A stretch of 64,000 bases of DNA from a virus. The position numbers and the translations under genes are program-made. The DNA lies in the IMG/VR virus record IMGVR_UViG_3300013102_000032, positions 1 through 64,000 of that record; one strand, given 5' to 3'. Positions 1 to 64,000 of this stretch are shown here, one piece after another; the stretch's first letter is position 1, and every line of letters starts with the position of its first letter. The notes under the pieces were generated by a model. The model saw only the letters and a list, made by a program, of their open reading frames with translations. It did not search any database and was not told the DNA's origin.

Positions 1-2
1 CT

Positions 3-1562
3 AGAGCAAGTGAGACTACAAGGGCTTCTTCTGAGAGCACTCGTGTTACTAATGAGAACACTAGAAAGACAGATGAAACAGCTAGAGGTACTGCTGAGAA
101 CACTAGAAAAACAAACGAAACCGCTAGAGGAACTGCAGAAACAGCAAGAGCTACGGCTGAAAGTACTAGAGCTACGAGTGAATCTACAAGAATTACAGAT
201 GAAAACACTAGAAAATCCAATGAAGCTACTAGGGTTCAAAGTGAAACAGATAGACAAAGTACTTTTAGTACTACTATTCAGAATGCTCAGAATGCAACCA
301 ATGGTGCAAACTCTTCTGCACAGCTAGCACAAGCTGTTGCAGATAACACTATACATAAGGGAGAATACAATTCCGCTACGACATATCTAGTTAATAACGT
401 AGTGTCATATAATTACTCATCATACATGTGTATCTCCCAAAGTAAAGGAAATCTTCCAACTAATTCAATTTATTTTAGACCTTTAGCAATGAAGGGTGCT
501 GACGGAACTGGTAGCGTAGATTCTGTAAACGGTAAGGGCGGAGTAGTGATACTAAATGCTGATGACGTAGGTGCTTATAGTAAGTCCGAAACCGACAACA
601 AGATAGCAGGTATTGTAAATTCAGCTCCTTCTACTCTTGACACTCTTAAGGAGTTGGCTAATGCATTAGGAGATGATCCTAATTTTGCTACAACTATTGC
701 TACGCAAATTGGAACTAAAGTTGATAAGGTTACAGGAAAGCAATTATCTACAGAAGACTATACGACAGCAGAGAAAACGAAGCTTAGTGGCGTTGCCACA
801 GGAGCTAACAATTATGTTCATCCTGCAAATCATCCTCCTTCTATAATTGTACAAGACGCTAGCAATCGTTTTGTTACCGATGCCGAAAAAACAACTTGGA
901 ACGCTAAAGCTAGTACTGCAGTAGCTACTACTACTGTCAACGGATTGCAGTCTAGTGCTGATAAAACTAAACTAGATGGAATTTCTACAGGGGCTAATAA
1001 CTATACCCATCCTGCCACACATCCTCCTTCTATCATAGTACAAGATGCTAGTAATAGATTTGTAACTGATGCTGAGAAGACTACGTGGAACGCTAAGGCT
1101 TCTACTGCTATTGCAACAACAAGCACTAATGGACTAATGAGTTCTGCTGATAAAACAAAATCAGACGGAATTTCAACAGGTGCTAACAAAGTATTAAACC
1201 ATGCGAACAACGGTTCTATTTCTGTAGACGGTGTTGAACAGGTTGTGTATGTTCATCCTGCTAATCATCCTGCTTCTATGATTACACAGGATGCCAACAA
1301 CCGTTTCGTTACGGATGTACAAAAAAATAAACTAGACGAACTAACTTCTACTATTAGTATAGAGGAATTTACTGCATCTGCAAATCAAACAATCTTCGAT
1401 CTTAGCAAAGCGTATATCAAAGACAAAAATAGATTGAGAGTGATTGTTGGCGGAGTAGAGCAATTTCCTGTATTGAATTTTGCAGAGACATCTACTACTT
1501 CATTTACATTGAGCGAAGGTGTTCCGCAGGGTATGAAAATTGTGAGCATCTGTTTAATTTAA
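3..1562 (+). CDS. Tail fibre/baseplate protein, 5'-truncated by the window; R-x3-E-x2 heptad repeats followed by three HPANHP..QDASNRFVTD repeats
   Basis: Frame 3 is open from base 3 (RASETTRASSESTRVTNENTRKTDETAR...) and continuous with ORF 402..1562; contains the tail-fibre motif APSTLDTLKELANALGDDPNFATT. Confidence 0.8.
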   Translation, partial: RASETTRASSESTRVTNENTRKTDETARGTAENTRKTNETARGTAETARATAESTRATSESTRITDENTRKSNEATRVQSETDRQSTFSTTIQNAQNATNGANSSAQLAQAVADNTIHKGEYNSATTYLVNNVVSYNYSSYMCISQSKGNLPTNSIYFRPLAMKGADGTGSVDSVNGKGGVVILNADDVGAYSKSETDNKIAGIVNSAPSTLDTLKELANALGDDPNFATTIATQIGTKVDKVTGKQLSTEDYTTAEKTKLSGVATGANNYVHPANHPPSIIVQDASNRFVTDAEKTTWNAKASTAVATTTVNGLQSSADKTKLDGISTGANNYTHPATHPPSIIVQDASNRFVTDAEKTTWNAKASTAIATTSTNGLMSSADKTKSDGISTGANKVLNHANNGSISVDGVEQVVYVHPANHPASMITQDANNRFVTDVQKNKLDELTSTISIEEFTASANQTIFDLSKAYIKDKNRLRVIVGGVEQFPVLNFAETSTTSFTLSEGVPQGMKIVSICLI

Positions 1563-1569
1563 AATATAA

Positions 1570-4500
1570 TTGAGGGAGCGATTGAAATTGACTCTAAGAA
1601 AAATAGATAGAAATATGATTGATGATACATTAATCACTGATATAGCAAATATACAAGATAAATTAACTGAAACTAATAGACAGACTACAACCGTGAGTAC
1701 AGGTGTTTCGGTAATAAACGCTACACAAAATGCATTGGCATCTGCTGAAATTGAAGGGCGTACACTGACTTCGCTTGCAAATAGTAATTTAGAAAGTGGC
1801 AAGAAATATGTTTTAGCTGATCCAAAAACTAGAGTTACAGTAGACAACGTATTATACAGTGGAGTAGCTAAGTTTACGAAGGGACAGGCTACTGTTAGTA
1901 CGGCTAATTATGTTGGTAAGGTTAGTGGTTCTACGGTTGTTAATGCAAACGTAGCGAAATATCAACATAATACCACTAGCTTAATGACACCATCGTCAAC
2001 TGTACAAGTATATGAGTTATCGTCTTACAACAACCTTGCAAGTCTAAATAGTGCTAACTATACTTACTCGACAACAACGAATGGAGCAATATCCCAATCC
2101 CTATTCTCCTTTGACATCATCCAACAAATCGAACGCAATCTAGGTGTGATTCCACGCACGACACTTGCGGATAAGATTCAGTGGGTGAAGGATAATGTAG
2201 AGAGTTTAACAGCCAACTGGCATGGTTTCGGTTCGAGTGTAGGAGGGAATAAAGCAACTCTTTCTGTATGGGTGTCCAATAGTAACGCATGGATGTATTC
2301 GACAAGCACAGCATCTTCAACAGTTTCTAAATTAACGATAAATGCCGTAGCACCTATTAATAATTACATTGACTCCAACGGATTTATGCATTACCTTGCT
2401 TATGCAGACGCAAGTGACGGAGTAATTGCAAGTACGATAAATACAGATTACATCGACTTGGTTATCACACTCAAAGCTACGGCACAACTTAACACTAGAG
2501 CGAGAATCATACGTGTGGAGAGCTTTGAGGGAAAAGTTAGTGGTTCGGTGGTGGAGAATCCGCATAAGACGTTCAGAGCAACTTCGTCAACACTTACTAT
2601 TCCATCGGAATTCTCATTAGAACATTCTCAAGCTTGGTATGACTTAATTAATAAAATAGACGACACATCTTATAGTTATAGCGGTACTATAAACGGTCAC
2701 ATGTCGCAAACTCCCTTCTCCTTCAACCTAATCGAAGCAGTAGAGCGAAATATCGGACGTATCCCACGCTCAACCGTTGCAGATAAGGTGGCGTGGTTGA
2801 ACGCTAATTTGAGTAAATTGACGGCTAACTGGCATGGGTTTGGTAGTAGCGTAGGTGGGAGTAAAGCTAATTTCGCTATGTGGCGTAACAATTGGACTTC
2901 TAATGTAGTTTCACATACAAATGGTACGGTTTCTAAGTTGACATGTACCGCTTCCGATATACTTAACTACCTTGATGTCAACGGTTTCGTTCACTTCCTA
3001 GCATACGCAGATCCATCGGACGGTGTAACCGCAAGTGCAATAAACACGGATTACATTGATTTAGAAATCGAAGTATCACCAACGGCAGACTTTACAAATC
3101 CGAGAGTAGCGTTATACGAAGTTGCAGACGAAGACTACAACAAGATTCTCGTTGATTGGAATGCAGGCGAAGTGGCGAACCGCTTCCCTATCGTGGAAGG
3201 TGTTCAACATTTACAAGGAGTAGGTGTGCTTGCGGAAGGTGAGAACTTGCTACCTCCGTTTAGTGAGTGGGCGTTACATGCTAATGCGAAAGTGATTGCT
3301 CCGTATGAGTTGGAGTTGAATGCGACTGCTACAGGACAGGTAACATCTTACATCATGAAAGTTATTAAAGGTCAAACTTACAACATAAACTTGCTAGGCG
3401 TAGGTAAAGTGGCGGTTTACAAATCTATAGGTGGAGTAACAAGTGGAAGTATTATTACGTATTCAAATCTACCATATACAGGAACGTTTACACCTACTGA
3501 CGTTGATGAGGTTAAAATATTTTTATCAAATGACACAACTGCAACTGGCACATTCAAATTCACTAACCCAATGCTAACACTAGGAAGTGTAGTTAAGCCA
3601 TTCGTACCACGCAATCCATCCTACCTATTCGCAGATGTAAAACTAGGCGGAATCGGAATGGGGCGCGACAGGTTATCACAAGGCGATAATAATACGTGGT
3701 TGTTGCGTGAAAGTGTGAAGAAGGATCTAATTTTGGATGGTAGTTTGGCGTGGGGAGCAGGGAACGATTACGCAGGATATAAAAGGACTTCTTACGCTAC
3801 CTTAGTTCCTGCAATTCCAGATTCCAATGTAACTATTGACCATAGGGGAATTGTGCTTGTATCCAAAGATACTACGGCTAGTCCTAATAGGTCTACTGTT
3901 AGTTCTGCAGGAGTTGTATATGTCTCTGTTTCGGACACAGATACAGGATTCGCTGAATCTTTTATACCTGTATCTGCTGATTGGAAACGCTATTTCAATG
4001 GTTGGAAATACGTAGACGGCACAACATGGACATCTGTCACAGGAAACGGTCAAACGGCAACAGTACAGGTGGCATTAGATACGAAGCCAACGGACTACAC
4101 TCCGTATAAGGTGAGCCACGTTTTGACTGCTCCACAAACGATTGACGTTACTAATCTTGTGGAAGGTAACTTGAAGGTGAGCGGATTGACGCAAGTTGAG
4201 GCGTTGAGTGGGGTTGTGCGTAGAGAGAAGGTAACGCCTGTTTTATTGGCAGGGAAATATTATATCAATCGTATATCCCAAAGTTCATCGTTATTCAAAA
4301 ATAAAAATAATGCTATTTTGACAGTATATAAAAATGGCAATAAAGACAATCGTTGGACATTCATAACTAGTAGCCTTTATAACCGAATGGGTGCATCTAT
4401 AAATGAAGCGAACTTCGATACAAACGCTGAGTATACAGTCACTTACATCATGTTGGATAAGCTGTTATTAACCACTAACCCAACAAACGTGAAGTTGACA

Positions 4501-4959
4501 TATGCTTCAAATATTTCTTCTGTTGTTTCTGATCTAGTTACAAAAGTAGAAGACAGTATGAGCTTAAAGGATTATGTAGATAGAGCTATATTAGGACTTG
4601 CAACACATCTGGCAGATAATACATCTCATGTATATTACTCAGATGACACTGGAACGAATAACGCAAAGAAAGTATCTATCATTCCTAAGCCTACTACATA
4701 TAAACTAGGTCTTGGAATATCATTTAAGAACAAAATAGAAAATACAAATTCAGTAACTATTAATGTTGATAGTTTAGGAGATAAACCTATCGTTAAATCG
4801 GACGGTACTGCCTTAGTGTCTGGAGATTTAAAAGCAGATAGTATTTATACAGTTCGCTATAATGGCGTGTCTTTTATCTTACAGGGTGAAAGGGGCGGTT
4901 TAGGAAGTAGTGAAACAGGATCTTTTATTATAGATGTTAATAGCATTTTGGGAAGTTAA
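1570..4959 (+). CDS. Large tail/receptor-binding structural protein with an internal domain duplication (probable start TTG ~1588)
   Basis: 1129 aa, Ser/Thr/Asn rich, two LTANWHGFGSSVGG repeats, C-terminal YTVRYNGVSFILQGE tail-fibre motif; tail operon context. Confidence 0.75.
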   Translation: MRERLKLTLRKIDRNMIDDTLITDIANIQDKLTETNRQTTTVSTGVSVINATQNALASAEIEGRTLTSLANSNLESGKKYVLADPKTRVTVDNVLYSGVAKFTKGQATVSTANYVGKVSGSTVVNANVAKYQHNTTSLMTPSSTVQVYELSSYNNLASLNSANYTYSTTTNGAISQSLFSFDIIQQIERNLGVIPRTTLADKIQWVKDNVESLTANWHGFGSSVGGNKATLSVWVSNSNAWMYSTSTASSTVSKLTINAVAPINNYIDSNGFMHYLAYADASDGVIASTINTDYIDLVITLKATAQLNTRARIIRVESFEGKVSGSVVENPHKTFRATSSTLTIPSEFSLEHSQAWYDLINKIDDTSYSYSGTINGHMSQTPFSFNLIEAVERNIGRIPRSTVADKVAWLNANLSKLTANWHGFGSSVGGSKANFAMWRNNWTSNVVSHTNGTVSKLTCTASDILNYLDVNGFVHFLAYADPSDGVTASAINTDYIDLEIEVSPTADFTNPRVALYEVADEDYNKILVDWNAGEVANRFPIVEGVQHLQGVGVLAEGENLLPPFSEWALHANAKVIAPYELELNATATGQVTSYIMKVIKGQTYNINLLGVGKVAVYKSIGGVTSGSIITYSNLPYTGTFTPTDVDEVKIFLSNDTTATGTFKFTNPMLTLGSVVKPFVPRNPSYLFADVKLGGIGMGRDRLSQGDNNTWLLRESVKKDLILDGSLAWGAGNDYAGYKRTSYATLVPAIPDSNVTIDHRGIVLVSKDTTASPNRSTVSSAGVVYVSVSDTDTGFAESFIPVSADWKRYFNGWKYVDGTTWTSVTGNGQTATVQVALDTKPTDYTPYKVSHVLTAPQTIDVTNLVEGNLKVSGLTQVEALSGVVRREKVTPVLLAGKYYINRISQSSSLFKNKNNAILTVYKNGNKDNRWTFITSSLYNRMGASINEANFDTNAEYTVTYIMLDKLLLTTNPTNVKLTYASNISSVVSDLVTKVEDSMSLKDYVDRAILGLATHLADNTSHVYYSDDTGTNNAKKVSIIPKPTTYKLGLGISFKNKIENTNSVTINVDSLGDKPIVKSDGTALVSGDLKADSIYTVRYNGVSFILQGERGGLGSSETGSFIIDVNSILGS

Positions 4960-5044
4960 GGGGAGATATATTTTGATAGAAATTGAATGCATAAAATTAA
5001 AAAATATAAAAATAGAATACGGCTTTTGGAGAGGGGGAAATTAA

Positions 5045-8000
5045 ATGCCAGTATTTACGAGAACGGATGTTACTGTTGTAAATAGTACGTATGATACAAG
5101 TGGTAATGGTGGGAGAAAGTTAGTTCGGTTGGATAATGGATGGTTGGTTTCAGTTGCTAGAAATAACACGGCAGATACAACTGGAAGCTTTTACTTCTAT
5201 GTGTCTAAAGACAATGGACTCAGTTTCACTCAGTTATGCTATTTACAGAACACTAGCTACCCTATAGGAAGTAATATTTCCATTGTTGCAGTTGGTACAA
5301 CAGTTCATTGGATTGTTACAAACAACAACTCTGGAATTAATCACTCAAAATTTGATGCAACTACTGTTACAAATACTAACCAACTTACAGGATGGGTATT
5401 AGTAGATTCAAATCAAACCGCATTAGGAAACGTTTCACTAGCAATAAACGAAGCGAAAACAGAATTACACGCAACATGGGCTAGCAAAAACTCATCATAT
5501 CCAAACAGTTTTAACATTCGTTATTCTAAAGGCGTAATTCAAACGGATGGCAGTGTAATATGGAGTGCGGTTGAGCAAATAATTGCTTCAAACAACTCTG
5601 TAGTGAATAATAGCAACCCTACTATAGTTGTAAGAGGTGACGGAAGTCCTTATATTATTTATACGCTAAACACTCCTACAGTTAGTGCTTTGTACGGATG
5701 GTGCAAGGTAGGTTCAAGTTGGACTAACTTATGGTATTTAGACTTTGGAACTAACATTCAAGCAAATCCATCTGCAATATTTGTACCTAAGAGTATAAAC
5801 GGCTTATCTAATGGTCGTATATGGGTTACGTGGTTTGGTAAGGATGTGACAAACACTACTAAAGATGTTATTAAAGTGTCGTATTCTGACGATGGCGGAT
5901 CGACATGGGCAACGCAAAAAATTGTTTCTTCAACCAGTGGAAACTGCAGATTCCCATCTATAACAGTAAGTAAAGCAGATAAGGTATATATTGTCTATGA
6001 ATTGCATTATAGCGGTACAGATATAGATATAGCTTTTTCGTTGTTAGCACCAAACGCTACTGATTTTACACCACTTTCCATGAATAATGGCGTTGGACTT
6101 CAAATGTCGCCCTCTACTCTAAGCGACACATCGTTCTCCTTTGATATACCTTTAACCATATATAAGGATGTTGCCAAAGTAGGATTCTACGGAACATGGT
6201 ATGAAAATCCTAACAAACCAGAAAAACCACAAAGTATATCAACGCCTACTTCTTTTAATGTAGGACAGAACGCTACCGTATCTTGGTCGGCAGTTCCTAA
6301 TACTGATGGCAACGATGAGGCTATTAGTTATCAAGTAGATATTCTAGAACCAAAGACAACTAATTGGATTAATGTTTCTTCTGGCTCAGAGACTGCAAGT
6401 GCAACGTTTACCGTTCCACAATTAGCTACTGGACATACTAAGATTAGAGTTAGAGCTTATGACAGATATGATTATGGAGAATATATTGTATCAGAGTATG
6501 GACTATTAATAGGTGCGGTGGGATGGAATGTATCGGATGCTACAGTCATCAATCAAGCGTATGATACGAGTGGCAACGGTGGGAGAAAGTTAGTTCGGTT
6601 GAAAAGTGGAAACTTATATTCAGTAGTTAAAACAACAACGGCTTTTGCTATTTACAAATCAACTGACAATGGAAGCACATTTACTCAATTTAAAGGCTTA
6701 AATTCTTGGACTTCGGTTCAAGATGTCACTGTTGCGACTGATGGAAATGTTCTTTATCTTGTTTTTACTTATAATAATAATTCATGTTCATCTTATGCTT
6801 ATAAAGAAGATGGAACTATAATAAGTGGAACGAATGTTACTATTGATTCATCACAATCCGCAATGGGTAACGTATCACTCGCAATCAACGAAGCGAAAAC
6901 AGAACTACACGCAACATGGGCGAGTAAAAACTCATCATATCCTAACGCATGGAATATTAGATATGCAAAAGGAACAATTAATACAGATGGCGGTGTAACG
7001 TGGGGTACGGTTGTACAAAAAACAACATACACTGTGGCAGGTCAAGATGCTGTAAATCCATGCATAGTTGTCAGAGGTAATAATCCAACAATATTTTACA
7101 TGTATGCACAAGTGTCAAACTACACTCTTTGTTGTGAAAATTGGGATGGTGCGAGTTGGGGAGGCATTAAATCAATCTATCTAGGATATACTTACGCCCA
7201 ACTCTTCCCGTCCGCAATATTCGTGCCGAAAAGCATAAACGGTCTAGTTAATGGACGCATATGGGTTGCGTGGTGCGGATATGATGCAACAGACACATCA
7301 TATTTGAACACTAGAGTTTCTTACTCAGATGATGGTGGGATTACGTGGTCTGCTATGCAAAAACTAACTTTTGGTAATTCAGCCAACGCTCAATCTTTCG
7401 GCTCTCCTTCGATTACGGCAAACGCAAGGAACGAATTGTTTATAGTAGTTTCGGGTGGTAACACCTCCAATGGAGTAAATAAGTTAGTAAATAAAACTGG
7501 CACATGGGGAACGTATAGCAGTATTAAAAACGTATCAAATGCTTATCCTTCGGCATTATACGACCCATCGTTAGATTTTACTGAACCTTTATTTATCTAT
7601 AAAGATACGGCAAAAGTAGGATTCTACGGAACATGGTCAGTAACAGAAATATCTACACCTGTTGGCAGTATTGGAGAAAAAGTAAGCAAAGATAATTTTT
7701 TCCCATATACAGTTGCAACAGGTGGTACGATGAGCACTATAACTGAAAAAATAAATGGTGTCACAATCGGTAGTAAGACGGCAACTAGTGGTCAGAGTTT
7801 AGCCATTGGATTGACTAAAGAGCAGTGGGACGAGGTTAGGTTTGGGAAGTACTGCGAAGACAATCTCTCAATCCCTAGTAATGTTATAGATTGGGAACAG
7901 GGAGTTTATGACAGGGCGATAGGCTTTGGTGCAAACAAAAGCCTATCTACGGCATCGCTTAGACTGAAGTCTCCTGTGATAGTAAAAGGTGGTAGAACTT

Positions 8001-8713
8001 ATCAAATAAAAGTCCCTAGCGGTTACGCAGTAGAAATACTTGATACTAATTCATCAAACATTGTCCAATCTACGTCTGGTTGGCGATATTCTAATTTTGA
8101 ACTTACTACATCTACTAACGCAACGCAACTATACGTCCTGTTTGGATTCGTGGGCTTTGCTACGATAACTCCGAACGCAGTATTACCAATTGATACACAA
8201 AGCTATAATATGACAAACACTCTAACTATCGAAATGGGTGTCAACAAATGGGAATACACATTCGATAAACGTCTTGCGACAGATAGTGATATATCAAGCA
8301 TTGCAAACGCAGTAAGAGATACGAACGAAGTATTTTTACCTGCTGTTAAGAGCGAACTTATTACGGCTATTCGTAGCAAAGGTGGAGTAGTGAGCGATGT
8401 AGCTAAGTGGGAAGAGATAGAGAATGCTATTAAGGATATGAGTGTTAAGAAATTTAAGTCTGGTACATTCACTATTAGCGGAGCTTCGGTTGCAGTTACA
8501 GGATTAGGATTTAGACCTAAGTCATTATTTATTAAGTTAAGTGTATCTACTTTCTATTTTGGCGATGAGTCAGTAAGTTCAGGATTATATGGGGTACTAA
8601 GTGGTTCTGTTGCGGGGACAGTAGGCATAACTAGAAGTAGTGATGGTTTTACTATACCTTTAAATGCGACACAGTTTCCGAATGGCACATGGACATATGA
8701 AGCAACAGAATAG
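5045..8713 (+). CDS. Tail spike/receptor-binding protein with two sialidase-like (BNR/Asp-box) beta-propeller repeats and an FN3-like linker
   Basis: Asp-box motifs SKDNG, SDDGGSTW, STDNG, SDDGGITW; duplicated YDTSGNGGRKLVRL...KVGFYGTW unit. Confidence 0.75.
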   Translation: MPVFTRTDVTVVNSTYDTSGNGGRKLVRLDNGWLVSVARNNTADTTGSFYFYVSKDNGLSFTQLCYLQNTSYPIGSNISIVAVGTTVHWIVTNNNSGINHSKFDATTVTNTNQLTGWVLVDSNQTALGNVSLAINEAKTELHATWASKNSSYPNSFNIRYSKGVIQTDGSVIWSAVEQIIASNNSVVNNSNPTIVVRGDGSPYIIYTLNTPTVSALYGWCKVGSSWTNLWYLDFGTNIQANPSAIFVPKSINGLSNGRIWVTWFGKDVTNTTKDVIKVSYSDDGGSTWATQKIVSSTSGNCRFPSITVSKADKVYIVYELHYSGTDIDIAFSLLAPNATDFTPLSMNNGVGLQMSPSTLSDTSFSFDIPLTIYKDVAKVGFYGTWYENPNKPEKPQSISTPTSFNVGQNATVSWSAVPNTDGNDEAISYQVDILEPKTTNWINVSSGSETASATFTVPQLATGHTKIRVRAYDRYDYGEYIVSEYGLLIGAVGWNVSDATVINQAYDTSGNGGRKLVRLKSGNLYSVVKTTTAFAIYKSTDNGSTFTQFKGLNSWTSVQDVTVATDGNVLYLVFTYNNNSCSSYAYKEDGTIISGTNVTIDSSQSAMGNVSLAINEAKTELHATWASKNSSYPNAWNIRYAKGTINTDGGVTWGTVVQKTTYTVAGQDAVNPCIVVRGNNPTIFYMYAQVSNYTLCCENWDGASWGGIKSIYLGYTYAQLFPSAIFVPKSINGLVNGRIWVAWCGYDATDTSYLNTRVSYSDDGGITWSAMQKLTFGNSANAQSFGSPSITANARNELFIVVSGGNTSNGVNKLVNKTGTWGTYSSIKNVSNAYPSALYDPSLDFTEPLFIYKDTAKVGFYGTWSVTEISTPVGSIGEKVSKDNFFPYTVATGGTMSTITEKINGVTIGSKTATSGQSLAIGLTKEQWDEVRFGKYCEDNLSIPSNVIDWEQGVYDRAIGFGANKSLSTASLRLKSPVIVKGGRTYQIKVPSGYAVEILDTNSSNIVQSTSGWRYSNFELTTSTNATQLYVLFGFVGFATITPNAVLPIDTQSYNMTNTLTIEMGVNKWEYTFDKRLATDSDISSIANAVRDTNEVFLPAVKSELITAIRSKGGVVSDVAKWEEIENAIKDMSVKKFKSGTFTISGASVAVTGLGFRPKSLFIKLSVSTFYFGDESVSSGLYGVLSGSVAGTVGITRSSDGFTIPLNATQFPNGTWTYEATE

Positions 8714-8724
8714 GAGGGAATAAT

Positions 8725-9135
8725 ATGAAGCGTATATTTTTTGACAATGCAACAGGAGAGATTATTTTAGAGATTCAACCGCAAAACGACATCTTACCGT
8801 CAGTAGAACGGAATATTGAGCAGTTTATCATATTGTCCGAACGTAACAGAGAAACATTTGAAGTAATAGAATTACCATACGGAGCATATACTCAAGATTT
8901 TGCAATTGCGATAAGGTATAAAGTAAATATAGAAACAAAAGAACTTGTATTTCAATACATAGACGAAAATGAACCAGAGGTTGAACAACCGTTTCAACCT
9001 CCTTTAAGTGAAAAGATCGAAGAGTTAGAAGCGACATTTATGTATGATTCTATGATGAAAGAAATGGCAATCGAAGAATCTAACACACAACACGCAGAGC
9101 TAATGTATCAACTAATGATGAATGGAGTGTTATAA
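8725..9135 (+). CDS. Tail fibre assembly chaperone (XkdW-like)
   Basis: Follows the fibre gene and precedes the XkdX-like ORF; C-terminal coiled coil; RBS GGAGGG. Confidence 0.6.
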   Translation: MKRIFFDNATGEIILEIQPQNDILPSVERNIEQFIILSERNRETFEVIELPYGAYTQDFAIAIRYKVNIETKELVFQYIDENEPEVEQPFQPPLSEKIEELEATFMYDSMMKEMAIEESNTQHAELMYQLMMNGVL

Positions 9136-9279
9136 ATGGATTGGTTTACAAGTATTAAAAAGTTCTATCCTAAGTATTGGGATAAGAAAATGGTTGGAGA
9201 TGCTGTTGTTGCAAAGAAAATAACAGAAGAACAATATTTTGAGATAGTTGGAGAAGAATACGTTTCTCCTACTGTATAA
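9136..9279 (+). CDS. XkdX-family small protein (47 aa, not in ORF track)
   Basis: Translated by hand: MDWFTSIKKFYPKYWDKKMVGDAVVAKKITEEQYFEIVGEEY, with the typical IT.EQY.EI.GE.Y motif. Confidence 0.8.
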   Translation: MDWFTSIKKFYPKYWDKKMVGDAVVAKKITEEQYFEIVGEEYVSPTV

Positions 9280-9293
9280 AATATAGATTTTAT
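9276..9293. repeat. Junction motif ATAAAA-TATAGA-TTTTAT
   Basis: Contains the stop codon of the XkdX-like gene. Confidence 0.75.
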
Positions 9294-9421
9294 CAAGAAA
9301 TAAATGTCAGATAAATACAAAAACATAGTTAAAATGCAACAAATAATTAACACATCACTCTCCTACTTTGATACTTTAGACACATATTATAGAGTGATAA
9401 AAATACTAGGAGGAAATAATA

Positions 9422-10102
9422 ATGACAAATTTTATTTATATTACGCTAGACACTACAGCTCCGTCTAATCCAAGTATCAAAGTAGAAGGAGATGCTATAT
9501 TCACCACAAGTCAATTAGTAACACTGACAATAGGAACTGGCGATTCGGTTACTACTAATTACCAAATGAAAATTTGGGGAGATGTTGACACCGCTTACAA
9601 TGCTAATATAAAAGGGACAGAAGTACTATCTAACTGGATTCCATATAACGCTAGTCAACAAATTAAATTATCTACTATAGATGGAACAAAAAATGTAAAT
9701 CTAAAAATTAGAGACGATGTACATAACGAATCTTCTATATCTACTGATAGTATTAAATTAGATACTAAAATACCAACAGTAACAGCTACTAGTGCAGATG
9801 TTTCAAAGATTTCAAAAATCGTAGGGAAAGATACATTCTCATTCACATTTAGCTCAGATAAAGATATCTCAGAATACAAAGTTAAACTTGTTGGATTAAC
9901 TAATGCTACTCATGATACTGGAAATTTAATTCCAACTACTAATGGCTCTGTTAATACAAGTGGGGTTGTTACTATATTGGAAGGTCAAGTTACTACTGTA
10001 ACTATTAAGGCTAAAGATCTGGAATTAGCAGGAGCTTCAACAGATGGTCAAAAAGTTGTAAAAATATTTGTAAGAGATGCATTAAACAATTGGAGTGCAT
10101 AA
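9422..10102 (+). CDS. Ig-like virion structural protein
   Basis: LDTTAP and VRDALNNW Ig-like motifs; RBS GGAGG. Confidence 0.6.
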   Translation: MTNFIYITLDTTAPSNPSIKVEGDAIFTTSQLVTLTIGTGDSVTTNYQMKIWGDVDTAYNANIKGTEVLSNWIPYNASQQIKLSTIDGTKNVNLKIRDDVHNESSISTDSIKLDTKIPTVTATSADVSKISKIVGKDTFSFTFSSDKDISEYKVKLVGLTNATHDTGNLIPTTNGSVNTSGVVTILEGQVTTVTIKAKDLELAGASTDGQKVVKIFVRDALNNWSA

Positions 10103-10119
10103 TCTAAGGAGAGGGTGGC

Positions 10120-10557
10120 ATGTCAAGTTTTGTTTTAATTGAATTAGATACAAGAGCTCCAGAGGTAGAAATATATGCACCTTCATACTCAGCTACAAAT
10201 ATAACTAATAATATTATTGTGAAGTCAGATGAGAATTTGTCTGACTTCCAAGAAATATATTTGATAGATAGTGAAGGTTTAAGATATGATTACACATTTA
10301 AAAAAGATAAAAACGACACCCTAATAGGAAGTGTTAATTTTCCAAATGATGGCATAGTGACTATATATGCTAGAGTAGAAGATGAAGTTGGTAATATTTC
10401 TGAACTATATAGCAAATCAATTAATATCAAAGAGTCTTTATCTTTATTAAGATTGGAAATTAAGGACAAAGGTATGAATATTAATACTGATAACAAGGTA
10501 GCAAATACATATATAAAAGAACATGTTAGAGATATAAAAATAAAAGAGGTGCTTTGA
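10120..10557 (+). CDS. Ig-like virion structural protein
   Basis: LDTRAP...VEDEVGN motif; operon context. Confidence 0.55.
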   Translation: MSSFVLIELDTRAPEVEIYAPSYSATNITNNIIVKSDENLSDFQEIYLIDSEGLRYDYTFKKDKNDTLIGSVNFPNDGIVTIYARVEDEVGNISELYSKSINIKESLSLLRLEIKDKGMNINTDNKVANTYIKEHVRDIKIKEVL

Positions 10558-10558
10558 T

Positions 10559-10852
10559 TTGGGAAAAAGTAATATTAGTACATATCAGTATGGTAATACA
10601 GTTAGATTTGAATGCACATTTTATAATTTCAATAACGAGAAAGTAAATCCAGATTTAGTAAAGGTTATAGTTTATAATTACAAATATGAAATACTGTTAG
10701 AAGAGATTATAAATAGCGGTATTAATATTGGCGAATATATGTATGATTACACAACAGGAGATAAATCTGAAAAATTGTACTATGAATGGTATGGAGAGAT
10801 TGACGGAAATCCATCTATCAAGCGTAAAGAGTTTCAAACTAGATTTATATAA
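10559..10852 (+). CDS. Hypothetical structural protein
   Basis: ORF coupled within the tail operon. Confidence 0.5.
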   Translation: MGKSNISTYQYGNTVRFECTFYNFNNEKVNPDLVKVIVYNYKYEILLEEIINSGINIGEYMYDYTTGDKSEKLYYEWYGEIDGNPSIKRKEFQTRFI

Positions 10853-10866
10853 TTGGAGGCATTTTT

Positions 10867-11163
10867 ATGAAATATTCTATTAAGGGTTCTACATTTATAA
10901 GCGATGGTACAGAGATTATAATTACTATCAATAAATATAAAATATGGAAATTATTACAATCGAATGGAAAGAGCTTAATAACAGACGATGACATATTCGA
11001 TTTTGAGGTATGGGTAAATGCTCAAGAAGATAAAGACATGTTGTTTAACGATTTAAAAACGTTTATCAATTCATATGGTGGAAATATTAATTGGCATGAA
11101 TGTAAACATGATGAAGACAGTAATGAACCTTGTGTAATAAAAGAATCATACAGAGGTGAATAA
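10867..11163 (+). CDS. Hypothetical protein
   Basis: ORF with RBS GGAGG. Confidence 0.5.
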   Translation: MKYSIKGSTFISDGTEIIITINKYKIWKLLQSNGKSLITDDDIFDFEVWVNAQEDKDMLFNDLKTFINSYGGNINWHECKHDEDSNEPCVIKESYRGE

Positions 11164-11165
11164 GC

Positions 11166-12779
11166 GTGTTTGGAATAGTAACAGATAAATTAATTAGATA
11201 TTGGCATTATAATGAAGGTCTAGCTAACAATGTTTGGAGAAGTATGCTTAACGCTGACCATAAAATAATCTTGACTGGTGCTTCAAAATCTACTGATGGA
11301 ATCTACTTTGATGGAGTAGATGATTATGGTCAAATGACTCACCCCGAAATTAGTAATACATCACTTACAGTAGAGATTATGGTAACATTAATAAACCCAA
11401 GTAAAAGTGGGTACTCGACAATATTAGGGGAGAATGGAAATACAAAATTTGGGATTTTTAATTCTGATTTAGTTCCTTTGGTAAGATTTAATTCTGAGGG
11501 CGGTCTATACCACAACAAAAAGATAGAATGGAGTAAAAAAAGTCATTTAGTTTATGTTTATGATTCAGTCGATAAATTAGATAAATTATATGTTAATGGT
11601 ATTTTTTCTGGATCAAAGACAAGTAATACAAGTGTGAAAATACCTTCGATTTTAGATTTATTTAGTGGTTTTATTGCTACAGGAGACATTCATTATTTGA
11701 GAATGTACAGTAAAGCTCTAACACTCGAAGAAATTTCTCAAAATTATTTAGCAGGCATAGATGTTGGATTACCAAAAAACCCACCCAATGCTGTAACTAA
11801 CCTGCGTACAATACTAGTATCTGGTAATGTCGTGAATATTAATTGGGATTTAACTGCATACACATCATCATATATTATTACTAGAAATGGCACTCAGATT
11901 GCAGAGGTTTATTCTGGCAACTACAGAGACACAGGTTTAAATAAAAATTCAACTTATATTTATGAAGTAATTGCTAAAAATGATATAGGTGTATCTACGC
12001 CTACTTCACTATCCGTTACTACTGAAAACACAAATTCAGTTAGTATATTTGAAGACTTTGAAGACACAGACTTAAATTTCATATTTACAGGCGATTGGAC
12101 TATGGTGACAAATGTATCTACAAATACTAATCACTCTGGTGTTGGAGCTTTAAGAAGTAAAGTCATTAGTAACAGTTCGAAAAGCATATCAACATTCCAA
12201 TTAAACATTCCAATTGATGCGATTAATATTAAATTTCAATTTAAGTATAAAGTTTCTTCTGAGCAACGTTGGGATAAATTCACTGTATCTATTGACTCCG
12301 TAAAAGTGATTAATGAAGTTAGCGGTGAAATAGATTGGACAACATATAGCAACACATCTCTCACTGCGGGAACGCATACGGTTACATTAGAATATGCCAA
12401 AGACACTTCTAGTAGTGGTGGTTCGGATTTAGTTTATATAGATGATATTGAATTGATGTATGATACTATTGATCCTACGCCTTCACTCCCACCAACTGTT
12501 TTATCTGTAATCGCTAGCAAATTAATAATAAGTGACGAACTAAATATGAATCAGTCTATTATAACTGTTCAATTTGATAAAGATGTAACACAATATGTTG
12601 CAAGATTAAATGGTATAGACCATAATACAGGAGCATTAGTCCATGATGGCGGATCTGTCATCTTTGGTGAAAATGCTGAGATTGTAGTAGATTGGAATGA
12701 GCTATCTTCCGAAGGTGAAAATAGAATAAACATATATGGAAAAGATGCCAATGGGTTGTGGACACCTTATATAACTTGA
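11166..12779 (+). CDS. LamG/ConA-like + fibronectin III + carbohydrate-binding virion protein
   Basis: FDGVDDY and LYVNG...LRMYSKALTLEEI (LamG); YRDTGL..NSTYIYEVIA (FN3). Confidence 0.7.
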   Translation: MFGIVTDKLIRYWHYNEGLANNVWRSMLNADHKIILTGASKSTDGIYFDGVDDYGQMTHPEISNTSLTVEIMVTLINPSKSGYSTILGENGNTKFGIFNSDLVPLVRFNSEGGLYHNKKIEWSKKSHLVYVYDSVDKLDKLYVNGIFSGSKTSNTSVKIPSILDLFSGFIATGDIHYLRMYSKALTLEEISQNYLAGIDVGLPKNPPNAVTNLRTILVSGNVVNINWDLTAYTSSYIITRNGTQIAEVYSGNYRDTGLNKNSTYIYEVIAKNDIGVSTPTSLSVTTENTNSVSIFEDFEDTDLNFIFTGDWTMVTNVSTNTNHSGVGALRSKVISNSSKSISTFQLNIPIDAINIKFQFKYKVSSEQRWDKFTVSIDSVKVINEVSGEIDWTTYSNTSLTAGTHTVTLEYAKDTSSSGGSDLVYIDDIELMYDTIDPTPSLPPTVLSVIASKLIISDELNMNQSIITVQFDKDVTQYVARLNGIDHNTGALVHDGGSVIFGENAEIVVDWNELSSEGENRINIYGKDANGLWTPYIT

Positions 12780-12804
12780 CAAATGAAGTAAATAATGATA
12801 TAAT
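12776..12804 (+). promoter_or_regulatory. Sigma-A type promoter TTGACA-17-TATAAT with ATAATG extension
   Basis: ttgacaaatgaagtaaataatgatataat. Confidence 0.75.
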
Positions 12805-12857
12805 ATCGTTATATGAGTATTATCGTATAACGATATTTATGAAAGGGGCTAAAGGAT

Positions 12858-15698
12858 TTGTTTATTGATATAAATTATAGTAAAGAGCTAAAAAAAGCTA
12901 AATTACATTTAAGCAAACCTAGCAAGCAGATTATATCTCATATAAGCGAAAGAAGAGATGGCGAGCTTTCAGCAAAGCTAGGAAATATAAACGAACTTAA
13001 TTTTTCTATTCCATATACTGTTGAAGAAAATGGTAAATTAGTTCATAATAAACATGTTGATATGATAAAAGAAAAGATGCTCATAAAGATGTCTTTTAAC
13101 AATACATACGAATGGTTCATAGTTGAATCCATAAAAGAGAATGGTGATGATGAAACTTTATTCAATGTTCAATGTTTCTCATTAGGATTCGAACTGACTC
13201 ACAAGAGAGTGTTGCAGTTGAATTATGAGTCAGTGAATGCAACTAGTTTGCTGAACGATTTGCTAAGCGTTTCTACATGGAAGATAAAAGAAGTTGATCC
13301 TAAATTCGATGCGATGTTTCGTTCTTTTGATTTCTCAAACACTAATAGATTAGATTGTATAATACAAGCCAGTGAAACATTTGGTGCTTTAATAGAATGG
13401 GACACTATAAACAAAAAGATATCATTTGTTAAATTCGAAGCGGATGAAGGAGAAATAAGTACTAGAGGTCAATTTAAAGGGTTGACCGCTAATTATGGCA
13501 AGCTATTACGCTCCGTAGAAAAAGATAGAGTTTCTAACGAACTTACTACTAGACTATATGTTTATGGTAGTGAAGAATTAGGTATACATAGTGTAAATCC
13601 TACAGGACAAGGATATCTAGAAGATTTTTCATTCTTTATGTATCCGTTTGAACGCAACGAAAGTAAGCAAACGATTAAGAGCAGTCATTATATGTCAGAT
13701 GAATTATGTCACGCAATATTAGATTTCCAAGAATTGCTATTATCTGTTTCGGAAAGCATAAGAAGTAATATGGATAGCCAAGTATTAAAATCTGCAGAAG
13801 TAGCAAATGAAAAACAAGTCTTAACTACTTTAGAACTAGAGATGGATACAATTCTAAATAAACTAGACGTTGCTAAGTCTACTGAGGATGAGTCTTTAAT
13901 AACGCAATTAGAAGGTGATAGAAGTGCTAAGCAAGCACAGATTGACTCTCAGAGAGCAGTAGTAACCTTAAAGACATCTGAGCTAAACTCTATAAAGATG
14001 GCTTTAGAGAATATACATCAACAATTAAATGAGGATAGCAACTTTACTCAAGAATTACAAGATGAGCTTAATTTCTACGTATTAGAAAAAGAGTGGAGAG
14101 ACGACAGATACATAGATGTTAAAGAGTTGTATGACGATGGTGTGAAAAAATTCAAAGAACTTAGAGAGCCTAATGTAGTTCTATCTATTGATATGGAGAA
14201 CTTCTTAAACATACTTGAAGAGCAGTTTTATTGGGATAAGTTGGTTCTCGGAGATTTGATTAAGATTAAATATACAGAAATGAATTTAGAGTATATGGCT
14301 AAAATCATAGAGATTAAATACAACTTTGATGACAATAGTATCAGTTTGACAATTGCTAATACTACTAAAATTGGTTCAGATATAGAACGTTTAAGAGATT
14401 TGCTATATAAAACAGAAAACGCATCAACATTAATACAGAACAACAAACATAAGTGGGATAAAGTAGGATTTGTTGAAGATGAAGTTTACAAACTAATCAA
14501 CGATACTCACGATGCTAACAAGCGTGAAATTACAGCAGGAGTAGATAATGAAATAACAATAGGCAAGAGAGGTATTATTGCTAGAAGTCCATCAAACCCT
14601 AACGATGTAGTTATTATACAAAGTGGTATTATTGCATTGTCTAAAACCAATGGAGACAAGTGGGAAACCGCTCTTACTGCAGATGGTGTTATTGCGGATA
14701 GACTTGTCGGAAATGTTTTGATTGGTAGAAATTTAATAATGACAAATAGTAGTGGTCATTTTTACTTTGATGACACTGGTATGAGAGTAAAGACTAATCA
14801 GTTCATACTCGAATCTGAAACAGAGACAGAAACGTTTGATGTTATTAAATCGAAAATAGATATGTCGGCAGGTAAAATAGCTTTGATTGTAGGCAGTGAT
14901 AATAAACTAAATGGTGAAGCTATTGCTTCATCTATAGTAGTTAGTCCTAATGCAATAGACTTAATGAGTCAAAACATCAACTTCACATCTAGAGGATTAG
15001 ACTTGGCTTCATCTATAAAGATAAGTCCACAAGCAATAGATTTAATAAGTGAAAGTATAAATTTAACAGGCAAAGTTACATTTTCATCTTTTGATCCTTC
15101 TACTAAAAATTCATTAGAAACTGTGACAGGATGGAAAGCAACTAATAAGACTACTATTGATGGTGGCAAGATAGAAACAAATACTATTGGTGCTAATCAA
15201 ATTAAAACCAATGAACTTATCGTTGGAGTAAATATAGCTATGGGTGCTAATGCGGTTATAGATTGGAATCAAGTTGGAAGTAAGCCTTTTATTCCTTCTA
15301 ATGCTAGCGACATCGGTGCATTATCTAGTAGCTCTCCTATGCTAACATACATAACTGGAACAGGTATATATACAGGAACTCTTTCTGCAGATAAAATTAT
15401 CGGTGGAACTATCACAGGTATAACTATAAATGTTACAACAGATTTAGATGTAGGTAATAACATATATCTGGGCAGAAATACGAATGCCACAAAAATGATT
15501 AAGTTTAACAGTAGTGCAACGATATATTCTGAAAACTCATCATCTCTAAGTGTATCTGCATTAACCTTCTCTGTTCGAGATGGAGATGTAAGATTGGGAA
15601 GTAATGGATATTCTGTAGCATTATATGGAACTGTAGATTTATCTACAGCTAGTTCGGTATCATGGGGTTCACATGCCCCTGTAGCAAAATGGGGGTAA
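12858..15698 (+). CDS. Phage tail tip/minor structural (Tal/prophage endopeptidase-like) protein
   Basis: 946 aa; TRLYVYGSEELGIHSVNPTG..YLEDFSFF, LGDLIKI and TADGVIADRLVG motifs; central coiled coil. Confidence 0.75.
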   Translation: MFIDINYSKELKKAKLHLSKPSKQIISHISERRDGELSAKLGNINELNFSIPYTVEENGKLVHNKHVDMIKEKMLIKMSFNNTYEWFIVESIKENGDDETLFNVQCFSLGFELTHKRVLQLNYESVNATSLLNDLLSVSTWKIKEVDPKFDAMFRSFDFSNTNRLDCIIQASETFGALIEWDTINKKISFVKFEADEGEISTRGQFKGLTANYGKLLRSVEKDRVSNELTTRLYVYGSEELGIHSVNPTGQGYLEDFSFFMYPFERNESKQTIKSSHYMSDELCHAILDFQELLLSVSESIRSNMDSQVLKSAEVANEKQVLTTLELEMDTILNKLDVAKSTEDESLITQLEGDRSAKQAQIDSQRAVVTLKTSELNSIKMALENIHQQLNEDSNFTQELQDELNFYVLEKEWRDDRYIDVKELYDDGVKKFKELREPNVVLSIDMENFLNILEEQFYWDKLVLGDLIKIKYTEMNLEYMAKIIEIKYNFDDNSISLTIANTTKIGSDIERLRDLLYKTENASTLIQNNKHKWDKVGFVEDEVYKLINDTHDANKREITAGVDNEITIGKRGIIARSPSNPNDVVIIQSGIIALSKTNGDKWETALTADGVIADRLVGNVLIGRNLIMTNSSGHFYFDDTGMRVKTNQFILESETETETFDVIKSKIDMSAGKIALIVGSDNKLNGEAIASSIVVSPNAIDLMSQNINFTSRGLDLASSIKISPQAIDLISESINLTGKVTFSSFDPSTKNSLETVTGWKATNKTTIDGGKIETNTIGANQIKTNELIVGVNIAMGANAVIDWNQVGSKPFIPSNASDIGALSSSSPMLTYITGTGIYTGTLSADKIIGGTITGITINVTTDLDVGNNIYLGRNTNATKMIKFNSSATIYSENSSSLSVSALTFSVRDGDVRLGSNGYSVALYGTVDLSTASSVSWGSHAPVAKWG

Positions 15699-15704
15699 TT
15701 AAAA

Positions 15705-16856
15705 ATGGCTTCAATAGGCGTTAATAGTTTAACGTATAATTCCGCTACACTTTATGTGGCAGAGCTAAACACAACGACAACATATAAATCTATTTATATA
15801 TCATGTAATGGTTCTACCTCTCCAAATTTAGCAAAAGGGAGTATCAGTTCTACTTCGAATGGTTGGACTGTGTACGGTCTTAGTGGTGACAGTTATTATT
15901 CTGTAAGTTCTACTATTACATCCTCTGGTGGAAGCGTGGCTTATCCTTCTGGTGGGTTTAGTACTCCATCAGCTCCACAACCGCCAAGTGGCATATCTTC
16001 TGTAAGTTTAACTCCTTCATCTAGTTCGGCTGTGATATATGTATCTTGGTCTTCTGCTAGTGGAGCTACAGGTTATAGGGCTGAAATATATAGAGGTAGT
16101 ACATTTATAGATAGTATAGGAACAAGCGGAACTTCTACTCAGTTCGGAGGTCTATCCGAATATACGGAGTATCGTGTAAAAGTCTATGCTCAAAACGCCA
16201 ACGGCAACGGAGCTCCCAATGATTACAACTATGCAACAACAGGAGATTTTACACCTCCTTCTGTATCTTACTTGGGAGCTTCTGGATTAGGTAGCTTGAC
16301 ATTCTCTTGGAATGCCAGTGATAGCGGAAGTGGATTACGTTCTAGTAATAGATATAGATTATATATAGGTTCTAGAGATGGCAGTTCTGCTACTTTAGTA
16401 GCTAGCGGTTGGACTAACTCATCTAGTACATCTTGGGTAACTGATTCTGGCGGAAACGGATTGATAGCAAATGCATATTATTGGGTTGGAGTAAGAGCTT
16501 ACGATAATTGGGGAAATGAATCATCACTACTATCATATCAAATACAATTCAAAATAACAAGACCTAATAACTGGACTTGGGACTTCGCTAAAAATAGCGG
16601 AGGAACTTTTACTCTAACTGCTAGCGAATGGAATAATTTCACCGCACGAATAAATCAGTTTAGGCTATACAGAGGATACAATACATATGCTTTCAGCACA
16701 GTAGTTAAAGGAAATACTGCATTTGCTTCTCAATTAAATGAAGCGATAATTGGAATGAGGGCGATGTCTTCGCCTCCTGCGGAAGTATCTAGCGGTGCTT
16801 ACGCAAACGCCAGTTTCATAAATGGTTTAAGTAATACATTAAATTCAATAACTTAA
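15705..16856 (+). CDS. Fibronectin-III domain tail protein
   Basis: VSWSSASGATGYR...GLSEYTEYRVKVYAQN FN3 signature. Confidence 0.7.
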   Translation: MASIGVNSLTYNSATLYVAELNTTTTYKSIYISCNGSTSPNLAKGSISSTSNGWTVYGLSGDSYYSVSSTITSSGGSVAYPSGGFSTPSAPQPPSGISSVSLTPSSSSAVIYVSWSSASGATGYRAEIYRGSTFIDSIGTSGTSTQFGGLSEYTEYRVKVYAQNANGNGAPNDYNYATTGDFTPPSVSYLGASGLGSLTFSWNASDSGSGLRSSNRYRLYIGSRDGSSATLVASGWTNSSSTSWVTDSGGNGLIANAYYWVGVRAYDNWGNESSLLSYQIQFKITRPNNWTWDFAKNSGGTFTLTASEWNNFTARINQFRLYRGYNTYAFSTVVKGNTAFASQLNEAIIGMRAMSSPPAEVSSGAYANASFINGLSNTLNSIT

Positions 16857-16879
16857 AAAGATAAAAGGGGAATATACAA

Positions 16880-17044
16880 ATGGAAAATGTTCAAATACAA
16901 ATGGAAGACGTAATTAATAAATTAAAGAAAAGATTGTCATCAGATGCTTACAATATAGCTATCTTAGAAGCTACTATTGATGTTTACAAGTTAGAAGTAG
17001 AAAGACTAAATAACGAATTGTCAGAATTAAGAAAAAATAAATAA
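16880..17044 (+). CDS. Small coiled-coil protein (54 aa, not in ORF track)
   Basis: RBS AAAGGGG; MENVQIQMEDVINKLKKRL...ELRKNK. Confidence 0.6.
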   Translation: MENVQIQMEDVINKLKKRLSSDAYNIAILEATIDVYKLEVERLNNELSELRKNK

Positions 17045-17049
17045 TAGGA

Positions 17050-17889
17050 GTGGATATTATGACGAATGCAAAAGATATATTAATAGCTTTAGATGACGGT
17101 CATGGAATGGAGACGAAAGGCAAGAGAACGCCTGCTATACCAGAGCTAGATAATAGAGTTATTCGTGAAAACGAATTTAACAGAGAGGTTGTTAGATTAA
17201 CTAATATTGAACTGAGTCGATGTGGATTCAGAACATTATTGACCGCTCCAACAGATATCGACACACCTCTATCGGATCGTGTAAAGCTAGCAAATGGCAA
17301 AAAGGTAAACTTGTTTATAAGCTTTCACTACAACGCTAATACAGGTTCTTTTATAACAAATAAAGCAGAGGGATTCTCGGCTCATGTTTTCAAGACAGTT
17401 GGAGATAGTGCTGATTTCGGTAATATACTTTTGAATAATTTATCCAAAGGAACTTATCAAAAAAATAGAGGATTAGTAAAGCAGGATTTATATGTTACTA
17501 GAGAAACAACTATGCCGTCAGTATTGATAGAATTTGGTTTTATGGATAATAAAAGAGAGGCAATGCTTATGATAGATGCAAACTTTCAAAAGGAATGTGC
17601 TATTGAAGTTGCTAAATCCGTATGTGAATTTTATAAAGTTACATATGTAGCAGAAGTCCAAAAAAAAGAAGATAAGGAGGAGGTAGCAGTATCTAATTTA
17701 TTCAATCCAGAATCTTCAAGTGTTGTAGATTCTGTTTCTAATGTCTTATCTGTTTTAGAACAATTCGATAACGGATTGCATAAACAATGGAGACAGCGTT
17801 TGACTGACAATAAGCTGACAGATTCTCAAGCTATAGGATTGCTATATGTGGCTGTAGAGCGTGGATTAATACAATTAAAGAAGCAATAA
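17050..17889 (+). CDS. Endolysin, N-acetylmuramoyl-L-alanine amidase (Amidase_3)
   Basis: LDDGHG, E, SFHYNA and LIEFGFMDN zinc-amidase motifs. Confidence 0.92.
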   Translation: MDIMTNAKDILIALDDGHGMETKGKRTPAIPELDNRVIRENEFNREVVRLTNIELSRCGFRTLLTAPTDIDTPLSDRVKLANGKKVNLFISFHYNANTGSFITNKAEGFSAHVFKTVGDSADFGNILLNNLSKGTYQKNRGLVKQDLYVTRETTMPSVLIEFGFMDNKREAMLMIDANFQKECAIEVAKSVCEFYKVTYVAEVQKKEDKEEVAVSNLFNPESSSVVDSVSNVLSVLEQFDNGLHKQWRQRLTDNKLTDSQAIGLLYVAVERGLIQLKKQ

Positions 17890-17965
17890 CATGTATGCTT
17901 TCTAATATGTATAAACAAGGGATGAAAGGGGTTGCAAGCAACAATAGGTAGGAGGAAATTAAGTT

Positions 17966-18295
17966 ATGGATTTCTTGAGAATATTATTAGAAGACACTAG
18001 TTGGTTGACTGCCGTCTCAGCGATAGCAGGTTCTATTATAACATATTTAATAACAAAAGTTAATAAAGATAAAGACGTTTCTATTAGCGACAGAATGCAA
18101 TTGTCCAAAGATCAATATCAACTTATATCTGAACTGAGAGAAATGATGCAGGAGCAGAGAGTTGAAATAGAAAAACTTAGAGATGAAATGAAACAATTAC
18201 AAGATGTCAATGTTAGTTTGATTGTTGAGAATAGAGAGCTACGAATAAAAATTACAGAATTAAATTCAAGATTATCTAAATTTGATTCACAATAA
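17966..18295 (+). CDS. Holin-associated membrane protein (single TM + coiled coil)
   Basis: N-terminal hydrophobic helix; lies between endolysin and holin. Confidence 0.6.
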   Translation: MDFLRILLEDTSWLTAVSAIAGSIITYLITKVNKDKDVSISDRMQLSKDQYQLISELREMMQEQRVEIEKLRDEMKQLQDVNVSLIVENRELRIKITELNSRLSKFDSQ

Positions 18296-18328
18296 TTTCA
18301 AAATAAAAAACAAAGGGGAATACATAAT

Positions 18329-18667
18329 ATGGAATCTTTACAAGTTGAAATAGTAAATCTAGTTATCTTAATTGTTTCTGGATTAATGGGTATAGCATCT
18401 GGATACGTAACTTCTTATTTGAAGAAAAAAGGTGTAGTAGCACAACTAGAAGGCAATAAAGAGATTGTTAGAATAGTTGTAAATGCTGTTGACCAGATGT
18501 ATAAGAATCTAAAAGGCGAAGAGAAATTAGATTTAGCAAAATTAGAAGTACTTAAAATGGCAAAATCTAAGGGTTTAAATATCAGTGAGAAAGAGTTAGA
18601 TTTATTGATCGAATCTACTGTAAAAGAAATGAATAAGTCAATAAAGAATGAAATTAAAAATAAATAA
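18329..18667 (+). CDS. Phage holin, LL-H family
   Basis: TM helix then VNAVDQMY...GEEKL..A...LIESTVKEMN. Confidence 0.8.
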   Translation: MESLQVEIVNLVILIVSGLMGIASGYVTSYLKKKGVVAQLEGNKEIVRIVVNAVDQMYKNLKGEEKLDLAKLEVLKMAKSKGLNISEKELDLLIESTVKEMNKSIKNEIKNK

Positions 18668-18672
18668 AATAT

Positions 18673-18703
18673 TACTCCCACAAATTAATGTGGGAGTTTT
18701 TTT
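18673..18703 (+). terminator. Rho-independent terminator after the lysis cassette
   Basis: actccccacaaattaatgtgggagt followed by a T-tract. Confidence 0.8.
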
Positions 18704-18714
18704 GCGTTTGTATG

Positions 18715-18743
18715 TTGACTTGCTTTATTTATTAATGTATACT
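18715..18743 (+). promoter_or_regulatory. Sigma-A type promoter of the Rok-like gene
   Basis: TTGACT-17-TATACT. Confidence 0.65.
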
Positions 18744-18768
18744 CAAAACATATAAAACAAAAGGAGAT

Positions 18769-19407
18769 TTGAAAATGAGTATAAATGAAGAGAAAAAGTT
18801 TCTATATTCGATTCTTGAAAATATCACAGAGGAAAGAAAAAAATTAACTAATGCTTATTTGGATATCGTTAATAAAATTACAGAGCTAGAAAAAGAGTCT
18901 AGAAGTTATAGAGAACAGAGTGAGACGAAAGACGCTGTAGAAAAAGTTCAGAATATAGAATTTAAAAAAGAAGCTAAGACACCAAGCATAATGATTGAAG
19001 AGATAGTAGAGGCTGAGCCTGTTGAGGTTACTAAGAAAGAAGATGTGAGAACCTTAGCAGAAATAATAGAAGAACATAATAGAATGCGTGGAGAATCAGA
19101 CGATAAGCCAGATGAATTATCAGAGAGTAAAATACCAAAAGAAGAAATAGAAAGAGAAAAAGATAAACTACCTAGAAAGTCTCCGTATTTGAATATTGAT
19201 AAAGTGAATGGATTGATATCTCAGATATTAAAAGAAAAGGGCTCTCCTATGCATGTAAAGGAGATATTTGCTAAATTAAATTCTATGCTAGATAACGATG
19301 TTAATATTCAGAATCTACGCAATAACATTCTTCCTAGAGTGTGTAAGAGTAATCCTAAAATAGAAAGAGCATTGCGTGGTTATTATCAATATAATTATAA
19401 TGGATAA
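18769..19407 (+). CDS. Rok-like nucleoid-associated DNA-binding protein
   Basis: N-terminal coiled coil (SINEEKKFL..ILENI), low-complexity linker, C-terminal winged helix ending PKIERALRGYY, recalling B. subtilis Rok PEVKKPYRGQY (compared from memory). Confidence 0.6.
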   Translation: MKMSINEEKKFLYSILENITEERKKLTNAYLDIVNKITELEKESRSYREQSETKDAVEKVQNIEFKKEAKTPSIMIEEIVEAEPVEVTKKEDVRTLAEIIEEHNRMRGESDDKPDELSESKIPKEEIEREKDKLPRKSPYLNIDKVNGLISQILKEKGSPMHVKEIFAKLNSMLDNDVNIQNLRNNILPRVCKSNPKIERALRGYYQYNYNG

Positions 19408-19421
19408 AATTACACTTTTAT
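19404..19421. repeat. Junction motif ATAAAA-TTACAC-TTTTAT
   Basis: Contains the stop codon of the Rok-like gene. Confidence 0.75.
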
Positions 19422-19430
19422 CTATAAAGT

Positions 19431-19471
19431 TACCCCCTCTAAATTACCTTATTAGAGGGGGTTTTATTTTT
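19431..19471. terminator. Terminator between the convergent arms
   Basis: accccctctaa...ttagagggggt hairpin with T-tract. Confidence 0.75.
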
Positions 19472-19477
19472 TGTATT

Positions 19478-20092
19478 CTATGTATTTTTGTCCTTCTTAA
19501 CCCTTTTCTTAACCGTAGTAGGCTTTTTAGGTTTCTTAGGCTTTTCTTCTTTAGGTTCTCGCATTGCAACAATATCAGACCAAACTGGCTTATCCCACTG
19601 AATAAGATCGTGCTCTATCAGACAAGTCAAGCAAACTGCAAAACTATCACTCTCGTCATCATTCCTAAAAGTTATATCATTATATTTTGTTTTTATTGAA
19701 TTTGCTACGTCTTCTTTCGTAGCATTGCCGTGGACTATTTTTAATTTTACTTCTTTTGGTGCATATAAGAATTGTGGCACATCCCATAATAGATGTTGTA
19801 TTACTCCTGTAGCTTTCGCTATTGCTTGAGTCTCCATAGGGAATCGGCTAAACATCCTCTCAATAGACACGACATAAGGAGGATATTTTTCTATGATGTC
19901 GCTCATCCATAAAGATATCATATGAAGCTTTAACGCATTTAGGTGTAGGTTTTTATGTTCTTTCGTAGCGTATATTTTCTCAGTATTAAAACTGTCAACA
20001 AAGACAAATTCTTTCTTTTCTAGATCGTATATGGTTACTCCTGTATCCTTTAAGGATATGTCTAAACCATATAGAAATTTACCTTTAGTCAT
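19478..20092 (-). CDS. ruvC: Holliday junction resolvase, RuvC-like
   Basis: GLDISLKDTG, IER, GNATKEDV and DDESDS motifs. Confidence 0.85.
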   Translation of the reverse strand: MTKGKFLYGLDISLKDTGVTIYDLEKKEFVFVDSFNTEKIYATKEHKNLHLNALKLHMISLWMSDIIEKYPPYVVSIERMFSRFPMETQAIAKATGVIQHLLWDVPQFLYAPKEVKLKIVHGNATKEDVANSIKTKYNDITFRNDDESDSFAVCLTCLIEHDLIQWDKPVWSDIVAMREPKEEKPKKPKKPTTVKKRVKKDKNT

Positions 20093-20095
20093 TTC

Positions 20096-20269
20096 TTACT
20101 TTTTATCTTCTTTTGCTTTGTTGTTGTGGCATGAGAGATGAAATAATTCCTCATCTTTTTCTACGAATAAATTATCTTCATATATGTTTTCTTCACAATA
20201 AGGGCATACACATAATACTTCTTTTTTAACGAATGTGTGGATGCGGTTCTTTACATTTTTATCTTTCAT
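20096..20269 (-). CDS. Small zinc-finger protein (57 aa, not in ORF track)
   Basis: CPYC...HLSC; RBS GAGG. Confidence 0.6.
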   Translation of the reverse strand: MKDKNVKNRIHTFVKKEVLCVCPYCEENIYEDNLFVEKDEELFHLSCHNNKAKEDKK

Positions 20270-20329
20270 AATCAAAATCCTCTCTATAAACGCAAATAAA
20301 CTAGGCAGTAATTTCTACCACCTAGATTT

Positions 20330-20358
20330 ATTATATCATAATCTTTTGCTAATGTCAA
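20330..20358 (-). promoter_or_regulatory. Sigma-A promoter
   Basis: TTGACA-17-TATAAT with TGn on the minus strand. Confidence 0.75.
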
Positions 20359-20370
20359 GTTATTCAACAC

Positions 20371-23300
20371 TTACATTTCTGTGCTCACATGTTGACGTTG
20401 TGGACTACTTCTAATTATCTTAGCTTTTGTCAGATGCCACTCTAAAACATTAGGATTTCTCTTCCATTTATTATCTTCCATTTTCCATCCTTCTTGCTGT
20501 TCGATATCTACTACTTGTATAACATCTCCAACATACAACATCGGCTCGTCATCTTTCCAGAATTGCTTCTTGTTAATTTTAACGGTAAACTCTTCGCCTG
20601 TCTTAATCTTGTAAAGTAATACTTTTGGTGTGTACTTCTTATCAATCTCCATAACTAAAGCGTAAGAAGGACTTACAGAATCCCATACAGAAACAGCGTA
20701 ACCTAAGTTTTCTTTTTCAAATGCAATCTGTTCGTACAATTCGATCTTACGTGGAGGATTATTTTTCACTGCAATTTCATATTCACGAAGATTCTCAAGA
20801 CGTTGTGCCTTAGAAGCATCAGAAAGTTTGTTATCGTATTTCAATGGTCGTTTGATTGTCTTAGGCGTTTTTCTTACTTCGCCTGTTCTTTTCATAACCT
20901 TAGTTTCGATTATTTCTTTATCTGCAAACTCTGGATACAATTCGAAATTCGCTTTTCTAGGCTTGCCGTTTTCATCATCCTTTGCAACCATTGTTGTATA
21001 GATTTCTAACAAAGCTTCTCTAGTTCCAAATTCCTTGAAGAAGTCTAATCGTATTAAAATTTCCATTTGCTTAGTGTTGGCGGATGTTTGCAATATGTCT
21101 ACCAATAGACCAACCCAATCATTTCTATCATAGTAATTTTTAGATAGTTCAAATAGCTCTTCTGCAACTTTCGCACTAATAAATTTAATAGATGAGATAC
21201 CTTTATAGATGTTGTTATTATCTCTGTTGAAGCTATAATACGCTCTAGACTGACCAAATTGAATAGGCTTAATTTCAATACCTCTCATTTTAGCGTAACT
21301 GATAATCTCAGATGTCTTCTCCTTGTCTCCCTCTTGCAAGTTAAGATAAGAAGATAAAAATTCTAATGGATAGTAATATCGTAACCAAGCACCAATATAT
21401 CCAATGTAACTATAAGGTTGTGAATGATTGATAGAGAATCCATAACGACTAGCATCATCGATAACCTGTAAGAAAGATTCTAAGATTTGTAATGCGTGTT
21501 CCTCAGATTCATCATACACTTCTTTCATGAAGCTAATAAATCCTTCACGTACTTTAGGTAAGTATTGCTCAGTACCTTCTTTCTTAGAAAGCCCTCGTCT
21601 CACCGTATCAGAATCCGCTCCAGTGTGTTTACAGAAATCAGTCAAGAATAACATGATTTGTTCTTGATATATTAAATAACCCAAAGTAGGTTTTAAAGAA
21701 TCATTAAGTGCGTGATGTCCATTGTCTTTAAATATACCCTTTGCTAATTCATATCTGTACGATGCTCCAGAAGGTCGGATAGCTCCATTAGCCATAGACA
21801 ATAAATCAATATAATCAACATCGCCTACGTTGTTCTTAATGTAGTCAAGAGTTTCATCGCTAAACAACTGTTTTAGATAATTGAATCCCAAATCACTCTC
21901 AAATTGGAATATACCTAATGTCGATTCACGCAACGACTTCCAAACTTTTTCATCGCTTATATCGATATTGTCTGGTGTCAATCGAGTTATTCCTGCCTTT
22001 TTGCAAGTTTCGTTTATTAACTCGATATTATCTAATCCTAAGATATCTAGCTTTACATAATTCTGACCATCCAATTCTTTCATATTTACAGATGTTACAC
22101 GATATTTACTTTCTTTTGTATACAGAGTAGATACATTAGTGTCTAAGTCAATAGGAGATACTACGAATCCACTAGGATGACTACCCATAGACTCTATAAC
22201 GCCACTCAACAAATCAACATATTCAAACATTTCTGGATACTTTTCTCTAAACTTCTTGTCAATGTGGTCTTTTCCGTTGAATGTCTCTACTGATTTAGCT
22301 ATAGTATCTACTACATCTAACGGCATGTCCATCCCTTTACCAACTAATCGTATTGATCCTTTTAGGGCTTTTGTATTGAAAGTGATAATCTCTGCAAAAT
22401 CTATTCCTTCTAAAGTTGACAAATAATCTATAACCTCTTGTCTACGAGTTGGAGGGAAATCTATATCAATATCCGCTAATGAAATTCTGTCTGGATTCAA
22501 GAATCGGAAGAAGTTTAGTTTATGCTTAATAGAGTCCATTTCTGTGATTCCTAAAACATATGCTATTAAACTACCATTCACAGAGCCACGACCATACCCT
22601 TGATAAATATCTTTTGAATGACACCAGTCAATGATATTCTTTTGTAATAACATATAATCTACTGTATCTAATTTTACGTATGTATCAAATTCTTCTTTTA
22701 TTCTGTTGAAGTATTCCTTCTTTTTGTCAGCAGGAAATTTATTAATTCCACGTTTTACAACGCCTTCATTAATCATTTCTTGAAACACTTCTAGTGGCTT
22801 GTCGTACATCTTTGGATACTTAGGAGTTCCATCTAAAGTGAACTCTTCAACCATGTCAGCCATTACGTTCGTATTATGTATAGCTTCTAAATATATATGT
22901 CTTGGTAGAGCACCCTGCTTTTCAAACATATCAACTAGCTCTGGATATGATTTAAAAGTTAAATCAAAAACATCTTCATCGCCATAACTAGCACCTTTAG
23001 ACTTCAAGTACAACTGTCGTGCTCTTGCATGTTCTCTATTAAGAGAGTGAGTATCTGTCCCTGCAATCAGAGGAATATTTAACTCTTTAGACAATCTCAT
23101 CAACATCTGATTGAATTGCACTTGCTCTGGATGACTATGGTATTGCACTTCAAAAAACATACGATGCTTATTTCTAGCCATCCAATTTAATAAATCTTCC
23201 AACTCTCTCTTAGCATTCTTATCTTTTACTCCAAATTCTCCATATGCTCTATTCTGTAGTCTCCACAAAGGAGAGGCTAAGCAAGCGGATGTCATAAGTA

Positions 23301-23745
23301 TGTTATCTGAGGTATTTTTAAGCTCATCAAATGTCATCCGTGGATTATAGTAATAGTGACCATCTTTCTTAAAAGAGTCAGAAGTCATTTTGTTTAATTC
23401 CATTACACCGTCATAGTTTTTAGCTAACAACATGTAATGGAAATTATCTCTTTCTAATATTAGCTTTCCTGTTTCTTCGCCAAACTCATCTCGCTCTTTG
23501 TCGATTTTTTGAGTTAAGTAAATCTCATTAGCGTGGATGTATTTCATTCCACGCTTTTCAGTATCCTTCTTCTTATTAATCCAGTTCATTACACTACCAT
23601 GTTCACTTATTGCGAAAGCAGTCATACCTAATTCTTGAGCTTTATCTAGGTAGTCTGTGTATTTTGTAATTGAATCTGCACCTGTACCTGCGGTAAGATT
23701 CGACAAATCACTATGGTCATGATATAATACGTAGTTATCCGTCAC
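20371..23745 (-). CDS. dnaE: DNA polymerase III alpha subunit (DnaE, family C)
   Basis: PHP domain HDHS...SEHG; GRGS, DIDIDF, KLDILGL and YGFSINHS motifs. Confidence 0.95.
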   Translation of the reverse strand: MTDNYVLYHDHSDLSNLTAGTGADSITKYTDYLDKAQELGMTAFAISEHGSVMNWINKKKDTEKRGMKYIHANEIYLTQKIDKERDEFGEETGKLILERDNFHYMLLAKNYDGVMELNKMTSDSFKKDGHYYYNPRMTFDELKNTSDNILMTSACLASPLWRLQNRAYGEFGVKDKNAKRELEDLLNWMARNKHRMFFEVQYHSHPEQVQFNQMLMRLSKELNIPLIAGTDTHSLNREHARARQLYLKSKGASYGDEDVFDLTFKSYPELVDMFEKQGALPRHIYLEAIHNTNVMADMVEEFTLDGTPKYPKMYDKPLEVFQEMINEGVVKRGINKFPADKKKEYFNRIKEEFDTYVKLDTVDYMLLQKNIIDWCHSKDIYQGYGRGSVNGSLIAYVLGITEMDSIKHKLNFFRFLNPDRISLADIDIDFPPTRRQEVIDYLSTLEGIDFAEIITFNTKALKGSIRLVGKGMDMPLDVVDTIAKSVETFNGKDHIDKKFREKYPEMFEYVDLLSGVIESMGSHPSGFVVSPIDLDTNVSTLYTKESKYRVTSVNMKELDGQNYVKLDILGLDNIELINETCKKAGITRLTPDNIDISDEKVWKSLRESTLGIFQFESDLGFNYLKQLFSDETLDYIKNNVGDVDYIDLLSMANGAIRPSGASYRYELAKGIFKDNGHHALNDSLKPTLGYLIYQEQIMLFLTDFCKHTGADSDTVRRGLSKKEGTEQYLPKVREGFISFMKEVYDESEEHALQILESFLQVIDDASRYGFSINHSQPYSYIGYIGAWLRYYYPLEFLSSYLNLQEGDKEKTSEIISYAKMRGIEIKPIQFGQSRAYYSFNRDNNNIYKGISSIKFISAKVAEELFELSKNYYDRNDWVGLLVDILQTSANTKQMEILIRLDFFKEFGTREALLEIYTTMVAKDDENGKPRKANFELYPEFADKEIIETKVMKRTGEVRKTPKTIKRPLKYDNKLSDASKAQRLENLREYEIAVKNNPPRKIELYEQIAFEKENLGYAVSVWDSVSPSYALVMEIDKKYTPKVLLYKIKTGEEFTVKINKKQFWKDDEPMLYVGDVIQVVDIEQQEGWKMEDNKWKRNPNVLEWHLTKAKIIRSSPQRQHVSTEM

Positions 23746-24254
23746 TTACTCATCAACTCCAGTTTTTGAATTTCTTTCATTCGTTTTATGACAATCTCTT
23801 TGCTGTCTAAGTACTCCTTATCTCCGAAAGCATCGTGAAGCATGTTTAAATCATTTATAACATCTAAACATTCATCGATAGTTTTAAATGTGGTGTAATC
23901 GACAATGCTCTTGTCTATTTTAGACTCATGAAAATCTCTGCTATCATTAGCAATTCTTACGAAGTCTGGCACACCATACAATCCCATATCTTCTCTATCT
24001 TTCTTAATGATATGATGAAGCATTTCATTATTGACACTACCTAATCTTGAATGGATAGCTAGTTCATCATATTTTACAATCTCAAAACTCGCATCTTCTT
24101 GTACTGGATATATCTGCATAATCTCATAATCCTTATCTTCTGCGACTTCATCAGTTAGAAATTCTTGATACTCAAGGAAATCAACAACCATAAAGATTTG
24201 AGTTCCGCCCACTTTTTTCAAGTAGACGGCATCTCCTATGTTAAACCAATTCAT
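23742..24254 (-). CDS. Hypothetical protein (C-terminal IDEAL-like helices)
   Basis: ORF with RBS; TIDECLD..ND motif. Confidence 0.55.
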   Translation of the reverse strand: MNWFNIGDAVYLKKVGGTQIFMVVDFLEYQEFLTDEVAEDKDYEIMQIYPVQEDASFEIVKYDELAIHSRLGSVNNEMLHHIIKKDREDMGLYGVPDFVRIANDSRDFHESKIDKSIVDYTTFKTIDECLDVINDLNMLHDAFGDKEYLDSKEIVIKRMKEIQKLELMSK

Positions 24255-24287
24255 AATAGCACCCTCCTTAATTTTATTGTTAAATTA

Positions 24288-24316
24288 ATTATACCACATA
24301 ACATCAAATAAGTCAA
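24288..24316 (-). promoter_or_regulatory. Sigma-A promoter
   Basis: TTGACT-17-TATAAT with TGG. Confidence 0.7.
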
Positions 24317-24352
24317 CGGTTTATACTATTATTAGTTGCTATTGTAACTTTG

Positions 24353-24961
24353 TTAAAAACTATGTAATTGAATTAAATTCTTATAACAACTAAAACATAC
24401 TGATTCATACTTTTGTTCTTTATTTTCAAAGTCTTCCACATTCACAGATTCGCCATCTTTTTGAATTTCTCCGTTTAGATATAGAGTGTGATGTGTGGCA
24501 TAATTATTACAATGATCGCATGACATATCTAAAGTAGTCAATCTAAAACCGCACTCCATAGCTCTTCTAACAGGTTCAAACATCTTGCCATTATAAGACA
24601 TCATAAGTCCATAAGCGTAGATGTCAACATTGAAAGATATAGATATTTCAGCAATCATCTCTACCTGTTCTACTGTAAAGAATTGTAATTCATCTATTAG
24701 TATTACATCTGGACTTTCAATCAATGTTGCTTCAAACATAATAACTCCATCGTCATCTTTTGGCACTACGATAGCAGGTCTTTTAATTGGCAAAGCCCTA
24801 GAGACAACGTTAGCACCATCTCTAGTGTCTGTTTCTGGTTTGAATGTCAATACTTTTTTACCTTGTTCGTCTAGTAGATAACCTTTCATAATTAACTGTG
24901 CCGACTTTGCCGATTTCATAGTTCCTAATATTAAATCTCTAACTCTCAAATCTCTAGACAT
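24353..24961 (-). CDS. tdk: Thymidine kinase
   Basis: GTMKSAKS P-loop, IDELQF, zinc Cys pairs, YESVCFSCY. Confidence 0.9.
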   Translation of the reverse strand: MSRDLRVRDLILGTMKSAKSAQLIMKGYLLDEQGKKVLTFKPETDTRDGANVVSRALPIKRPAIVVPKDDDGVIMFEATLIESPDVILIDELQFFTVEQVEMIAEISISFNVDIYAYGLMMSYNGKMFEPVRRAMECGFRLTTLDMSCDHCNNYATHHTLYLNGEIQKDGESVNVEDFENKEQKYESVCFSCYKNLIQLHSF

Positions 24962-24976
24962 AATAACTCTCCTTGT

Positions 24977-25813
24977 TTATAGAATTTCTTCAATAAAAAA
25001 TTCAACATTCTTCTTAGCTTCTCGATTATACCAATCCAATGCAAACGGTTCGTATTTAATCTTATGAATCTTTATTAGCTCTGTCATGTCTAATATTGGA
25101 TTCAAGTTATACAATTCAAGAGCAAATTCTTCCGCATATTTCAAAGCCTCTTCCTTACTGTCGAATTGCATATTTTTAACTTCATTAATTTTATAATTAT
25201 CCGTCTTAATGCTCGCATAGATATTAAATCTTCTACCCTTTGCAATTCCAGTATACTCCGCCATTAAATCTTCAAAAGCCTCTACTAGTAGTGAGTTAAT
25301 ATCATTACCATATTTGCACCGTTCTTTGTTGATAGAGAATGACGGATCGAAAATCACATTAGTATATGTAAGCTCATTAATAAATTGAGAGTAGTCATGT
25401 AATGTTAAGTCTCTCATTTCTAAGACCAACATAGTGTTGTCGATTCGCTTAACCATCAATTCATCTTCTTCCGTCAGTGGTTCTAATAATAAATGCTCTT
25501 CGATTGCTCTCTCTACAGCATGTTCAATAGCCGAAAATTCTTTTAACAATTTCTTTAATGGTGTTGGACAGTCGCCTACATAAGCTTCTGTAAAATCGTG
25601 CTTAAACCAATGTAATTTTTGTAAAGTTGTATATCCTAGTTTTTCAGCTAATTTCAATCCTAAATAAGTATGTTCTCCAACGCTATAAGGTCTAATAGAA
25701 TGTCCTAAAAATCTATTAATATTAGGCAAAGAGTGTAGAATATCTGGAATATGAATACTGTCTTTTTTAATGTTTAAATAATCAAAGTTTCTTCCTGTGT
25801 TCGTTACTAACAT
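24977..25813 (-). CDS. HD-domain deoxynucleotide phosphohydrolase (YfbR/YfdR-like)
   Basis: RFLGH..YSVGEH, HDFTEAYVGDCPTPLK. Confidence 0.8.
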   Translation of the reverse strand: MLVTNTGRNFDYLNIKKDSIHIPDILHSLPNINRFLGHSIRPYSVGEHTYLGLKLAEKLGYTTLQKLHWFKHDFTEAYVGDCPTPLKKLLKEFSAIEHAVERAIEEHLLLEPLTEEDELMVKRIDNTMLVLEMRDLTLHDYSQFINELTYTNVIFDPSFSINKERCKYGNDINSLLVEAFEDLMAEYTGIAKGRRFNIYASIKTDNYKINEVKNMQFDSKEEALKYAEEFALELYNLNPILDMTELIKIHKIKYEPFALDWYNREAKKNVEFFIEEIL

Positions 25814-25842
25814 AACATCACTCCTAAATAAGTTTATAATTT

Positions 25843-25871
25843 ATTATATCATTATTTTTTACTTTTGTCAA
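25843..25871 (-). promoter_or_regulatory. Sigma-A promoter
   Basis: TTGACA-17-TATAAT with ATAATG. Confidence 0.75.
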
Positions 25872-25911
25872 TAAAAAAATGATAGATTTCTCTATCATTT
25901 TTTAGTTTTTA

Positions 25912-26529
25912 TTAAATTGCTTCTAAGCTTTCTGACAACTTTTCGTATTCTTCTTCTGTAATAATATCATACTTCTTTTCTGGCTTTAACATGATATCGT
26001 CAGCCACACCAAGGAGTACTGCTTTCTTTCCAGAGAAGAAGAAGTCTCTTTTTTCTTTACGTATTTTAGCCATATGTTCAGCATTAATTTTAGTCTTATC
26101 TAAGAATATACTGTCGTACATTTCTTGAAGAATATTAGCCTCCTTAATGCCGTCTTCATGGTCTTTGATATGACCTTCATTGCCATAGGCTACAGAGTGA
26201 TACATAAATCTACAGAATCGATGTGCAATTCTAACGTCTCCAGAGATAAAGATCGCCAAAGCCATAGATGCTACAACTCCTAAACCGTAAGTGATAATAG
26301 GAGTGTCTGACATTTCCATAGCACCAATAATGGCATTTCCTGCCGTAGCAGAACCGCCTCCACTATTGATAAACATTTCGATAGGCTTTGGTTCGTAAGT
26401 ATTGATTACAGACATTTGTTCATCGTAATCATTAATTGCAGTAATAATGCTTACAATTTCTCCTGCCAAGTTATCTGTAATTTGCTCTGAAATAATTATT
26501 TTTCTACTAAACTCTTGTGCTTCGACCAT
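25912..26529 (-). CDS. clpP: ClpP-like protease, paralogue 1
   Basis: INSGGG, ASMA (catalytic Ser), FMYH. Confidence 0.85.
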   Translation of the reverse strand: MVEAQEFSRKIIISEQITDNLAGEIVSIITAINDYDEQMSVINTYEPKPIEMFINSGGGSATAGNAIIGAMEMSDTPIITYGLGVVASMALAIFISGDVRIAHRFCRFMYHSVAYGNEGHIKDHEDGIKEANILQEMYDSIFLDKTKINAEHMAKIRKEKRDFFFSGKKAVLLGVADDIMLKPEKKYDIITEEEYEKLSESLEAI

Positions 26530-26547
26530 ATGGCGACACCTCTTCTT

Positions 26548-27057
26548 TTATGATTTTACCAACTTTTCAACTCTTTCATATGTTGCAATTGTAAAAGAGT
26601 ACTTGTGTGATTTGTTAGCCTTATTGGGCTTTACGTTGGTCAACTTCCAATCTTGTACCCCAAAATTGGGGAAGTAAGTAGTCGCTTTGTTACTTGCGTT
26701 ATGTACATGTGTTAATATTAACTTTTCAGCATATGGAATAAATTGACGATATACTTCACCGCCACCTATTACATAAACATCTTCTGTTAAAGCTTTTGAT
26801 AAAACTTCCTCTATAGAGTTAATTATTGTAACTCCATCGATACTTAAAAGAGGATCTCTAGTCAACACATAGTTATCTCGATCTTTTAGAGGTTTCTTTT
26901 TTAATGAGTCATATGTCTTTCTTCCCATAACAACCGTATGACCTTTTGTTGTCTTTGTAAAGTGAGCCATATCTTTAGGTAGATTGTATAGTAAATTACC
27001 TTTTTCATCTCCGATACCGTTATTAGTATCAGTCATTGCAATTAAAATAATTGGCAT
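26548..27057 (-). CDS. folA: Dihydrofolate reductase
   Basis: DMAHF, VVMGRKTYDSL, IGGGEVY. Confidence 0.95.
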   Translation of the reverse strand: MPIILIAMTDTNNGIGDEKGNLLYNLPKDMAHFTKTTKGHTVVMGRKTYDSLKKKPLKDRDNYVLTRDPLLSIDGVTIINSIEEVLSKALTEDVYVIGGGEVYRQFIPYAEKLILTHVHNASNKATTYFPNFGVQDWKLTNVKPNKANKSHKYSFTIATYERVEKLVKS

Positions 27058-27293
27058 TAATCCGTCTCTCCTTCTTCGTACTCTATAGTGAAGCTTTCTC
27101 CTTTTTTACCTGCCTCCCAAGCCATACGTAATATCTCTGGAATGTCGTAGCAGTCTGAGAAGTTCTCTGACAGAGTATTATCTTCTGGAAATTCAGAGTT
27201 ATGCACGCTGAATTTAGTTGCATCGTTAATAGTAATTTCTAATACCTCATGCAAACCATTGCAACTGTTCTCTCTTAATACTGTTACTCTCAT
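27057..27293 (-). CDS. Hypothetical protein
   Basis: ORF with RBS GGAGG between thyA and folA. Confidence 0.6.
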   Translation of the reverse strand: MRVTVLRENSCNGLHEVLEITINDATKFSVHNSEFPEDNTLSENFSDCYDIPEILRMAWEAGKKGESFTIEYEEGETD

Positions 27294-27311
27294 ATCTGTT
27301 TCCTCCTGTTG

Positions 27312-28166
27312 TTAAATTCCTAGTTCAAATTTCAATTGTGGAATACTAGGCTTATAGTCAATTAATTCGAAGTCATCTACGGTTATTTCATAAAAGTTAG
27401 TGCCGTCTGGTACATTCAACTTAAAAGTAGTTTGCATGTCAGAAGGCGTTCTTTTAATTAACTCTTTAGCTTGTTCAAGATGTCTTGAATATACATGAAG
27501 ATTTTGTACAAAGTGAGAAAACACTCCTACTTGATATCCACAATGTTTTGCTACCATCATCATAAATGCTACATATTGCATTTTATTAATGTGACCTGCT
27601 ACCAAATAGTCAGAAGATCGTTGAATCAAAGTCATGTCAAGAAACATAATTCCATTCACTTTTCTAACAGAGAATAAAGTAAGAAAAGCACATGGTAGCA
27701 ATCCGTCTGTTTCACTAAAGTTATCTTCTTGCCATAATGATATAATATGTCGTCTGCTATATGGATCTTTTACAAGGTTAGTTAGCAACTTGTTCATTAA
27801 GTCATATCTATCAACAGTTGCTCCATATCGAAGACCAATAGTATCGTCCTTTTCCTCACCATCTCCAACTTCCCATTCTCTCCACCACATGATGCCGTAT
27901 TCCCCTTCTAGTCTTGACAGGTTGGAAGTTTGGTCTTGATAAATCCATCTAATCTCGTTGATGCCGTTTTTGATAGCAATCTTTCTTAAGCTAGTTAGAG
28001 GCATTTCACCTTTGCTTAAATCATATTTCTCAAACACTTGCGTTATGTATACTGAATGTGCAGGCTCTCCGTCACTTTCATATCGAGGGCGTGGGTTTTC
28101 GTCCCAACACCCATTTTCTAAGATTTCTCTGATATTCTCTTTGAATAAATCATCTGCTTTTTTCAT
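27312..28166 (-). CDS. thyA: Thymidylate synthase
   Basis: SRRHI, LLPC, QRSSD and NLHVY motifs. Confidence 0.95.
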   Translation of the reverse strand: MKKADDLFKENIREILENGCWDENPRPRYESDGEPAHSVYITQVFEKYDLSKGEMPLTSLRKIAIKNGINEIRWIYQDQTSNLSRLEGEYGIMWWREWEVGDGEEKDDTIGLRYGATVDRYDLMNKLLTNLVKDPYSRRHIISLWQEDNFSETDGLLPCAFLTLFSVRKVNGIMFLDMTLIQRSSDYLVAGHINKMQYVAFMMMVAKHCGYQVGVFSHFVQNLHVYSRHLEQAKELIKRTPSDMQTTFKLNVPDGTNFYEITVDDFELIDYKPSIPQLKFELGI

Positions 28167-28179
28167 TTAATTTAACTCC

Positions 28180-28434
28180 TTATTTCTTGCTGTTTTTACT
28201 CCAATGTTCAAGAGTTTCTTTTATGCTATCTTTTTTCTCTCCAGTCTTAATCAATGGTCGTTTAGCTAAAATAACAAGACTCTTAATCGCTCCAAGTCCT
28301 CCAAATAAGAAATAATATCCTAATGTATTAAGAGCAACTCCAAATAATTGTGCCATTCCTGCTATTACTACTCCTTGAAAACCAAACAAACTTAAAATCC
28401 ATCCACCTAATAAACTAAATGCGATTGAAAACAT
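28180..28434 (-). CDS. Small membrane protein
   Basis: Two to three hydrophobic helices. Confidence 0.6.
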   Translation of the reverse strand: MFSIAFSLLGGWILSLFGFQGVVIAGMAQLFGVALNTLGYYFLFGGLGAIKSLVILAKRPLIKTGEKKDSIKETLEHWSKNSKK

Positions 28435-28449
28435 ATTATCATTCTCCTT

Positions 28450-28779
28450 TTATTTTAATTTAATTTTATATACAGTTACACTTCTATCAGTAAATTGACA
28501 TTTCTTTTTGCCAACAGTTTCTACTAGTCCACTAGAGATTAATTCATTGAGTCTAGGGTGTACGCTATTTCTCTCATTGAATGCCACTAATCCTTGATTG
28601 TATAGTGCTACAGAAAGCTCTTTAGCGGTTGCTCCATTGTTGTAATTAGCAAGACTTTCATATACTAGCTTTTGTCTATCTCCTAAGAAAGTATATTCGT
28701 TTGACTTCTTGACCTTATCAACAATCTTCTTACTTATTTGACTTATATCAAAATTAGGTAAGATTTTAGAAATATCCAT
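28450..28779 (-). CDS. Winged-HTH protein
   Basis: GATAKELS...SVHPRLNELISSGLVETVG. Confidence 0.65.
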   Translation of the reverse strand: MDISKILPNFDISQISKKIVDKVKKSNEYTFLGDRQKLVYESLANYNNGATAKELSVALYNQGLVAFNERNSVHPRLNELISSGLVETVGKKKCQFTDRSVTVYKIKLK

Positions 28780-28790
28780 ATCGTCATCTC

Positions 28791-29267
28791 CTATTCTATG
28801 TATTCAAAATTTATTCGTAAAACATAACCTTTGCCATCTTCACCTTCATAATATTCATGCTCTGAATCACAAGACATGCAGAATGTAGTAAATTCATCCA
28901 CTAAGTTATTCTTTCTACTTCCACAACTAGGACATATATCAAGAGTAAACTCGCCATCAATCCTAGTATAAACACTCTCTTCACTAGGTTTCTCCTTGAT
29001 GGCTTGACCAAATTTAACACATGCTTTTTTAACTGTATTTGCATTAATATTTAACTCTCTTGCAATGTCGCTTCTAGAAGCACCGTTGATATCACGCTCT
29101 GCTACAATCTTTTTAAATTCATCGTTGAAGGTATTCTTTGTACGACTTTCATCTTTATATTTTAGCAACTCTTCTATTACGTTATCTTCGCTCAGCCCAA
29201 GCATTTCAGAAATAACTTGTATTGAGTCTCCGCTAGAGTAAGATTCTAAAATTCTATCTAATGTCAT
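28791..29267 (-). CDS. HTH + zinc-ribbon protein
   Basis: SRSDIARELNINANTVKKA; CPSC...CMSC. Confidence 0.65.
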   Translation of the reverse strand: MTLDRILESYSSGDSIQVISEMLGLSEDNVIEELLKYKDESRTKNTFNDEFKKIVAERDINGASRSDIARELNINANTVKKACVKFGQAIKEKPSEESVYTRIDGEFTLDICPSCGSRKNNLVDEFTTFCMSCDSEHEYYEGEDGKGYVLRINFEYIE

Positions 29268-29291
29268 AACTGTTGCAACCTTCCTGTATGA

Positions 29292-29732
29292 TTATTGCTT
29301 AGATTTATATAAATCACTCGCCATCTTTGAAACTACTTTCATATCAGTCTTTCCTTTTAATTTACTTGACAATTCTTTAATAGCATCTCCGATTTTACCA
29401 TTAGATGCAATAATAGAATCAACAACCTGTTTTACAATTTCAGAAGCTTCTTCTAATGTAAGTTGCTTTGGCAAGTAAGAGAATAGCAATTCTTTCTCTG
29501 CGTTTTGGCTTTCTACGCTACGACCTACCGCAACATATGATTCGATCTCTTTATCTAATTCTTTGATACTCTTAGAGATAACAGATTCAACTTGTTCATT
29601 AGTCAAAGTGGATTTGTTTGCAATCTGTTCTTTCTCAATCTTAGCTAAAAGTAATTGCAATGTAGCACGTTTAGCCTTGTCTCCACTCTTCATAGCCTCA
29701 ATACGATTTTGTTTAATTTTTTCTAACAACAT
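29292..29732 (-). CDS. GatB/YqeY domain protein
   Basis: AMKSGDK...E..LL.SYLPKQL...LKGKTDMK. Confidence 0.85.
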   Translation of the reverse strand: MLLEKIKQNRIEAMKSGDKAKRATLQLLLAKIEKEQIANKSTLTNEQVESVISKSIKELDKEIESYVAVGRSVESQNAEKELLFSYLPKQLTLEEASEIVKQVVDSIIASNGKIGDAIKELSSKLKGKTDMKVVSKMASDLYKSKQ

Positions 29733-29763
29733 AACATCAAATCCTCTCGTTTAATATATACTA

Positions 29764-29792
29764 AGTATATCATTATTTTTTATGTTTGTCAA
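29764..29792 (-). promoter_or_regulatory. Sigma-A promoter
   Basis: TTGACA-17-TATACT with ATAATG. Confidence 0.72.
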
Positions 29793-29845
29793 CACTTTTT
29801 AAAAATTAAACACTTTATATTTTTCTATAAAGTGTTTAATAGTAA

Positions 29846-30151
29846 TTACTTGAAATGAATTTTAACTTCTTCGATAATGCTAAACTCTAACTCTTCTGTT
29901 TTTCGCTCTAATCGTTTTCCGATTAAGAATACGTCAATCAAAGCCCAGATTCCAAGACCTCCAAGAGTTAGAAGTTGTCCTATGCCAACTCCAACATCGC
30001 CTAAGTAGAATCGATGTCCTCCAAATATTCCTAAAAACCACCAAAGCAGATACATTACAACTTTGTTCTTCTGTTTCTTTTCTAGTTCACTCTGCACAAT
30101 AGATAATTGCTCAGAAGACAGTTGTCTTTTTAAGAAAATATTATGACTCAT
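29846..30151 (-). CDS. TM2-domain membrane protein
   Basis: YLLWWFLGIFGGHRFYLG...TLGGLGIWALID. Confidence 0.88.
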   Translation of the reverse strand: MSHNIFLKRQLSSEQLSIVQSELEKKQKNKVVMYLLWWFLGIFGGHRFYLGDVGVGIGQLLTLGGLGIWALIDVFLIGKRLERKTEELEFSIIEEVKIHFK

Positions 30152-30192
30152 AATAAAGACCTCGTTTCTATATGTTTTTTTACTACATTAAT

Positions 30193-30221
30193 AGAATATC
30201 ATAATCTTTATCTTTTGTCAA
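30193..30221 (-). promoter_or_regulatory. Sigma-A promoter
   Basis: TTGACA-17-TATTCT with TGn. Confidence 0.65.
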
Positions 30222-30224
30222 CTA

Positions 30225-30458
30225 TTATTTAATCTTTTTACCATCTTTAAATCGTTGGATGTTGCTAGGTTTTTCTAGGGTAGCCATATGTTGTACAATC
30301 TTTACTTTAAGCAACATTAACTCATCGGTTTCTTTGTCTTTATTAATATAAAGACTAGGGTGACGGTCTTTCATCTTATAGTTTAATGAAATGCTACCGT
30401 CAATTAAGTCTCTGAGAGTCTCTAGTTCATAAAATGTAAAACTGTTTAAGTCTATCAT
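30225..30458 (-). CDS. Hypothetical protein (probable start MIDLNSF)
   Basis: RBS GAGGTG upstream of the internal ATG. Confidence 0.55.
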   Translation of the reverse strand: MIDLNSFTFYELETLRDLIDGSISLNYKMKDRHPSLYINKDKETDELMLLKVKIVQHMATLEKPSNIQRFKDGKKIK

Positions 30459-30477
30459 GTATCCACCTCTTATGATA

Positions 30478-31989
30478 TTATCCGTGTAGGATTTGTCGAA
30501 TCTCAGCAAGCGATTGGTCACGCTTTAACTCACCATCTTCAAATACTGTTTCAAGAAGATTAACAAACGATTTCTCCAATTTTGCTTCTGATTCTTTAGT
30601 AAGACCATCTTGGAAGACAATATTAGCACCTGTAGTCTTGGTGACAAATACTCGCCCACGCTGACTACGCTTAGTGCCATCATCAGTCTTAGGGTCTTTA
30701 AACAGTAATTTCTCTTCGCCATTTACCTGTGTCCATGTAGCTTTGATCGCCTGTCCCCAAGTATCTCTAGTTACGTATTGGTAAGTATAACTTCCGATAC
30801 CTAGTACAATATTGGTTGATGCAAATCCTTTAGCTTCTAATCTACTCATAATTGTTTCAGCACGCTCTAGAGTAATAGAATCTCCATAGATTGCACCAAT
30901 ATGAGGGTCTAGTAATTTATATCCTTTATCAGTGATTATACCACCAAAGATATCCCACAATGCTTCAATCAAACCTTTTCTTTCTAATTCAGTTTCAGCA
31001 TTTGGACTACCGCAAATGATATCCTCTGGTGTTCCACTATCTGGTCGAATAACAATTCGTCCATCACGATTCATAATTTCATTTTTAAGTCGTGGAAGGG
31101 TTTCTCCGATTACTTTCCAGAAGTCATAAGTATCGGATACGATAGATAAGAATCCGCTTGGCACTCTATTTAAAAGATGTTTATAAGCATCATACTCATC
31201 TCGCTCGCCATCCGCAAGAGTTAATGAAGACATGATAGAATGCTCTGTAGCAACAATACTAACGCCTACAATTTCTTTCTCAACATCTGCATTGTAATAG
31301 TTTTCAAGATAAGAAATAGAAGGAATGCTATCAGTACCATAAGATGATAATAAGTGACCTGCTCCACTAGACATTGCAGACTCTAAAGAAGACATTCCAC
31401 GCATACTGAAATCATGTGCTTGAAACTCTACTCCATCTGTATTACCAACTGTTTTCATAGCATACTCATTTAATATTTTACGATATTGATATGCAGTAGT
31501 GGCAGATGTAATCGGCAACCAAACCTCGGTAGAAATTAAAGTCTCTAAATAGTTTGTAAGCCAGAAAAAGTTATTATGAGTATTTTCGATTGTTAATACA
31601 GGCACTTTGACTGGTGAAAGAGTTCCCTCTTTTAAAGCTTTGAGTCGGATAGGTAAATATCCTAAATCATGCAATTCAGCAATATGAGAAGCATCTGGAT
31701 TCTCTACTCCTAAAGCATACTTGATAATTCGTACATACTCAGCGATCACATCCGCTTTTGGTCTACTAAAGAAGTATTCGTTGAAGTAGTTGATTAAATA
31801 TTTCTTAACGAATCCTTGAATACCAAATACCACAACTTTATTTGCAATTGGGAAGTATTTATTACTTCGTGGTGTTAGTGTACTATAAATTCGTTCTGTT
31901 CCATTGGGGTATAAATCCTTATGTCCGACCTTATAGAAATCGCAGAGTAATGTTGGTGGTACTAAGAATTTTTCTGTTGTTTTTTTCAT
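30478..31989 (-). CDS. Nicotinamide phosphoribosyltransferase-family enzyme (NadV/NAMPT; Namat-like in NARP1)
   Basis: DFYKVGH, HDFSMRG, ATEHS, VSDTYD, IRPDSG, IYGDSIT and KDPKTD motifs. Confidence 0.92.
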   Translation of the reverse strand: MKKTTEKFLVPPTLLCDFYKVGHKDLYPNGTERIYSTLTPRSNKYFPIANKVVVFGIQGFVKKYLINYFNEYFFSRPKADVIAEYVRIIKYALGVENPDASHIAELHDLGYLPIRLKALKEGTLSPVKVPVLTIENTHNNFFWLTNYLETLISTEVWLPITSATTAYQYRKILNEYAMKTVGNTDGVEFQAHDFSMRGMSSLESAMSSGAGHLLSSYGTDSIPSISYLENYYNADVEKEIVGVSIVATEHSIMSSLTLADGERDEYDAYKHLLNRVPSGFLSIVSDTYDFWKVIGETLPRLKNEIMNRDGRIVIRPDSGTPEDIICGSPNAETELERKGLIEALWDIFGGIITDKGYKLLDPHIGAIYGDSITLERAETIMSRLEAKGFASTNIVLGIGSYTYQYVTRDTWGQAIKATWTQVNGEEKLLFKDPKTDDGTKRSQRGRVFVTKTTGANIVFQDGLTKESEAKLEKSFVNLLETVFEDGELKRDQSLAEIRQILHG

Positions 31990-32035
31990 ATTTGTAATCT
32001 CCCTTTTGTTTGTTTTTAGTTTTTATAATTTTATA

Positions 32036-32878
32036 TTATCCGTTTAATACTTCTTCGATATTATAGATTTGTAATTGCTCTTTAAATTTAGCATTCTCCC
32101 AATTTCCTTGCTCTGTTAAAATCGTGTCTGTTGTGAATACTTTATCAACATGGTCAAATAGCTCACCTTTGAAGATACTGTTTTCAGCATGTGCCACTAG
32201 TAAATAGATTTTCTCAAAACCTTCCGCACGTAAGCGTTTAGCACTATGTACAAAAGTTCCTCCATAAGACGATAAATCATCAACAATTATAGCAGTTTTT
32301 CCTTGCTTGTCTTTGTTTCCAATTAAATCTAATCCTTGGATTTCACCTGTTTTAAAATCTCTTACCTTATGACCAATTAAAACATTGTCTGTCTTCATAT
32401 TTTTATACCTCCGTGATGCACCTAAATCTGGAAACATGATATAATCTTTCTCTATATCAAATCCAACCTCTTCCATCACTTTAGGCAATAAGTCAAAGTT
32501 GATAAATTTAGATTCAACGTTATTTAGTAAAGCAGGAGTAACGTCAGAATGAGGTTCAATAACTACGACCTTACTAAAATTCATTTCGTTAATGAAATTA
32601 GACACATACTTTAACGTAAACGGAGATCCCTCTTCACTTCTATCCATTCGACTATAAGGCATGTAATAGATTGTCAGTTTAACTGCATCTATTCCAAAGA
32701 ATGAATCTAGATAATTTTTTACAAACCGTAGTTTAATCAAATCTGAATCGTCTTCGAATTTGAAATGTATCTTTGGAAACATTAGCGGAATACCTTTTTC
32801 AATACTGTCATGTACTAATTTTGTTTCTCCGTTTGGAAATTTCTCGAATACAACTTCTTTACCGTTTACTTTAATCAT
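32036..32878 (-). CDS. PRPP-synthetase-family enzyme (Adps-like in NARP1)
   Basis: FPNGE, YMPYSRMDR, PDLGA, IVDDLSSYGGTF. Confidence 0.9.
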   Translation of the reverse strand: MIKVNGKEVVFEKFPNGETKLVHDSIEKGIPLMFPKIHFKFEDDSDLIKLRFVKNYLDSFFGIDAVKLTIYYMPYSRMDRSEEGSPFTLKYVSNFINEMNFSKVVVIEPHSDVTPALLNNVESKFINFDLLPKVMEEVGFDIEKDYIMFPDLGASRRYKNMKTDNVLIGHKVRDFKTGEIQGLDLIGNKDKQGKTAIIVDDLSSYGGTFVHSAKRLRAEGFEKIYLLVAHAENSIFKGELFDHVDKVFTTDTILTEQGNWENAKFKEQLQIYNIEEVLNG

Positions 32879-33101
32879 TTGTCTTACCTCCGTCTTTTAA
32901 TTTATTCCCCACTGATATCAAAGCCCACGATAATAAAACTATAATAATACTACTAGTAATCATCGTTAGTATTAATGGTGTAAGCATTCCTGCAATTGCA
33001 AATATTAAAATTTCTAAAGCATATATAAAAGCTAAAGTTGGATAGAAGTGCTTTGAATTAATGACCTTATAAAGTTTTTTAATAAATTTCATTGTCACCA
33101 T
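32871..33101 (-). CDS. Small membrane protein
   Basis: Two TM helices; first gene of the PRS-NAMPT operon. Confidence 0.55.
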   Translation of the reverse strand: MVTMKFIKKLYKVINSKHFYPTLAFIYALEILIFAIAGMLTPLILTMITSSIIIVLLSWALISVGNKLKDGGKTND

Positions 33102-33119
33102 CTCCTTTTCTATATACTT

Positions 33120-33148
33120 AGTATATCATTATATTTTGTTTTTGTCAA
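33120..33148 (-). promoter_or_regulatory. Sigma-A promoter of the PRS/NAMPT operon
   Basis: TTGACA-17-TATACT with ATAATG. Confidence 0.75.
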
Positions 33149-33152
33149 CAGT

Positions 33153-33617
33153 TTATTTACTTCTTTTAAATAACTTTTTAAACCATGATTGAGATTCTTT
33201 TTCTATCATTTCTTCTACTTCTACTTCCATTCGTTCTTTATGCTCTCGATAAGCTCTCTCCGCAATCTCCTTGCTCTTCTCTGTTTTATCATCTATAATT
33301 CTTTCGATAATATGAGAAGTAGAGTATATGAATAGATTCTCAGTAGTCCTAATACGCTTTGTAATTGTAACATGCTCATCTATTTCATTAATATATATAC
33401 TATCTCCCACTTCCATTATAGGCAGTGTTAATATTCCTTCCCATAACTTTTCTTCTCCTACTATATTGTCATATTCATAGATGCGAGAATCTGCATTATA
33501 ATCATAACAACGATGGTAATTCATGTGTGACATAAAAAACATACCACTATATCTTCCATATTCGTACATCTTCCTTACTTTCATACCATTTATTATTGAA
33601 TTATATGTTTGATTCAT
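33153..33617 (-). CDS. Hypothetical protein
   Basis: ORF with RBS GGAGG. Confidence 0.6.
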   Translation of the reverse strand: MNQTYNSIINGMKVRKMYEYGRYSGMFFMSHMNYHRCYDYNADSRIYEYDNIVGEEKLWEGILTLPIMEVGDSIYINEIDEHVTITKRIRTTENLFIYSTSHIIERIIDDKTEKSKEIAERAYREHKERMEVEVEEMIEKESQSWFKKLFKRSK

Positions 33618-33632
33618 TTTGTTTCCTCCTGT

Positions 33633-33650
33633 ATAAAATTCCTATTTTAT
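33633..33650. repeat. Junction motif ATAAAA-TTCCTA-TTTTAT
   Basis: Immediately upstream of the RBS of 33153..33617. Confidence 0.75.
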
Positions 33651-33692
33651 CAAGTATTCTACATGCTTAAAATCACCTCAAAAGAGATGATT

Positions 33693-34046
33693 TTAATTTT
33701 CGTAAATTACCTGTTTTAGCTTAAACCATATCATACAATCGAAATCTGATAAATAATGAGATTTATCTAGGTCATCTACTATGTATTGTCCATCATTGTT
33801 TTCATATACAAAATATTCTTTTCCGCTTGTTATGTTTACTGGATTACTACAGTTTAGGACAGCTATTAAAATATGATTAGTTTTGTTTCTTTCATATTCT
33901 TCCATTTTCTTTGCCTGCCCAATTATCCAAGACAATAAATCATAATCCTCTGTAGAGAAGTATACTGGACTGTCGAGCGTATAGGCGAATTTAATATAAT
34001 CTAAAAATAATTCGGCATCTTTAATCTTATCGATATTATTCTTCAT
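33693..34046 (-). CDS. Hypothetical protein
   Basis: ORF with its own promoter, RBS and a downstream hairpin (33667-33695). Confidence 0.6.
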   Translation of the reverse strand: MKNNIDKIKDAELFLDYIKFAYTLDSPVYFSTEDYDLLSWIIGQAKKMEEYERNKTNHILIAVLNCSNPVNITSGKEYFVYENNDGQYIVDDLDKSHYLSDFDCMIWFKLKQVIYEN

Positions 34047-34066
34047 AATCTCAACTCCTTATATAC

Positions 34067-34095
34067 ACTATATCATTATTATACTTTCTTGTCAA
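34067..34095 (-). promoter_or_regulatory. Sigma-A promoter
   Basis: TTGACA-17-TATAGT with ATAATG. Confidence 0.7.
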
Positions 34096-34110
34096 CAACC
34101 AAATCATCTC

Positions 34111-34410
34111 CTATTTTATCGGCTTTGTAAAAATAAAATATCCTTTAGTTGAATTATTGCTTGACAAATTTGGATCTGATTCTACGTCTAAGATCTCTAA
34201 GTCGGTATTTTCATTTAAAAACGTCTTATAACTTTTAGGAAAGTCCATATTAGAATCTCCTCGTTCTATATAATAAAGATTACCATCTATCAAGGTAGTG
34301 TATGCGGATATAGAATTTTCACCAACGTTGTCTACATTAGTATACGGTTCGCCTTGACATCCAATTAACATAAATGCAGAAATCATTGTAATTGCTATAA
34401 GTTTTTTCAT
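34111..34410 (-). CDS. Lipoprotein
   Basis: Signal peptide with lipobox MLIG-C. Confidence 0.7.
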   Translation of the reverse strand: MKKLIAITMISAFMLIGCQGEPYTNVDNVGENSISAYTTLIDGNLYYIERGDSNMDFPKSYKTFLNENTDLEILDVESDPNLSSNNSTKGYFIFTKPIK

Positions 34411-34421
34411 CTAGTCATCTC

Positions 34422-34901
34422 CTATTTTAAAAATAGTCTCTTTATTAAATTTAAGTCTTTATTTAATTCGCTTCTAATTCTAGTCAGTCTTCCGCAAAAT
34501 TCACTATTAGTTAATACAGTTTTACTAGGGTCTTTCTTGCCCATTGAATGCGTTAGAGTTGCTTTGCCTGTGGCTAATAGAGCTTTGCAAAACTTATCGT
34601 TCTTAGCCAGTCGATCAAACGCTTTATCTAAGAGTTCTTGATAACGATCACTGTGACGGTCAATTTCTTCGCCCTTCCAGTATAATGTCTGAGTACGATA
34701 CCAATTCTTTTTCTTGCCTTTAAACTTGGCTTGCTTGCCAACCAACGTGCAAACGTGTATTTGCATTTCTGGATTAGAATATTTTAATGATTGCAAAAAA
34801 CCTTCCATTGAAGCACATTGAACTCCATCAATCTCAAAATTATGAGGTGAAAAGTTGCTAAGTGCTGATTCTGGATATCCATTACCGCTACCTATGTCCA
34901 T
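34422..34901 (-). CDS. NADAR-family ADP-ribose hydrolase, T4 gp30.3-like
   Basis: LSNF.PH.F..DG...ASMEGFLQSLK, QTLYWKG, ALLAT, LTHSMG; RBS-supported start MDIGSG. Confidence 0.8.
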   Translation of the reverse strand: MDIGSGNGYPESALSNFSPHNFEIDGVQCASMEGFLQSLKYSNPEMQIHVCTLVGKQAKFKGKKKNWYRTQTLYWKGEEIDRHSDRYQELLDKAFDRLAKNDKFCKALLATGKATLTHSMGKKDPSKTVLTNSEFCGRLTRIRSELNKDLNLIKRLFLK

Positions 34902-34921
34902 ATTTATCTCTCCTTTATAGT

Positions 34922-35230
34922 TCATCCTTTTAATGATTTTAAGAAATCTATGTCATCCTCTATCTTTTTTAACTCTGATTTTTTCAAAGTCAATTCTTCG
35001 TCTAATTTTTTTAATCTATCAAATTCAAGAGTCCATCTCCAAACGTCATTTTTTATATAACGCCTAATCATAACTCCTTTAAGCCATACTTGTAGGTATA
35101 AAACTTTATAAGGTAAATCGATATTAATATTAAAAGCAAACACTTTATCTTGCCCTGCATATAATGTATCTTGCTCTTTTTTGTCTATTTTTGTTCCGAT
35201 TACAACATATGTTTCTTCCATTATTATCAC
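34922..35230 (-). CDS. Hypothetical protein
   Basis: ORF coupled to neighbours. Confidence 0.55.
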   Translation of the reverse strand: MIIMEETYVVIGTKIDKKEQDTLYAGQDKVFAFNINIDLPYKVLYLQVWLKGVMIRRYIKNDVWRWTLEFDRLKKLDEELTLKKSELKKIEDDIDFLKSLKG

Positions 35231-35329
35231 TCACCTTTTATTTTTGTTAAAGATTCTACCTTGCATAAATCCCAATACGTATACAAACACTGAATATAAG
35301 ACGAATACAATCACTGGAAGTGCAACCAT
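35231..35329 (-). CDS. 32-aa hydrophobic membrane peptide (not in ORF track)
   Basis: MVALPVIVFVLYSVFVYVLGFMQGRIFNKNKR; RBS GAGAGGA. Confidence 0.5.
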   Translation of the reverse strand: MVALPVIVFVLYSVFVYVLGFMQGRIFNKNKR

Positions 35330-35365
35330 AAGTTCTTCCTCTCTATGTAATTAGTTTTTATAAAT

Positions 35366-35584
35366 CTATAATCTAGTTAAATCGAAAGGAGTAGCTTCTC
35401 TTTGTGCTATGATAGCAAATAACTCCTGTTCATGACTGTCATTAAGACATTGGTATGTTGCAATACTTTTAACCATCTTCATTCCAAAAACATTTATAAA
35501 TTCTCTTTTGCTATTCCAATAAATGCCTTTATCACCGCATCTAGGACATTTGTTTTCGTTCACACGCCAAACGGTTAAATCCAT
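35366..35584 (-). CDS. Small putative zinc-binding protein
   Basis: CPRC...C...H; RBS GGAGA. Confidence 0.6.
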   Translation of the reverse strand: MDLTVWRVNENKCPRCGDKGIYWNSKREFINVFGMKMVKSIATYQCLNDSHEQELFAIIAQREATPFDLTRL

Positions 35585-35601
35585 TACATCATCTCCAATT
35601 C

Positions 35602-35619
35602 ATAAAATTCAGTTTTTAT
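35602..35619. repeat. Junction motif ATAAAA-TTCAGT-TTTTAT
   Basis: Contains the stop of 35616..35846 and precedes the next RBS. Confidence 0.8.
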
Positions 35620-35846
35620 CTAATTGTCATTCTTTCAATGTGAAAAGGATAAGTACCTTCTGAGTATTCTGCACAAGTTTCACAATCGAAACAATTAACT
35701 TTAAAGCCTAAAGGTTTTAGCTTTTCGTTAATGTAGCTTTTTTCTTCTTCGGTTATGATTCGTTTAATACTTCCTTCAACAGTACAATTACTCTTTTCAC
35801 TCATAGCTTCATCTAGAAAGCCTTGCAAAGCACTATCTAATTTCAT
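35616..35846 (-). CDS. Hypothetical cassette protein
   Basis: 76 aa ORF bounded by motifs at 35602 and 35862. Confidence 0.6.
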   Translation of the reverse strand: MKLDSALQGFLDEAMSEKSNCTVEGSIKRIITEEEKSYINEKLKPLGFKVNCFDCETCAEYSEGTYPFHIERMTIR

Positions 35847-35861
35847 ATGTCCACCCCATTC

Positions 35862-35879
35862 ATAAAATTGAGTTTTTAT
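35862..35879. repeat. Junction motif ATAAAA-TTGAGT-TTTTAT
   Basis: Contains the stop of 35876..36022. Confidence 0.8.
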
Positions 35880-36022
35880 ACATTTGTGTCTTTTATTCTA
35901 ATTTTCAATATATCCAATGTATCTATAACTCCTTGTGCGAATCCTTCTCCCCATGCACCATCATAAGGGTCAACATCAATTAATTCTAGCAACTGTTTTC
36001 GTTGTTCTTCTGTAATCTGCAT
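35876..36022 (-). CDS. Hypothetical cassette protein (48 aa, not in ORF track)
   Basis: MQITEEQRKQLLELIDVDPYDGAWGEGFAQGVIDTLDILKIRIKDTNV; RBS AGGGTG. Confidence 0.65.
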   Translation of the reverse strand: MQITEEQRKQLLELIDVDPYDGAWGEGFAQGVIDTLDILKIRIKDTNV

Positions 36023-36036
36023 ATTATCACCCTTTC

Positions 36037-36054
36037 ATAAAAGTAAACTTTTAT
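36037..36054. repeat. Junction motif ATAAAA-GTAAAC-TTTTAT
   Basis: Contains the stop of 36051..36200. Confidence 0.8.
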
Positions 36055-36200
36055 CTATCATAATCCTTTACGATTACTTCTGCTTCATCAAGCCATTCAC
36101 TTATATCGCCATATGAATCGTGAGGAATATCGCCATGCGACCTTAAATCATCGACTTCATTTCTAATATTGTTGATTAATTTTAATAATTCACCTATCAT
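36051..36200 (-). CDS. Hypothetical cassette protein (49 aa, not in ORF track)
   Basis: MIGELLKLINNIRNEVDDLRSHGDIPHDSYGDISEWLDEAEVIVKDYDR; RBS GGAGGGTG. Confidence 0.65.
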   Translation of the reverse strand: MIGELLKLINNIRNEVDDLRSHGDIPHDSYGDISEWLDEAEVIVKDYDR

Positions 36201-36213
36201 ATTGTCACCCTCC

Positions 36214-36231
36214 ATAAAAGTAAATTTTTAT
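36214..36231. repeat. Junction motif ATAAAA-GTAAAT-TTTTAT
   Basis: Abuts the stop of 36232..36462 and the next RBS. Confidence 0.8.
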
Positions 36232-36462
36232 CTATTGTTTCCATCTGTCTAATTCGTCTTGATAGTTAGAAATTACAGTATCGAAGCCATTCGACAATTT
36301 ACCTATCACATCTTTACGATGAATATCTTCTGTCCAAATACACTTAGGAAACCAATACTTCCTAGGTTTGTACAACTTATATTTGTACATTGGCGTTATA
36401 GAATCTCCCCAAAATGACACCTTGATTATAAACCCTTTATATTCTTCTTTCATTGTCATCAC
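36232..36462 (-). CDS. Hypothetical cassette protein
   Basis: ORF bounded by motifs at 36214 and 36469. Confidence 0.6.
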   Translation of the reverse strand: MMTMKEEYKGFIIKVSFWGDSITPMYKYKLYKPRKYWFPKCIWTEDIHRKDVIGKLSNGFDTVISNYQDELDRWKQ

Positions 36463-36468
36463 TCCTGT

Positions 36469-36486
36469 TTAAAATTAAGATTTTAT
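36469..36486. repeat. Junction motif TTAAAA-TTAAGA-TTTTAT
   Basis: Overlaps the stop of the HD hydrolase gene. Confidence 0.75.
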
Positions 36487-37154
36487 CAATGTGCAGGTAC
36501 GAATTTATTACGGTTTAACTCTTCTATTTCCGCTTTCAATCTAGCTACTTCTTCATAATGCTCTTTGATTTCCCATAAGTGAGGTTCAATTGTAGTCTTT
36601 GCTGAATTGAAATATCCTGCATATCGTGGATATCTAATTCTTCCTTCTTTGAATAATGGGATGAAATGCTTTTCAGTTTCCATAGCTTGTCTAAGCTTTT
36701 TCTCTGGCGTAGCATCTCGTAGCGTTCCGAAATTGTGCTTTCTGTCAGAAGTCTTCAATAATAAAGCTCTTACATCTAATAAAATAGGCTGTAGATAAGC
36801 TACCATATTCTCATCTATCTTATAGTCAATTCCTTCTTTTTTAGTAACCAAGTCCACCATAACTGCAACATTGCTATTAAATTTATCTTCAATCATTCGA
36901 TTAGTTACTCCGTAGATATCTTCTGGTGCATCGTGCAATAACATTCCAGTAAGAATATCTTGGTTTCTTATTCCATGATTGAATAAATCTTGCGTGGTGG
37001 CTACGAGATGATAGTAATAGTGAGTGCCGTTATGCCTTGAGAATCCTTTTTCCGTACACATCTCTTCTATCATCCAATCCAAAGCTCTTAGTGAATCATC
37101 ATACCCTAAATTAGATAATGACCTTTCTAAATGTCTAACTAAACTTTCACTCAT
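36486..37154 (-). CDS. Small alarmone hydrolase (RelA/SpoT HD domain, Mesh1-like)
   Basis: R..G..Y..H, LLHDAPED, V..VTK, K.SDRKHN..TL, AMET...FIPL. Confidence 0.85.
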   Translation of the reverse strand: MSESLVRHLERSLSNLGYDDSLRALDWMIEEMCTEKGFSRHNGTHYYYHLVATTQDLFNHGIRNQDILTGMLLHDAPEDIYGVTNRMIEDKFNSNVAVMVDLVTKKEGIDYKIDENMVAYLQPILLDVRALLLKTSDRKHNFGTLRDATPEKKLRQAMETEKHFIPLFKEGRIRYPRYAGYFNSAKTTIEPHLWEIKEHYEEVARLKAEIEELNRNKFVPAH

Positions 37155-37184
37155 ATTCTCGTCCTCCCCATTTGCTTATATCTT

Positions 37185-37213
37185 ATTATATCATTATTAA
37201 AAGCTTTTGTCAA
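37185..37213 (-). promoter_or_regulatory. Sigma-A promoter driving the HD hydrolase and the cassette array
   Basis: TTGACA-17-TATAAT with ATAATG. Confidence 0.78.
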
Positions 37214-37219
37214 CAGTTT

Positions 37220-37777
37220 TTAAATCTTTTCTAACATTTTAACATCTAATGTCTTTGGATGTAGATGGGTTATATTTCTCTGTCTTTTGACCGCATATTT
37301 TACAGTTCCCCAAGTGCCTCCATCTTTACCTTCATCCCATACTGCTATAACAAGCTTAGCATTGTCAACCATCCATTTGTCTCTCACATGCATACACCAA
37401 GGGGTATAAGGCTCGTCTGAAACATAATATACTAAGTCTGCTTGTTTTATTACTTTATGATAAACCTCTATATCGTTTTTATTCCATCTAGAATATTGCT
37501 CTGCACATGGAATGGCACAGACTAGCTTTATGTGAGGGTATTTTTCTTTTAACTTAAGTACAATCTGTGCAGACCAAATATCAACACCAATAGCCATGCC
37601 AGTTATAAACGTATCAATTCCTCTTCTTTCGATCTTATCAATGATTGTCTCTTTTAACTTCATAAGCATCTTAACATTTTCTGGATGGCGATAATCATAA
37701 CTAGGAAATTTATCTGGTCTATGTCCAGTGAAGCACAGAGTTTTATCGAAATTCATATCATAAACTGTATGTAGCAT
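37220..37777 (-). CDS. SLOG-superfamily YspA/DUF1273 protein
   Basis: CFTGHRP, FITGMAIGVDIW, RDKWMVDN, GGTWGTV.YA. Confidence 0.88.
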   Translation of the reverse strand: MLHTVYDMNFDKTLCFTGHRPDKFPSYDYRHPENVKMLMKLKETIIDKIERRGIDTFITGMAIGVDIWSAQIVLKLKEKYPHIKLVCAIPCAEQYSRWNKNDIEVYHKVIKQADLVYYVSDEPYTPWCMHVRDKWMVDNAKLVIAVWDEGKDGGTWGTVKYAVKRQRNITHLHPKTLDVKMLEKI

Positions 37778-37793
37778 ATTATTCCTCCTATAG

Positions 37794-37826
37794 AAAATGG
37801 TAGTTCAATTATGAACTACCATTTTT
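37794..37826. terminator. Hairpin terminator
   Basis: aaaatggtagttca-at-tatgaactaccatttt inverted repeat. Confidence 0.65.
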
Positions 37827-37831
37827 GTTGT

Positions 37832-38218
37832 TTATAATTTTTCCTTTACAATGACATTATCTTTAATGCTATATACTTGCATTCTGTCTCCGCCTAGATT
37901 GAATAATCCATTGTTATCACTCTGTAGCAAGGTTGGCTTTATTACTTTTGCAACTAGATCTTCTCCATCTTTCATTGATAGTATAGATTTATCTATCAGA
38001 ATGTGAGTGGCGTAAAGAGCCTTTGCACCCTTTCCAATTGGATTAGAAGTAACTGTACTACCGTCTTTAAACGAAGTATAACCAATGGTATCTTGATTAA
38101 TCTCTCTTCCTTCATCTAATAAATCATTGACTACTCTATTAAACATAACTTGTCTAGAGACTGTATTTTGTAAGCTTCCATTATCTAAATAAAATATAGA
38201 CACTCTTTTTACGCTCAT
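37832..38218 (-). CDS. Hypothetical protein (probable start MSVKRV)
   Basis: RBS AAGGAGAG upstream. Confidence 0.55.
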   Translation of the reverse strand: MSVKRVSIFYLDNGSLQNTVSRQVMFNRVVNDLLDEGREINQDTIGYTSFKDGSTVTSNPIGKGAKALYATHILIDKSILSMKDGEDLVAKVIKPTLLQSDNNGLFNLGGDRMQVYSIKDNVIVKEKL

Positions 38219-38231
38219 TCTTATCTCTCCT

Positions 38232-39536
38232 TTATTCATAATTAATATCTTCAATACCCTTGTCTGTACGTATTGATTTGAAAACAGGAAATCTCAATGA
38301 AGGTAATTCTGTCTTTTCGTCTTTACTTTCCTCGAAGAATTGGACTTCAATAATCTTGCCAACAATTTCGCTTGGATTTGCAATAAATTGTCTACGTTGC
38401 TCCAGTGTAAAGCCAGAGCCAACGCCCACGGAATTGCCTTTGTACTCAACATTTACACGACCTAGCAACCCTTTGAATTGTCCGTCAATAGCTTCTTCTA
38501 TATCTAGTACAAGTAAATCAGCAGTCTGCATAGTTTTTACTTTTTGCAAACCAACAATACGCTTATTCTCATAATATCCATTAGCAGTATTGACCATCAG
38601 ACCTTCGTATCCATCTTTCTCAACTTGCTCTAACAGTGTTGGAATTACGGATTTATCTGTTCCTACGTATAACACAGGGAGAATGCTGATATTTTTAGTT
38701 GATTGAATAAATTTAGATATCATTGTATCTAAATTATATCTTCTCTCTTCGTAAGTCTTTTCTGATTTTCCATTTTGAAATTCTGAAATAGATAGATAGT
38801 CAAAGATATGAAATTTCAAACCCTTTTTATCTCCATCTTTTCTTACGACTTTTTGCGTAGCTCTGAATAATTCATCAGATGGAAGGTTGTTTATATTGAA
38901 TAATAGCAACTCACCGTCATAAACACCATTTGGTAAATTGGCAAATTGCTCTTCTAACTCTACCATCCCCTCAACAGGCTGTCCTTTGCGACTGAAAAAC
39001 TTAACAACACTATTGTCTACAATTGCAACACATCTGTTTCCATCTAGTTTGAGAGTAACGTAGAATTTTCCAGTAACTTTGTCAGATTTCTTAGCGAATG
39101 ATTCAGCTAACATTACTGCAAAACTAGGGATAGTTCCTTTGCCATAAACTTTATTGACCGTCTTTTCTGAGATGCCTAGTTTTAAATCTTTTGTTACAAA
39201 CTTCTTTACAAATGTTTGCAGTTCTTCGCTTTCAAGACCTTCTATGTATCGCTGAATCAATGCTATATCTTCATCCCTACCAGTGTTACTTACAGAAAGA
39301 TGTTCAATAATATCGTCCAAACTTCGGATAGGATGATATTTTTCACTAATACCGCTAACATCTTTATTCATTTTCTTAGTTGAAATACCTGTGACTATGT
39401 ATGGATTTAGCAAGAAGATAAGAGCTTCACGGAAATCCATGTCGCCCTTATTATTCTTAAGTATCTGTTCTTTTGCTAGTTTTCCGCTCTGATTCTCTAA
39501 GCTAGTCATTATATTATATATATTATGTATATTCAT
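38232..39536 (-). CDS. lig: ATP-dependent DNA ligase
   Basis: KLDGNR, DGEL, EGLMV, GVGSGF, SLRFPVF. Confidence 0.93.
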   Translation of the reverse strand: MNIHNIYNIMTSLENQSGKLAKEQILKNNKGDMDFREALIFLLNPYIVTGISTKKMNKDVSGISEKYHPIRSLDDIIEHLSVSNTGRDEDIALIQRYIEGLESEELQTFVKKFVTKDLKLGISEKTVNKVYGKGTIPSFAVMLAESFAKKSDKVTGKFYVTLKLDGNRCVAIVDNSVVKFFSRKGQPVEGMVELEEQFANLPNGVYDGELLLFNINNLPSDELFRATQKVVRKDGDKKGLKFHIFDYLSISEFQNGKSEKTYEERRYNLDTMISKFIQSTKNISILPVLYVGTDKSVIPTLLEQVEKDGYEGLMVNTANGYYENKRIVGLQKVKTMQTADLLVLDIEEAIDGQFKGLLGRVNVEYKGNSVGVGSGFTLEQRRQFIANPSEIVGKIIEVQFFEESKDEKTELPSLRFPVFKSIRTDKGIEDINYE

Positions 39537-40126
39537 TATACCGAAGCTCCTTTTTTCGTTGGGCGAGTAATCAACTCATCTACTAAGCCTAATTCCAATG
39601 CTTCTTCTCCTGTAAAAAACCAATCTATCTTTCTATCTCTTAGTTCTAATAGCTTTCTTTTCTTAATATCTGTTTTATCAACTAGGAAATTATCTAACAT
39701 TTCTTGAAGCCTAACACTCTCTTCAACGTGTTGAATTTCATCCATTAGCTTCCCATGATGCCCACTAGTTAATTGATGTTGCATAAACGTAGCCAATTTG
39801 TGTGCAAATCTCTTATGACCTGCGGAGAAAATAGTTAAACCCATGCTCATAGCTTTGCCATAACAATATGTATGTATTGGAGTTTCGCTAGTCTCAATCA
39901 TGCCTACTAGAGCCATTCCGCTATAGCAACTTCCACCAAAAGAATCTATAATTATTTTAATTGGTTGACGAATATATCCAACAGTAATTTTGCTTTGTTT
40001 GTCATCGTAGTCATTGAATTTACGAATACCTATAATCACATCTTTTATTGACTCTGCTGAAATTTCTTTATTTAATAGAAACTCTCTATCTGGAAGCATG
40101 TTTGGATTAATGTTGTTGTTTGTCAT
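39536..40126 (-). CDS. clpP: ClpP-like protease, paralogue 2
   Basis: IDSFGG, AMSMG, FMQHQ, EEALELGLVD. Confidence 0.85.
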   Translation of the reverse strand: MTNNNINPNMLPDREFLLNKEISAESIKDVIIGIRKFNDYDDKQSKITVGYIRQPIKIIIDSFGGSCYSGMALVGMIETSETPIHTYCYGKAMSMGLTIFSAGHKRFAHKLATFMQHQLTSGHHGKLMDEIQHVEESVRLQEMLDNFLVDKTDIKKRKLLELRDRKIDWFFTGEEALELGLVDELITRPTKKGASV

Positions 40127-40146
40127 GATTAATCTCTCCTTTTTCT

Positions 40147-41145
40147 TTAGTGAGACAGAGTATCTGCCTCACGTAGAAATTCTAATTTATTGTAGAAATC
40201 TTCTCCTACACGTTCTTTTAGCTTTTCTCTATTTGCATTGTCGTCTAATAGATACATATGGAATTGGATAAGTATAGATACATCTTCGATGAATCTATCT
40301 TCAAAGTTCATTTGCTTCAAGAAGTTTACGGCAATTTGAGATCCAACACACTCATGACCAATGAATTGTGCATGTCTCATTTCTTCGCCCTTTCGACTAA
40401 TGAAAGTCTTGCAAAACTCCTTGCCGATATCATGTAGCAATGCAGTCCAAAGCATTAACTCTTTATCTTCGCCATCGTAGTTATCTAAAACATGTTTATA
40501 GACATAATAAATATGTCGGCTCACCGATAAGGTGTGCCATTTTGAATCTTGAGACAAATCGTAGATTTTAAAGAAGTCTTCAAAGTAGGAGGCTAGAAAC
40601 TTCATCAAATCATATCCTTCTCTACCTAGTAAAACCGCTACTCGAATCGCATCTGTAAACTGTTTTGGCAAATCGGTTTCAATAATCTCGTCTGTGTATT
40701 CGAAGATGATATTATCCCAACCCTCAGACTTAATTGGAATTTGCATAGTTTTATACATTCGCTCGATAACATCAACTGGCACTTTTCTATCTCGACCATC
40801 ATTACGAATAAGAATCTCTTCGTATGGAGTTGCAACGTAGATAGCAATCTTTTTTACTGACTTTGGAAGTTGCTTAAGCAATCCTTGTCTTTTCTTTCGT
40901 GAGATATTGGTAGCATCATAGATTACACTTCTACCATTCTTCAAAGATTCCTTAGTTCTAGTAGCCATAGTTGCAAATACTTCACCATTGATATCTTGTC
41001 TATTGACATCTCCTGTTAGCTCTTCTCTAATTGCATCGGAAGAGATGTAGTCGATATCATCTCTCCCTTTCATTAGATCTTCTGCAACAGTAGATTTACC
41101 ACTTCCTGCAATTCCTACTAGCATAATAAATTTTGATTCATTCAT
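40147..41145 (-). CDS. Polynucleotide kinase (AAA_33) fused to an HD domain
   Basis: GIAGSGKST, YDATN, LLHDIGK...HE..G. Confidence 0.85.
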   Translation of the reverse strand: MNESKFIMLVGIAGSGKSTVAEDLMKGRDDIDYISSDAIREELTGDVNRQDINGEVFATMATRTKESLKNGRSVIYDATNISRKKRQGLLKQLPKSVKKIAIYVATPYEEILIRNDGRDRKVPVDVIERMYKTMQIPIKSEGWDNIIFEYTDEIIETDLPKQFTDAIRVAVLLGREGYDLMKFLASYFEDFFKIYDLSQDSKWHTLSVSRHIYYVYKHVLDNYDGEDKELMLWTALLHDIGKEFCKTFISRKGEEMRHAQFIGHECVGSQIAVNFLKQMNFEDRFIEDVSILIQFHMYLLDDNANREKLKERVGEDFYNKLEFLREADTLSH

Positions 41146-41155
41146 GTTATCACTC

Positions 41156-42427
41156 CTATTCTGCAGATTCAGCTTCTTCCATATCTAAAACATCGTCAGA
41201 TTTAATAATTCCTTCTAGTACTTTGAAGTTGAAGTTCTTATGTTTCAAAGCTGTGAATTTTTCTTTTCCTTCGATTCGCACAATGATACCTTCACGTAAA
41301 TGTGTTTTGCCAATAGGGTCAACACCATCTTCATACTTAGCAACTCGTTCTAATAAATCGTTATTTGTTGTATATGTGAATCTGTCTAACTCTGGTGTAT
41401 ATTTAACTCCCATTTGCTCACAACGAATTTTTACTAAATCTGTCGGATACTCTACAACATATCCATCTTCGTTAGTCATAGTCATTCGGTAAGCATAGAT
41501 GTCACTTTGTCCAACCGCACAACCATATGTGAATCGAGTTTTATCGCCATATTGTTTAATAAACTCTTTATCTCTAGTTTTCTTATTATCACATTCTGGC
41601 ATAATCAAACCGCCATCTTCTGTATATCCTACTACTTCATAGAAAATAGTTTCGCCTTTTTTCAATTTTCCTTCAAACAAATCGTGCCACTGTTTACGAA
41701 ATTGATTGCCACCATAAAATCCGCCATCAAAGCTCTCAAGATTTACTCTTCGAGTACCTGTGGCTAACTCCCACTTATTCTGTTTAGGTAACTTGATGCC
41801 AACTTTTTTCAACAAATCTCTTAATTTAGATGTCTCTTTTTTAATAGTATTAGTTGTACGCTGAGAAGTACCATGCATTTTTAAAGTAATTACACATTGG
41901 TCGCCTTCTTTAAATCTATTAGTATTGTAAGCTAGTTGTGCAGTATCAATGTGTTGCTCAAACAAAGGATACAAATTCTCTTTCTTTTTAGCATTACCCT
42001 TAGTGCTTACAGTACCACCTTTAGCTTTGCCTTTAGGTACGTATTTCTCACAGATTAAGACACCGTTGATAGTAGAGATATTATCTCCTTCTTTTAACTT
42101 TGTAACATCTGTAAATTTAGAAAGGCTATTTACTGATAAAAATAAACCATCAGATTTTTCTCCACGCAATTTAAGACTAGTAATATGACGCTTTTCTGGA
42201 TCTAAATATCCACCTTCATTACTTCCGCTAATACGTACTAAGTTGTTCTCTGTTGCAAATTCTACACTCAACTTTCCGTCAGTTGGGAAGTACACTCCTA
42301 AATCTCCAACCTTAACATCTAATCCAACGATAACATCGTTCCCAAATAATGTAGCAACTTGTAATCGGTCTGCGTTAGAATGCTTTCTCAATTCTTTAAC
42401 TGTTGTAACATATCCACAATAACTCAT
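41156..42427 (-). CDS. RNA ligase (Rnl2/DRB0094-like) with N-terminal OB domain
   Basis: HSNADRL, LRGEKSDGL, KMHGTS, REGIIVR, ALKHK. Confidence 0.85.
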   Translation of the reverse strand: MSYCGYVTTVKELRKHSNADRLQVATLFGNDVIVGLDVKVGDLGVYFPTDGKLSVEFATENNLVRISGSNEGGYLDPEKRHITSLKLRGEKSDGLFLSVNSLSKFTDVTKLKEGDNISTINGVLICEKYVPKGKAKGGTVSTKGNAKKKENLYPLFEQHIDTAQLAYNTNRFKEGDQCVITLKMHGTSQRTTNTIKKETSKLRDLLKKVGIKLPKQNKWELATGTRRVNLESFDGGFYGGNQFRKQWHDLFEGKLKKGETIFYEVVGYTEDGGLIMPECDNKKTRDKEFIKQYGDKTRFTYGCAVGQSDIYAYRMTMTNEDGYVVEYPTDLVKIRCEQMGVKYTPELDRFTYTTNNDLLERVAKYEDGVDPIGKTHLREGIIVRIEGKEKFTALKHKNFNFKVLEGIIKSDDVLDMEEAESAE

Positions 42428-42469
42428 TCAACATCTCTCCCTTTTATATGTTTCTTCTCTACTTATATT

Positions 42470-42498
42470 ATTATATCATTATATGTTGCACTTGTCAA
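42470..42498 (-). promoter_or_regulatory. Sigma-A promoter of the RNA ligase-PNK-ClpP-DNA ligase operon
   Basis: TTGACA-17-TATAAT with ATAATG. Confidence 0.78.
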
Positions 42499-42509
42499 CA
42501 ACTAATCTA

Positions 42510-43319
42510 TTATTTTATTAATTTTGATAAATCTAATCTTCCTTTAATCATTTCTTTAATCTCATCATTAGATAATTCTATACCTTTTTTTCTGTAATAA
42601 GAGATTAATAACGCTATGCTACCTGCTACCAAAGGCGATGCCATACTTGTGCCATTCATAATAGCGTATTTACCATCTTTATACGTACTTAATACTTCTA
42701 CAGATGGAGCTAGTACATCATATCCATAGTTAGAGAAATCCGCAACATTACCATCTAGGTCTAAGCCACCAACAGATATTACTTCATTCATAGAAGCAGG
42801 ATATCTAGAAGGAGAATTTATGTCATTGCCAACCGCACAAACTATAGTAACACCTGCCTCATAAGCTTCTATTATTCTCTGTATTAATATCTGAGGGATA
42901 TAATGTTGCACTCCTAGACTAATAGATAATACATCTGCTTTTAGATTAATCGCATGAGTGATGCCATCCATAACATTGCTAATACTACCATTTCCATCTT
43001 TGTCTAGCACTTTTATAGCATGTAGTTTAGCCATCGGTGCAACACCTGTACGCTTGCCAACTAACAATCCTGCAACATGAGTTCCATGACCAAGCTCGTC
43101 AGATACGTCAAGGCTCTTTTCTATCATATTGAATCTACTAATAACTCTATCGCTAATGTCTTTGTGATTTACATCTACACCTGTATCCATTGTTACTATT
43201 GTAACGCCTTCGCCCTTTGTTTTACTATGAGCTTTACTAACATTTATAAAGTCTAATGCCCAACTATTTTGATCCTTTTTTAATCTGTCCAATACTTCAA
43301 CCCTGTTTAAGTCTCTCAT
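42510..43319 (-). CDS. Subtilisin-like S8 serine protease with no signal peptide
   Basis: DTGVD, HGTHVAG and GTSMASP catalytic triad. Confidence 0.92.
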   Translation of the reverse strand: MRDLNRVEVLDRLKKDQNSWALDFINVSKAHSKTKGEGVTIVTMDTGVDVNHKDISDRVISRFNMIEKSLDVSDELGHGTHVAGLLVGKRTGVAPMAKLHAIKVLDKDGNGSISNVMDGITHAINLKADVLSISLGVQHYIPQILIQRIIEAYEAGVTIVCAVGNDINSPSRYPASMNEVISVGGLDLDGNVADFSNYGYDVLAPSVEVLSTYKDGKYAIMNGTSMASPLVAGSIALLISYYRKKGIELSNDEIKEMIKGRLDLSKLIK

Positions 43320-43522
43320 TTAGTAGCTCTCTCTTCTTCTATTCTCTGTTTTGCCATGATTGTATCATGCTGATACTTTAGTACCTCTATTTCTTTTTTG
43401 CACTTAGGACAATACATAACAAATAGTTCTTCTAGGTCATAACCTACTCCAGAATCTATGTCCTTCTTATGTGTGGTAAGAAGGACATATTTGTGCTTGC
43501 AAAAATATCGTCTAAGTGTCAT
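43316..43522 (-). CDS. Small zinc-binding protein
   Basis: FCKHKY...CPKC. Confidence 0.6.
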   Translation of the reverse strand: MTLRRYFCKHKYVLLTTHKKDIDSGVGYDLEELFVMYCPKCKKEIEVLKYQHDTIMAKQRIEEERATK

Positions 43523-43524
43523 AA

Positions 43525-43791
43525 TTATTCGTTCTCCTTAACTGTAACAGTTCCCTCAAACACTCCAAATACTGAATCCGCTTGGAATTTATATTCCTTT
43601 GGCTCATATCCTTCTTCCATAGGCTCTGTAAGATACCATATGGTATCATCTTTCCAAGTTATATTGATAAGTTTTTCGCCTTGTGGCAATTCTACATCAT
43701 AATCTCCACCAAAGCTTTTAGCTCCTATTTGACTACATCCTGTTGCTAACAATGTTGATGCGATTAATAATGTTAATATAATTTTTTTCAT
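43525..43791 (-). CDS. Lipoprotein
   Basis: Lipobox LATG-C. Confidence 0.72.
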   Translation of the reverse strand: MKKIILTLLIASTLLATGCSQIGAKSFGGDYDVELPQGEKLINITWKDDTIWYLTEPMEEGYEPKEYKFQADSVFGVFEGTVTVKENE

Positions 43792-43792
43792 A

Positions 43793-44416
43793 TTATAATT
43801 CCTCCTTGGTTTCTAGTTCCGATTTTAATGGTGCTAGTACTCTTAATTCAGATTTAAGACTGTTGTAGATTGGCTTAAACATTGGGTCTAAAACTTTCCA
43901 ATCTGGCTTAGTGCTCATGATAACCCCTAATAACACATTGACAGAAGAGTAATTAACAATCCTGCCGTGTTTCGCAATTTGAATAGCGAAATCTAGAATG
44001 CGGAGTGAATGGAATAAGCTCTTTAGACCAATATATACCTCTCCATCTCTAATCTTCTTTTTGCATTTGACATAACTATTAGAAGCCACTGCCGAAAACT
44101 TTCGTCTAAGCTTCTCTAAGTCAAGGTCAAAATGTATAAGATATCTATCATCTTCGCTCTGAAAAATACATTCTAAAATATGTACATCATGCTCTTTAAT
44201 CATATCTATAAATAAAGGCTCGCTATATACTGTGTAATCGGAGTCCTCATTTCTTACGTTGTAAGAAAACTTCTCTTCTGATTTAACAACTACTATATAA
44301 TCTCTGTCGGAATTTATCGTTCTAGTACGATATACAGATGAGCCATATTCATACAGTCGAATAATTGGCTCTGTAATTCTTTCTTTTTCAATAAATGTGC
44401 CGTTGGCGTTATTCAT
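43793..44416 (-). CDS. Pol-beta superfamily nucleotidyltransferase (probable start MNNANG)
   Basis: YGSSVY...SDRDY motif plus helical C-terminal domain. Confidence 0.78.
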   Translation of the reverse strand: MNNANGTFIEKERITEPIIRLYEYGSSVYRTRTINSDRDYIVVVKSEEKFSYNVRNEDSDYTVYSEPLFIDMIKEHDVHILECIFQSEDDRYLIHFDLDLEKLRRKFSAVASNSYVKCKKKIRDGEVYIGLKSLFHSLRILDFAIQIAKHGRIVNYSSVNVLLGVIMSTKPDWKVLDPMFKPIYNSLKSELRVLAPLKSELETKEEL

Positions 44417-44429
44417 GTTTATCACTCCC

Positions 44430-45092
44430 TTACATTCTCTCTGATAAGTAATCATAAGCTTTTTTAAGCTTTTTAAAGTTGGCTTCTAGACCGCCAACAT
44501 CTGGATGATGTATTTTAGAAAGCTTTCTATATGAAGACTTTAAATCACTAGCAGTAAATCCATCTTGAAGACTCATAAGCTTCATAGCATTAACTCTATT
44601 ATTGTCTACTGTTCTTTGTTGCGTATAGCTTTGTTGTCGTTGGTTCTGTTGTTGTTTTTGTTGTTGCCGTTGATTATTAATATGATCTCTCAATAGTCTT
44701 TCAAACAACTCGTCCATCTCTCTTTGTTTACGCTCTTCATCCCATTTACGTAGTTGCTCTTCATACTCTCTCATTCTACGTTGTTCTGCTTTCTCATACT
44801 CGACATATTCTTCTTCCTTTTTCTTTCTGTCTCTTGTAATCTTGCTATCTCTAAGATAGAATACATATGATGTATTTAGTAAAATGACAGGAATAAATAG
44901 AAATAAATATACAATAAGACTAGGAAACATTATTAATGATGAGATTAAATATGCAAACATAAATATAAATGGCGTTAAATTAATATAGAAAGCAGTGTTA
45001 TCATCCATAACATCTTCATATATCTTAGGACTTCTTCTTATTACGTTGTAGTAAAATCTGAAAAATGAAAAAATAGGTGATTCAAATTTCAT
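44430..45092 (-). CDS. Membrane-anchored J-domain (DnaJ-like) protein
   Basis: Two TM helices, coiled coil, C-terminal YRKLSKIHHPDVGG...KAYDYL. Confidence 0.85.
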   Translation of the reverse strand: MKFESPIFSFFRFYYNVIRRSPKIYEDVMDDNTAFYINLTPFIFMFAYLISSLIMFPSLIVYLFLFIPVILLNTSYVFYLRDSKITRDRKKKEEEYVEYEKAEQRRMREYEEQLRKWDEERKQREMDELFERLLRDHINNQRQQQKQQQNQRQQSYTQQRTVDNNRVNAMKLMSLQDGFTASDLKSSYRKLSKIHHPDVGGLEANFKKLKKAYDYLSERM

Positions 45093-45107
45093 TTGCGTTC
45101 ACTCCTT

Positions 45108-45275
45108 CTATTCGTGTTTTAGTAAGCTCTTTATATACCAATGTAACTCTAATTCGATATTTGCCATTCGAATATTACGCTCCAGTAATTGTTCTACAGA
45201 TTCTTTAATTGCTTCTTTTGCTTTGTTTAAGATTGCAATATCTTCTTCGTCTAAGATATGTTTTCCATCGATCAT
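45108..45275 (-). CDS. Hypothetical protein (55 aa, not in ORF track)
   Basis: MIDGKHILDEEDIAIL...; RBS GAGGTG. Confidence 0.55.
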   Translation of the reverse strand: MIDGKHILDEEDIAILNKAKEAIKESVEQLLERNIRMANIELELHWYIKSLLKHE

Positions 45276-45284
45276 AATTTCACC

Positions 45285-45542
45285 TCATTTAACACATCCG
45301 TAAATATTGGTCTTGCCTTGTTTATCTACGATTATATATTCTCCGTCAATCTTTTCACAATCATTTCTATTATCTTTATGCGACATTGATGACGCTATTA
45401 CTAAAGCGAATACTACCGCAAAACCAAATGCTATAACTAATCCCACAGACATATAAGTATAGTCAACAGGTGTTTTATTCTTTTCTTTCCATTCTTTTAA
45501 CTCACGTTTTTTTCTCTTTTGATATTCATATCCGTCTAGCAT
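45285..45542 (-). CDS. Small membrane protein
   Basis: Single TM helix. Confidence 0.6.
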   Translation of the reverse strand: MLDGYEYQKRKKRELKEWKEKNKTPVDYTYMSVGLVIAFGFAVVFALVIASSMSHKDNRNDCEKIDGEYIIVDKQGKTNIYGCVK

Positions 45543-45577
45543 TTATGTTTCACCGCCATCCTATAATTTTCAACTGT

Positions 45578-45595
45578 ATAAAAGAGTCGTTTTAT
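45578..45595. repeat. Junction motif ATAAAA-GAGTCG-TTTTAT
   Basis: Context actgtataaaa-N6-ttttatcaa matches the 9276 copy. Confidence 0.75.
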
Positions 45596-45600
45596 CAATT

Positions 45601-45638
45601 TTTAAGTACCATATAATTCGAATTATATGGTACTTAAA
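45601..45638. terminator. Perfect hairpin after gmk
   Basis: tttaagtaccatataattcgaattatatggtacttaaa. Confidence 0.7.
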
Positions 45639-45647
45639 GTGTTAATT

Positions 45648-46190
45648 TTAATATTGTTTCGCAATATTAATCAATATATCAACAGTTTTTCCACTTTTAC
45701 CTCGTACATTTTTTACAACATAATCAAACTCGCCCTTATTAGAAATTTCCTCATCATATGTAGAAATTCTTCTCAATGCTTTTTCTAAAGAGTCGCCACG
45801 CAACAACATATTAGCCATGCAATCCTCTTTGCTCATATGTAGGAAGATCCCTACTGCATCTGGATACAATCTTTTAATCTGACTATAGCCATTGTATTCT
45901 GCAATAATAAATACATGTGCAGATTTATCCATTACTCTAGCAATCTCTTCATGAGAGATAGCATACTTGTAACCGTCATACTCTACATATTCAGCAAACT
46001 TTCCGCCTTTTAGATTTTCATCAAACGTCTGGTCTTTAACAAAATAATAAGTCTTCCCATCGATTTCACCTTTTCTAATAGGTCTTGTAGTATGAGAAAT
46101 ACATTCACTCCATACATTTAACTCTGACACTCTATGAGATAACGATGTCTTACCGCTTCCACTTGCACCAACTATAACAAATAATGACAT
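45648..46190 (-). CDS. gmk: Guanylate kinase
   Basis: GASGSGKT, SHTTRPIRKGEIDGKTYYFV. Confidence 0.9.
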   Translation of the reverse strand: MSLFVIVGASGSGKTSLSHRVSELNVWSECISHTTRPIRKGEIDGKTYYFVKDQTFDENLKGGKFAEYVEYDGYKYAISHEEIARVMDKSAHVFIIAEYNGYSQIKRLYPDAVGIFLHMSKEDCMANMLLRGDSLEKALRRISTYDEEISNKGEFDYVVKNVRGKSGKTVDILINIAKQY

Positions 46191-46202
46191 ATATATCTCT
46201 CC

Positions 46203-46424
46203 TTATTTACGATTCTTCCTACGTGATGCTTTAGCTAATTTACGTCTTGCTTTTGTCTTTGCTTTAGTCTTATTACTTACTTTATTAATTCCATTGACAT
46301 TCTTTAATCCTTGTTTAAATAACGCCATCGTTTCATCAAATGTCATACCTTCTTCGTCAGCAATTCCTTGAATTATCTCTTCTAATGTTTGATTCTCTTT
46401 TGGCAATACTTGTTCTTTTTCCAT
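46203..46424 (-). CDS. Small protein with basic C-terminal tail
   Basis: KARRKLAKASRRKNRK; RBS. Confidence 0.6.
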   Translation of the reverse strand: MEKEQVLPKENQTLEEIIQGIADEEGMTFDETMALFKQGLKNVNGINKVSNKTKAKTKARRKLAKASRRKNRK

Positions 46425-46451
46425 TGTAACATCTCCCTCTCTTATACTACT

Positions 46452-46480
46452 ATTATATCATTATTTTTATCTTTTGTCAA
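46452..46480 (-). promoter_or_regulatory. Sigma-A promoter
   Basis: TTGACA-17-TATAAT with ATAATG. Confidence 0.78.
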
Positions 46481-46486
46481 GCGTTT

Positions 46487-47023
46487 TTAAAATGGTAAGT
46501 AATTCCAATCGTAACTATTCTTAAATGTAGTTACCGTAGGCTTTCCTTCCCAATCTCCAGAAACATTTCTTTTTCCATACTTGACCATATTCTCTAATTG
46601 CTCCTTGTTTAATATTGCAAACTCTGGAGTATCTGTTTCCCATCCTAACACAATCAAGACATCTGCATTTTGTTCTATGTATGATTTGATAAGATTTAAC
46701 TTCAACCTAAATTTCAATAGATTGTGCTTTATAATCTTAACCTCCATAGGCTTTCCATTTACAATAAAGTCGGCATCATCTTTAACCTGTGTAACCTCTA
46801 TAAATTCTCCAGAGTTATCGACACCGTTATCAACAACGTCTAAATCTTTACCTGTTTTAGATTTATAAAACTTGGCATAACGATTTATAACTTCTCTTTC
46901 ATTTGTATGTCCTTGTTTTATATCTTCTTTAAACTGTTCATATGTACGACCAGATAGCCGTCTGTACTCAGCCTTATCTACACCTTCGTGATGCTCTATC
47001 AAATGTGCATTTGTAACCCTCAT
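46487..47023 (-). CDS. Putative PD-(D/E)xK nuclease
   Basis: G..NE...DADF......EVK pattern. Confidence 0.55.
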   Translation of the reverse strand: MRVTNAHLIEHHEGVDKAEYRRLSGRTYEQFKEDIKQGHTNEREVINRYAKFYKSKTGKDLDVVDNGVDNSGEFIEVTQVKDDADFIVNGKPMEVKIIKHNLLKFRLKLNLIKSYIEQNADVLIVLGWETDTPEFAILNKEQLENMVKYGKRNVSGDWEGKPTVTTFKNSYDWNYLPF

Positions 47024-47050
47024 CCTATCACACTCCTTTTATATAAATCT

Positions 47051-47079
47051 ATTATATCATTATTCTTTATACTTGTCAA
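47051..47079 (-). promoter_or_regulatory. Sigma-A promoter
   Basis: TTGACA-17-TATAAT with ATAATG. Confidence 0.78.
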
Positions 47080-47121
47080 TAGAAAAAGAAGAGATAAATT
47101 AATATCTCTTCTTTAAATTAA

Positions 47122-47913
47122 TTACTTACCACTTTGACCAAGCATAGTTTTTCCACGCTCAGATTCAATATCTTGTAATTTATCATATGTAATTTCGCTA
47201 ACAGTTGCTTTTGGCACTAGATCAACTGTTCCTTGTGCGATTGCCTTTGAAAGCGGATAGTATATGTATTTCTCATCTTCTTCTACTTTATCTACTAAAC
47301 TTGAAATGACAACTGATTTGCGTAATGGAGTTAATGCAATAAACATTTCATTACGGAATCCACTATCGACAACACCTGCAAGTACGCTCATAGACTGCAC
47401 TCCTGTACTACCTCGCTCATGCTTCAAGTTTAGATAATGAGTATTCGGCATCGCCACCGCTAATCCTGTTGGTACTAATGTCGTTGTTAATACAGGGCAT
47501 AATGCCTCGTAGTAAACAGTTCCATCTTCTAACTTGTTTGGGTAAGCTTCTAAATTAGCATAGATGTCATACCCTGCATCCTCATCACGCTTAGATGGAA
47601 TAATTGCATCTTCACGTACCTTTGCAAAGTATACTTGTGGATAGAAGATATTATTAATTAACTTGATAGCTTCATCTATCTTGTTTCCACCTGTAGATTT
47701 TACTAGCTTTTCTTTAGCAGAATACTTTAACTTGTCGAAGCCCCACATTTTATCTGTGTGTTCTTTTGTTTCGTTGCCGTCTTTATACGTTACAGTCATA
47801 GTTAAGTCTTCTTTGTTGATACTCTTAACTTTTCCTTCTTTTTTCAGCTCAACAATCCATACAACCTCGCTATCTTTGTAGAATCGTTTTTGTTTTTTAT
47901 TTTCGTTTGTCAT
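47122..47913 (-). CDS. dut: Trimeric dUTPase with N-terminal extra domain
   Basis: AGYDI, ERGSTG, GVVDSGFR, AIAQG, RG...GQSG. Confidence 0.88.
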   Translation of the reverse strand: MTNENKKQKRFYKDSEVVWIVELKKEGKVKSINKEDLTMTVTYKDGNETKEHTDKMWGFDKLKYSAKEKLVKSTGGNKIDEAIKLINNIFYPQVYFAKVREDAIIPSKRDEDAGYDIYANLEAYPNKLEDGTVYYEALCPVLTTTLVPTGLAVAMPNTHYLNLKHERGSTGVQSMSVLAGVVDSGFRNEMFIALTPLRKSVVISSLVDKVEEDEKYIYYPLSKAIAQGTVDLVPKATVSEITYDKLQDIESERGKTMLGQSGK

Positions 47914-47972
47914 TGTGGAATTTCCCCTTTTGTTTTAATTAATAATAGAGTAGACTATTTATCTACTCTATT

Positions 47973-48001
47973 ATTATATCATTATTTTTTGCGACTGTCA
48001 A
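47973..48001 (-). promoter_or_regulatory. Sigma-A promoter
   Basis: TTGACA-17-TATAAT with ATAATG. Confidence 0.78.
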
Positions 48002-48025
48002 AGTATCATGCTACGTTTTTATTAA

Positions 48026-49000
48026 TTAATAATCATAATCACTATCTCTCATTGATTCTGCAGGCGACATAAGGTATCCATTACCAACCGAAGAAAAGAA
48101 GTCATGATTAGATGTACTTGTAGACAATCCATTTAGTACGATTGGATTTATATCATTTGCACCCTCTGGAAATAAAGGAGATAAGCCTAGGTTCATTAAA
48201 GCTTTATTCGCATTATATCTAAGGAATACTTTTACATCTTCTGTCCAACCAATTTCATCATATAGATACTCAGTGTACTTTGCTTCATTTTCGTATAGTT
48301 TATAGAGTAATGAGTAAGCCCATGCCGACAGTTCATCTTGCTCTTCCTTACTTAGCTCTTTAAATCCTAACTTAAACTTATAACCAATATATCCACCATG
48401 CTCTGACTCATCACGAATTATCAATCTAATAACTTCCGCTACGTTCATCAAAGTTTTATTTCCTAAGTAATATAGTGGAGTATAGAAACCACTATAAAAC
48501 ATAAACGACTCTAGGAATACACTTGCTACCTTCTTCTGTAGAGGCGTTCCGTTTTGATAGATGTCATCGATGATAGTAGCTTTATTTTGAAGAAACTCAT
48601 TCTCAGTGATCCATTCGAAAATGTCACGAATTTCTTTGTTGGTATTCAATGTACTATAGATAGAAGAGTAACTTCTTGCATGTTCTGTTTCCATCCACTG
48701 TATTTGATTTAATACATCGACTTCCATATCAGTTCTAGCATCATCACGAAGAGATGCTACGCCACTACGAGATTGTAGTGTGTCTAACAATGTTAATCCA
48801 CCAAAGACTTTCTCTACCAAACGCTTCTCAACGTCTGGTAGCTTACTCCAATCCGACTTATCTTTCGACACTGGCATACGTGTTGAAAACCATGTCTGAG
48901 CAGTCAGTTTCTCATATGTAATCTTATCAACTATATCTTCTACTGCATTCCAGTTTACACCTTCATACACCTTTAATTCTTGCAGTTCTTTCATTGCCAT
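48026..49000 (-). CDS. nrdF: Ribonucleotide reductase class Ib beta subunit
   Basis: GLTLLDT, EHARSYS, FLESFMFYSGF, IIRDESEH, NHDFFS. Confidence 0.95.
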   Translation of the reverse strand: MAMKELQELKVYEGVNWNAVEDIVDKITYEKLTAQTWFSTRMPVSKDKSDWSKLPDVEKRLVEKVFGGLTLLDTLQSRSGVASLRDDARTDMEVDVLNQIQWMETEHARSYSSIYSTLNTNKEIRDIFEWITENEFLQNKATIIDDIYQNGTPLQKKVASVFLESFMFYSGFYTPLYYLGNKTLMNVAEVIRLIIRDESEHGGYIGYKFKLGFKELSKEEQDELSAWAYSLLYKLYENEAKYTEYLYDEIGWTEDVKVFLRYNANKALMNLGLSPLFPEGANDINPIVLNGLSTSTSNHDFFSSVGNGYLMSPAESMRDSDYDY

Positions 49001-49014
49001 TTCCGTTTTCCTCC

Positions 49015-51201
49015 TTAGATTGAGCAGTTAGCACATTCATTTACTGATACTGATTCACTTCCGTCATCAGTATAGGTACGAATATAGTAAATACTCTTAA
49101 TACCATGTTTCCAAGCGTAGTTTCTAAGGATACTCAAATCTCTTGTAGTTTTTGTAGTCGGATACTCACTGCCAACTTTCCACTCATACATTCCTTCTGG
49201 TAGTTCTGACCTCATAAACATAGTCATCGATAAACCTTGGTCTACGTGTTTCTGTGCCGTTGCATAAATATCGATTATTTTTCTTTGGTCGATATCGTAA
49301 GCCATTGTATAATATGGAATTGTTTCATCTGACAAGTATGGTGCAGGGTAGTAAACCTTACCACGCTTACCTTCTACCCTTTCCTCAATACGTTGAGTAA
49401 TCGGATGAATACTTGCCGTAGCTTCATTCACATAAGATATACTTCCAGTAGGAGCTACCGCTAATCTATAAGCATTGTAAATTCCATGCTCCATAACTGA
49501 TTCTTTTAATGCTTTCCAGTCCTCAATAGTTGGAATATAAATTCCTTTAAATAACTTCTTAACTACTTCAAGTTGTGGCGTATATTCTTTTTCTAGATAC
49601 ATATTGAAGTATTCGCCAGTAGCATATTTAGACTTATCAAAATCAACGAATGTCTCTTTTCTCTCAATAGAGATGTTATTGCTCTCTACTAGAGTCCAGT
49701 AATTAAGCAACAAGAAGTAGATGTCTACAAATTCGATAGACTCTGGCGAGCCGTAATGTATCTTATTTTTAGCTAAGTAGCCATGTAAATCCATAGCTCC
49801 AAGACCTGTTGAATGATTTCTATTATTGCCGTTTACAACAGATGGCACTACGTCTACATTAGAGCTATCTGAAACTTGAGTTAAGGCTCTATGCATTACT
49901 CTAATAGATTTTCCAACGTCTTTTGATGCCATTAGATTAGTTGTATTTGTTGATGCAAGGTTACAACTAATATCATATCCTAACTCTTTATAAGTTTGGT
50001 CATTATTAATTACAGAATCTTTCATTACTTGAAAAATTTCTGTGCATAAATTACTCATAGTGATAATTCCGTTAATAGGATTAGCACCGTTCGCAGTATC
50101 TATATTAATAATATATGGATATCCACTTTCATTTTGAAGATTACTAATTTCTTGTTCTAAGTCACGAGCTTTGACTTTAGATTTTCGAATGTTAGGATTA
50201 TCAACCATATTGTCATACTCTTTTGTGATATCTACATTAGAGAATGGTACACCGTATTCTTTCTCTACATCATGAGGACTGAATAGATACATGTCAGAAT
50301 TTTTCTTAACAAGTTCGTAGAATTTGTCTGGCACTACTAACCCTAATGATAATGTTTTGATACGAGTTTTCTCATCTGCATTTTCTTTTCTTACAGATAG
50401 AAAGTCAACAACGTCTGGATGGAATATGCTTAAGTAAACTACTCCTGCTCCGTCTCTTGCTCCGCCTTGATTAGCGTAAGAGAAAGCATCTTCTAGAATC
50501 TTCATGATTGGTACTATACCATCAGCAAGACCTAGTACACCTTTGATTGGATCGTTGTTGGCACGCACGTTGGTAAGCACTACTCCTACACCGCCACCTA
50601 TTTTAGATAGTTGCAATACAGAGTTCTGCAGTCTGCCGATACTATTCATGTTATCGCCTACAGTCAATAGGAAGCATGACACCATTTCCCCTGCTCTCTT
50701 CTTGCCTGCGTTCAAAAATGTGGGTGTTGCAGGTTGGAATCGTTGATTAATAAGTTCATCGGCAATATCCAATGCCAACTCTTCACTACCATTAGCTAAA
50801 AGCATGGCATTAAAAGCCAGTCGGTCTTCAAATCTCTCTAAAAACAACTTCTTATCATCTGTTTTCATTGCGTATTGTTCATAGAATTTATACGCACCCA
50901 TAAAAGAGCGGAATCTATGCTTCTTGTTGTATATTTTTTGGAATAGTTTTTTTACAAACTTTCTATCGTACATTTCTACTAAATTCTTATGTATGTAATC
51001 ATTTTCTACTAAGTAGTCTAACTTCTCATCAAGCGTATGGAAAAACATTGTATGCGTATTCACATACTCTAAGAAGTAAGCCTTGACTGCTTCTTTGTCT
51101 TTATCTAACTGAATCTTTCCATCCTTGGGAATATTAATTAAGTTATTCAACTTAAAATATGTATCCTCTTTAGCCTTACTCTTTAACTCTGGTGATTTCA
51201 A
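49015..51201 (-). CDS. nrdE: Ribonucleotide reductase class Ib alpha subunit
   Basis: QPATPTFLN, SCFL, SNLCTEI, APTGSISY, YYIRT, C-terminal CxxC. Confidence 0.96.
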   Translation of the reverse strand: MKSPELKSKAKEDTYFKLNNLINIPKDGKIQLDKDKEAVKAYFLEYVNTHTMFFHTLDEKLDYLVENDYIHKNLVEMYDRKFVKKLFQKIYNKKHRFRSFMGAYKFYEQYAMKTDDKKLFLERFEDRLAFNAMLLANGSEELALDIADELINQRFQPATPTFLNAGKKRAGEMVSCFLLTVGDNMNSIGRLQNSVLQLSKIGGGVGVVLTNVRANNDPIKGVLGLADGIVPIMKILEDAFSYANQGGARDGAGVVYLSIFHPDVVDFLSVRKENADEKTRIKTLSLGLVVPDKFYELVKKNSDMYLFSPHDVEKEYGVPFSNVDITKEYDNMVDNPNIRKSKVKARDLEQEISNLQNESGYPYIINIDTANGANPINGIITMSNLCTEIFQVMKDSVINNDQTYKELGYDISCNLASTNTTNLMASKDVGKSIRVMHRALTQVSDSSNVDVVPSVVNGNNRNHSTGLGAMDLHGYLAKNKIHYGSPESIEFVDIYFLLLNYWTLVESNNISIERKETFVDFDKSKYATGEYFNMYLEKEYTPQLEVVKKLFKGIYIPTIEDWKALKESVMEHGIYNAYRLAVAPTGSISYVNEATASIHPITQRIEERVEGKRGKVYYPAPYLSDETIPYYTMAYDIDQRKIIDIYATAQKHVDQGLSMTMFMRSELPEGMYEWKVGSEYPTTKTTRDLSILRNYAWKHGIKSIYYIRTYTDDGSESVSVNECANCSI

Positions 51202-51556
51202 TTCTTTCCACTTCCTTCTTAAATGCTAAAACATCGTTGTCTCCACTAAATTCAAAATCAAATATTAATGGTTTATTGTATTTTTTTGATAAATCTTTTG
51301 CATTAAAAACATATTCTGTACCGAAGTTTCTACTTCCACTTCCCACGATTCCTTTGAGATGCTTAAGATTATCTTTGTATTCTATAAAATCACTGAAAGT
51401 ATTAGTTATACTGTCATCATACGTTGGCACAATGACAATATAATCTCTATTTACCTCTTTTAAAGAATCATTAAAATCTATCTCCAAAGAATCCATATCT
51501 AGAAAGCTAACAAATTTGTAAACATTCCCTGTAACAGACATGAATACTATCAGCAT
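51176..51556 (-). CDS. nrdI: Flavodoxin NrdI
   Basis: SVTGNV..F, PTY, GSGSRNFG, FEFSG. Confidence 0.92.
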   Translation of the reverse strand: MLIVFMSVTGNVYKFVSFLDMDSLEIDFNDSLKEVNRDYIVIVPTYDDSITNTFSDFIEYKDNLKHLKGIVGSGSRNFGTEYVFNAKDLSKKYNKPLIFDFEFSGDNDVLAFKKEVERIEITRVKE

Positions 51557-51558
51557 TA

Positions 51559-51801
51559 TTACTTCAATGCCTTTAGTTTTTCTGGTTGGAAGTCAAAGAA
51601 TGGCTCTACACCCTCTGCAACTACCACTGGCATAGTACGAAATTCTAATTCTTCAACAACGAAACGATAGCCTTCACGACCTTTATCTGTATCGTCTTCT
51701 ATATTGATTAAATCAAATTCGATCCCTTCACCTTTTAAAACTGCTTTAGTCATATCGCATTTTGGACAACCATTCTTCGTATAAACTGTAACTTTACTCA
51801 T
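51559..51801 (-). CDS. nrdH: Glutaredoxin-like NrdH
   Basis: VYTKNGCPKC...MPVV. Confidence 0.9.
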   Translation of the reverse strand: MSKVTVYTKNGCPKCDMTKAVLKGEGIEFDLINIEDDTDKGREGYRFVVEELEFRTMPVVVAEGVEPFFDFQPEKLKALK

Positions 51802-51803
51802 AA

Positions 51804-52070
51804 TTATAAATCTCCCTTTTCGTTTGTTTTAATCCAGTATCCTTCTGAGATGCTTTCAATCATTTCACTTCTGTCGTAAAATAATTCGACAGTAGTATTA
51901 TCTTCTAATTTAAAAGTTACAAGATAATTGCCATCGGCTAATTCCAATACTCTGAATATAGTGCTAGAATCATTCTTTGATACCCATTGTGAAGGGTGTA
52001 ATCTAAAGTAGCTCATTGAATACCTCGCTTTTGTTCTATGTATTTTATTAAAGATAAGAATTTTCACCAC
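51804..52070 (-). CDS. Hypothetical protein
   Basis: ORF upstream of nrdH. Confidence 0.5.
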   Translation of the reverse strand: MVKILIFNKIHRTKARYSMSYFRLHPSQWVSKNDSSTIFRVLELADGNYLVTFKLEDNTTVELFYDRSEMIESISEGYWIKTNEKGDL

Positions 52071-52124
52071 CCTCTAATAAATATAGTGACGGCATCTAAC
52101 GAATACCGCCACATCAGTATAACC

Positions 52125-52153
52125 ATTATATCATAATCTATTATACTTGTCAA
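52125..52153 (-). promoter_or_regulatory. Sigma-A promoter of the nrd operon
   Basis: TTGACA-17-TATAAT with TGn. Confidence 0.75.
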
Positions 52154-52174
52154 TTAGTTGGCTACATCTTAATA

Positions 52175-53665
52175 TTAATAATATGCTTCTATTAAACCTT
52201 TTTCTTCTGCCCATTCTTTTATAAATTCCTTCTCTTCTTCTCTGACTGGACGATTAGCAAATCCTCTTGCTTGACGTATATTAAAACCACGTACTTCAAT
52301 CGTAGCTAATGGTTTGTCAATTTCTTCTACATCACGTAAGAATAGAATCTTACATTTATCGCTAATAATATCTTTAGAGTAAGAAGCGACACAATGGGAT
52401 AGCTGATTTCCTTCTTTCATAAGGTCTTCGGAAGACTGTGGAGATACAATCGCATATTTACTCTTTTTCTTTTCATAGACTAGATTTTTATAAGATTTTT
52501 TATCTACAGACAACTTAAATAACTTATGTTGCTCTTTTCCGTCATTAATTAGCTTGTAGTTCATCTGTACGACATCATGCTCTTTCTTGAGAGATTTAGG
52601 GTATTTCTCATAATCTAATCCCATACTTCTAGACATTCGTATGTAATCTCTTAAATATGTACAAGCGTTCGTGGGCGACTCGATCCCTTGAGTTAATCTA
52701 CATTCTCTAAACAGGTATAATACTAGTTTTTTGATATTAGTATAATCATAGTCAACATGAATTTGCATCAGTCTCTCTATAGTATTAGAAAGTTCTTTGA
52801 TGTTACTTTCATCTTTGACTATAGCCATGATATCTTGAAACTTGTTATTATCAAGATGCTTGAAGTGTCCTTGAAGCTCTTGTAATACTCTTCTGTCAAT
52901 AGAAATATCTTCTCTAATATAAGACATCATGAATCTAGGCACTTTAAGTATCTCATGAGGTTTTGTCTTAGTTGTATCTACTAAAGTATCTGCAGTTCCA
53001 CTACGATAATGATTTCCTCTAAAGAATCTATTAACGTTTGGCACACCTGCATTTGCTAATATTTGCAACCAACTATGCTCATCCGCCATAAGCCTAATTA
53101 GACCTCTCATTATATTATTCTTTTTATTATAGCTAACGTGAGATAAGCTATTAACAACTTTATAAAGACCCTCTGTAACCTCTGTTGATATATATTGAAT
53201 AAATGCACTATCATCTAAACCAGTAAAAAACAATCTATTGGTATCGTCTAATCTATTATATCTTACATTGTCTGCATCATAGTCGTACTCAACCTCATCA
53301 TTTCTCCACACTTTAAGAGTTTTATCTACGATATCATACTCCATCTCTCGCTTAAGGTTCTCTTTTAAAGTAATCAGAAATCCTTCATCATACCTAATGC
53401 TTAAGTTTGTACGCTTTATTTTAAAACCACGATTATCTCTTCTAGAATACTCTAGATACGGAATAACAAATCTACCGCTATTGTTACAGTGCTTTCGATC
53501 AACAAAGTAATCGTTCTTACAACCTTCGCATTGTATTTTATTATCATAATAGCCATTTATTAAAGTATGTACTCCACAACTGCATACACCCACAGCTTGA
53601 TGGTATCGATTATTCCTTTTAACTATAATACCAAATCTATAATTGTCAGTTAGAGACTTGCTCAT
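52175..53665 (-). CDS. PcfJ-domain protein
   Basis: DYIRM, PKSLKKEHD, EG..LSHCVASY, Q.RG..N motifs; N-terminal Cys pairs. Confidence 0.82.
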   Translation of the reverse strand: MSKSLTDNYRFGIIVKRNNRYHQAVGVCSCGVHTLINGYYDNKIQCEGCKNDYFVDRKHCNNSGRFVIPYLEYSRRDNRGFKIKRTNLSIRYDEGFLITLKENLKREMEYDIVDKTLKVWRNDEVEYDYDADNVRYNRLDDTNRLFFTGLDDSAFIQYISTEVTEGLYKVVNSLSHVSYNKKNNIMRGLIRLMADEHSWLQILANAGVPNVNRFFRGNHYRSGTADTLVDTTKTKPHEILKVPRFMMSYIREDISIDRRVLQELQGHFKHLDNNKFQDIMAIVKDESNIKELSNTIERLMQIHVDYDYTNIKKLVLYLFRECRLTQGIESPTNACTYLRDYIRMSRSMGLDYEKYPKSLKKEHDVVQMNYKLINDGKEQHKLFKLSVDKKSYKNLVYEKKKSKYAIVSPQSSEDLMKEGNQLSHCVASYSKDIISDKCKILFLRDVEEIDKPLATIEVRGFNIRQARGFANRPVREEEKEFIKEWAEEKGLIEAYY

Positions 53666-53693
53666 TCAATCACTCCTTTTTGTTTGTATGATA

Positions 53694-53722
53694 ATTATAT
53701 CATTATTTGTGTTACTTGTCAA
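53694..53722 (-). promoter_or_regulatory. Sigma-A promoter
   Basis: TTGACA-17-TATAAT with ATAATG. Confidence 0.78.
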
Positions 53723-53725
53723 TGA

Positions 53726-54055
53726 TTATACAGTTTTAAATTCAAAAATATCAAGCACAGTTCCTATTTGATTAAATGATTTACGTACTGATTCTCCGTT
53801 TTGTAAATTCTCAACTTTTATATAGCTAGCGTAAGTACCTCTGTTTCCGCCTGCATACTTAACTGGAATTGAAAGCATTATCTTGTCACCAATTAAAAGG
53901 TCTTTAAACATTTCTGCCTTGGTATTCTTTTTAATATTTACTATTTCTAGAATTTCACTTTTTAAGATAATATCCACACTGTCACCTCTATTCTTATTAA
54001 AATAAATACCGTAAGATTTACTTACGGTATTTTCCAATGCCTGCCGATTTAACAC
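53726..54055 (-). CDS. Hypothetical protein (true start probably GTG ~53976)
   Basis: ORF with internal RBS GAGGTG. Confidence 0.5.
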   Translation of the reverse strand: MLNRQALENTVSKSYGIYFNKNRGDSVDIILKSEILEIVNIKKNTKAEMFKDLLIGDKIMLSIPVKYAGGNRGTYASYIKVENLQNGESVRKSFNQIGTVLDIFEFKTV

Positions 54056-56147
54056 GATAATACTCTAGGTCGTCTGAATCAAAATTGCTAGACAATACGT
54101 ATTCGACAGTCGTGCTTTCATTTTTAGTCTTCTGAATCTGTACTCCAATTGTGGTTTTACTAGTCTTAGAGTTGACTAAAGATGTGTTAAATAACAATAC
54201 TTTGTCAATAGATGAAACTGTAACCAAATCAATGTCATCATGGATATGATTAAAGTAAATTGCTTTTTTGTCGGCATATGCATTTTTAAGCATACTTCTA
54301 TTTTGCTTTGTTTGATATGCTGATAACTCAATCTTAGCGACCTTACCATCCTCAAAGCCAATCAATAGATTTCCTGTGTAGTCATTTGTGACTGTTACGA
54401 ATTGAATCTCTTCATCATCCAGTTTTAATAGTGATGGTAAGTATTCGCCCATTACAGAAGGTTTATGGTCTTCTAGTTCATGAGCCTTATATTTGTACAC
54501 ATTCTTTTTATCTGTAAATACTAATATATCAGAATTATTAGTAGTCTCAAACTCGCTAACAATTTCATCTCCATCTTTTACCTTGATAGCGAAGCCACCA
54601 CGTAATGATGTTAATGGAATTTTCTTCAAGTAACCTTCTCTAGTTACGAATACTTTTACATTGTAATCTTCAATAGATTCTTCTGCAATGTTGATTGTAG
54701 GAATTTCACTAACTTCAATTATTTTGCTCTTACGATCTTCTCCGTATTCCTTCTTGACACTTTCTAGTTGACTGATTATCAATTTAGCCAATACAGATTT
54801 GTTATTAATGATTTCGCCTAACTTCTCAATCTCTTTATCCAACTCTTCAATCTCAGAAATACGATTGATTAAGTATTCTTTATTAAGATGTTTTAACTTG
54901 ATTTCAGCAACGTACTCCGCTTGCTTCTCATCGATACCAAACTCTTTGATTAAGTTTGATACAACGTCTTTATTAAGCTTAGTTTCACGAATGATATGAA
55001 TTGCTTTATCAACATCTAATAATACTTTCTTCAAAGCTAGTAATAGATGTTTCTTCTCTATTTTCTTATTGATGTCAAAGTTAGCCCCACGCTTAATTGC
55101 GTTGGCTCTAAACTTAACCCACTCGCTAACTATTTGTTTTACGCCTAGTACTTGTGGACGACCATCAACAACGATATTGAAGTTACAAGAAAAAGCATCT
55201 TCTAATGCAGTCATTTTATATAATTTCTCAACCAATAGCTCTTTGTTAGTGCCTTTTTTAACAATGACTTCGATACCCTTAGTTTCATTGCCATAAATAT
55301 CGTCAACATCAACTACCTCTTTTAAACTACCGCTCTTTACAAGTGCTGAAATTTTATCAATGATAGCTTCATACTTTGTTTCATATGGCAGTTCCTCAAA
55401 GATAATTGAGTTCTCTGTTATAGTATGGGTAGCACGAATCCTTACAGAGCCTACTCCTGTATCTAGAATCTTATCCATCTCTTTCTGATTATAGATTATA
55501 TTACCACCTGTAGGAAAGTCTGGTGCTTTGATGTAGTCAGATACCACAACATTTTTAGGATTCTTGATGAATGCTACTGTGAAATCAATAACCTCTTTCA
55601 AATTGAAAGATGCAATATTAGTAGACATACCAACGGCAGTTCCAGTTTGCACATTCGTCAAAATATTAGGGAATGTAACTGGCAATAACTTAGGCTCTTT
55701 CATTTCTGAATCATAGTTATCTACCATTTCAACAGTGTCTTTATTAATATCTGCAAATAGCTCTTTTGCTATTTTTGCCAACTTAACCTCTGTGTAACGT
55801 GCAGAAGCGTATTTCATATCTCTAGAATATTGCTTACCAAAGTTCCCTTTAGAGTTAATATATGGCAATAGCAAGGCTTCGTTATCTGTAGCCATACGCA
55901 CCATTGCTTCATAAATCGCTCCATCACCATGAGGATGTAGGAACATCGTAGAACCTACAACCCCTTGTGATTTTTTACGATTACTATTTAATAACCCCAT
56001 CAGATACATTGTATACAATATTCTTCGTTGAGACGGTTTAAATCCATCGATCTCTGGTAACGCTCGATACAAAATTACGTATGCTGAGTACGGCATGAAA
56101 TTTGTAACCAAGCTATCTGTAATATTATGTTTTAACATTTGTGTCAT
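54018..56147 (-). CDS. gyrA: Type IIA topoisomerase subunit A (GyrA/ParC)
   Basis: RALP..DGFKPSQRR, HPHGD, ARYTE, PDFPTGG. Confidence 0.92.
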   Translation of the reverse strand: MTQMLKHNITDSLVTNFMPYSAYVILYRALPEIDGFKPSQRRILYTMYLMGLLNSNRKKSQGVVGSTMFLHPHGDGAIYEAMVRMATDNEALLLPYINSKGNFGKQYSRDMKYASARYTEVKLAKIAKELFADINKDTVEMVDNYDSEMKEPKLLPVTFPNILTNVQTGTAVGMSTNIASFNLKEVIDFTVAFIKNPKNVVVSDYIKAPDFPTGGNIIYNQKEMDKILDTGVGSVRIRATHTITENSIIFEELPYETKYEAIIDKISALVKSGSLKEVVDVDDIYGNETKGIEVIVKKGTNKELLVEKLYKMTALEDAFSCNFNIVVDGRPQVLGVKQIVSEWVKFRANAIKRGANFDINKKIEKKHLLLALKKVLLDVDKAIHIIRETKLNKDVVSNLIKEFGIDEKQAEYVAEIKLKHLNKEYLINRISEIEELDKEIEKLGEIINNKSVLAKLIISQLESVKKEYGEDRKSKIIEVSEIPTINIAEESIEDYNVKVFVTREGYLKKIPLTSLRGGFAIKVKDGDEIVSEFETTNNSDILVFTDKKNVYKYKAHELEDHKPSVMGEYLPSLLKLDDEEIQFVTVTNDYTGNLLIGFEDGKVAKIELSAYQTKQNRSMLKNAYADKKAIYFNHIHDDIDLVTVSSIDKVLLFNTSLVNSKTSKTTIGVQIQKTKNESTTVEYVLSSNFDSDDLEYYRVKSAGIGKYRK

Positions 56148-56171
56148 TCATATCATCCTTTCATTACTACA

Positions 56172-56200
56172 AGTATACCATTATTTTTTGCATTAGTCAA
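56172..56200 (-). promoter_or_regulatory. Sigma-A promoter upstream of subunit A
   Basis: TTGACT-17-TATACT with ATAATG. Confidence 0.7.
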
Positions 56201-58151
56201 GAGGTTCATCAATATATTTATGAAGATTGTCTTCAATATATTGTTTACGTCCAGACAAATCATCTCCAAGAAGCATGTCGAAGTAATCCCTCATCTTCTC
56301 ATCTGTATCTGCTTGAATTTGAATTAGCTTACGAGTCTTAGGATTCATCGTTGTGTCCCACATCATTTTAGGTGTATTCTCACCTAGTCCTTTTGATCGT
56401 TGGATGTTAATTTTTCCTTTTAGATTTGCCACAATTTCATCTTTTTCTTTGTCATTGTAGGCAAAATATGATACATCGTCATTCTCAATCTCGTATAATG
56501 GAGATTCTACAATGAATACCTTACCTTCATGAATAAGCGTAGGCATTAAGGCATATATAAGAGTTAGTATTAAAGTCCTAATATGGAATCCATCAACATC
56601 TGCATCTGTTGTGATAACAATCTTAGACCATCGTAATTTTTTGATATCAAACTCGCCAATGTCTTTAGTAAACTTAGACTTGACTTCTACTCCACATCCT
56701 AATAATTTAATAATGTCTAAGATTATCTCATTACTGAATATTCTACTATGGTCTGCTTTTAAACAGTTTAATATCTTACCACGAATAGCAAGAATAGCTT
56801 GTATGCGACTATCTCTACCTTGTTGCGTAGATCCTAGAGCAGATTTACCCTCTACTATGTATAACTCTGTTTCTGAATTATCTTTTGACTTACAGTTTAC
56901 AAAACCATCTACACGATTAGTTAAATTATTAACTGTACCACCAAGCTTTTTCTTAACATTTAATCGTGTCTCTTCGGCTTTCTCGCGACTACGCTTATTA
57001 ACAAGTACTTGAGATAAAATCAATTTAGCCTCATTAGGATTTTCAATAAGATAGATTGACAATTGCTCACGTAGCCATTTAGTTATTTCTGTCTTCATGA
57101 AATCAGAATCAATCTTCTTCTTAGTTTGGTCTGAGAATAAAGAAATTGTAGAAGCGGTACTTGAAATAATGATAAGACTGTCTGAGATATCTTCGAAAGT
57201 TACCTTCTTCTCATTCTTATTATATAAACCTTGGTCTTTTAAGAATTTATCAATTACAAATGTAAATGAGTTCTTAATAAAGTCTTCTGGTGTTCCGCCA
57301 TTTTCTAACCATGAAGTATTGTGATAATATCTATTAAATGAAGTTTCACGATTAAAGCTAAAATGAATATCTGCCTTAATCTTATAATCTTTATCCGACT
57401 CGTTATCCTTACCTCTTCGCTCAGTAGACAACGATATAACATCGGTTAAAATATGGTCTGCATTAGATAAAGACTTAATATAGTCAACGATACCGTTCTC
57501 ATAGTAAAACTCTATAGTTTCACCGTCTTTGGCATTTAATATAAATTTCAATCCACCATTTACAATAGCTTGGTCACTAAGAGTAGAAACAATAAAGTCG
57601 TCACTAATTTCTCCTTTACCACGAAATACTTCTGTGCTAGGAATCCAAGTAATTTCAGTTCCATCCGCTTCACCAGTATCATTTTTCGATTCAGTGAATG
57701 ATTTCTCTACGCCTTTTTCATATTCAACTGTGTATTTCTTACCATCACGATATGATGTTACTTTGAAGAAGTCAGAAGTATAGTTAGTACCTGTAGCACC
57801 AACACCGTTTGTTCCTAAACTATACTCATAATTTCCACCGTCTTCATCATTGTTCTTGTATTTTCCACCTGCCCAAAGCTCATCGAATACCTTCTTGTAA
57901 GCAAATTCTCCGTCACTATTCTTACCCATAGGTACTCCACGACCAAAATCTCTTACAGTCGTAGAGCCATCGCTATTCTTAGTTACACGAATTTCATCGC
58001 CATATCCTGCACGACCTTCATCTATAGAGTTACCTCCAATCTCTAGAAATGTATGGTCATTACTTTCTAAACCAATCGAAGCAGGTTTCTCCCTTACTCC
58101 GCCTAATATTCCTAGAGATTTCATGGAATCAGCATTATATTGTTTTGTCAT
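56193..58151 (-). CDS. gyrB: Type IIA topoisomerase subunit B (GyrB/ParE)
   Basis: E...NSIDE, DFGRGVP, GTNGVGA, TOPRIM EGKSA/RGKILN/TDADVDG, KGLGE. Confidence 0.93.
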   Translation of the reverse strand: MTKQYNADSMKSLGILGGVREKPASIGLESNDHTFLEIGGNSIDEGRAGYGDEIRVTKNSDGSTTVRDFGRGVPMGKNSDGEFAYKKVFDELWAGGKYKNNDEDGGNYEYSLGTNGVGATGTNYTSDFFKVTSYRDGKKYTVEYEKGVEKSFTESKNDTGEADGTEITWIPSTEVFRGKGEISDDFIVSTLSDQAIVNGGLKFILNAKDGETIEFYYENGIVDYIKSLSNADHILTDVISLSTERRGKDNESDKDYKIKADIHFSFNRETSFNRYYHNTSWLENGGTPEDFIKNSFTFVIDKFLKDQGLYNKNEKKVTFEDISDSLIIISSTASTISLFSDQTKKKIDSDFMKTEITKWLREQLSIYLIENPNEAKLILSQVLVNKRSREKAEETRLNVKKKLGGTVNNLTNRVDGFVNCKSKDNSETELYIVEGKSALGSTQQGRDSRIQAILAIRGKILNCLKADHSRIFSNEIILDIIKLLGCGVEVKSKFTKDIGEFDIKKLRWSKIVITTDADVDGFHIRTLILTLIYALMPTLIHEGKVFIVESPLYEIENDDVSYFAYNDKEKDEIVANLKGKINIQRSKGLGENTPKMMWDTTMNPKTRKLIQIQADTDEKMRDYFDMLLGDDLSGRKQYIEDNLHKYIDEPLD

Positions 58152-58180
58152 TTATTCCACCCTTTCATTAACACTCTATA

Positions 58181-58209
58181 AGTATACCATTATATTATAC
58201 ACTTGTCAA
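58181..58209 (-). promoter_or_regulatory. Sigma-A promoter upstream of subunit B
   Basis: TTGACA-17-TATACT with ATAATG. Confidence 0.75.
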
Positions 58210-58932
58210 CATCTTTCTCTTAATGAGTCTCATGATGCTATTTTCAATCGTTTCTTTTAATTCAAGATTCAACGATTGTTCTCCATACTTCTTGCCTAAC
58301 GGTAGGAATGTATGTTCATAGTAATCTTTAGCAAGTTCTTCATATTCACCTCTAGTAAGCTCTCCGTTTCTAATCGCAGACATAAATCTTAATTCGCTAC
58401 CAAAGTATCTAATGCTACCTTCAAAGTCTTCAAAATTAGTCGATTCAAATTTCACTATAGTCTTCATCGATCTAAAAGCATGAAGGGCTTGTTTAGTATC
58501 ATATCCATACTTGTCTACTAGATGTTGAGTTCCCTCTGTACCTTTGCCAATGGCATTAAATTTGTTAAAATACATTCCCTTACACGCATTGAATAGGTGT
58601 GGTAGGTTCATCTTATATATATCCTTTTTTAATCTAACAAGATTGAGAATTTCAATGTTGCCACTAGGGATATACAAATCATCAGAAGCTAATACTTCTA
58701 GGTAGTTAATATTCGCCTTGAAAAACAAATCACTTAACTTTCGAATGTCATGAATATCGTTATCTTCTGTTGGTGTTATAATTGACTTAGCATACCTTTG
58801 TCCCAAGTATAATTCCTCAAACGTAGGAAGTACGAAAACCTTGTAATCCTTATCTGACTCTTCATTAGCTAAGTTGTAGTTATGTGAGCCAACCAATGCT
58901 TTTAACACTATATCTCGTCCGTTTATTTTCAT
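58195..58932 (-). CDS. Nucleotidyltransferase, Nuc-transf/RlaP-like
   Basis: GSHNYNLA...SDKDYK, KANINYLEVL, GYDTKQA.H..R, IRNG. Confidence 0.8.
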   Translation of the reverse strand: MKINGRDIVLKALVGSHNYNLANEESDKDYKVFVLPTFEELYLGQRYAKSIITPTEDNDIHDIRKLSDLFFKANINYLEVLASDDLYIPSGNIEILNLVRLKKDIYKMNLPHLFNACKGMYFNKFNAIGKGTEGTQHLVDKYGYDTKQALHAFRSMKTIVKFESTNFEDFEGSIRYFGSELRFMSAIRNGELTRGEYEELAKDYYEHTFLPLGKKYGEQSLNLELKETIENSIMRLIKRKMLTSV

Positions 58933-58956
58933 GCTATCATCTCCTTTTATTCTATT

Positions 58957-58985
58957 AATATATCATTATTTTTTACTGTTGTCAA
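58957..58985 (-). promoter_or_regulatory. Sigma-A promoter
   Basis: TTGACA-17-TATATT with ATAATG. Confidence 0.7.
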
Positions 58986-59008
58986 TAGGCAAAATAAAAA
59001 GCAACCAA

Positions 59009-59224
59009 TTATGATTGCCAACTCTCTCTATCTACTACTCCATCATGTACGATATATGGGTCTGGGTCGCCCTTTACCCACACATCGAAATCCATTGTAT
59101 CTCTAAAAGCAATCTTAGTCCAATCTCCACCATACCATTTTCTAAACCATGCTAACTGAGTAAATCCGTACATATCTAATTTATAAACAAACTCTTTTAG
59201 TTTTCTATTTTTCAAAATAGTCAC
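59009..59224 (-). CDS. Hypothetical protein
   Basis: ORF downstream of the MBL gene. Confidence 0.5.
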   Translation of the reverse strand: MTILKNRKLKEFVYKLDMYGFTQLAWFRKWYGGDWTKIAFRDTMDFDVWVKGDPDPYIVHDGVVDRESWQS

Positions 59225-59235
59225 TCCTAGCCTTA

Positions 59236-60138
59236 TTAATATCTGTCAATTAATTCAAAATTATCTAAATCTTCATACATAACTGTTTTATTAAGTCCTC
59301 CAGACACATAAGAATCACTATTTCTATACAGTATAGGCTCTAGCCAACAACCGCCTAATTTATTTATAAATCGTAAAGCATAATCTTTGCCTTCTATATT
59401 GAATATATCACCTTCTCTATAATCGATAGGTGTAACGGTTTTGAATCCTAAGTTTCTAGCTTCATTAATATCAAAGCTCTCATCTAAATGCATACAATAA
59501 ACCCTATCTCTAACGCTCTTATCTACTAATTCATCTAACTTTCTTAAAGATAGATGTACATTTCCTTCGTAATCAGCTTTGCAAGTATCTTGATAGAAAT
59601 AGTCATACCATCCACCTTTTAATAACTCTAAAACATTACTAGGAATCTCATTTGAATCTCCGCTATAATAACCATTATCGCCTTTAAAAGAAATGCCATA
59701 TCCATAACATGTAAGCTCTGGTACATGATTAACTTTTAGAGCACTTATTAATAAACGCTCTCCATTCATATCAATATTTGCAAAAACATCCATTCTTACA
59801 AAGTTATATAATTCACCTCTAACTCCCATTGCTTTTAATGTAATCATAACATTAACATCTTTCGGAGCTAAGACGGTTAAACATGGTTTCATTATTTCAC
59901 CCATAGAGTAATAACTGTAGAAGATCAAATCTCCCAATGAGCCTACGTGATCTGGATGAGTATGCGTAATCAGTACATAGATTTTTTCTACGCCATCTAA
60001 TAAGTTCATCTTTCTAATTCTGTCAAAAGTATTACTTCCGCAATCGATCAGAAATAATGTACTTCCATCTTTTATGTATGCACTATTATTTCCAAGCTCT
60101 GTATTAAACGCACTTCCATATCCTATAAACTTCAACAT
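59236..60138 (-). CDS. Metallo-beta-lactamase-fold hydrolase, Apyc1/RNase Z-like
   Basis: G.GSAF..ELGNNSA, LIDCG, THTHPDHVG, HV, YSGD, HLS, MH. Confidence 0.85.
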   Translation of the reverse strand: MLKFIGYGSAFNTELGNNSAYIKDGSTLFLIDCGSNTFDRIRKMNLLDGVEKIYVLITHTHPDHVGSLGDLIFYSYYSMGEIMKPCLTVLAPKDVNVMITLKAMGVRGELYNFVRMDVFANIDMNGERLLISALKVNHVPELTCYGYGISFKGDNGYYSGDSNEIPSNVLELLKGGWYDYFYQDTCKADYEGNVHLSLRKLDELVDKSVRDRVYCMHLDESFDINEARNLGFKTVTPIDYREGDIFNIEGKDYALRFINKLGGCWLEPILYRNSDSYVSGGLNKTVMYEDLDNFELIDRY

Positions 60139-60257
60139 TTTACCATTCTCCTTTTTGTATAAAACATTATTTCATTACATATAATATCAATACGAACTAG
60201 AGCTGAAAGCAATCTTGGGAAAGGGTTGTTTGATTTCAGCCATCTTAGGCTCTAGTT

Positions 60258-60404
60258 TCATTTTCTTGCTGTTTGGATGAATCTTCTCACTAGTCCATCT
60301 TTAGAGTCTATATCTACCTTCTTTGCATTATGAGGCTTAATATCCTTGTAATGCTTTAATTTTTCTTCGGCTCTTTTAATTAATTCATCTTTATTCAAAT
60401 TCAT
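60258..60404 (-). CDS. Small basic protein (48 aa, not in ORF track)
   Basis: MNLNKDELIKRAEEKLKHYK...; RBS GAGGTG. Confidence 0.45.
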   Translation of the reverse strand: MNLNKDELIKRAEEKLKHYKDIKPHNAKKVDIDSKDGLVRRFIQTARK

Positions 60405-60596
60405 CACCTCTTAACTGATTTTAAAATCCACTATTACTGAGGTGCGTAAAAATGCCGTCATGGCTATACCAACACTTTATAAACACTCCGTTATTTCCTG
60501 CACTTTGTTTTATAACAATCGCAATGTTTCTTGTTTATATGATAAAGTCAAAAAATACAAATGACTAAGTAGTTCGCAGTTTGGTCGAAAGGCGAA

Positions 60597-60857
60597 CTAA
60601 TCTTTTTTCATTACAATTTCTAATCTATATCCTAATGCTTCTGCTAATTTATATAACGTTGAAAATGAAGGAATGTCTACACCGTTCTCAATTCTTGAAA
60701 TAGTCTTTTGTGCCACAGTTGATAGTTCTGATAGTTTTCTTTGAGATATACCTTTTTCTGTTCTTATATCTATGATTTCACCAACAAGTTCAAGTTTTGC
60801 GTATAGTTCGCCATCAGTGTTTTTTAAAGCTTCTTTGATTTCTTCAAAAGTGCTCAT
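60597..60857 (-). CDS. XRE/HigA-like HTH protein (probable start MSTFEE)
   Basis: GISQRKLSELSTVAQKTISRIENG...TLYKLAEALG; RBS GGAGTG. Confidence 0.85.
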   Translation of the reverse strand: MSTFEEIKEALKNTDGELYAKLELVGEIIDIRTEKGISQRKLSELSTVAQKTISRIENGVDIPSFSTLYKLAEALGYRLEIVMKKD

Positions 60858-60904
60858 GAAATATTCACTCCTTCGTAGTTTGTGTCTACTGTGCAATACG
60901 ATTG

Positions 60905-60922
60905 ATAAAATTGATGTTTTAT
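60905..60922. repeat. Junction motif ATAAAA-TTGATG-TTTTAT
   Basis: Flanked by G...C, extending the palindrome. Confidence 0.7.
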
Positions 60923-60932
60923 CCATTTACAA

Positions 60933-60981
60933 ACACAACATATAGTGTGTCAATCGGTATATCATACACTATATGTTGTGT
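60933..60981. promoter_or_regulatory. Tandem NrdR-box-like inverted repeats
   Basis: ACACAACATATAGTGT (60933-60948) and ACACTATATGTTGTGT (60966-60981) match the consensus acaCwAtATaTwGtgt. Confidence 0.6.
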
Positions 60982-60987
60982 TTTGAC

Positions 60988-61275
60988 TCAACCAATATGT
61001 AAATCCCAATAATCATACGCATCTTCGATTAATTTAACCAAATCTTTATCTGGTTCACTATACCATATTCCATAATCGACAAATAATCTATGATAGAATA
61101 TTGTAGCCGACCTTCTATAACTTCCCTTGCGGATATAAGTCTCACCATTACCCATACGACAGAAGTAATAATCCTTCCATCTAAACCAAGTTTCACCATT
61201 TCTCCCTAATACTTCTTCGTGAGGCAGATATGTCATTAGCCTTACGATTCCACTATAGTCTAGCTTCATTGCCAT
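60988..61275 (-). CDS. Hypothetical protein
   Basis: ORF with RBS. Confidence 0.55.
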   Translation of the reverse strand: MAMKLDYSGIVRLMTYLPHEEVLGRNGETWFRWKDYYFCRMGNGETYIRKGSYRRSATIFYHRLFVDYGIWYSEPDKDLVKLIEDAYDYWDLHIG

Positions 61276-61590
61276 TTATATCCGCTCCTTGTTAGCCATT
61301 TTCTTATAAAGATAAGGGTATTTCTTTCTCAAAATAAATTCCTTTACTGTTCTGGTGGTGCGTGGATATATATCTTTAAAGTATATAATAAGAAACATAA
61401 GTGTGAAAATCATAGTTAATATAAATGGTGCTAGTATTGATACTGGCGTTCCCAAGCTCATTATAAACCATGTCAAACCTATGAATACTGGATACATCTT
61501 GAAGAAATCTCTCACATACTTAAACTTTCTAATGTCATAGTATAATGCGTATGAGTAGTGTTTTAGTTTTGCTATCATGTTTTCTCTCAC
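61276..61590 (-). CDS. Membrane protein
   Basis: Two TM helices. Confidence 0.55.
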   Translation of the reverse strand: MRENMIAKLKHYSYALYYDIRKFKYVRDFFKMYPVFIGLTWFIMSLGTPVSILAPFILTMIFTLMFLIIYFKDIYPRTTRTVKEFILRKKYPYLYKKMANKERI

Positions 61591-61608
61591 TCCTTATCAT
61601 CTATATAT

Positions 61609-61637
61609 AGTATACCATTATTTTTATCGTTTGTCAA
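61609..61637 (-). promoter_or_regulatory. Sigma-A promoter
   Basis: TTGACA-17-TATACT with ATAATG. Confidence 0.75.
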
Positions 61638-61640
61638 CAG

Positions 61641-61829
61641 TTAATTTTCATCTTCGGATAATTGAAAGCCTTCTAGTATCTTATTCTCTTCCATATCTAT
61701 ATAAAAATAAATGTCAGTATCTCTAAGTCTATATAAACCTACAATACCAACATTATCATATCCTACTTCATCGCCATTCCAATCCGATGACCATAGCAAA
61801 TCTTTATTAAATTCTAATACAATTGTCAT
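61641..61829 (-). CDS. Small acidic hypothetical protein
   Basis: ORF overlapping the upstream stop. Confidence 0.55.
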   Translation of the reverse strand: MTIVLEFNKDLLWSSDWNGDEVGYDNVGIVGLYRLRDTDIYFYIDMEENKILEGFQLSEDEN

Positions 61830-62107
61830 AAATTTGCTTCCTCATCAAGTGTTTCAGCATTGTCTTTCATGTATTTGGACAACTTTTTGTATCCATCTGT
61901 ATTTATATCTTCTGAAAACCCTCTGAAACCAACTCTTGCAGGATATACATTTGTTATTTCTGTTACTTGACCACCTTTGCCATCTGGACACCTTACCTCT
62001 TCCACAACTAAAGCCCATCCAAACGCATGTAATGTTGTATTTATAAACCAAAATAATCCTGTGTCTCTAAACTCTTGCCATGATTTTTCTTCCATCATAT
62101 TTTTCAC
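61826..62107 (-). CDS. Phage hypothetical protein
   Basis: KSWQEFRDTGLFWFIN..LH.FGW...YPARV.FRGF pattern, recalled from Bacillus phage proteins. Confidence 0.6.
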   Translation of the reverse strand: MKNMMEEKSWQEFRDTGLFWFINTTLHAFGWALVVEEVRCPDGKGGQVTEITNVYPARVGFRGFSEDINTDGYKKLSKYMKDNAETLDEEANL

Positions 62108-62110
62108 TCC

Positions 62111-62395
62111 TTATTCATATCCTACAATCTCTGTTTTGATCTTTGGATTCATCTGCCTTGCGGTATATCCTATACTATTACAAACATCGCAATCGCTATT
62201 TAAAGGTTGTAAATCTTCTGCCCATCCGCTATCTGGAAGACCTCTAGGATACATGTTTATAATTTTGGTAGTAAATCCAAAACCTTGACACTTAGGGCAT
62301 TCAAATTTATTTATACCCTTCTTTTTCTTAATAATCTCTTCTATTTGTATATTTCCATATTGCTCCATCAAAATCTCTAGGTCACGTATCCTCAT
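62111..62395 (-). CDS. Zinc-finger protein
   Basis: CPKCQGFG...CDVCNSIG. Confidence 0.65.
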   Translation of the reverse strand: MRIRDLEILMEQYGNIQIEEIIKKKKGINKFECPKCQGFGFTTKIINMYPRGLPDSGWAEDLQPLNSDCDVCNSIGYTARQMNPKIKTEIVGYE

Positions 62396-62405
62396 GATAT
62401 ACCTC

Positions 62406-62591
62406 CTATGTGAATCTTAAATACAATCTTTCTTCGTTACGGTACACTTGTACATCTCCTATATCAACTACTGTTTCAATGTATTTTCCACCATAATCTT
62501 CGCCAATATCAGTTCGAATTTCAATATCTCCGCTTAAAAACATTTCTTTAAGAGCCTTCTTCAACTGTTCTTCAAAATTCAATATCAACAC
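62406..62591 (-). CDS. Hypothetical protein
   Basis: ORF with RBS GAGGTG. Confidence 0.5.
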   Translation of the reverse strand: MLILNFEEQLKKALKEMFLSGDIEIRTDIGEDYGGKYIETVVDIGDVQVYRNEERLYLRFT

Positions 62592-62619
62592 CTCTTATTT
62601 TATAGAATTTTACTAATCT

Positions 62620-62838
62620 TTAATAGTATCTCTTTTCAATTTTAATATAATCATATTCAACTTCATCTTCTTTTGAAAGTTTAACATGTAGTGCAATTTC
62701 TGTTTCATTTGGATAAAAATCGAAAGGAATAGACTCTTCTACAATTCCTTTTCCGATAAATTTATTTCGCCAATGTCCACCAATAAGCATGTCTATAAAT
62801 ATATTTCCGTAATAACAGATTACAAATTTCTCCTTCAA
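62620..62838 (-). CDS. Hypothetical cassette protein
   Basis: TTG start with RBS GGAGG right after motif 62854. Confidence 0.55.
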   Translation of the reverse strand: MKEKFVICYYGNIFIDMLIGGHWRNKFIGKGIVEESIPFDFYPNETEIALHVKLSKEDEVEYDYIKIEKRYY

Positions 62839-62853
62839 ATTTATTCCTCCTAG

Positions 62854-62871
62854 TTAAAATGAGAATTTTAT
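62854..62871. repeat. Junction motif TTAAAA-TGAGAA-TTTTAT
   Basis: Contains the stop of 62868..63128. Confidence 0.78.
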
Positions 62872-63128
62872 TCATCTATTCTTAATTCTAATGCTTGCCT
62901 CCAACAGTTATAACATTGTAAAGATTGTGCTTGCCATCCATGCACATCTTCCTTTTCACACAATCCTTCAAAATCATCAAGTCCAAAGTTCATTGGACAC
63001 CCTGCTAAAATTGATAAGTCACCATTTTTAATATCTTTCTCATTATCTAAACAGTTCTGTAAATGTTCAATATCATGAGTTTTAATAGTCTCGCAATAAT
63101 TTAGAATAACATCTTTTCCTGTTTTCAT
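62868..63128 (-). CDS. Cys-rich hypothetical cassette protein
   Basis: GCP...C...CYNCW; bounded by motifs. Confidence 0.6.
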   Translation of the reverse strand: MKTGKDVILNYCETIKTHDIEHLQNCLDNEKDIKNGDLSILAGCPMNFGLDDFEGLCEKEDVHGWQAQSLQCYNCWRQALELRIDE

Positions 63129-63142
63129 ATCTTCACCCCTTA

Positions 63143-63160
63143 TTAAAATAGAAGTTTTAT
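63143..63160. repeat. Junction motif TTAAAA-TAGAAG-TTTTAT
   Basis: Between the stop at 63165 and the next RBS. Confidence 0.78.
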
Positions 63161-63164
63161 CAAT

Positions 63165-63413
63165 TTATCGTCTTATGTATTCTTGTCTTCCACTAGCGTA
63201 GTATTTTACTTCTTTATACATAGGGTCATCTAGTTTTTCTACTCTCAAAACTATATTATCTTTATGCCTGTCTCTATTAACAATTGCTTGACAAGGGTTC
63301 TCTTTGGTGCAAGTGCATTTTGATTTATTCACATACCCTTGCCCACCTTCTTTTGCATAGCAGAATTTATTTTCTTTTACTATTTTTTGTATCATATCAA
63401 GTATCTCGCTCAT
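63165..63413 (-). CDS. Hypothetical cassette protein
   Basis: ORF bounded by motifs; Cys cluster. Confidence 0.6.
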   Translation of the reverse strand: MSEILDMIQKIVKENKFCYAKEGGQGYVNKSKCTCTKENPCQAIVNRDRHKDNIVLRVEKLDDPMYKEVKYYASGRQEYIRR

Positions 63414-63427
63414 AGCTTTCCTCCTTT

Positions 63428-63445
63428 ATAAAACTCGCATTTTAT
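63428..63445. repeat. Junction motif ATAAAA-CTCGCA-TTTTAT
   Basis: Contains the stop of the methylase gene. Confidence 0.78.
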
Positions 63446-64000
63446 CTATTAACTTTTACTAATTTTTCACTAGATTTTGTTATCGCCTTATGGCTCAAGT
63501 TAGAATTATGCACTTTTTCCCATAGAATTTCATGCTCAACATACTGTGGTATATCACATTCAGAAACTAGCACAACATTATTTTTACTCATTTCTTTGCA
63601 CCAATTCCAAAAATCTTCATGATTAAAATCATCACTATCATATCTGGTACTTTTTTGAGTTGTATTTGCATATGGTGGGTCACAATATAATACAGCATTT
63701 TTAATATCAGAATAGTCACGATAATCTTTGCAAGTAAATTCAACATCTATTAAATTACTCATCTGTTTTATGGTTTTTTCGATACTACCCTCTATATGAT
63801 TATCATATCTACTTCTCGCAAATCCTCCCCACCATTTGCCACCATATGAATAGTGAAATCCAACTAATCCCACAAGATACTTTGGTAAATTGTTCTGATT
63901 ATTTTTAACATAAGTATAATACTCTTTTGTAAATTGTAATTTATTTGGTTGCCAACCGCTCTGTAATTCTTTCCACATTTCTATTAAGAATGAATGACTG
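63442..64000 (-). CDS. DNA adenine methyltransferase (Dam/D12 class), 5'-truncated by the window
   Basis: YCDPPY motif, FNHEDFW, VLVSE; frame open to the window end. Confidence 0.85.
   Translation of the reverse strand, partial: SHSFLIEMWKELQSGWQPNKLQFTKEYYTYVKNNQNNLPKYLVGLVGFHYSYGGKWWGGFARSRYDNHIEGSIEKTIKQMSNLIDVEFTCKDYRDYSDIKNAVLYCDPPYANTTQKSTRYDSDDFNHEDFWNWCKEMSKNNVVLVSECDIPQYVEHEILWEKVHNSNLSHKAITKSSEKLVKVNR

Follow-up and report, generated by a model that had tools for sequence, protein, structure and literature searches.

Dispersed short DNA elements of several kinds have been described in phages and other mobile DNA. The stoperators of cluster A mycobacteriophages (L5 gp71, Bxb1 gp69) are asymmetric 13-mers that lie in one orientation and vary with the immunity group. 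In the SPbeta lineage, MrpR (YopR) has the SPBRE element, found in about ten early promoters between the -35 (TAGACA) and the -10. Integron attC sites, 57-141 bp long, are recognised as folded single strands and move together with the ORF upstream of them, whereas the PeSLs of T4-type phages are promoter plus stem-loop units. Tyrosine recombinases, in turn, act on loxP (Cre of P1), dif (XerCD) and FRT (Flp), with one or few sites per system.

The window analysed here is 64,000 nt of viral DNA and makes up bases 1-64000 of one 72,608-bp contig. Its initial annotation had pointed to a recurrent junction motif, WTAAAA-N6-TTTTAT, and proposed that it is the recombination site of an integron-like cassette system of an undescribed phage.

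Results

Anatomy of the palindrome

A scan of the window returned 13 sites, with starts and cores exactly as originally listed. They amount to 23 strand-wise matches (both strands at 10 sites, a single strand at 3). Among 100 dinucleotide-preserving shuffles of the window, the mean was 0.30 and the maximum 4, and none reached 23, in line with the expectation that chance copies are rare. Beyond the window, the contig holds four further sites, at 67100, 67553, 67966 and 70081, giving 17 in total, or 18 if W is permitted at both motif ends.

Spacing is strictly N6: the contig has no match at N5, N7 or N8 and one at N4, and 14 genomes gave 16-35 matches at N6 versus 0-5 at other spacers. A de novo inverted-repeat scan also selects ATAAAA with N6. 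Written in full, the palindrome spans 24 bp, TnGATAAAA-N6-TTTTATCnA, around a strict 6-bp spacer, hereafter the core. Its half-sites are symmetric over 146 oriented sites, with T at -3 in 80-91% and G at -1 in 52-62% of both halves, and with T or A at the outer core positions of both. No covariation was found at variable flank or core positions in 134 non-redundant sites, which argues for recognition by sequence rather than by pairing; the element thus looks like a DNA site read by protein and not like a hairpin. Judged from sequence, it is best explained as a site that two symmetrically arranged protein subunits recognise. Variants with one or two mismatches are not enriched over block shuffles; relatives hold copies degenerated by 1-nt indels.

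Spread across phages

Twelve motif-bearing genomes that were scanned carry 16-35 copies each. The motif is present in Tsamsa/PJN02-like phages, SPbeta (about 30 copies), phi3T and Geobacillus E3, as well as in staphylococcal and Mammaliicoccus SPbeta-like phages and one C. difficile phage; it is nearly absent from Lactococcus 949 (2 copies) and Lysinibacillus LC76P1 (1 copy). The arms are invariant in phages of Bacillus, Geobacillus, Staphylococcus and Mammaliicoccus, and those of Clostridioides have the outer base changed; all 12 arm bases are identical over phages of at least four host genera, SPbeta and phi3T included. The palindrome is an ancient trait common to the large Firmicutes siphophages of the SPbeta-like supergroup and, since SPbeta itself has it, is not peculiar to an undescribed phage. 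No published description of it was found in the literature searched. Even the tape-measure ORF of PJN02, FADO, Kirov and Thrax3 keeps an internal site, with diverged cores.

Placement at gene boundaries

The reported gene-boundary placement holds: 13 of the 17 contig sites overlap at most 4 coding bases, by a crude ORF caller that called 94.6% of the contig coding, and the remaining four lie inside over-extended or spurious ORF calls. The upstream gene's TAA stop falls inside seven window sites (9276, 19404, 35602, 35862, 36037, 62854 and 63428), three more (36214, 36469 and 63143) abut or nearly abut a stop, and 10 of the 13 have an RBS or start within 2-17 nt downstream. The stop-codon counts and the closeness of an RBS at most sites had been noted before, as had the absence of the motif from the nrd, thy and dnaE junctions of the window, which we likewise find.

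The site at 9276..9293, among plus-strand genes of the tail-fibre region, holds the TAA of ORF 9136-9279 and is followed by no clear RBS; its core, TATAGA, recurs at SPbeta 24127. The site at 19404..19421 (core TTACAC) holds the TAA of a Rok-like gene, 18769-19407, and is followed by the bidirectional terminator of a convergent junction and by no gene, a placement that is repeated at Kirov 63589, Thrax3 67803 and BcoS-136 99710. At 33633..33650, the core reads TAGGAA in the minus-strand gene orientation; the site stands about 20 nt after a hairpin plus T-run, and the RBS (AGGAGG) of gene 33153-33617 begins 2 nt past it. Two sites lie about 30 nt from the RBS: 45578..45595 (core CGACTC), 8 nt after a 13-bp perfect hairpin, and 60905..60922 (core CATCAA), upstream of an XRE-type HTH gene (60597-60860; HTH_3 match at 7e-16). 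The latter begins 2 nt after the -10 of TTGACA-17-GTAAAT, an element picked by eye that failed the rule of the promoter scan, and would therefore cover the expected transcription start point.

Two arrays of small ORFs contain the other window sites. The first, on the minus strand at 35366..36462, comprises five ORFs of 76, 49-54, 48, 76 and 72 aa, with one palindrome ahead of each. A consensus sigma-A promoter at 37185..37213 (minus strand; TTGACA-17-TATAAT with TG, 12/12 matches) heads the operon holding this five-site array, 36469-35602, and no other promoter match of at least 11 was found between 37185 and 35366. The site at 36469..36486 (core TCTTAA, downstream arm TTTTAA) overlaps the TGA of an HD-domain hydrolase gene, 36486-37154; its core is also present in FADO, Kirov, Thrax3, BcoS-136 and pW2. 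Next, 36214..36231 adjoins the TAG stop of ORF 36232-36462, and its core, ATTTAC, differs by one base from the GTTTAC of its neighbour at 36037..36054, which holds the TAA of ORF 36051-36215. GTTTAC is shared with PJN02, FADO, Kirov and Thrax3, where the downstream ORFs (30-93 aa) are without similarity. The site at 35862..35879 holds the TAA of ORF 35876-36022, and its core, ACTCAA, recurs ahead of unrelated ORFs in Kirov, Thrax3, BcoS-136 and pW2. Finally, 35602..35619 holds the TAA of ORF 35616-35846, with the next start codon 17 nt further; its core, ACTGAA in minus orientation, is found at PJN02 138337 and pW2 132784. In the five complete relatives, a homologue was detectable for only one first-array ORF, 36232-36462, which matches a FADO ORF at 40% identity.

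The second array, on the minus strand at 62620..63413, consists of small ORFs downstream of an adenine methyltransferase gene, which runs from 63442 past the window end to 64167. It is split by three sites. That at 63428..63445 holds the methyltransferase TAA, and its core, TGCGAG, recurs at PJN02 111159, downstream of a non-homologous methyltransferase. The site at 63143..63160 (core CTTCTA, downstream arm TTTTAA) follows the TAA of ORF 63165-63413 by 5 nt, with the same core at PJN02 110526 and FADO 2349. The third, 62854..62871 (core TTCTCA, downstream arm TTTTAA), holds the stop of ORF 62868-63128, and an RBS begins 2 nt past it. The arrays have no strong internal sigma-A promoter, in support of the promoterless units originally proposed.

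Cores as addresses

Identical cores occur in 67 of 12,104 cross-genome site pairs, against about 8 expected by a hand calculation from column frequencies, and for 55 of the 67 tblastx homology is lacking in either 400-nt flank. The conservation is collinear. The series TCTTAA, [AT]TTTAC, GTTTAC, ACTCAA, ACTGAA runs through the window, Kirov, Thrax3, BcoS-136, FADO and PJN02 with unrelated ORFs between; similarly, TCTTAC, TTTCCA, methyltransferase, TGCGAG, CTTCTA is shared by this contig and PJN02, although the methyltransferases are non-homologous. Core order is preserved from genus to genus despite replacement of the intervening ORFs, and each site therefore behaves as a boundary marker with a fixed position and an address of its own. 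Such conservation could also arise from short-homology recombination without a dedicated enzyme.

Within a genome, no two sites share a core (0 identical pairs versus 2.75 expected; P = 0.06), and none of 303 cores is palindromic (5.8 expected from composition; P = 0.0035), which could reflect mere avoidance of long perfect palindromes. Where only one flank is homologous, the core tracks the downstream gene in six pairs and the upstream gene in one. The arm variant TTTTAA was counted by eye 31 times in the downstream arm and 6 times in the upstream arm, with PJN02 and FADO not independent; this bias points to a link with transcription.

Mosaic block ends and insertions

Comparison of FADO with PJN02 gave 66 mosaic block ends, of which 21 are no more than 20 nt from a site, compared with 24 of 271 ordinary junctions, and several blocks terminate exactly at a site edge. 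The enrichment is modest: the other 45 ends lie away from sites. Identity jumps are about twofold larger across sites than across other junctions (P = 0.02-0.05, small n), and the share of sites with one flank unaligned was 15%, 23%, 35% and 30%, versus 12%, 9%, 28% and 26% for other junctions. Single-gene insertions between these two phages mostly have one site, the other end being 4-6 nt of microhomology or no site; one gene inserted in FADO has a perfect site (7170) on one side and, on the other, a copy lacking one base (7420), the two cores being related. Of the modular accessory arrays originally envisaged, heavy cargo turnover between fixed sites is borne out, and insertion and excision of site-carrying units is not.

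Candidate readers

The window has no recombinase gene, as first stated, but every complete relative encodes three tyrosine-recombinase-fold proteins. These YomM-, YopP- and MrpR-like proteins are, besides the small terminase, the only sequence-specific DNA binders found in all nine other motif-rich Bacilli genomes. A YomM-like protein is present in 11 of 11 complete motif-bearing genomes examined; its R, K, HxxR, H and Y align with those of archaeal XerA (structure 4a8e), and the catalytic residues are intact in the clade of the window phage. An MrpR homologue occurs in all Bacilli-infecting relatives that carry the motif. The palindrome is not the MrpR operator, an alternative raised in the initial annotation: SPBRE is a different, promoter-embedded sequence, and all ten peaks of the published MrpR ChAP-seq lie at SPBRE.

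Discussion

We tentatively favour the view that each palindrome is a crossover or boundary site with its own address, recognised by a phage protein of the tyrosine-recombinase fold. The arms would be bound by one of the conserved proteins of this fold, the tail-module YomM-like enzyme being the first candidate, and exchange would be completed only between two sites with the same core, located in two copies of one genome or in co-infecting relatives. Such a requirement would keep the roughly 30 sites of one genome from deleting one another. Strand exchange at the site is an inference, as are the identity of the reader and any role in cyclisation or module exchange; on this view, cargo would be swapped slot by slot. 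In its favour are the strict and symmetric geometry, the asymmetric, site-specific cores with their collinear conservation around unrelated ORFs, the block ends and identity jumps at sites, the site kept in the tape-measure ORF, the invariance of the arms between host genera and the conserved recombinase-fold proteins. Several observations count against the crossover reading. Block ends mostly lie off sites, the excess of unaligned flanks is small, several insertions are bordered by a site at just one end, the core tracks the downstream gene, and the TTTTAA variant is biased to the downstream arm. SPbeta YomM and the entire YopP family have Lys at the second catalytic Arg, and Lactococcus 949 has just two sites despite encoding YomM-like (54% identical) and YopP-like (41-42%) proteins. 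In addition, some sites look regulatory: in five relatives, a consensus promoter has the core of one site as its -35 hexamer, and 60905, like the yosX site of SPbeta, spans the expected start point.

The main rival, which we consider possible but rather unlikely, is a dispersed operator of the stoperator kind: a phage protein, perhaps YopP-like, would sit on the boundary palindromes and block or tune transcription of the operons. Cargo turnover would then be a by-product, since the sites would be the only conserved sequence for relaxed homologous recombination. The order of stop codon, site and RBS matches L5 and Bxb1 stoperators, and the arrays without strong internal promoters, the regulatory-looking sites just mentioned, the core going with the downstream gene and the TTTTAA bias all fit. 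MrpR shows that a recombinase-fold protein can serve as a repressor in this lineage. One study has yopP transcribed in SPbeta lysogens, and yopP, yopQ and mrpR are reported as active there (PMC10516654; bioRxiv 10.1101/2021.11.22.469490). However, an immunity operator would be expected to diverge, unlike these arms, and the site is palindromic, not asymmetric and orientation-dependent. Sites also follow the last gene before a terminator (19404 and its orthologues) or lie inside the tape-measure ORF, and their distance to promoters is not fixed. The reported peaks of MrpR itself are all at SPBRE, and an operator leaves both core conservation and the absence of palindromic cores unexplained.

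A host factor or RNA-level signal, for example an endoribonuclease acting on polycistronic mRNA, RNA polymerase alpha or a nucleoid protein, is improbable. A conserved host reader would explain why the arms are invariant while phage proteins have diverged to 23-30% identity. RNase Y prefers G, which the G before ATAAAA recalls; the location between stop and RBS and the downstream-arm bias relative to transcription would suit such a signal. Spaced by one helical turn, the A/T tracts are also reminiscent of UP elements or of bending sequences, and at three sites a consensus -35 box follows 4-21 nt downstream. Nevertheless, the motif is lineage-specific: Lactococcus 949 and Lysinibacillus LC76P1 almost lack it, although the general machinery of their hosts is the same. 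Pairing covariation is absent, the six-pair all-A/U stem is worth about 0 kcal/mol by hand estimate, and symmetry of the two flanks makes no sense for a single-stranded signal.

The integron-like model of the initial annotation, in which promoterless RBS-ORF-stop units with a 3' site are inserted and excised as circles by a recombinase, now appears very unlikely. One ORF per interval behind one promoter, the FADO gene between sites 7170 and 7420, and neighbouring sites one base apart are what it would predict. The analogy fails on the modest block-end enrichment, on single-site insertions (one site only in the three examined) and on cores that stay with the slot or the downstream gene and not with the upstream ORF; moreover, no joints at sites were seen in one run, and annotation tables show no intI-like gene, attI or Pc arrangement beside any array. 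A phage-specific promoter (for a phage sigma factor or RNA polymerase) or activator site is scarcely credible: although the motif stands directly ahead of the RBS at about half of the sites (74 of 146) and terminator-like hairpins precede several, it is symmetric, has no conserved -10 or -35 at a fixed distance and in two orthologous groups would fire straight into a terminator, while the SPbeta late genes are reported as a single YonO-driven operon starting upstream of yonK, where there is no site (PMC5467207), and the window's clade has no YonO homologue.

Overall, the palindrome shares features with each of the known systems. Like the PeSLs and lambdoid 'linkers', it is a short conserved sequence between variable small ORFs at mosaic boundaries that could serve as a recombination substrate, but it lacks a sigma-A promoter and has a distinct, conserved spacer in each copy. 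With SPBRE it shares the lineage, dispersal and a potential reader of tyrosine-recombinase fold, yet the SPbeta copies lie elsewhere. Integron attC sites are likewise palindromes that close promoterless ORFs at the 3' end, in arrays served by a single promoter, whereas the present element is 24 bp long and read by sequence. Stoperators also occur in tens of copies per genome in short stop-to-start gaps through long operons; here, a palindrome invariant across genera carries a spacer specific to each site. The geometry, as the initial annotation recognised, is that of tyrosine-recombinase sites. With loxP, dif and FRT the element has in common an asymmetric 6-bp spacer of strict length between inverted arms of about 9 bp, strongest conservation at the inner arm bases, and Xer-like recombinase genes, here in every complete motif-bearing relative. 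The likeness is one of site geometry, with the reader a candidate; unlike those systems, about 30 sites are dispersed over the gene boundaries of one genome, each with a spacer of its own.

RESULTS

Site anatomy and placement

A pattern scan of the window recovered all 13 sites of the junction palindrome WTAAAA-N6-TTTTAT (two inverted arms separated by a 6-nt core) listed in the initial annotation. The accompanying rough estimate was less than one chance copy per 64 kb; in 100 dinucleotide-preserving shuffles of the window, the motif occurred 0.30 times on average and four times at most. These shuffles, along with backwards-pattern and spacer controls, rule out an artefact of chance or composition. 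The window makes up the initial 64 kb of one contig of 72,608 bp, listed in a single run only, a rhizosphere metagenome, and in no RNA run; four further sites lie past the window end, and throughout the contig the spacer is strictly 6 nt. Up to ~19.4 kb, genes of the window are on the plus strand and comprise tail and lysis genes; the remainder are on the minus strand. In gene orientation the sites read aaTwG-ATAAAA-N6-TTTTAT. Their relation to genes is as initially described: seven contain the TAA stop of the upstream gene, three others adjoin a stop or come close to one, and ten are followed within 2–17 nt by a ribosome-binding site (RBS) or a start. Only the convergent-junction terminator comes after site 19404. 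Strong consensus promoters are present in the window at 37213–37185, 34095–34067, 33148–33120 and 61637–61609, and promoter scans found none within the two arrays, i.e. runs of small ORFs punctuated by sites (36469–35602 and 63428–62854).

The half-sites were profiled using 146 sites pooled from six genomes and oriented by local gene strand. Both half-sites have T at position −3 in 80–91% and G at −1 in 52–62% of cases, and in both the outer core positions are T or A. These shared base preferences indicate that the element is a 24-bp palindrome, TnGATAAAA-N6-TTTTATCnA. Its symmetric inverted 9-bp half-sites and exclusive N6 spacing agree with the earlier view that the element has the geometry of a tyrosine-recombinase core site. 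The sole remaining polarity is a relaxed outermost base (TTTTAA), seen 31 times in the downstream arm versus 6 in the upstream arm in a tally made by eye, in which the Bacillus phages PJN02 and FADO are not mutually independent. Among 134 non-redundant sites, complementary pairs at variable positions showed no excess over the base-frequency expectation, and arm variants with compensating changes were not enriched; decayed copies with one-base indels are present in relatives. The lack of both covariation and compensated variants argues against an RNA or cruciform stem, and the lack of pairing covariation fits a symmetric protein that would read each half by sequence. An RNA hairpin or intrinsic terminator was rejected on these same grounds and because the arms are all A/T.

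A separate, perfect palindrome with a 13-bp stem (AAGTACCATATAAT..ATTATATGGTACTT) closely precedes site 45578 in gene orientation, at ~45596–45640. At 45609–45630, within the region of this palindrome, two Logan contigs of run X1 abut and overlap.

Distribution among phages

The nearest relatives of the window are ~165-kb Bacillus siphophages PJN02, FADO, Kirov, Thrax, PBC2 and BcoS-136, whose DnaE is 67–72% identical to that of the window; no closer relatives were found in the phage collection searched. Nor did the HD hydrolase of the window have a closer relative in viral_contigs, and three metagenome loci at 60–64% identity contain no site. PJN02 has 28 forward and 31 reverse motif matches versus 0 and 1 for the backwards control, and FADO, Kirov, Thrax3 and BcoS-136 have 30, 21, 21 and 14 sites, respectively, with backwards controls of 0 in each. 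The motif, first noted in the window, turned out to be present in SPbeta, phi3T and phages of other host genera. With the pattern WTAAAA-N6-TTTTAW, we counted 33 sites in SPbeta (SPBc2), 30 in phi3T, 27 in pW2, 28 in Geobacillus virus E3, 16 in Staphylococcus phage PhiSepi-HH3, 35 in Mammaliicoccus phage phi116 and 19, mostly TTAAAA...TTTTAA, in C. difficile phage LIBA6276; Lactococcus 949 has two sites and Lysinibacillus LC76P1 has one. Arm sequences do not differ between SPbeta, phi3T and phages of other genera, and spacers other than N6 gave 0–5 matches in each genome scanned. In a de novo scan for 6-N-6 inverted repeats, ATAAAA at N6 was the leading family in each motif-bearing genome; for 949 and LC76P1, the scan gave nothing comparable at N6, and its sole entry was TATTAT at N3 (five copies in 949). 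Intergenic placement is likewise seen in SPbeta and at 15 of the 19 LIBA6276 sites. The SPBc2 record labels two sites (2622–2651 and 116406–116431) merely as stem_loop, and no description of this palindrome was found in the full-text literature searched, the 1999 SPbeta genome paper and supplementary files aside.

One palindrome lies in frame within the ~9-kb tape-measure ORF (PJN02 51293, FADO 111644, Kirov 43906, Thrax3 49043), its arms intact and its cores diverged in all four genomes; the window contig does not include this site. Site coverage was more even than that of random junction sets in E3, PhiSepi-HH3 and phi116 (P = 0.004–0.04; 3 of 10 genomes), with no extra evenness in PJN02, Kirov, Thrax3, BcoS-136, pW2, SPbeta and LIBA6276, and we keep even spacing as a lead only. 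Outside the small-ORF arrays, inter-site gaps cluster at 8–14 kb (E3, PhiSepi-HH3, phi116, pW2, PJN02 and others); those of the window are 10.1, 14.2, 11.9 and 15.3 kb.

Core sequences

Each core is unique within its genome, whichever orientation is compared, versus 2.75 identical pairs expected from composition (12 genomes, 303 sites; P = 0.06), and the cores of neighbouring sites are often one base apart. None of the 303 cores is palindromic, versus 5.8 expected (P = 0.0035), so that the spacers are asymmetric as in tyrosine-recombinase core sites, although this could also come from avoidance of long perfect palindromes. Between genomes, identical cores occur in 67 of 12,104 site pairs (PJN02–FADO pair excluded) versus ~8 expected by hand calculation from core column frequencies. 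As many as 55 of these 67 pairs have no tblastx similarity in either 400-nt flank; where one flank is homologous, it is the downstream one in six pairs and the upstream one in a single pair. Moreover, cores recur in order. The series TCTTAA, [AT]TTTAC, GTTTAC, ACTCAA and ACTGAA, running from 36469 to 35602 in the window, is also found, partially or entirely, in Kirov, Thrax3, BcoS-136, FADO, PJN02 and pW2, and the ORFs that follow matching cores (22–152 aa) are unrelated even at E = 10. Another series, TCTTAC, TTTCCA, a methyltransferase, TGCGAG and CTTCTA, is common to the window contig and PJN02, and the two methyltransferases sharing the slot are not homologous (E = 0.034). With collinear shared cores around unrelated cargo, the sites thus make up a conserved addressed scaffold, and the cargo between them turns over.

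The two proteins held by the TTTCCA–TGCGAG slot are adenine methyltransferases of ~241 aa (window 63442–64000, ending at 64167 in the contig, and PJN02 111173–111898), which share the DPPY region only, at differing protein positions. In FADO, the slot holds two other genes between decayed copies of those sites. SPbeta (131161) and PJN02 (154953) have the core TTCTAA in common and match perfectly over all 50 nt shown after the site, through the RBS and into the downstream small gene; this identity points to a recent exchange of a site-plus-gene unit between SPbeta and the PJN02 group.

Recombination breakpoints

The expectation that indel breakpoints of relatives would fall at the motif held only in part. 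In FADO and PJN02 (97% identity across 92% of length), 21 of 66 homology-block ends have a site of either genome within 20 nt, versus 24 of 271 ordinary gene junctions, and the other 45 ends are not at sites. The edge of a site is the precise end point of several blocks, and a site and a decayed copy delimit one swap in the order of two genes. The change in identity across sites is about twice that at other junctions, albeit with small n: the medians are 0.025 versus 0.0125 for FADO/PJN02 (P = 0.036) and 0.1075 versus 0.055 for Kirov/Thrax3 (P = 0.026). The proportion in which one flank is unaligned is just slightly higher for sites than for other junctions.

The proposed integron-like cassette system was not supported. 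In integrons, the attC site belongs to the upstream ORF, and an intI gene with attI and Pc heads the array. The predominance of a shared downstream flank (6 versus 1) does not fit this arrangement, as the site does not move with the upstream ORF. Neither are inserted units bounded by sites on both sides: the fado_62, fado_18 and 8-gene PJN02 insertions each have a single flanking site, the far end showing TGATAA/TGAATAA microhomology or no site, and one FADO insertion has two sites. No integrase was found beside the arrays in the window or in the PJN02 annotation tables.

In two records of lab-evolved phi3T × SPbeta hybrids, crossovers map to intervals of between 31 bp and 18 kb over which the parents are identical. 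A site is present in each of the three long intervals (3.3, 5.1 and 18 kb), although any position within them could be the crossover point; the two short intervals flank a 5-position patch without a site. Contigs of run X1, which may be the source run of the window, showed no joints at sites over window positions 30000–49999.

Candidate proteins

As initially noted, the window has no recombinase, and neither does the rest of the 72.6-kb contig, which is only part of a ~165-kb genome. Every complete relative encodes three proteins of the tyrosine-recombinase fold. The first is a homologue of MrpR (Pfam MrpR_N_CB, 3e-23; MrpR_C_cat, 4.5e-9; PDB 8a0a, 4e-16). The second, YopP-like, has Lys at the second catalytic Arg (HxxK) family-wide. 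The third, YomM-like, is encoded next to the tape-measure gene, and in this clade its R, K, HxxR, H and Y align to those of XerA, unlike SPbeta YomM, which has HxxK. Only 8 of 261 PJN02 ORFs are present in all nine other motif-rich Bacilli genomes, and the sequence-specific DNA binders among the eight are just the MrpR-, YopP- and YomM-like proteins and the small terminase. No protein matches the presence and absence of the motif perfectly: motif-bearing LIBA6276 is devoid of MrpR and YopP homologues, and 949, nearly motif-less with its two sites, has YomM- and YopP-like proteins. Only the YomM-like protein was found in each of the 11 complete motif-bearing genomes. Among PJN02 ORFs, that of the MrpR homologue alone occurs in 9/9 other motif-rich Bacilli genomes and in 0/3 of LC76P1, 949 and LIBA6276. 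However, LIBA6276 carries a motif variant without an MrpR homologue, and the accessible passages of the MrpR paper report ten ChAP-seq peaks in SPbeta, all at SPBRE, the MrpR operator (PMC10516654). We therefore rejected MrpR as the reader of the site and do not rely on its correlation with the motif.

In PJN02 (42209–43195), pW2 (70632–71615) and 949 (95220–96212), the last a virulent phage, the gene directly before the tape-measure gene encodes an Xer-like tyrosine recombinase; homologues were found in 120 phage records. No description of a function for this tail-module recombinase was found in the literature searched, and in the accessible literature passages on SPbeta, YopP is given no function and YomM goes unmentioned.

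Three other genes of the window were noted. The ORF at 18769–19407 (+) encodes a 212-aa protein with a C-terminal match to the Rok winged helix (PF23159, E = 9.5e-5), its 22.9 bits lying under the 27.6-bit cut-off; weak homologues occur at the equivalent position in PJN02, FADO, Kirov and Thrax3, with the orthologous site following closely in each case. A 496-aa protein (52175–53665, −) with a C-terminal PcfJ-like domain (PF14284, 1.1e-27) is shared, among relatives, with BcoS-136 only. Finally, a 158-aa protein (28791–29267, −), present in all five complete relatives and annotated 'transposase' in PJN02, combines a sigma-70 region-4/HTH_23-like helix-turn-helix, just under Pfam cut-offs, with a Cys-rich C-terminal segment.

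Relation to known operators and promoters

The initial annotation had named the SPBRE/MrpR operator as an alternative identity of the motif. SPBRE is a 15-bp element found at the MrpR ChAP-seq peaks in early promoters. Its consensus, ~ACAAAAAATATGTATA, which we recovered from ten upstream regions named in the accessible part of the MrpR paper (PMC10516654), does not resemble the palindrome and lies between a TAGACA −35 and the −10. This difference in sequence, together with ChAP-seq peaks confined to SPBRE, rules the identity out; the window contig has only three SPBRE matches, each with three mismatches. A second repeated palindrome, of the type (G)TCTCTATAGAGA(C), occurs 20–60 nt from several sites in relatives (PJN02 81720, 136144, 147598 and 158862; Kirov 129436; Thrax3 137125; FADO 55854), including upstream of the MrpR-like gene, and some copies overlap a TAGACA −35-like hexamer. 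It may represent the clade's own MrpR operator.

Promoter identities were rejected as well. A sigma-A promoter, whose −35 and −10 hexamers are separated by 16–18 bp, is incompatible with arms just 6 bp apart and with negative promoter scans at array sites. SPbeta late genes form a single operon beginning upstream of yonK, according to the accessible passages of PMC5467207; there is no site at the published yonK start region and no YonO homologue in the clade of the window, which excludes a YonO promoter. The core doubles as a −35 in one orthologous site only, downstream of the tail-tube gene in PJN02, FADO, Kirov, Thrax3 and BcoS-136, where TTGACA, TTGAAG or TTGAAA is followed after 17 nt by TGnTATAAT. 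Judging by this arrangement, a protein bound there would cover the −35.

DISCUSSION

Among the readings considered, we favor addressed crossover or boundary sites, if only tentatively. Arms invariant across heteroimmune phages, conserved, asymmetric and site-specific cores, a site kept in the tape-measure ORF and sites just before terminators are all natural for recombinase core sites, in which the identity of the spacer determines the possible exchange partners. A more specific proposal, possible but still doubtful, is that the palindromes serve a site-specific recombination system with many individually addressed sites, and that the conserved YomM-like tyrosine recombinase of the tail module operates this system. 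A distinct asymmetric core at each site would then permit recombination only between two copies of the same site. Headful-packaged, circularly permuted genomes might be circularised through whichever site falls in the terminal redundancy or, alternatively, replicating genomes might be multimerised. The presence of sites in every module, including the 9-kb tape-measure gene, and the clustering of gaps at 8–14 kb would fit either role. In mixed infections, modules could be exchanged precisely at gene boundaries, and such exchange would yield an ordered scaffold of cores around unrelated cargo.

A stoperator-like operator or roadblock is a less probable explanation, though one to be taken seriously. 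It would accommodate sites that overlap promoters, cores that go with the downstream gene and an outer base biased by strand, and short-homology recombination at the sole conserved sequences would explain the scaffold. Yet arms invariant across heteroimmune phages of several host genera argue against an immunity operator, as do the same conserved site-specific cores, tape-measure site and pre-terminator sites that are natural for recombinase core sites. We consider a host-factor or RNA signal unlikely; the RNA version is at odds with the absence of covariation and compensated arm variants. An integron-like cassette system is very improbable, as the core goes mostly with the downstream rather than the upstream gene and most insertions examined are single-sited. 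A promoter, given the 6-bp arm spacing and a clade without a YonO homologue, is hardly credible, and the remaining probability belongs to some reading that we have not considered.

SPbeta, whose relatives include phages of B. anthracis/cereus, staphylococci and C. difficile, serves as a model temperate phage in B. subtilis 168. A motif of 12 invariant bases present at gene boundaries in ~15–35 copies per genome would be a missing piece of SPbeta-like biology, and it offers a testable purpose for two conserved recombinase-like proteins, YomM and YopP. Were the sites crossover points, they would provide a concrete molecular mechanism for modular phage-genome evolution and suggest a way to handle permuted genomes without host recombination. 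Were they roadblock operators, the stoperator principle would extend to Firmicutes phages. Stoperators are asymmetric, have a single orientation relative to transcription, are bound by the immunity repressor and track the immunity group. The junction palindromes resemble them in their placement in short intergenic gaps throughout operons, but differ in that both arms and flanks are palindromic and the arms are the same in SPbeta, phi3T and phages of other genera, which speaks against tracking of the immunity group.

Follow-up and report, generated by a model that had tools for sequence, protein, structure and literature searches.

Large phages keep most of their unknown small genes, counter-defence factors included, in their early regions, and how such regions gain and lose genes without operon breakage is little understood outside the T4 group. 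In integrons, promoterless genes are followed by attC sites, imperfect palindromes of 55–140 nt that are conserved in structure and carry a GTTRRRY core, and Xer/Cre-type tyrosine recombinases act on core sites in which an asymmetric spacer of 6–8 bp separates two inverted arms. The PeSL elements of T4-type phages are composites of a promoter and a terminator stem-loop, according to the accessible portions of the two reports on them (PMC2839356, PMC4122927). For the Bacillus phage SPbeta, the available part of a ChAP-seq study places peaks of the repressor MrpR at ~10 promoter regions that carry the element SPBRE (PMC10516654).

We identify a 24-bp palindrome, T-N-G-ATAAAA-N6-TTTTAT-N-N-A, with which a lineage of large temperate Bacillus phages, the model SPbeta included, marks many of its gene boundaries. 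As far as the PeSL reports can be compared in part (PMC2839356, PMC4122927), both are short conserved intergenic motifs amid small variable early ORFs of plastic regions, and in both gene replacements can end at motifs, here in several clear cases. Unlike PeSL, the palindrome comes without a sigma-A promoter or a stable stem, carries a stop codon and abuts a ribosome-binding site; its copies are individually distinct, their order is kept across genera, and an excess of breakpoints over other gene junctions was not found. The array resembles an integron in its single promoter, its promoterless one-gene units and the palindromic site behind each, whereas its sites are 18–24 bp long, conserved in sequence, and without an adjacent integrase or attI. 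In contrast to attC sites, they also keep a fixed order across phages and occur at terminators, at promoters and between core genes. With Xer/Cre core sites the palindrome has in common the inverted arms that flank a 6-bp asymmetric spacer, yet it is present in tens of copies per genome. SPBRE is likewise a repeated element of early regions in the same phage lineage, but it has ~10 copies at promoters, as given in the part of the study available (PMC10516654), against 38 copies of the palindrome at gene junctions. A description of the palindrome was not found in the Tsamsa and Tyrovirus papers, the SPbeta review or literature searches, the 1999 SPbeta genome paper lying outside the search.

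A lineage-specific palindrome between cistrons

The window, a stretch of 64,000 nt from the start of a 72.6-kb IMG/VR record (IMGVR_UViG_3300013102_000032), holds part of the genome of a phage distantly related to the Tsamsa-like "Tyrovirus" Bacillus phages. The initial annotation described five motif copies delimiting four one-gene cassettes behind one promoter, and this layout is confirmed (Table 1): four exact copies and one with a single mismatch to ATAAAA-N6-TTTTAT part four intervals, each with one minus-strand ORF and its Shine-Dalgarno sequence, and a sigma-A promoter lies ahead. By a consensus scan, which is the sole basis here, the array consists of promoterless units behind one upstream promoter, as in integrons; the best sigma-A match inside it reaches 10/12, in agreement with the annotated lack of an internal promoter. 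Beyond the operon promoter the next same-strand matches of at least 11/12 are at 34095 and 33148, and promoter-like matches overall are at chance level (50 vs 56.1 expected). The likeness of neighbouring cores, TTCAGT/TTGAGT and GTAAAC/GTAAAT on the plus strand, was also read correctly, as was the direct repeat at 36214 and 36037, where 35/41 aligned columns agree between the two junctions. Short ORFs of 34–52 aa are present on the opposite strand of the array as well.

Table 1. Features of the junction array and related motif copies (positions in the window)
Feature	Position	Strand	Remark
Sigma-A type promoter of operon	37185..37213	-	TTGACA-17-TATAAT, TG extended, 12/12, best in 30000-42000
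HD-domain (RelA/SpoT hydrolase-type) protein, 222 aa, operon's first gene	36486..37154	-	PF13328
Junction palindrome, spacer TCTTAA	36469..36486	-	3' arm TTTTAA (one mismatch)
Small ORF, 74-76 aa	36232..36462	-	no known family
Junction palindrome, spacer ATTTAC	36214..36231	-	exact
Small ORF, 49 aa	36051..36200	-	
Junction palindrome, spacer GTTTAC	36037..36054	-	exact
Small ORF, 48 aa	35876..36022	-	
Junction palindrome, spacer ACTCAA	35862..35879	-	exact
Small Cys-rich ORF, 76 aa	35616..35846	-	
Junction palindrome, spacer ACTGAA	35602..35619	-	exact
Small ORF, 72 aa	35366..35584	-	no relative found
Degenerate sixth copy	35345..35361	-	ATAAAAACTAATTACAT, behind 72-aa ORF
Further copy	33633..33650	-	after terminator-like hairpin, before 154-aa gene; like Tsamsa copy at 48670
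Second run of junction copies (62854, 63143, 63428)	62854..63445	-	goes on at 64199-70081 of record

With at most one mismatch allowed, the window holds 14 motif matches against a mean of 2.30 in 100 dinucleotide shuffles, the largest shuffle count being 7 (0/100 reached 14). Exact copies number 13 in the 72.6-kb record, 14 in vB_BcoS-136, 30 in FADO, 20 in Tsamsa, 13 in Chewbecca and 18 in MrDarsey, and a reversed-pattern control gave 0 in all six. SPbeta has 38 copies at up to one mismatch, 13 of them exact, against 4 for the control. The element is thereby shown to be real and specific to a lineage, the Tsamsa-like Tyroviruses and SPbeta, with 13–30 exact copies per genome. A generic feature of AT-rich Bacillus phages is ruled out by the counts in SPO1, SPP1, Bastille and phi105 (0 in each) and in Lactococcus phage 949 (2).

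In early operons the motif marks the point where one cistron gives way to the next. Of 68 oriented junction copies from four genomes, 28 have the upstream stop codon as a TAA within the 5' arm, 18 have it 2–3 nt ahead of the arm and 12 lack it; the next start codon follows 12–18 nt past the 3' arm in 52/68, and 63/68 carry an A at +3 with GG(A/G)G directly after it. In Tyroviruses the Shine-Dalgarno sequence of the next gene begins 3 nt past the 3' arm; in SPbeta the distance from motif to start codon varies between 18 and 33 nt. Twenty-nine standalone copies give the consensus T-N-G-ATAAAA-N6-TTTTAT-C-N-A. The copies that have no ribosome-binding site beside them are found between convergent genes (window 19404) or enclose the -35 hexamer of promoters of the form TTGACA/TTGAAA-17-TATAAT (FADO, Tsamsa, vB_BcoS-136). 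Most standalone copies are at ORF ends and are therefore also transcribed.

Array genes and their turnover

The operon's first gene, annotated as encoding an alarmone hydrolase, specifies a protein with an HD_4 domain (PF13328, E 1e-10). Of the RelA/SpoT models (spoT_relA) it matches the hydrolase part only. Its homologues in Tsamsa-like phages are 47–54% identical, and a pattern scan of IMG/VR for the HD protein gave no match. The small ORFs of the array, which the initial annotation put forward as candidate anti-defence factors, had no Pfam, PHROG or NCBIfam match and no credible PADLOC match (chance-level only, E 0.001 or weaker), and their Atlas scores of 0.77–0.85 are below the meaningful level. 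At the nucleotide level, megablast of 35300–37800 against the phage collection returned a single 55-nt match and no close relative, and an exact 20-mer scan of IMG/VR returned Tsamsa and one contig without a gene start behind the site.

The cassette comparison across relatives that the initial annotation proposed shows that gene order and content are not invariant. The junction order TCTTAA > xTTTAC > ACTCAA > ACTGAA is kept in seven phages, and the array is positionally orthologous among them. The TCTTAA variant has its counterpart at the equivalent place in Tsamsa, Thrax4, Nate, Sophrita, vB_BcoS-136 and FADO; the ACTCAA 18-mer of 35862 is identical in the first five of these, and ACTGAA follows ACTCAA also in Tsamsa, Thrax4 and Sophrita. 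Around junction 36037, ~40 nt are 92–97% identical in phages pW2 and C30-3. Identical spacers across genomes occur 21 times against 3.0 expected (0/5000 shuffles reached 21), with 0/570 pairs sharing a spacer within genomes and 21/1708 across (p 0.004). Each variant is used once per genome. A restricted spacer repertoire as the cause of sharing is ruled out, since no spacer repeats within a genome.

Between these ordered junctions the ORFs are unrelated. None of the 21 spacer-identical pairs has homologous ORFs downstream, and 0/20 have them upstream, in blastp comparisons of very short proteins with an E cutoff of 1e-3, a setting in which extreme divergence may be missed; ORF lengths of 29–152 aa in one slot point to replacement rather than divergence. 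The same variants in the same order with unrelated ORFs between them mark the window array as an orthologous scaffold in which the junctions stay fixed and the slots have been refilled. The data thus support a cassette-like turnover of genes on conserved junctions, and the annotated reading as motif-bounded units, mostly of one gene, is borne out.

The ORFs had also been expected not to occur elsewhere without flanking motifs, and this largely holds. Relatives of the 76-aa ORF at 35616–35846, 46–50% identical, sit between junctions TGATAC and GGATAA in Chewbecca, Skywalker and MrDarsey, so that this family recurs with flanking motifs, between a different pair in Chewbecca and MrDarsey. A partial exception are the relatives of ORF 36232–36462 in FADO and 2S-4 (40.6% identical, behind other junction variants), which have a full motif copy upstream and a half copy downstream. 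Junctions of this kind, as fixed and individually recognisable slots with free gene content, offer a practical way to locate slots for accessory genes in newly sequenced genomes.

Possible recombination at the junctions

The analogy to an integron array, drawn in the initial annotation, was not borne out. PF00589 (Phage_integrase) had no match in the 72.6-kb record, which is ~44% complete; the sites, 18–24 bp with ATAAAA/TTTTAT arms, have no GTTRRRY, covariation or significant fold and so are not attC-like; and motif junctions show no excess of breakpoints. In the relatives, recombinase-like genes lie far from the arrays, as in Tsamsa, with the array at 21.9–22.5 kb and such genes at 35.0, 130.2 and 155.2 kb. 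The proposed footprint of a circular cassette crossing over at near-homologous cores was likewise not supported: the ACTCAA and ACTGAA cores are old, being common to Tsamsa, Thrax4 and Sophrita, and not the scar of a recent crossover. The stretch was found in one DNA run, its probable source, and in no listed RNA run; the contigs of that run contain no sequence variants and no deletion joints, in data that would not have revealed joints or circles. An integron-like mechanism is not supported.

Two other forms of exchange at the motif would account for the slots differently. The junctions could act as homology patches, PeSL-like linkers at which co-infecting relatives swap the intervening genes by homologous recombination, and such exchange would hold the junction uniform from phage to phage over its full length, the spacer too. 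There is precedent for this in the PeSL elements of T4-type phages, as far as the available part of the report goes (PMC4122927). Junction identity of 85–97% over 36–50 nt amid otherwise unrelated DNA favours it, as does the placement of one ORF family in different slots of different phages. Between Tsamsa and Thrax4 the segment from TCTTAA to ACTCAA is replaced (322 vs 1566 bp), and homology stops 6 nt past one core and resumes at the first base of the other. Of 84 breakpoints genome-wide, 15 are no more than 15 nt from a core, although cores make up ~1% of the DNA. However, breakpoints are no more frequent at motif junctions than at others, either in a first pairwise test (8/14 vs 37/94, p 0.25) or across four Tsamsavirus genomes (8/14, 10/18, 3/6 and 8/12 vs 54/106, 50/102, 43/87 and 44/87; p 0.36–1.0), comparisons of low power between genomes that are not independent. 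Junctions of any kind hold 48/50 breakpoints, and an indel at Tsamsa gp111 has the motif on one side only. We consider exchange through homology patches unlikely, though a serious candidate. Least probable of all the readings, in our estimate, is site-specific recombination of integron-like or heterospecific type, in which a tyrosine recombinase would bind the 9-bp arms and exchange strands across the 6-bp spacer. The arms and asymmetric spacer do have the architecture of Xer/Cre-type core sites, and spacers that are unique per genome, conserved between genomes and ordered form the pattern expected of heterospecific sites, but uniqueness within a genome is also chance-like (~1 identical pair expected), and the movement of an ORF family between slots with different spacers would be forbidden under strict spacer matching. 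In 3/3 complete genomes, a promoter whose -35 element is enclosed by the motif lies ~1.1–1.2 kb upstream of a YomM/gp50-like recombinase gene. Tyroviruses and SPbeta have three tyrosine-recombinase-fold proteins in common (PMC9703825), yet one of these is homologous to MrpR, a non-catalytic repressor, and the Tyrovirus paper proposes a different inverted repeat as the gp50 site. Also against it, a recombinase was not found in the ~44% complete record, a motif copy directly behind recombinase genes was found for none, and the missing breakpoint excess counts here too. The palindromes would on this account be candidate heterospecific targets of a YomM/gp50-like or a YopP-like orphan protein through which co-infecting phages swap slot genes, a proposal we hold very improbable; if true, genes would be swapped in the same slot with the operon neither scrambled nor deleted, a natural counterpart of recombinase-mediated cassette exchange. 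Perfect arms of 9–11 bp around a 6-bp spacer were searched for behind recombinase genes in Tsamsa, FADO and vB_BcoS-136, and none was found. The published putative gp50 attP was rejected as the motif, no motif copy having been found directly behind any recombinase gene.

The palindrome as a proposed expression element

On balance we lean, with modest confidence, towards reading these sites as Tyrovirus/SPbeta junction palindromes that are putatively read by a protein for expression control, with genes replaced by general boundary mosaicism. We propose that the palindrome would be read by a phage-encoded dimeric protein, with DNA more probable than RNA as the form recognised, and that the site may serve control of expression at the cistron boundary as a roadblock or through timing or translation control. 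Genes would then be replaced through a mosaicism general to gene boundaries in the early region and not by dedicated integron-like recombination at the motif.

Recognition of this kind is suggested by how the copies vary. T stands at -3 in 68/76 copies and A at +3 in 66/76, and no covariation was detected between flank or spacer column pairs (shuffle p 0.24–0.98) or within the junction and standalone classes (shuffle p 0.12–1.0). The arms are all-or-none: of the 5' arms behind contexts of TTTTA plus Shine-Dalgarno, 31 have no mismatch, 6 have 1–2 and 34 have at least 3. As RNA, the five array junctions fold no differently from shuffled sequence (z +0.51, -0.26, -1.07, -0.79, +1.58), and arm-arm pairing appears in none of their minimum-energy folds. 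One-mismatch variants mostly break the outer pair, uncompensated. At the level of sequence comparison, this shows the motif to be kept by its sequence and not by base pairing. A stable RNA hairpin is ruled out for the array by the folding and the absent covariation; an intrinsic terminator, with a G+C-rich stem ahead of a T run, is also excluded, the single terminator-like site in 30000–42000 lying away from motif copies.

Recognition by a putative protein probably takes place on DNA, although several observations sit uneasily with a plain operator. A simple dimer operator predicts a free spacer, yet the 6-nt spacer is kept 6/6 identical across phages whose shared genes are ~64% identical in DNA. 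The fixed 3-nt distance to the Shine-Dalgarno sequence and the stop codon in the arm would equally suit a translation role at the RNA level, in which the transcribed palindrome and a protein couple termination of one cistron to initiation of the next or mark a processing site. A stop in or beside the 5' arm in 46/68 copies fits such punctuation, as does the SPbeta yosX 5' leader, with a copy between promoter and Shine-Dalgarno sequence; in two junctions, 36037 and 36214, the 3' arm can pair alternatively with the Shine-Dalgarno purines, and transcription of most standalone copies too is a further point against a pure DNA role. Folding at shuffle level, the lack of covariation and uncompensated mismatches speak against the RNA reading, as does the variable start-codon distance in SPbeta, and we regard it as quite unlikely. 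Slightly less probable still are internal promoters, in which T-T-G-A-TAAAAT would serve as an extended -10 and each small gene would have its own weak or phage-activated promoter. The TTG flank is frequent in standalone copies, and copies follow terminator-like hairpins (window 33633, Tsamsa 48670) with no other promoter before the next gene. But the would-be invariant last T of the -10 is a T in only 34/68 oriented copies and an A or G in 4/5 array copies, the conserved 3' arm would have no role, and a start ~7 nt downstream would leave almost no leader ahead of the Shine-Dalgarno sequence; four genomes also had 0 Sigma70_r2 matches, by which a phage sigma factor of this type was rejected.

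With SPbeta or FADO in Bacillus subtilis, the junction palindrome can be tested as a cis element in a genetically tractable system. MrpR, the best-known candidate protein, probably does not bind the motif, since its peaks are at SPBRE and SPBRE differs from the palindrome. SPBRE is 15 bp long; what the promoters of yorE, yosX and yorZ share is a promoter element TAGACA...ATGTATATAAT, and this difference in sequence speaks against the palindrome as an MrpR operator. Tyroviruses do encode an MrpR homologue, and in three genomes a motif copy lies ~145–175 nt upstream of its gene.

A single early operon with palindromic junctions

A single early operon on the minus strand spans positions 37213-35345 of the window and carries copies of the palindrome ATAAAA-N6-TTTTAT between its genes. 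The initial annotation had described five copies delimiting one-gene units, and we confirm and extend this array, finding four exact copies, one with a single mismatch, and a degenerate sixth. Adjacent 6-nt spacers, or cores, differ in a single base, and the junctions at 36214 and 36037 are identical in 35 of 41 aligned columns, as their reported direct-repeat likeness implied. The claim that the array has no internal promoter also holds: in a sigma-A consensus scan, in which promoter-like matches overall occurred at chance frequency, the best match within the array was 10/12. Across the window we count 14 copies with at most one mismatch against 2.3 expected, a number reached in none of 100 shuffles. 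A one-mismatch match (22684-22701) within a 1124-aa ORF is probably a chance match rather than a functional copy.

Features of the array and of related copies and elements
Feature	Position	Strand	Remarks
Sigma-A promoter, TTGACA-17 nt-TATAAT with TG	window 37213-37185	minus	consensus match 12/12
HD-domain protein, RelA/SpoT hydrolase type, 222 aa	after promoter	minus	PF13328, E 1e-10
Five small ORFs	downstream of HD gene	minus	76, 49, 48, 76, 72 aa in order
Exact motif copies	window 36214, 36037, 35862, 35602	minus	between consecutive genes
One-mismatch motif copy	window 36469	minus	between consecutive genes
Degenerate sixth motif copy	window 35345-35361	minus	behind 72-aa ORF
Motif copy behind terminator-like hairpin	window 33633; Tsamsa 48670
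Motif copy between convergent genes	window 19404
Short matching stretches	window 33111-33158, 37170-37224, 25839-25875, 29755-29798, 46443-46481, 61602-61642
MrpR/YopR homologue	Tsamsa 35000-36013 (L012:15000-16013, L012 being a stretch of that genome); FADO 27012-28037; vB_BcoS-136 about 159415-160428

The array is flanked by genes for a Phage_30_3 family protein (34422-34925; PF08010, E 4.5e-56) and a YpsA/SLOG family protein (37220-37777; PF06908, E 6.6e-30) whose SPbeta homologue is yoqJ. In four of the five array junctions (35602-36231) the 3' arm runs into a start codon as TTTTATG; in three of these the ATG begins a mini-ORF (3-6 codons) that terminates ahead of, or overlapping, the real start, and at 36214 it shares the reading frame of the 49-aa ORF. 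Stops occur in two or three frames at 35602, 36037 and, via TGA/TAA, 36469.

Ancient junctions, changing genes

The window makes up the initial 64 kb of a viral record (72.6 kb in total, 44% estimated completeness). Its HD protein shares 47-54% identity with the HD proteins of the Tsamsa-like Bacillus siphoviruses (~160-170 kb), including vB_BcoS-136, FADO, Thrax1-5, Nate, Sophrita and Chewbecca, a group named Tyroviruses for three conserved tyrosine recombinases (PMC9703825). At the DNA level the array region shares almost nothing with these phages beyond the junctions themselves, which recur as an ordered series of spacers. The HD gene directly precedes the whole series in the window and lies ~25 kb from it in Tsamsa.

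Exact motif copies and order of spacers in the array
Genome	Exact copies	Spacer series
Window (copies: its 72.6-kb record)	13	TCTTAA, ATTTAC, GTTTAC, ACTCAA, ACTGAA
Tsamsa	20	TCTTAA, TTTTAC, ACTCAA, ACTGAA
Thrax4		TCTTAA, TTTTAC, GTTTAC, ACTCAA, ACTGAA
Nate		TCTTAA, TTTTAC, ACTCAA
Sophrita		TCTTAA, TTTTAC, GTTTAA, GTTTAC, ACTCAA, ACTGAA
vB_BcoS-136	14	TCTTAA, GTTTAA, TTTTAC, ACTCAA
FADO	30	TCTTAA, GTTTAC
Chewbecca	13
MrDarsey	18
SPbeta	13 (38 with at most one mismatch)
SPO1, SPP1, Bastille, phi105	0 each
Lactococcus phage 949	2

A second series, TCTTAC then TTTCCC, is shared by the window's record (67966, 67100) and Tsamsa, and a third, TTCTAA then TGTTGA, by FADO and vB_BcoS-136; exact ACTCAA and ACTGAA copies are absent from Chewbecca and MrDarsey. 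Each junction keeps its spacer identical across phages, while shared genes have ~64% DNA identity. Four divergent genomes yield 21 identical-spacer pairs against 3.0 expected (0/5000 shuffles reached 21). No spacer recurs within a genome (0/570 pairs versus 21/1708 across genomes, p 0.004), which rules out a small spacer repertoire as the cause of sharing and therefore indicates positional orthology.

The genes between the junctions turn over, as the cassette reading had anticipated. Junction order is kept, and comparison of the 44 ORFs that follow junction copies in the seven arrays gives only three matching pairs (E 1e-3), two of which link the closely related Tsamsa and Thrax4. The 21 identical-spacer pairs have no homologous ORFs downstream, nor upstream (0/20), and ORF length within one slot ranges from 29 to 152 aa. 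Relatives of ORF 35616-35846 (46-50% identity) lie between TGATAC and GGATAA in Chewbecca, Skywalker and MrDarsey, where Tsamsa has a different gene; FADO and 2S-4 hold relatives of ORF 36232-36462 with a full motif copy upstream and only half a copy downstream.

The reversed pattern gave no exact match in any record and four with at most one mismatch in SPbeta, whose motif copies lie mostly at gene junctions of the yoq-yot early region. Tsamsa and SPbeta have 24 ORFs in common, including the three recombinase-fold proteins YopR, YopP and YomM. The motif and shared ORFs in both groups therefore suggest that the element is ancestral to the Tyrovirus and SPbeta lineage; its distribution rules out a general trait of AT-rich Bacillus phages. 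The literature searched yielded no description of the palindrome, and the SPBc2 record labels one copy (116406-116431) merely as a stem-loop.

Possible recombination and recognition at the palindrome

The initial annotation read the array as integron-like and its similar neighbouring cores as scars of circular-cassette crossover. One promoter serving promoterless units is indeed shared with integrons, but their hallmarks (integrase, attI, attC structure) are not matched, and the cores are ancient instead; slots and turnover were thus correctly recognized, whereas the mechanism appears wrong as far as the evidence goes. Replacement can coincide with the motif: between Tsamsa and Thrax4 the stretch from TCTTAA to ACTCAA is exchanged (322 versus 1566 bp), with homology stopping 0-6 nt from both cores. 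Genome-wide, 15 of 84 breakpoints fall within 15 nt of a core. The proper control is other gene junctions rather than whole DNA, and 48 of 50 early-region breakpoints map to gene junctions, with or without the motif. Breakpoints mark 8/14 junctions with the motif and 37/94 without (p 0.25, with little power). Across four Tsamsavirus genomes, breakpoints mark 8/14, 10/18, 3/6 and 8/12 motif junctions and 54/106, 50/102, 43/87 and 44/87 others (p 0.36-1.0; the genomes are not independent and power is little). These low-power tests reveal no breakpoint excess that would mark the motif as specially recombinogenic, so gene-by-gene mosaicism is a trait of the whole early region. Spacers held identical despite ~64% identity of gene DNA leave room for a recombination-related role, which we consider unlikely in the form of homology patches and very unlikely in that of site-specific exchange.

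Conservation extends beyond the motif first described: among 76 exact copies from four genomes, T occupies -3 in 68 and A +3 in 66, and the flanks read T-N-G ... C-N-A in the 29 copies without a gene start behind. We oriented 68 copies (at most one mismatch) by their downstream gene. The upstream ORF stops at a TAA within the 5' arm in 28, stops 2-3 nt ahead of it in 18, and has no end nearby in 12; a start codon follows 12-18 nt past the 3' arm in 52. Nearly all carry A-G-G-(A/G)-G from +3 (A at +3 in 63/68). The arms are both present or both absent, and no flank or spacer column pairs covary. The five array junctions show RNA folding no stronger than that of shuffled sequences (z +0.51, -0.26, -1.07, -0.79, +1.58); arm-arm pairing is found in none of their minimum-energy folds, and in two the 3' arm instead pairs with Shine-Dalgarno purines. 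Invariant arms, symmetric flanks and independence from pairing point to recognition of the palindrome as sequence by a protein, and we infer that this candidate recognition is more likely on DNA than on RNA.

Known elements and copies away from ordinary junctions

The closest concept is the PeSL elements of T4-type phages (PMC4122927); unlike these, the palindrome is neither promoter nor terminator stem-loop. It also differs in sequence from the SPBRE operator of MrpR, the master repressor of SPbeta (PMC10516654). The Tsamsa gp94-like 'recombinase' is a clear MrpR/YopR homologue (PDB 8a0a, E 3.8e-21; 9rd5, E 3.2e-23) whose match to the Pfam integrase model is weak and confined to the model's first half, and in Tyroviruses it may be a lysogeny repressor rather than an integrase. 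It is one of the three 'tyrosine recombinases' behind the group's name. A motif copy lies ~145-175 nt upstream of its gene in Tsamsa, FADO and vB_BcoS-136. In the same three phages, perfect TTGACA/TTGAAA-17-TATAAT promoters lie ~1.1-1.2 kb ahead of the gene for the gp50/YomM-like recombinase, each with a motif copy surrounding its -35 hexamer.

A common composite (window 33618-33692, Tsamsa 48639-48702) comprises a terminator-like hairpin, ~20 nt, a motif copy with similar spacers (TAGGAA and TAGAGA, respectively), and then ACAGGAGG. In Tsamsa the composite comes immediately after the HD-hydrolase pair; in the window ~2.8 kb of other genes intervene. A clean one-gene indel occurs at Tsamsa 48695-48903, where gp111 (labelled 'toxin' in the record) is missing from Thrax4, in which the same motif copy and Shine-Dalgarno sequence run straight on to the next gene.

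Three standalone FADO copies, at 988, 9066 and 42212 (minus strand), also have a second element in common, TGAT(A/C)TAAATAAT(N)ATATA, which comes after the motif in each case and may represent a different class of promoter. The window also contains 30-55-nt stretches that match numerous sites in the Tsamsa, FADO and vB_BcoS-136 genomes at 80-97% identity. These stretches may correspond to the SPBRE promoter element; both of those checked, 33111-33158 and 37170-37224, overlie a strong sigma-A promoter (33148 and 37213, respectively).
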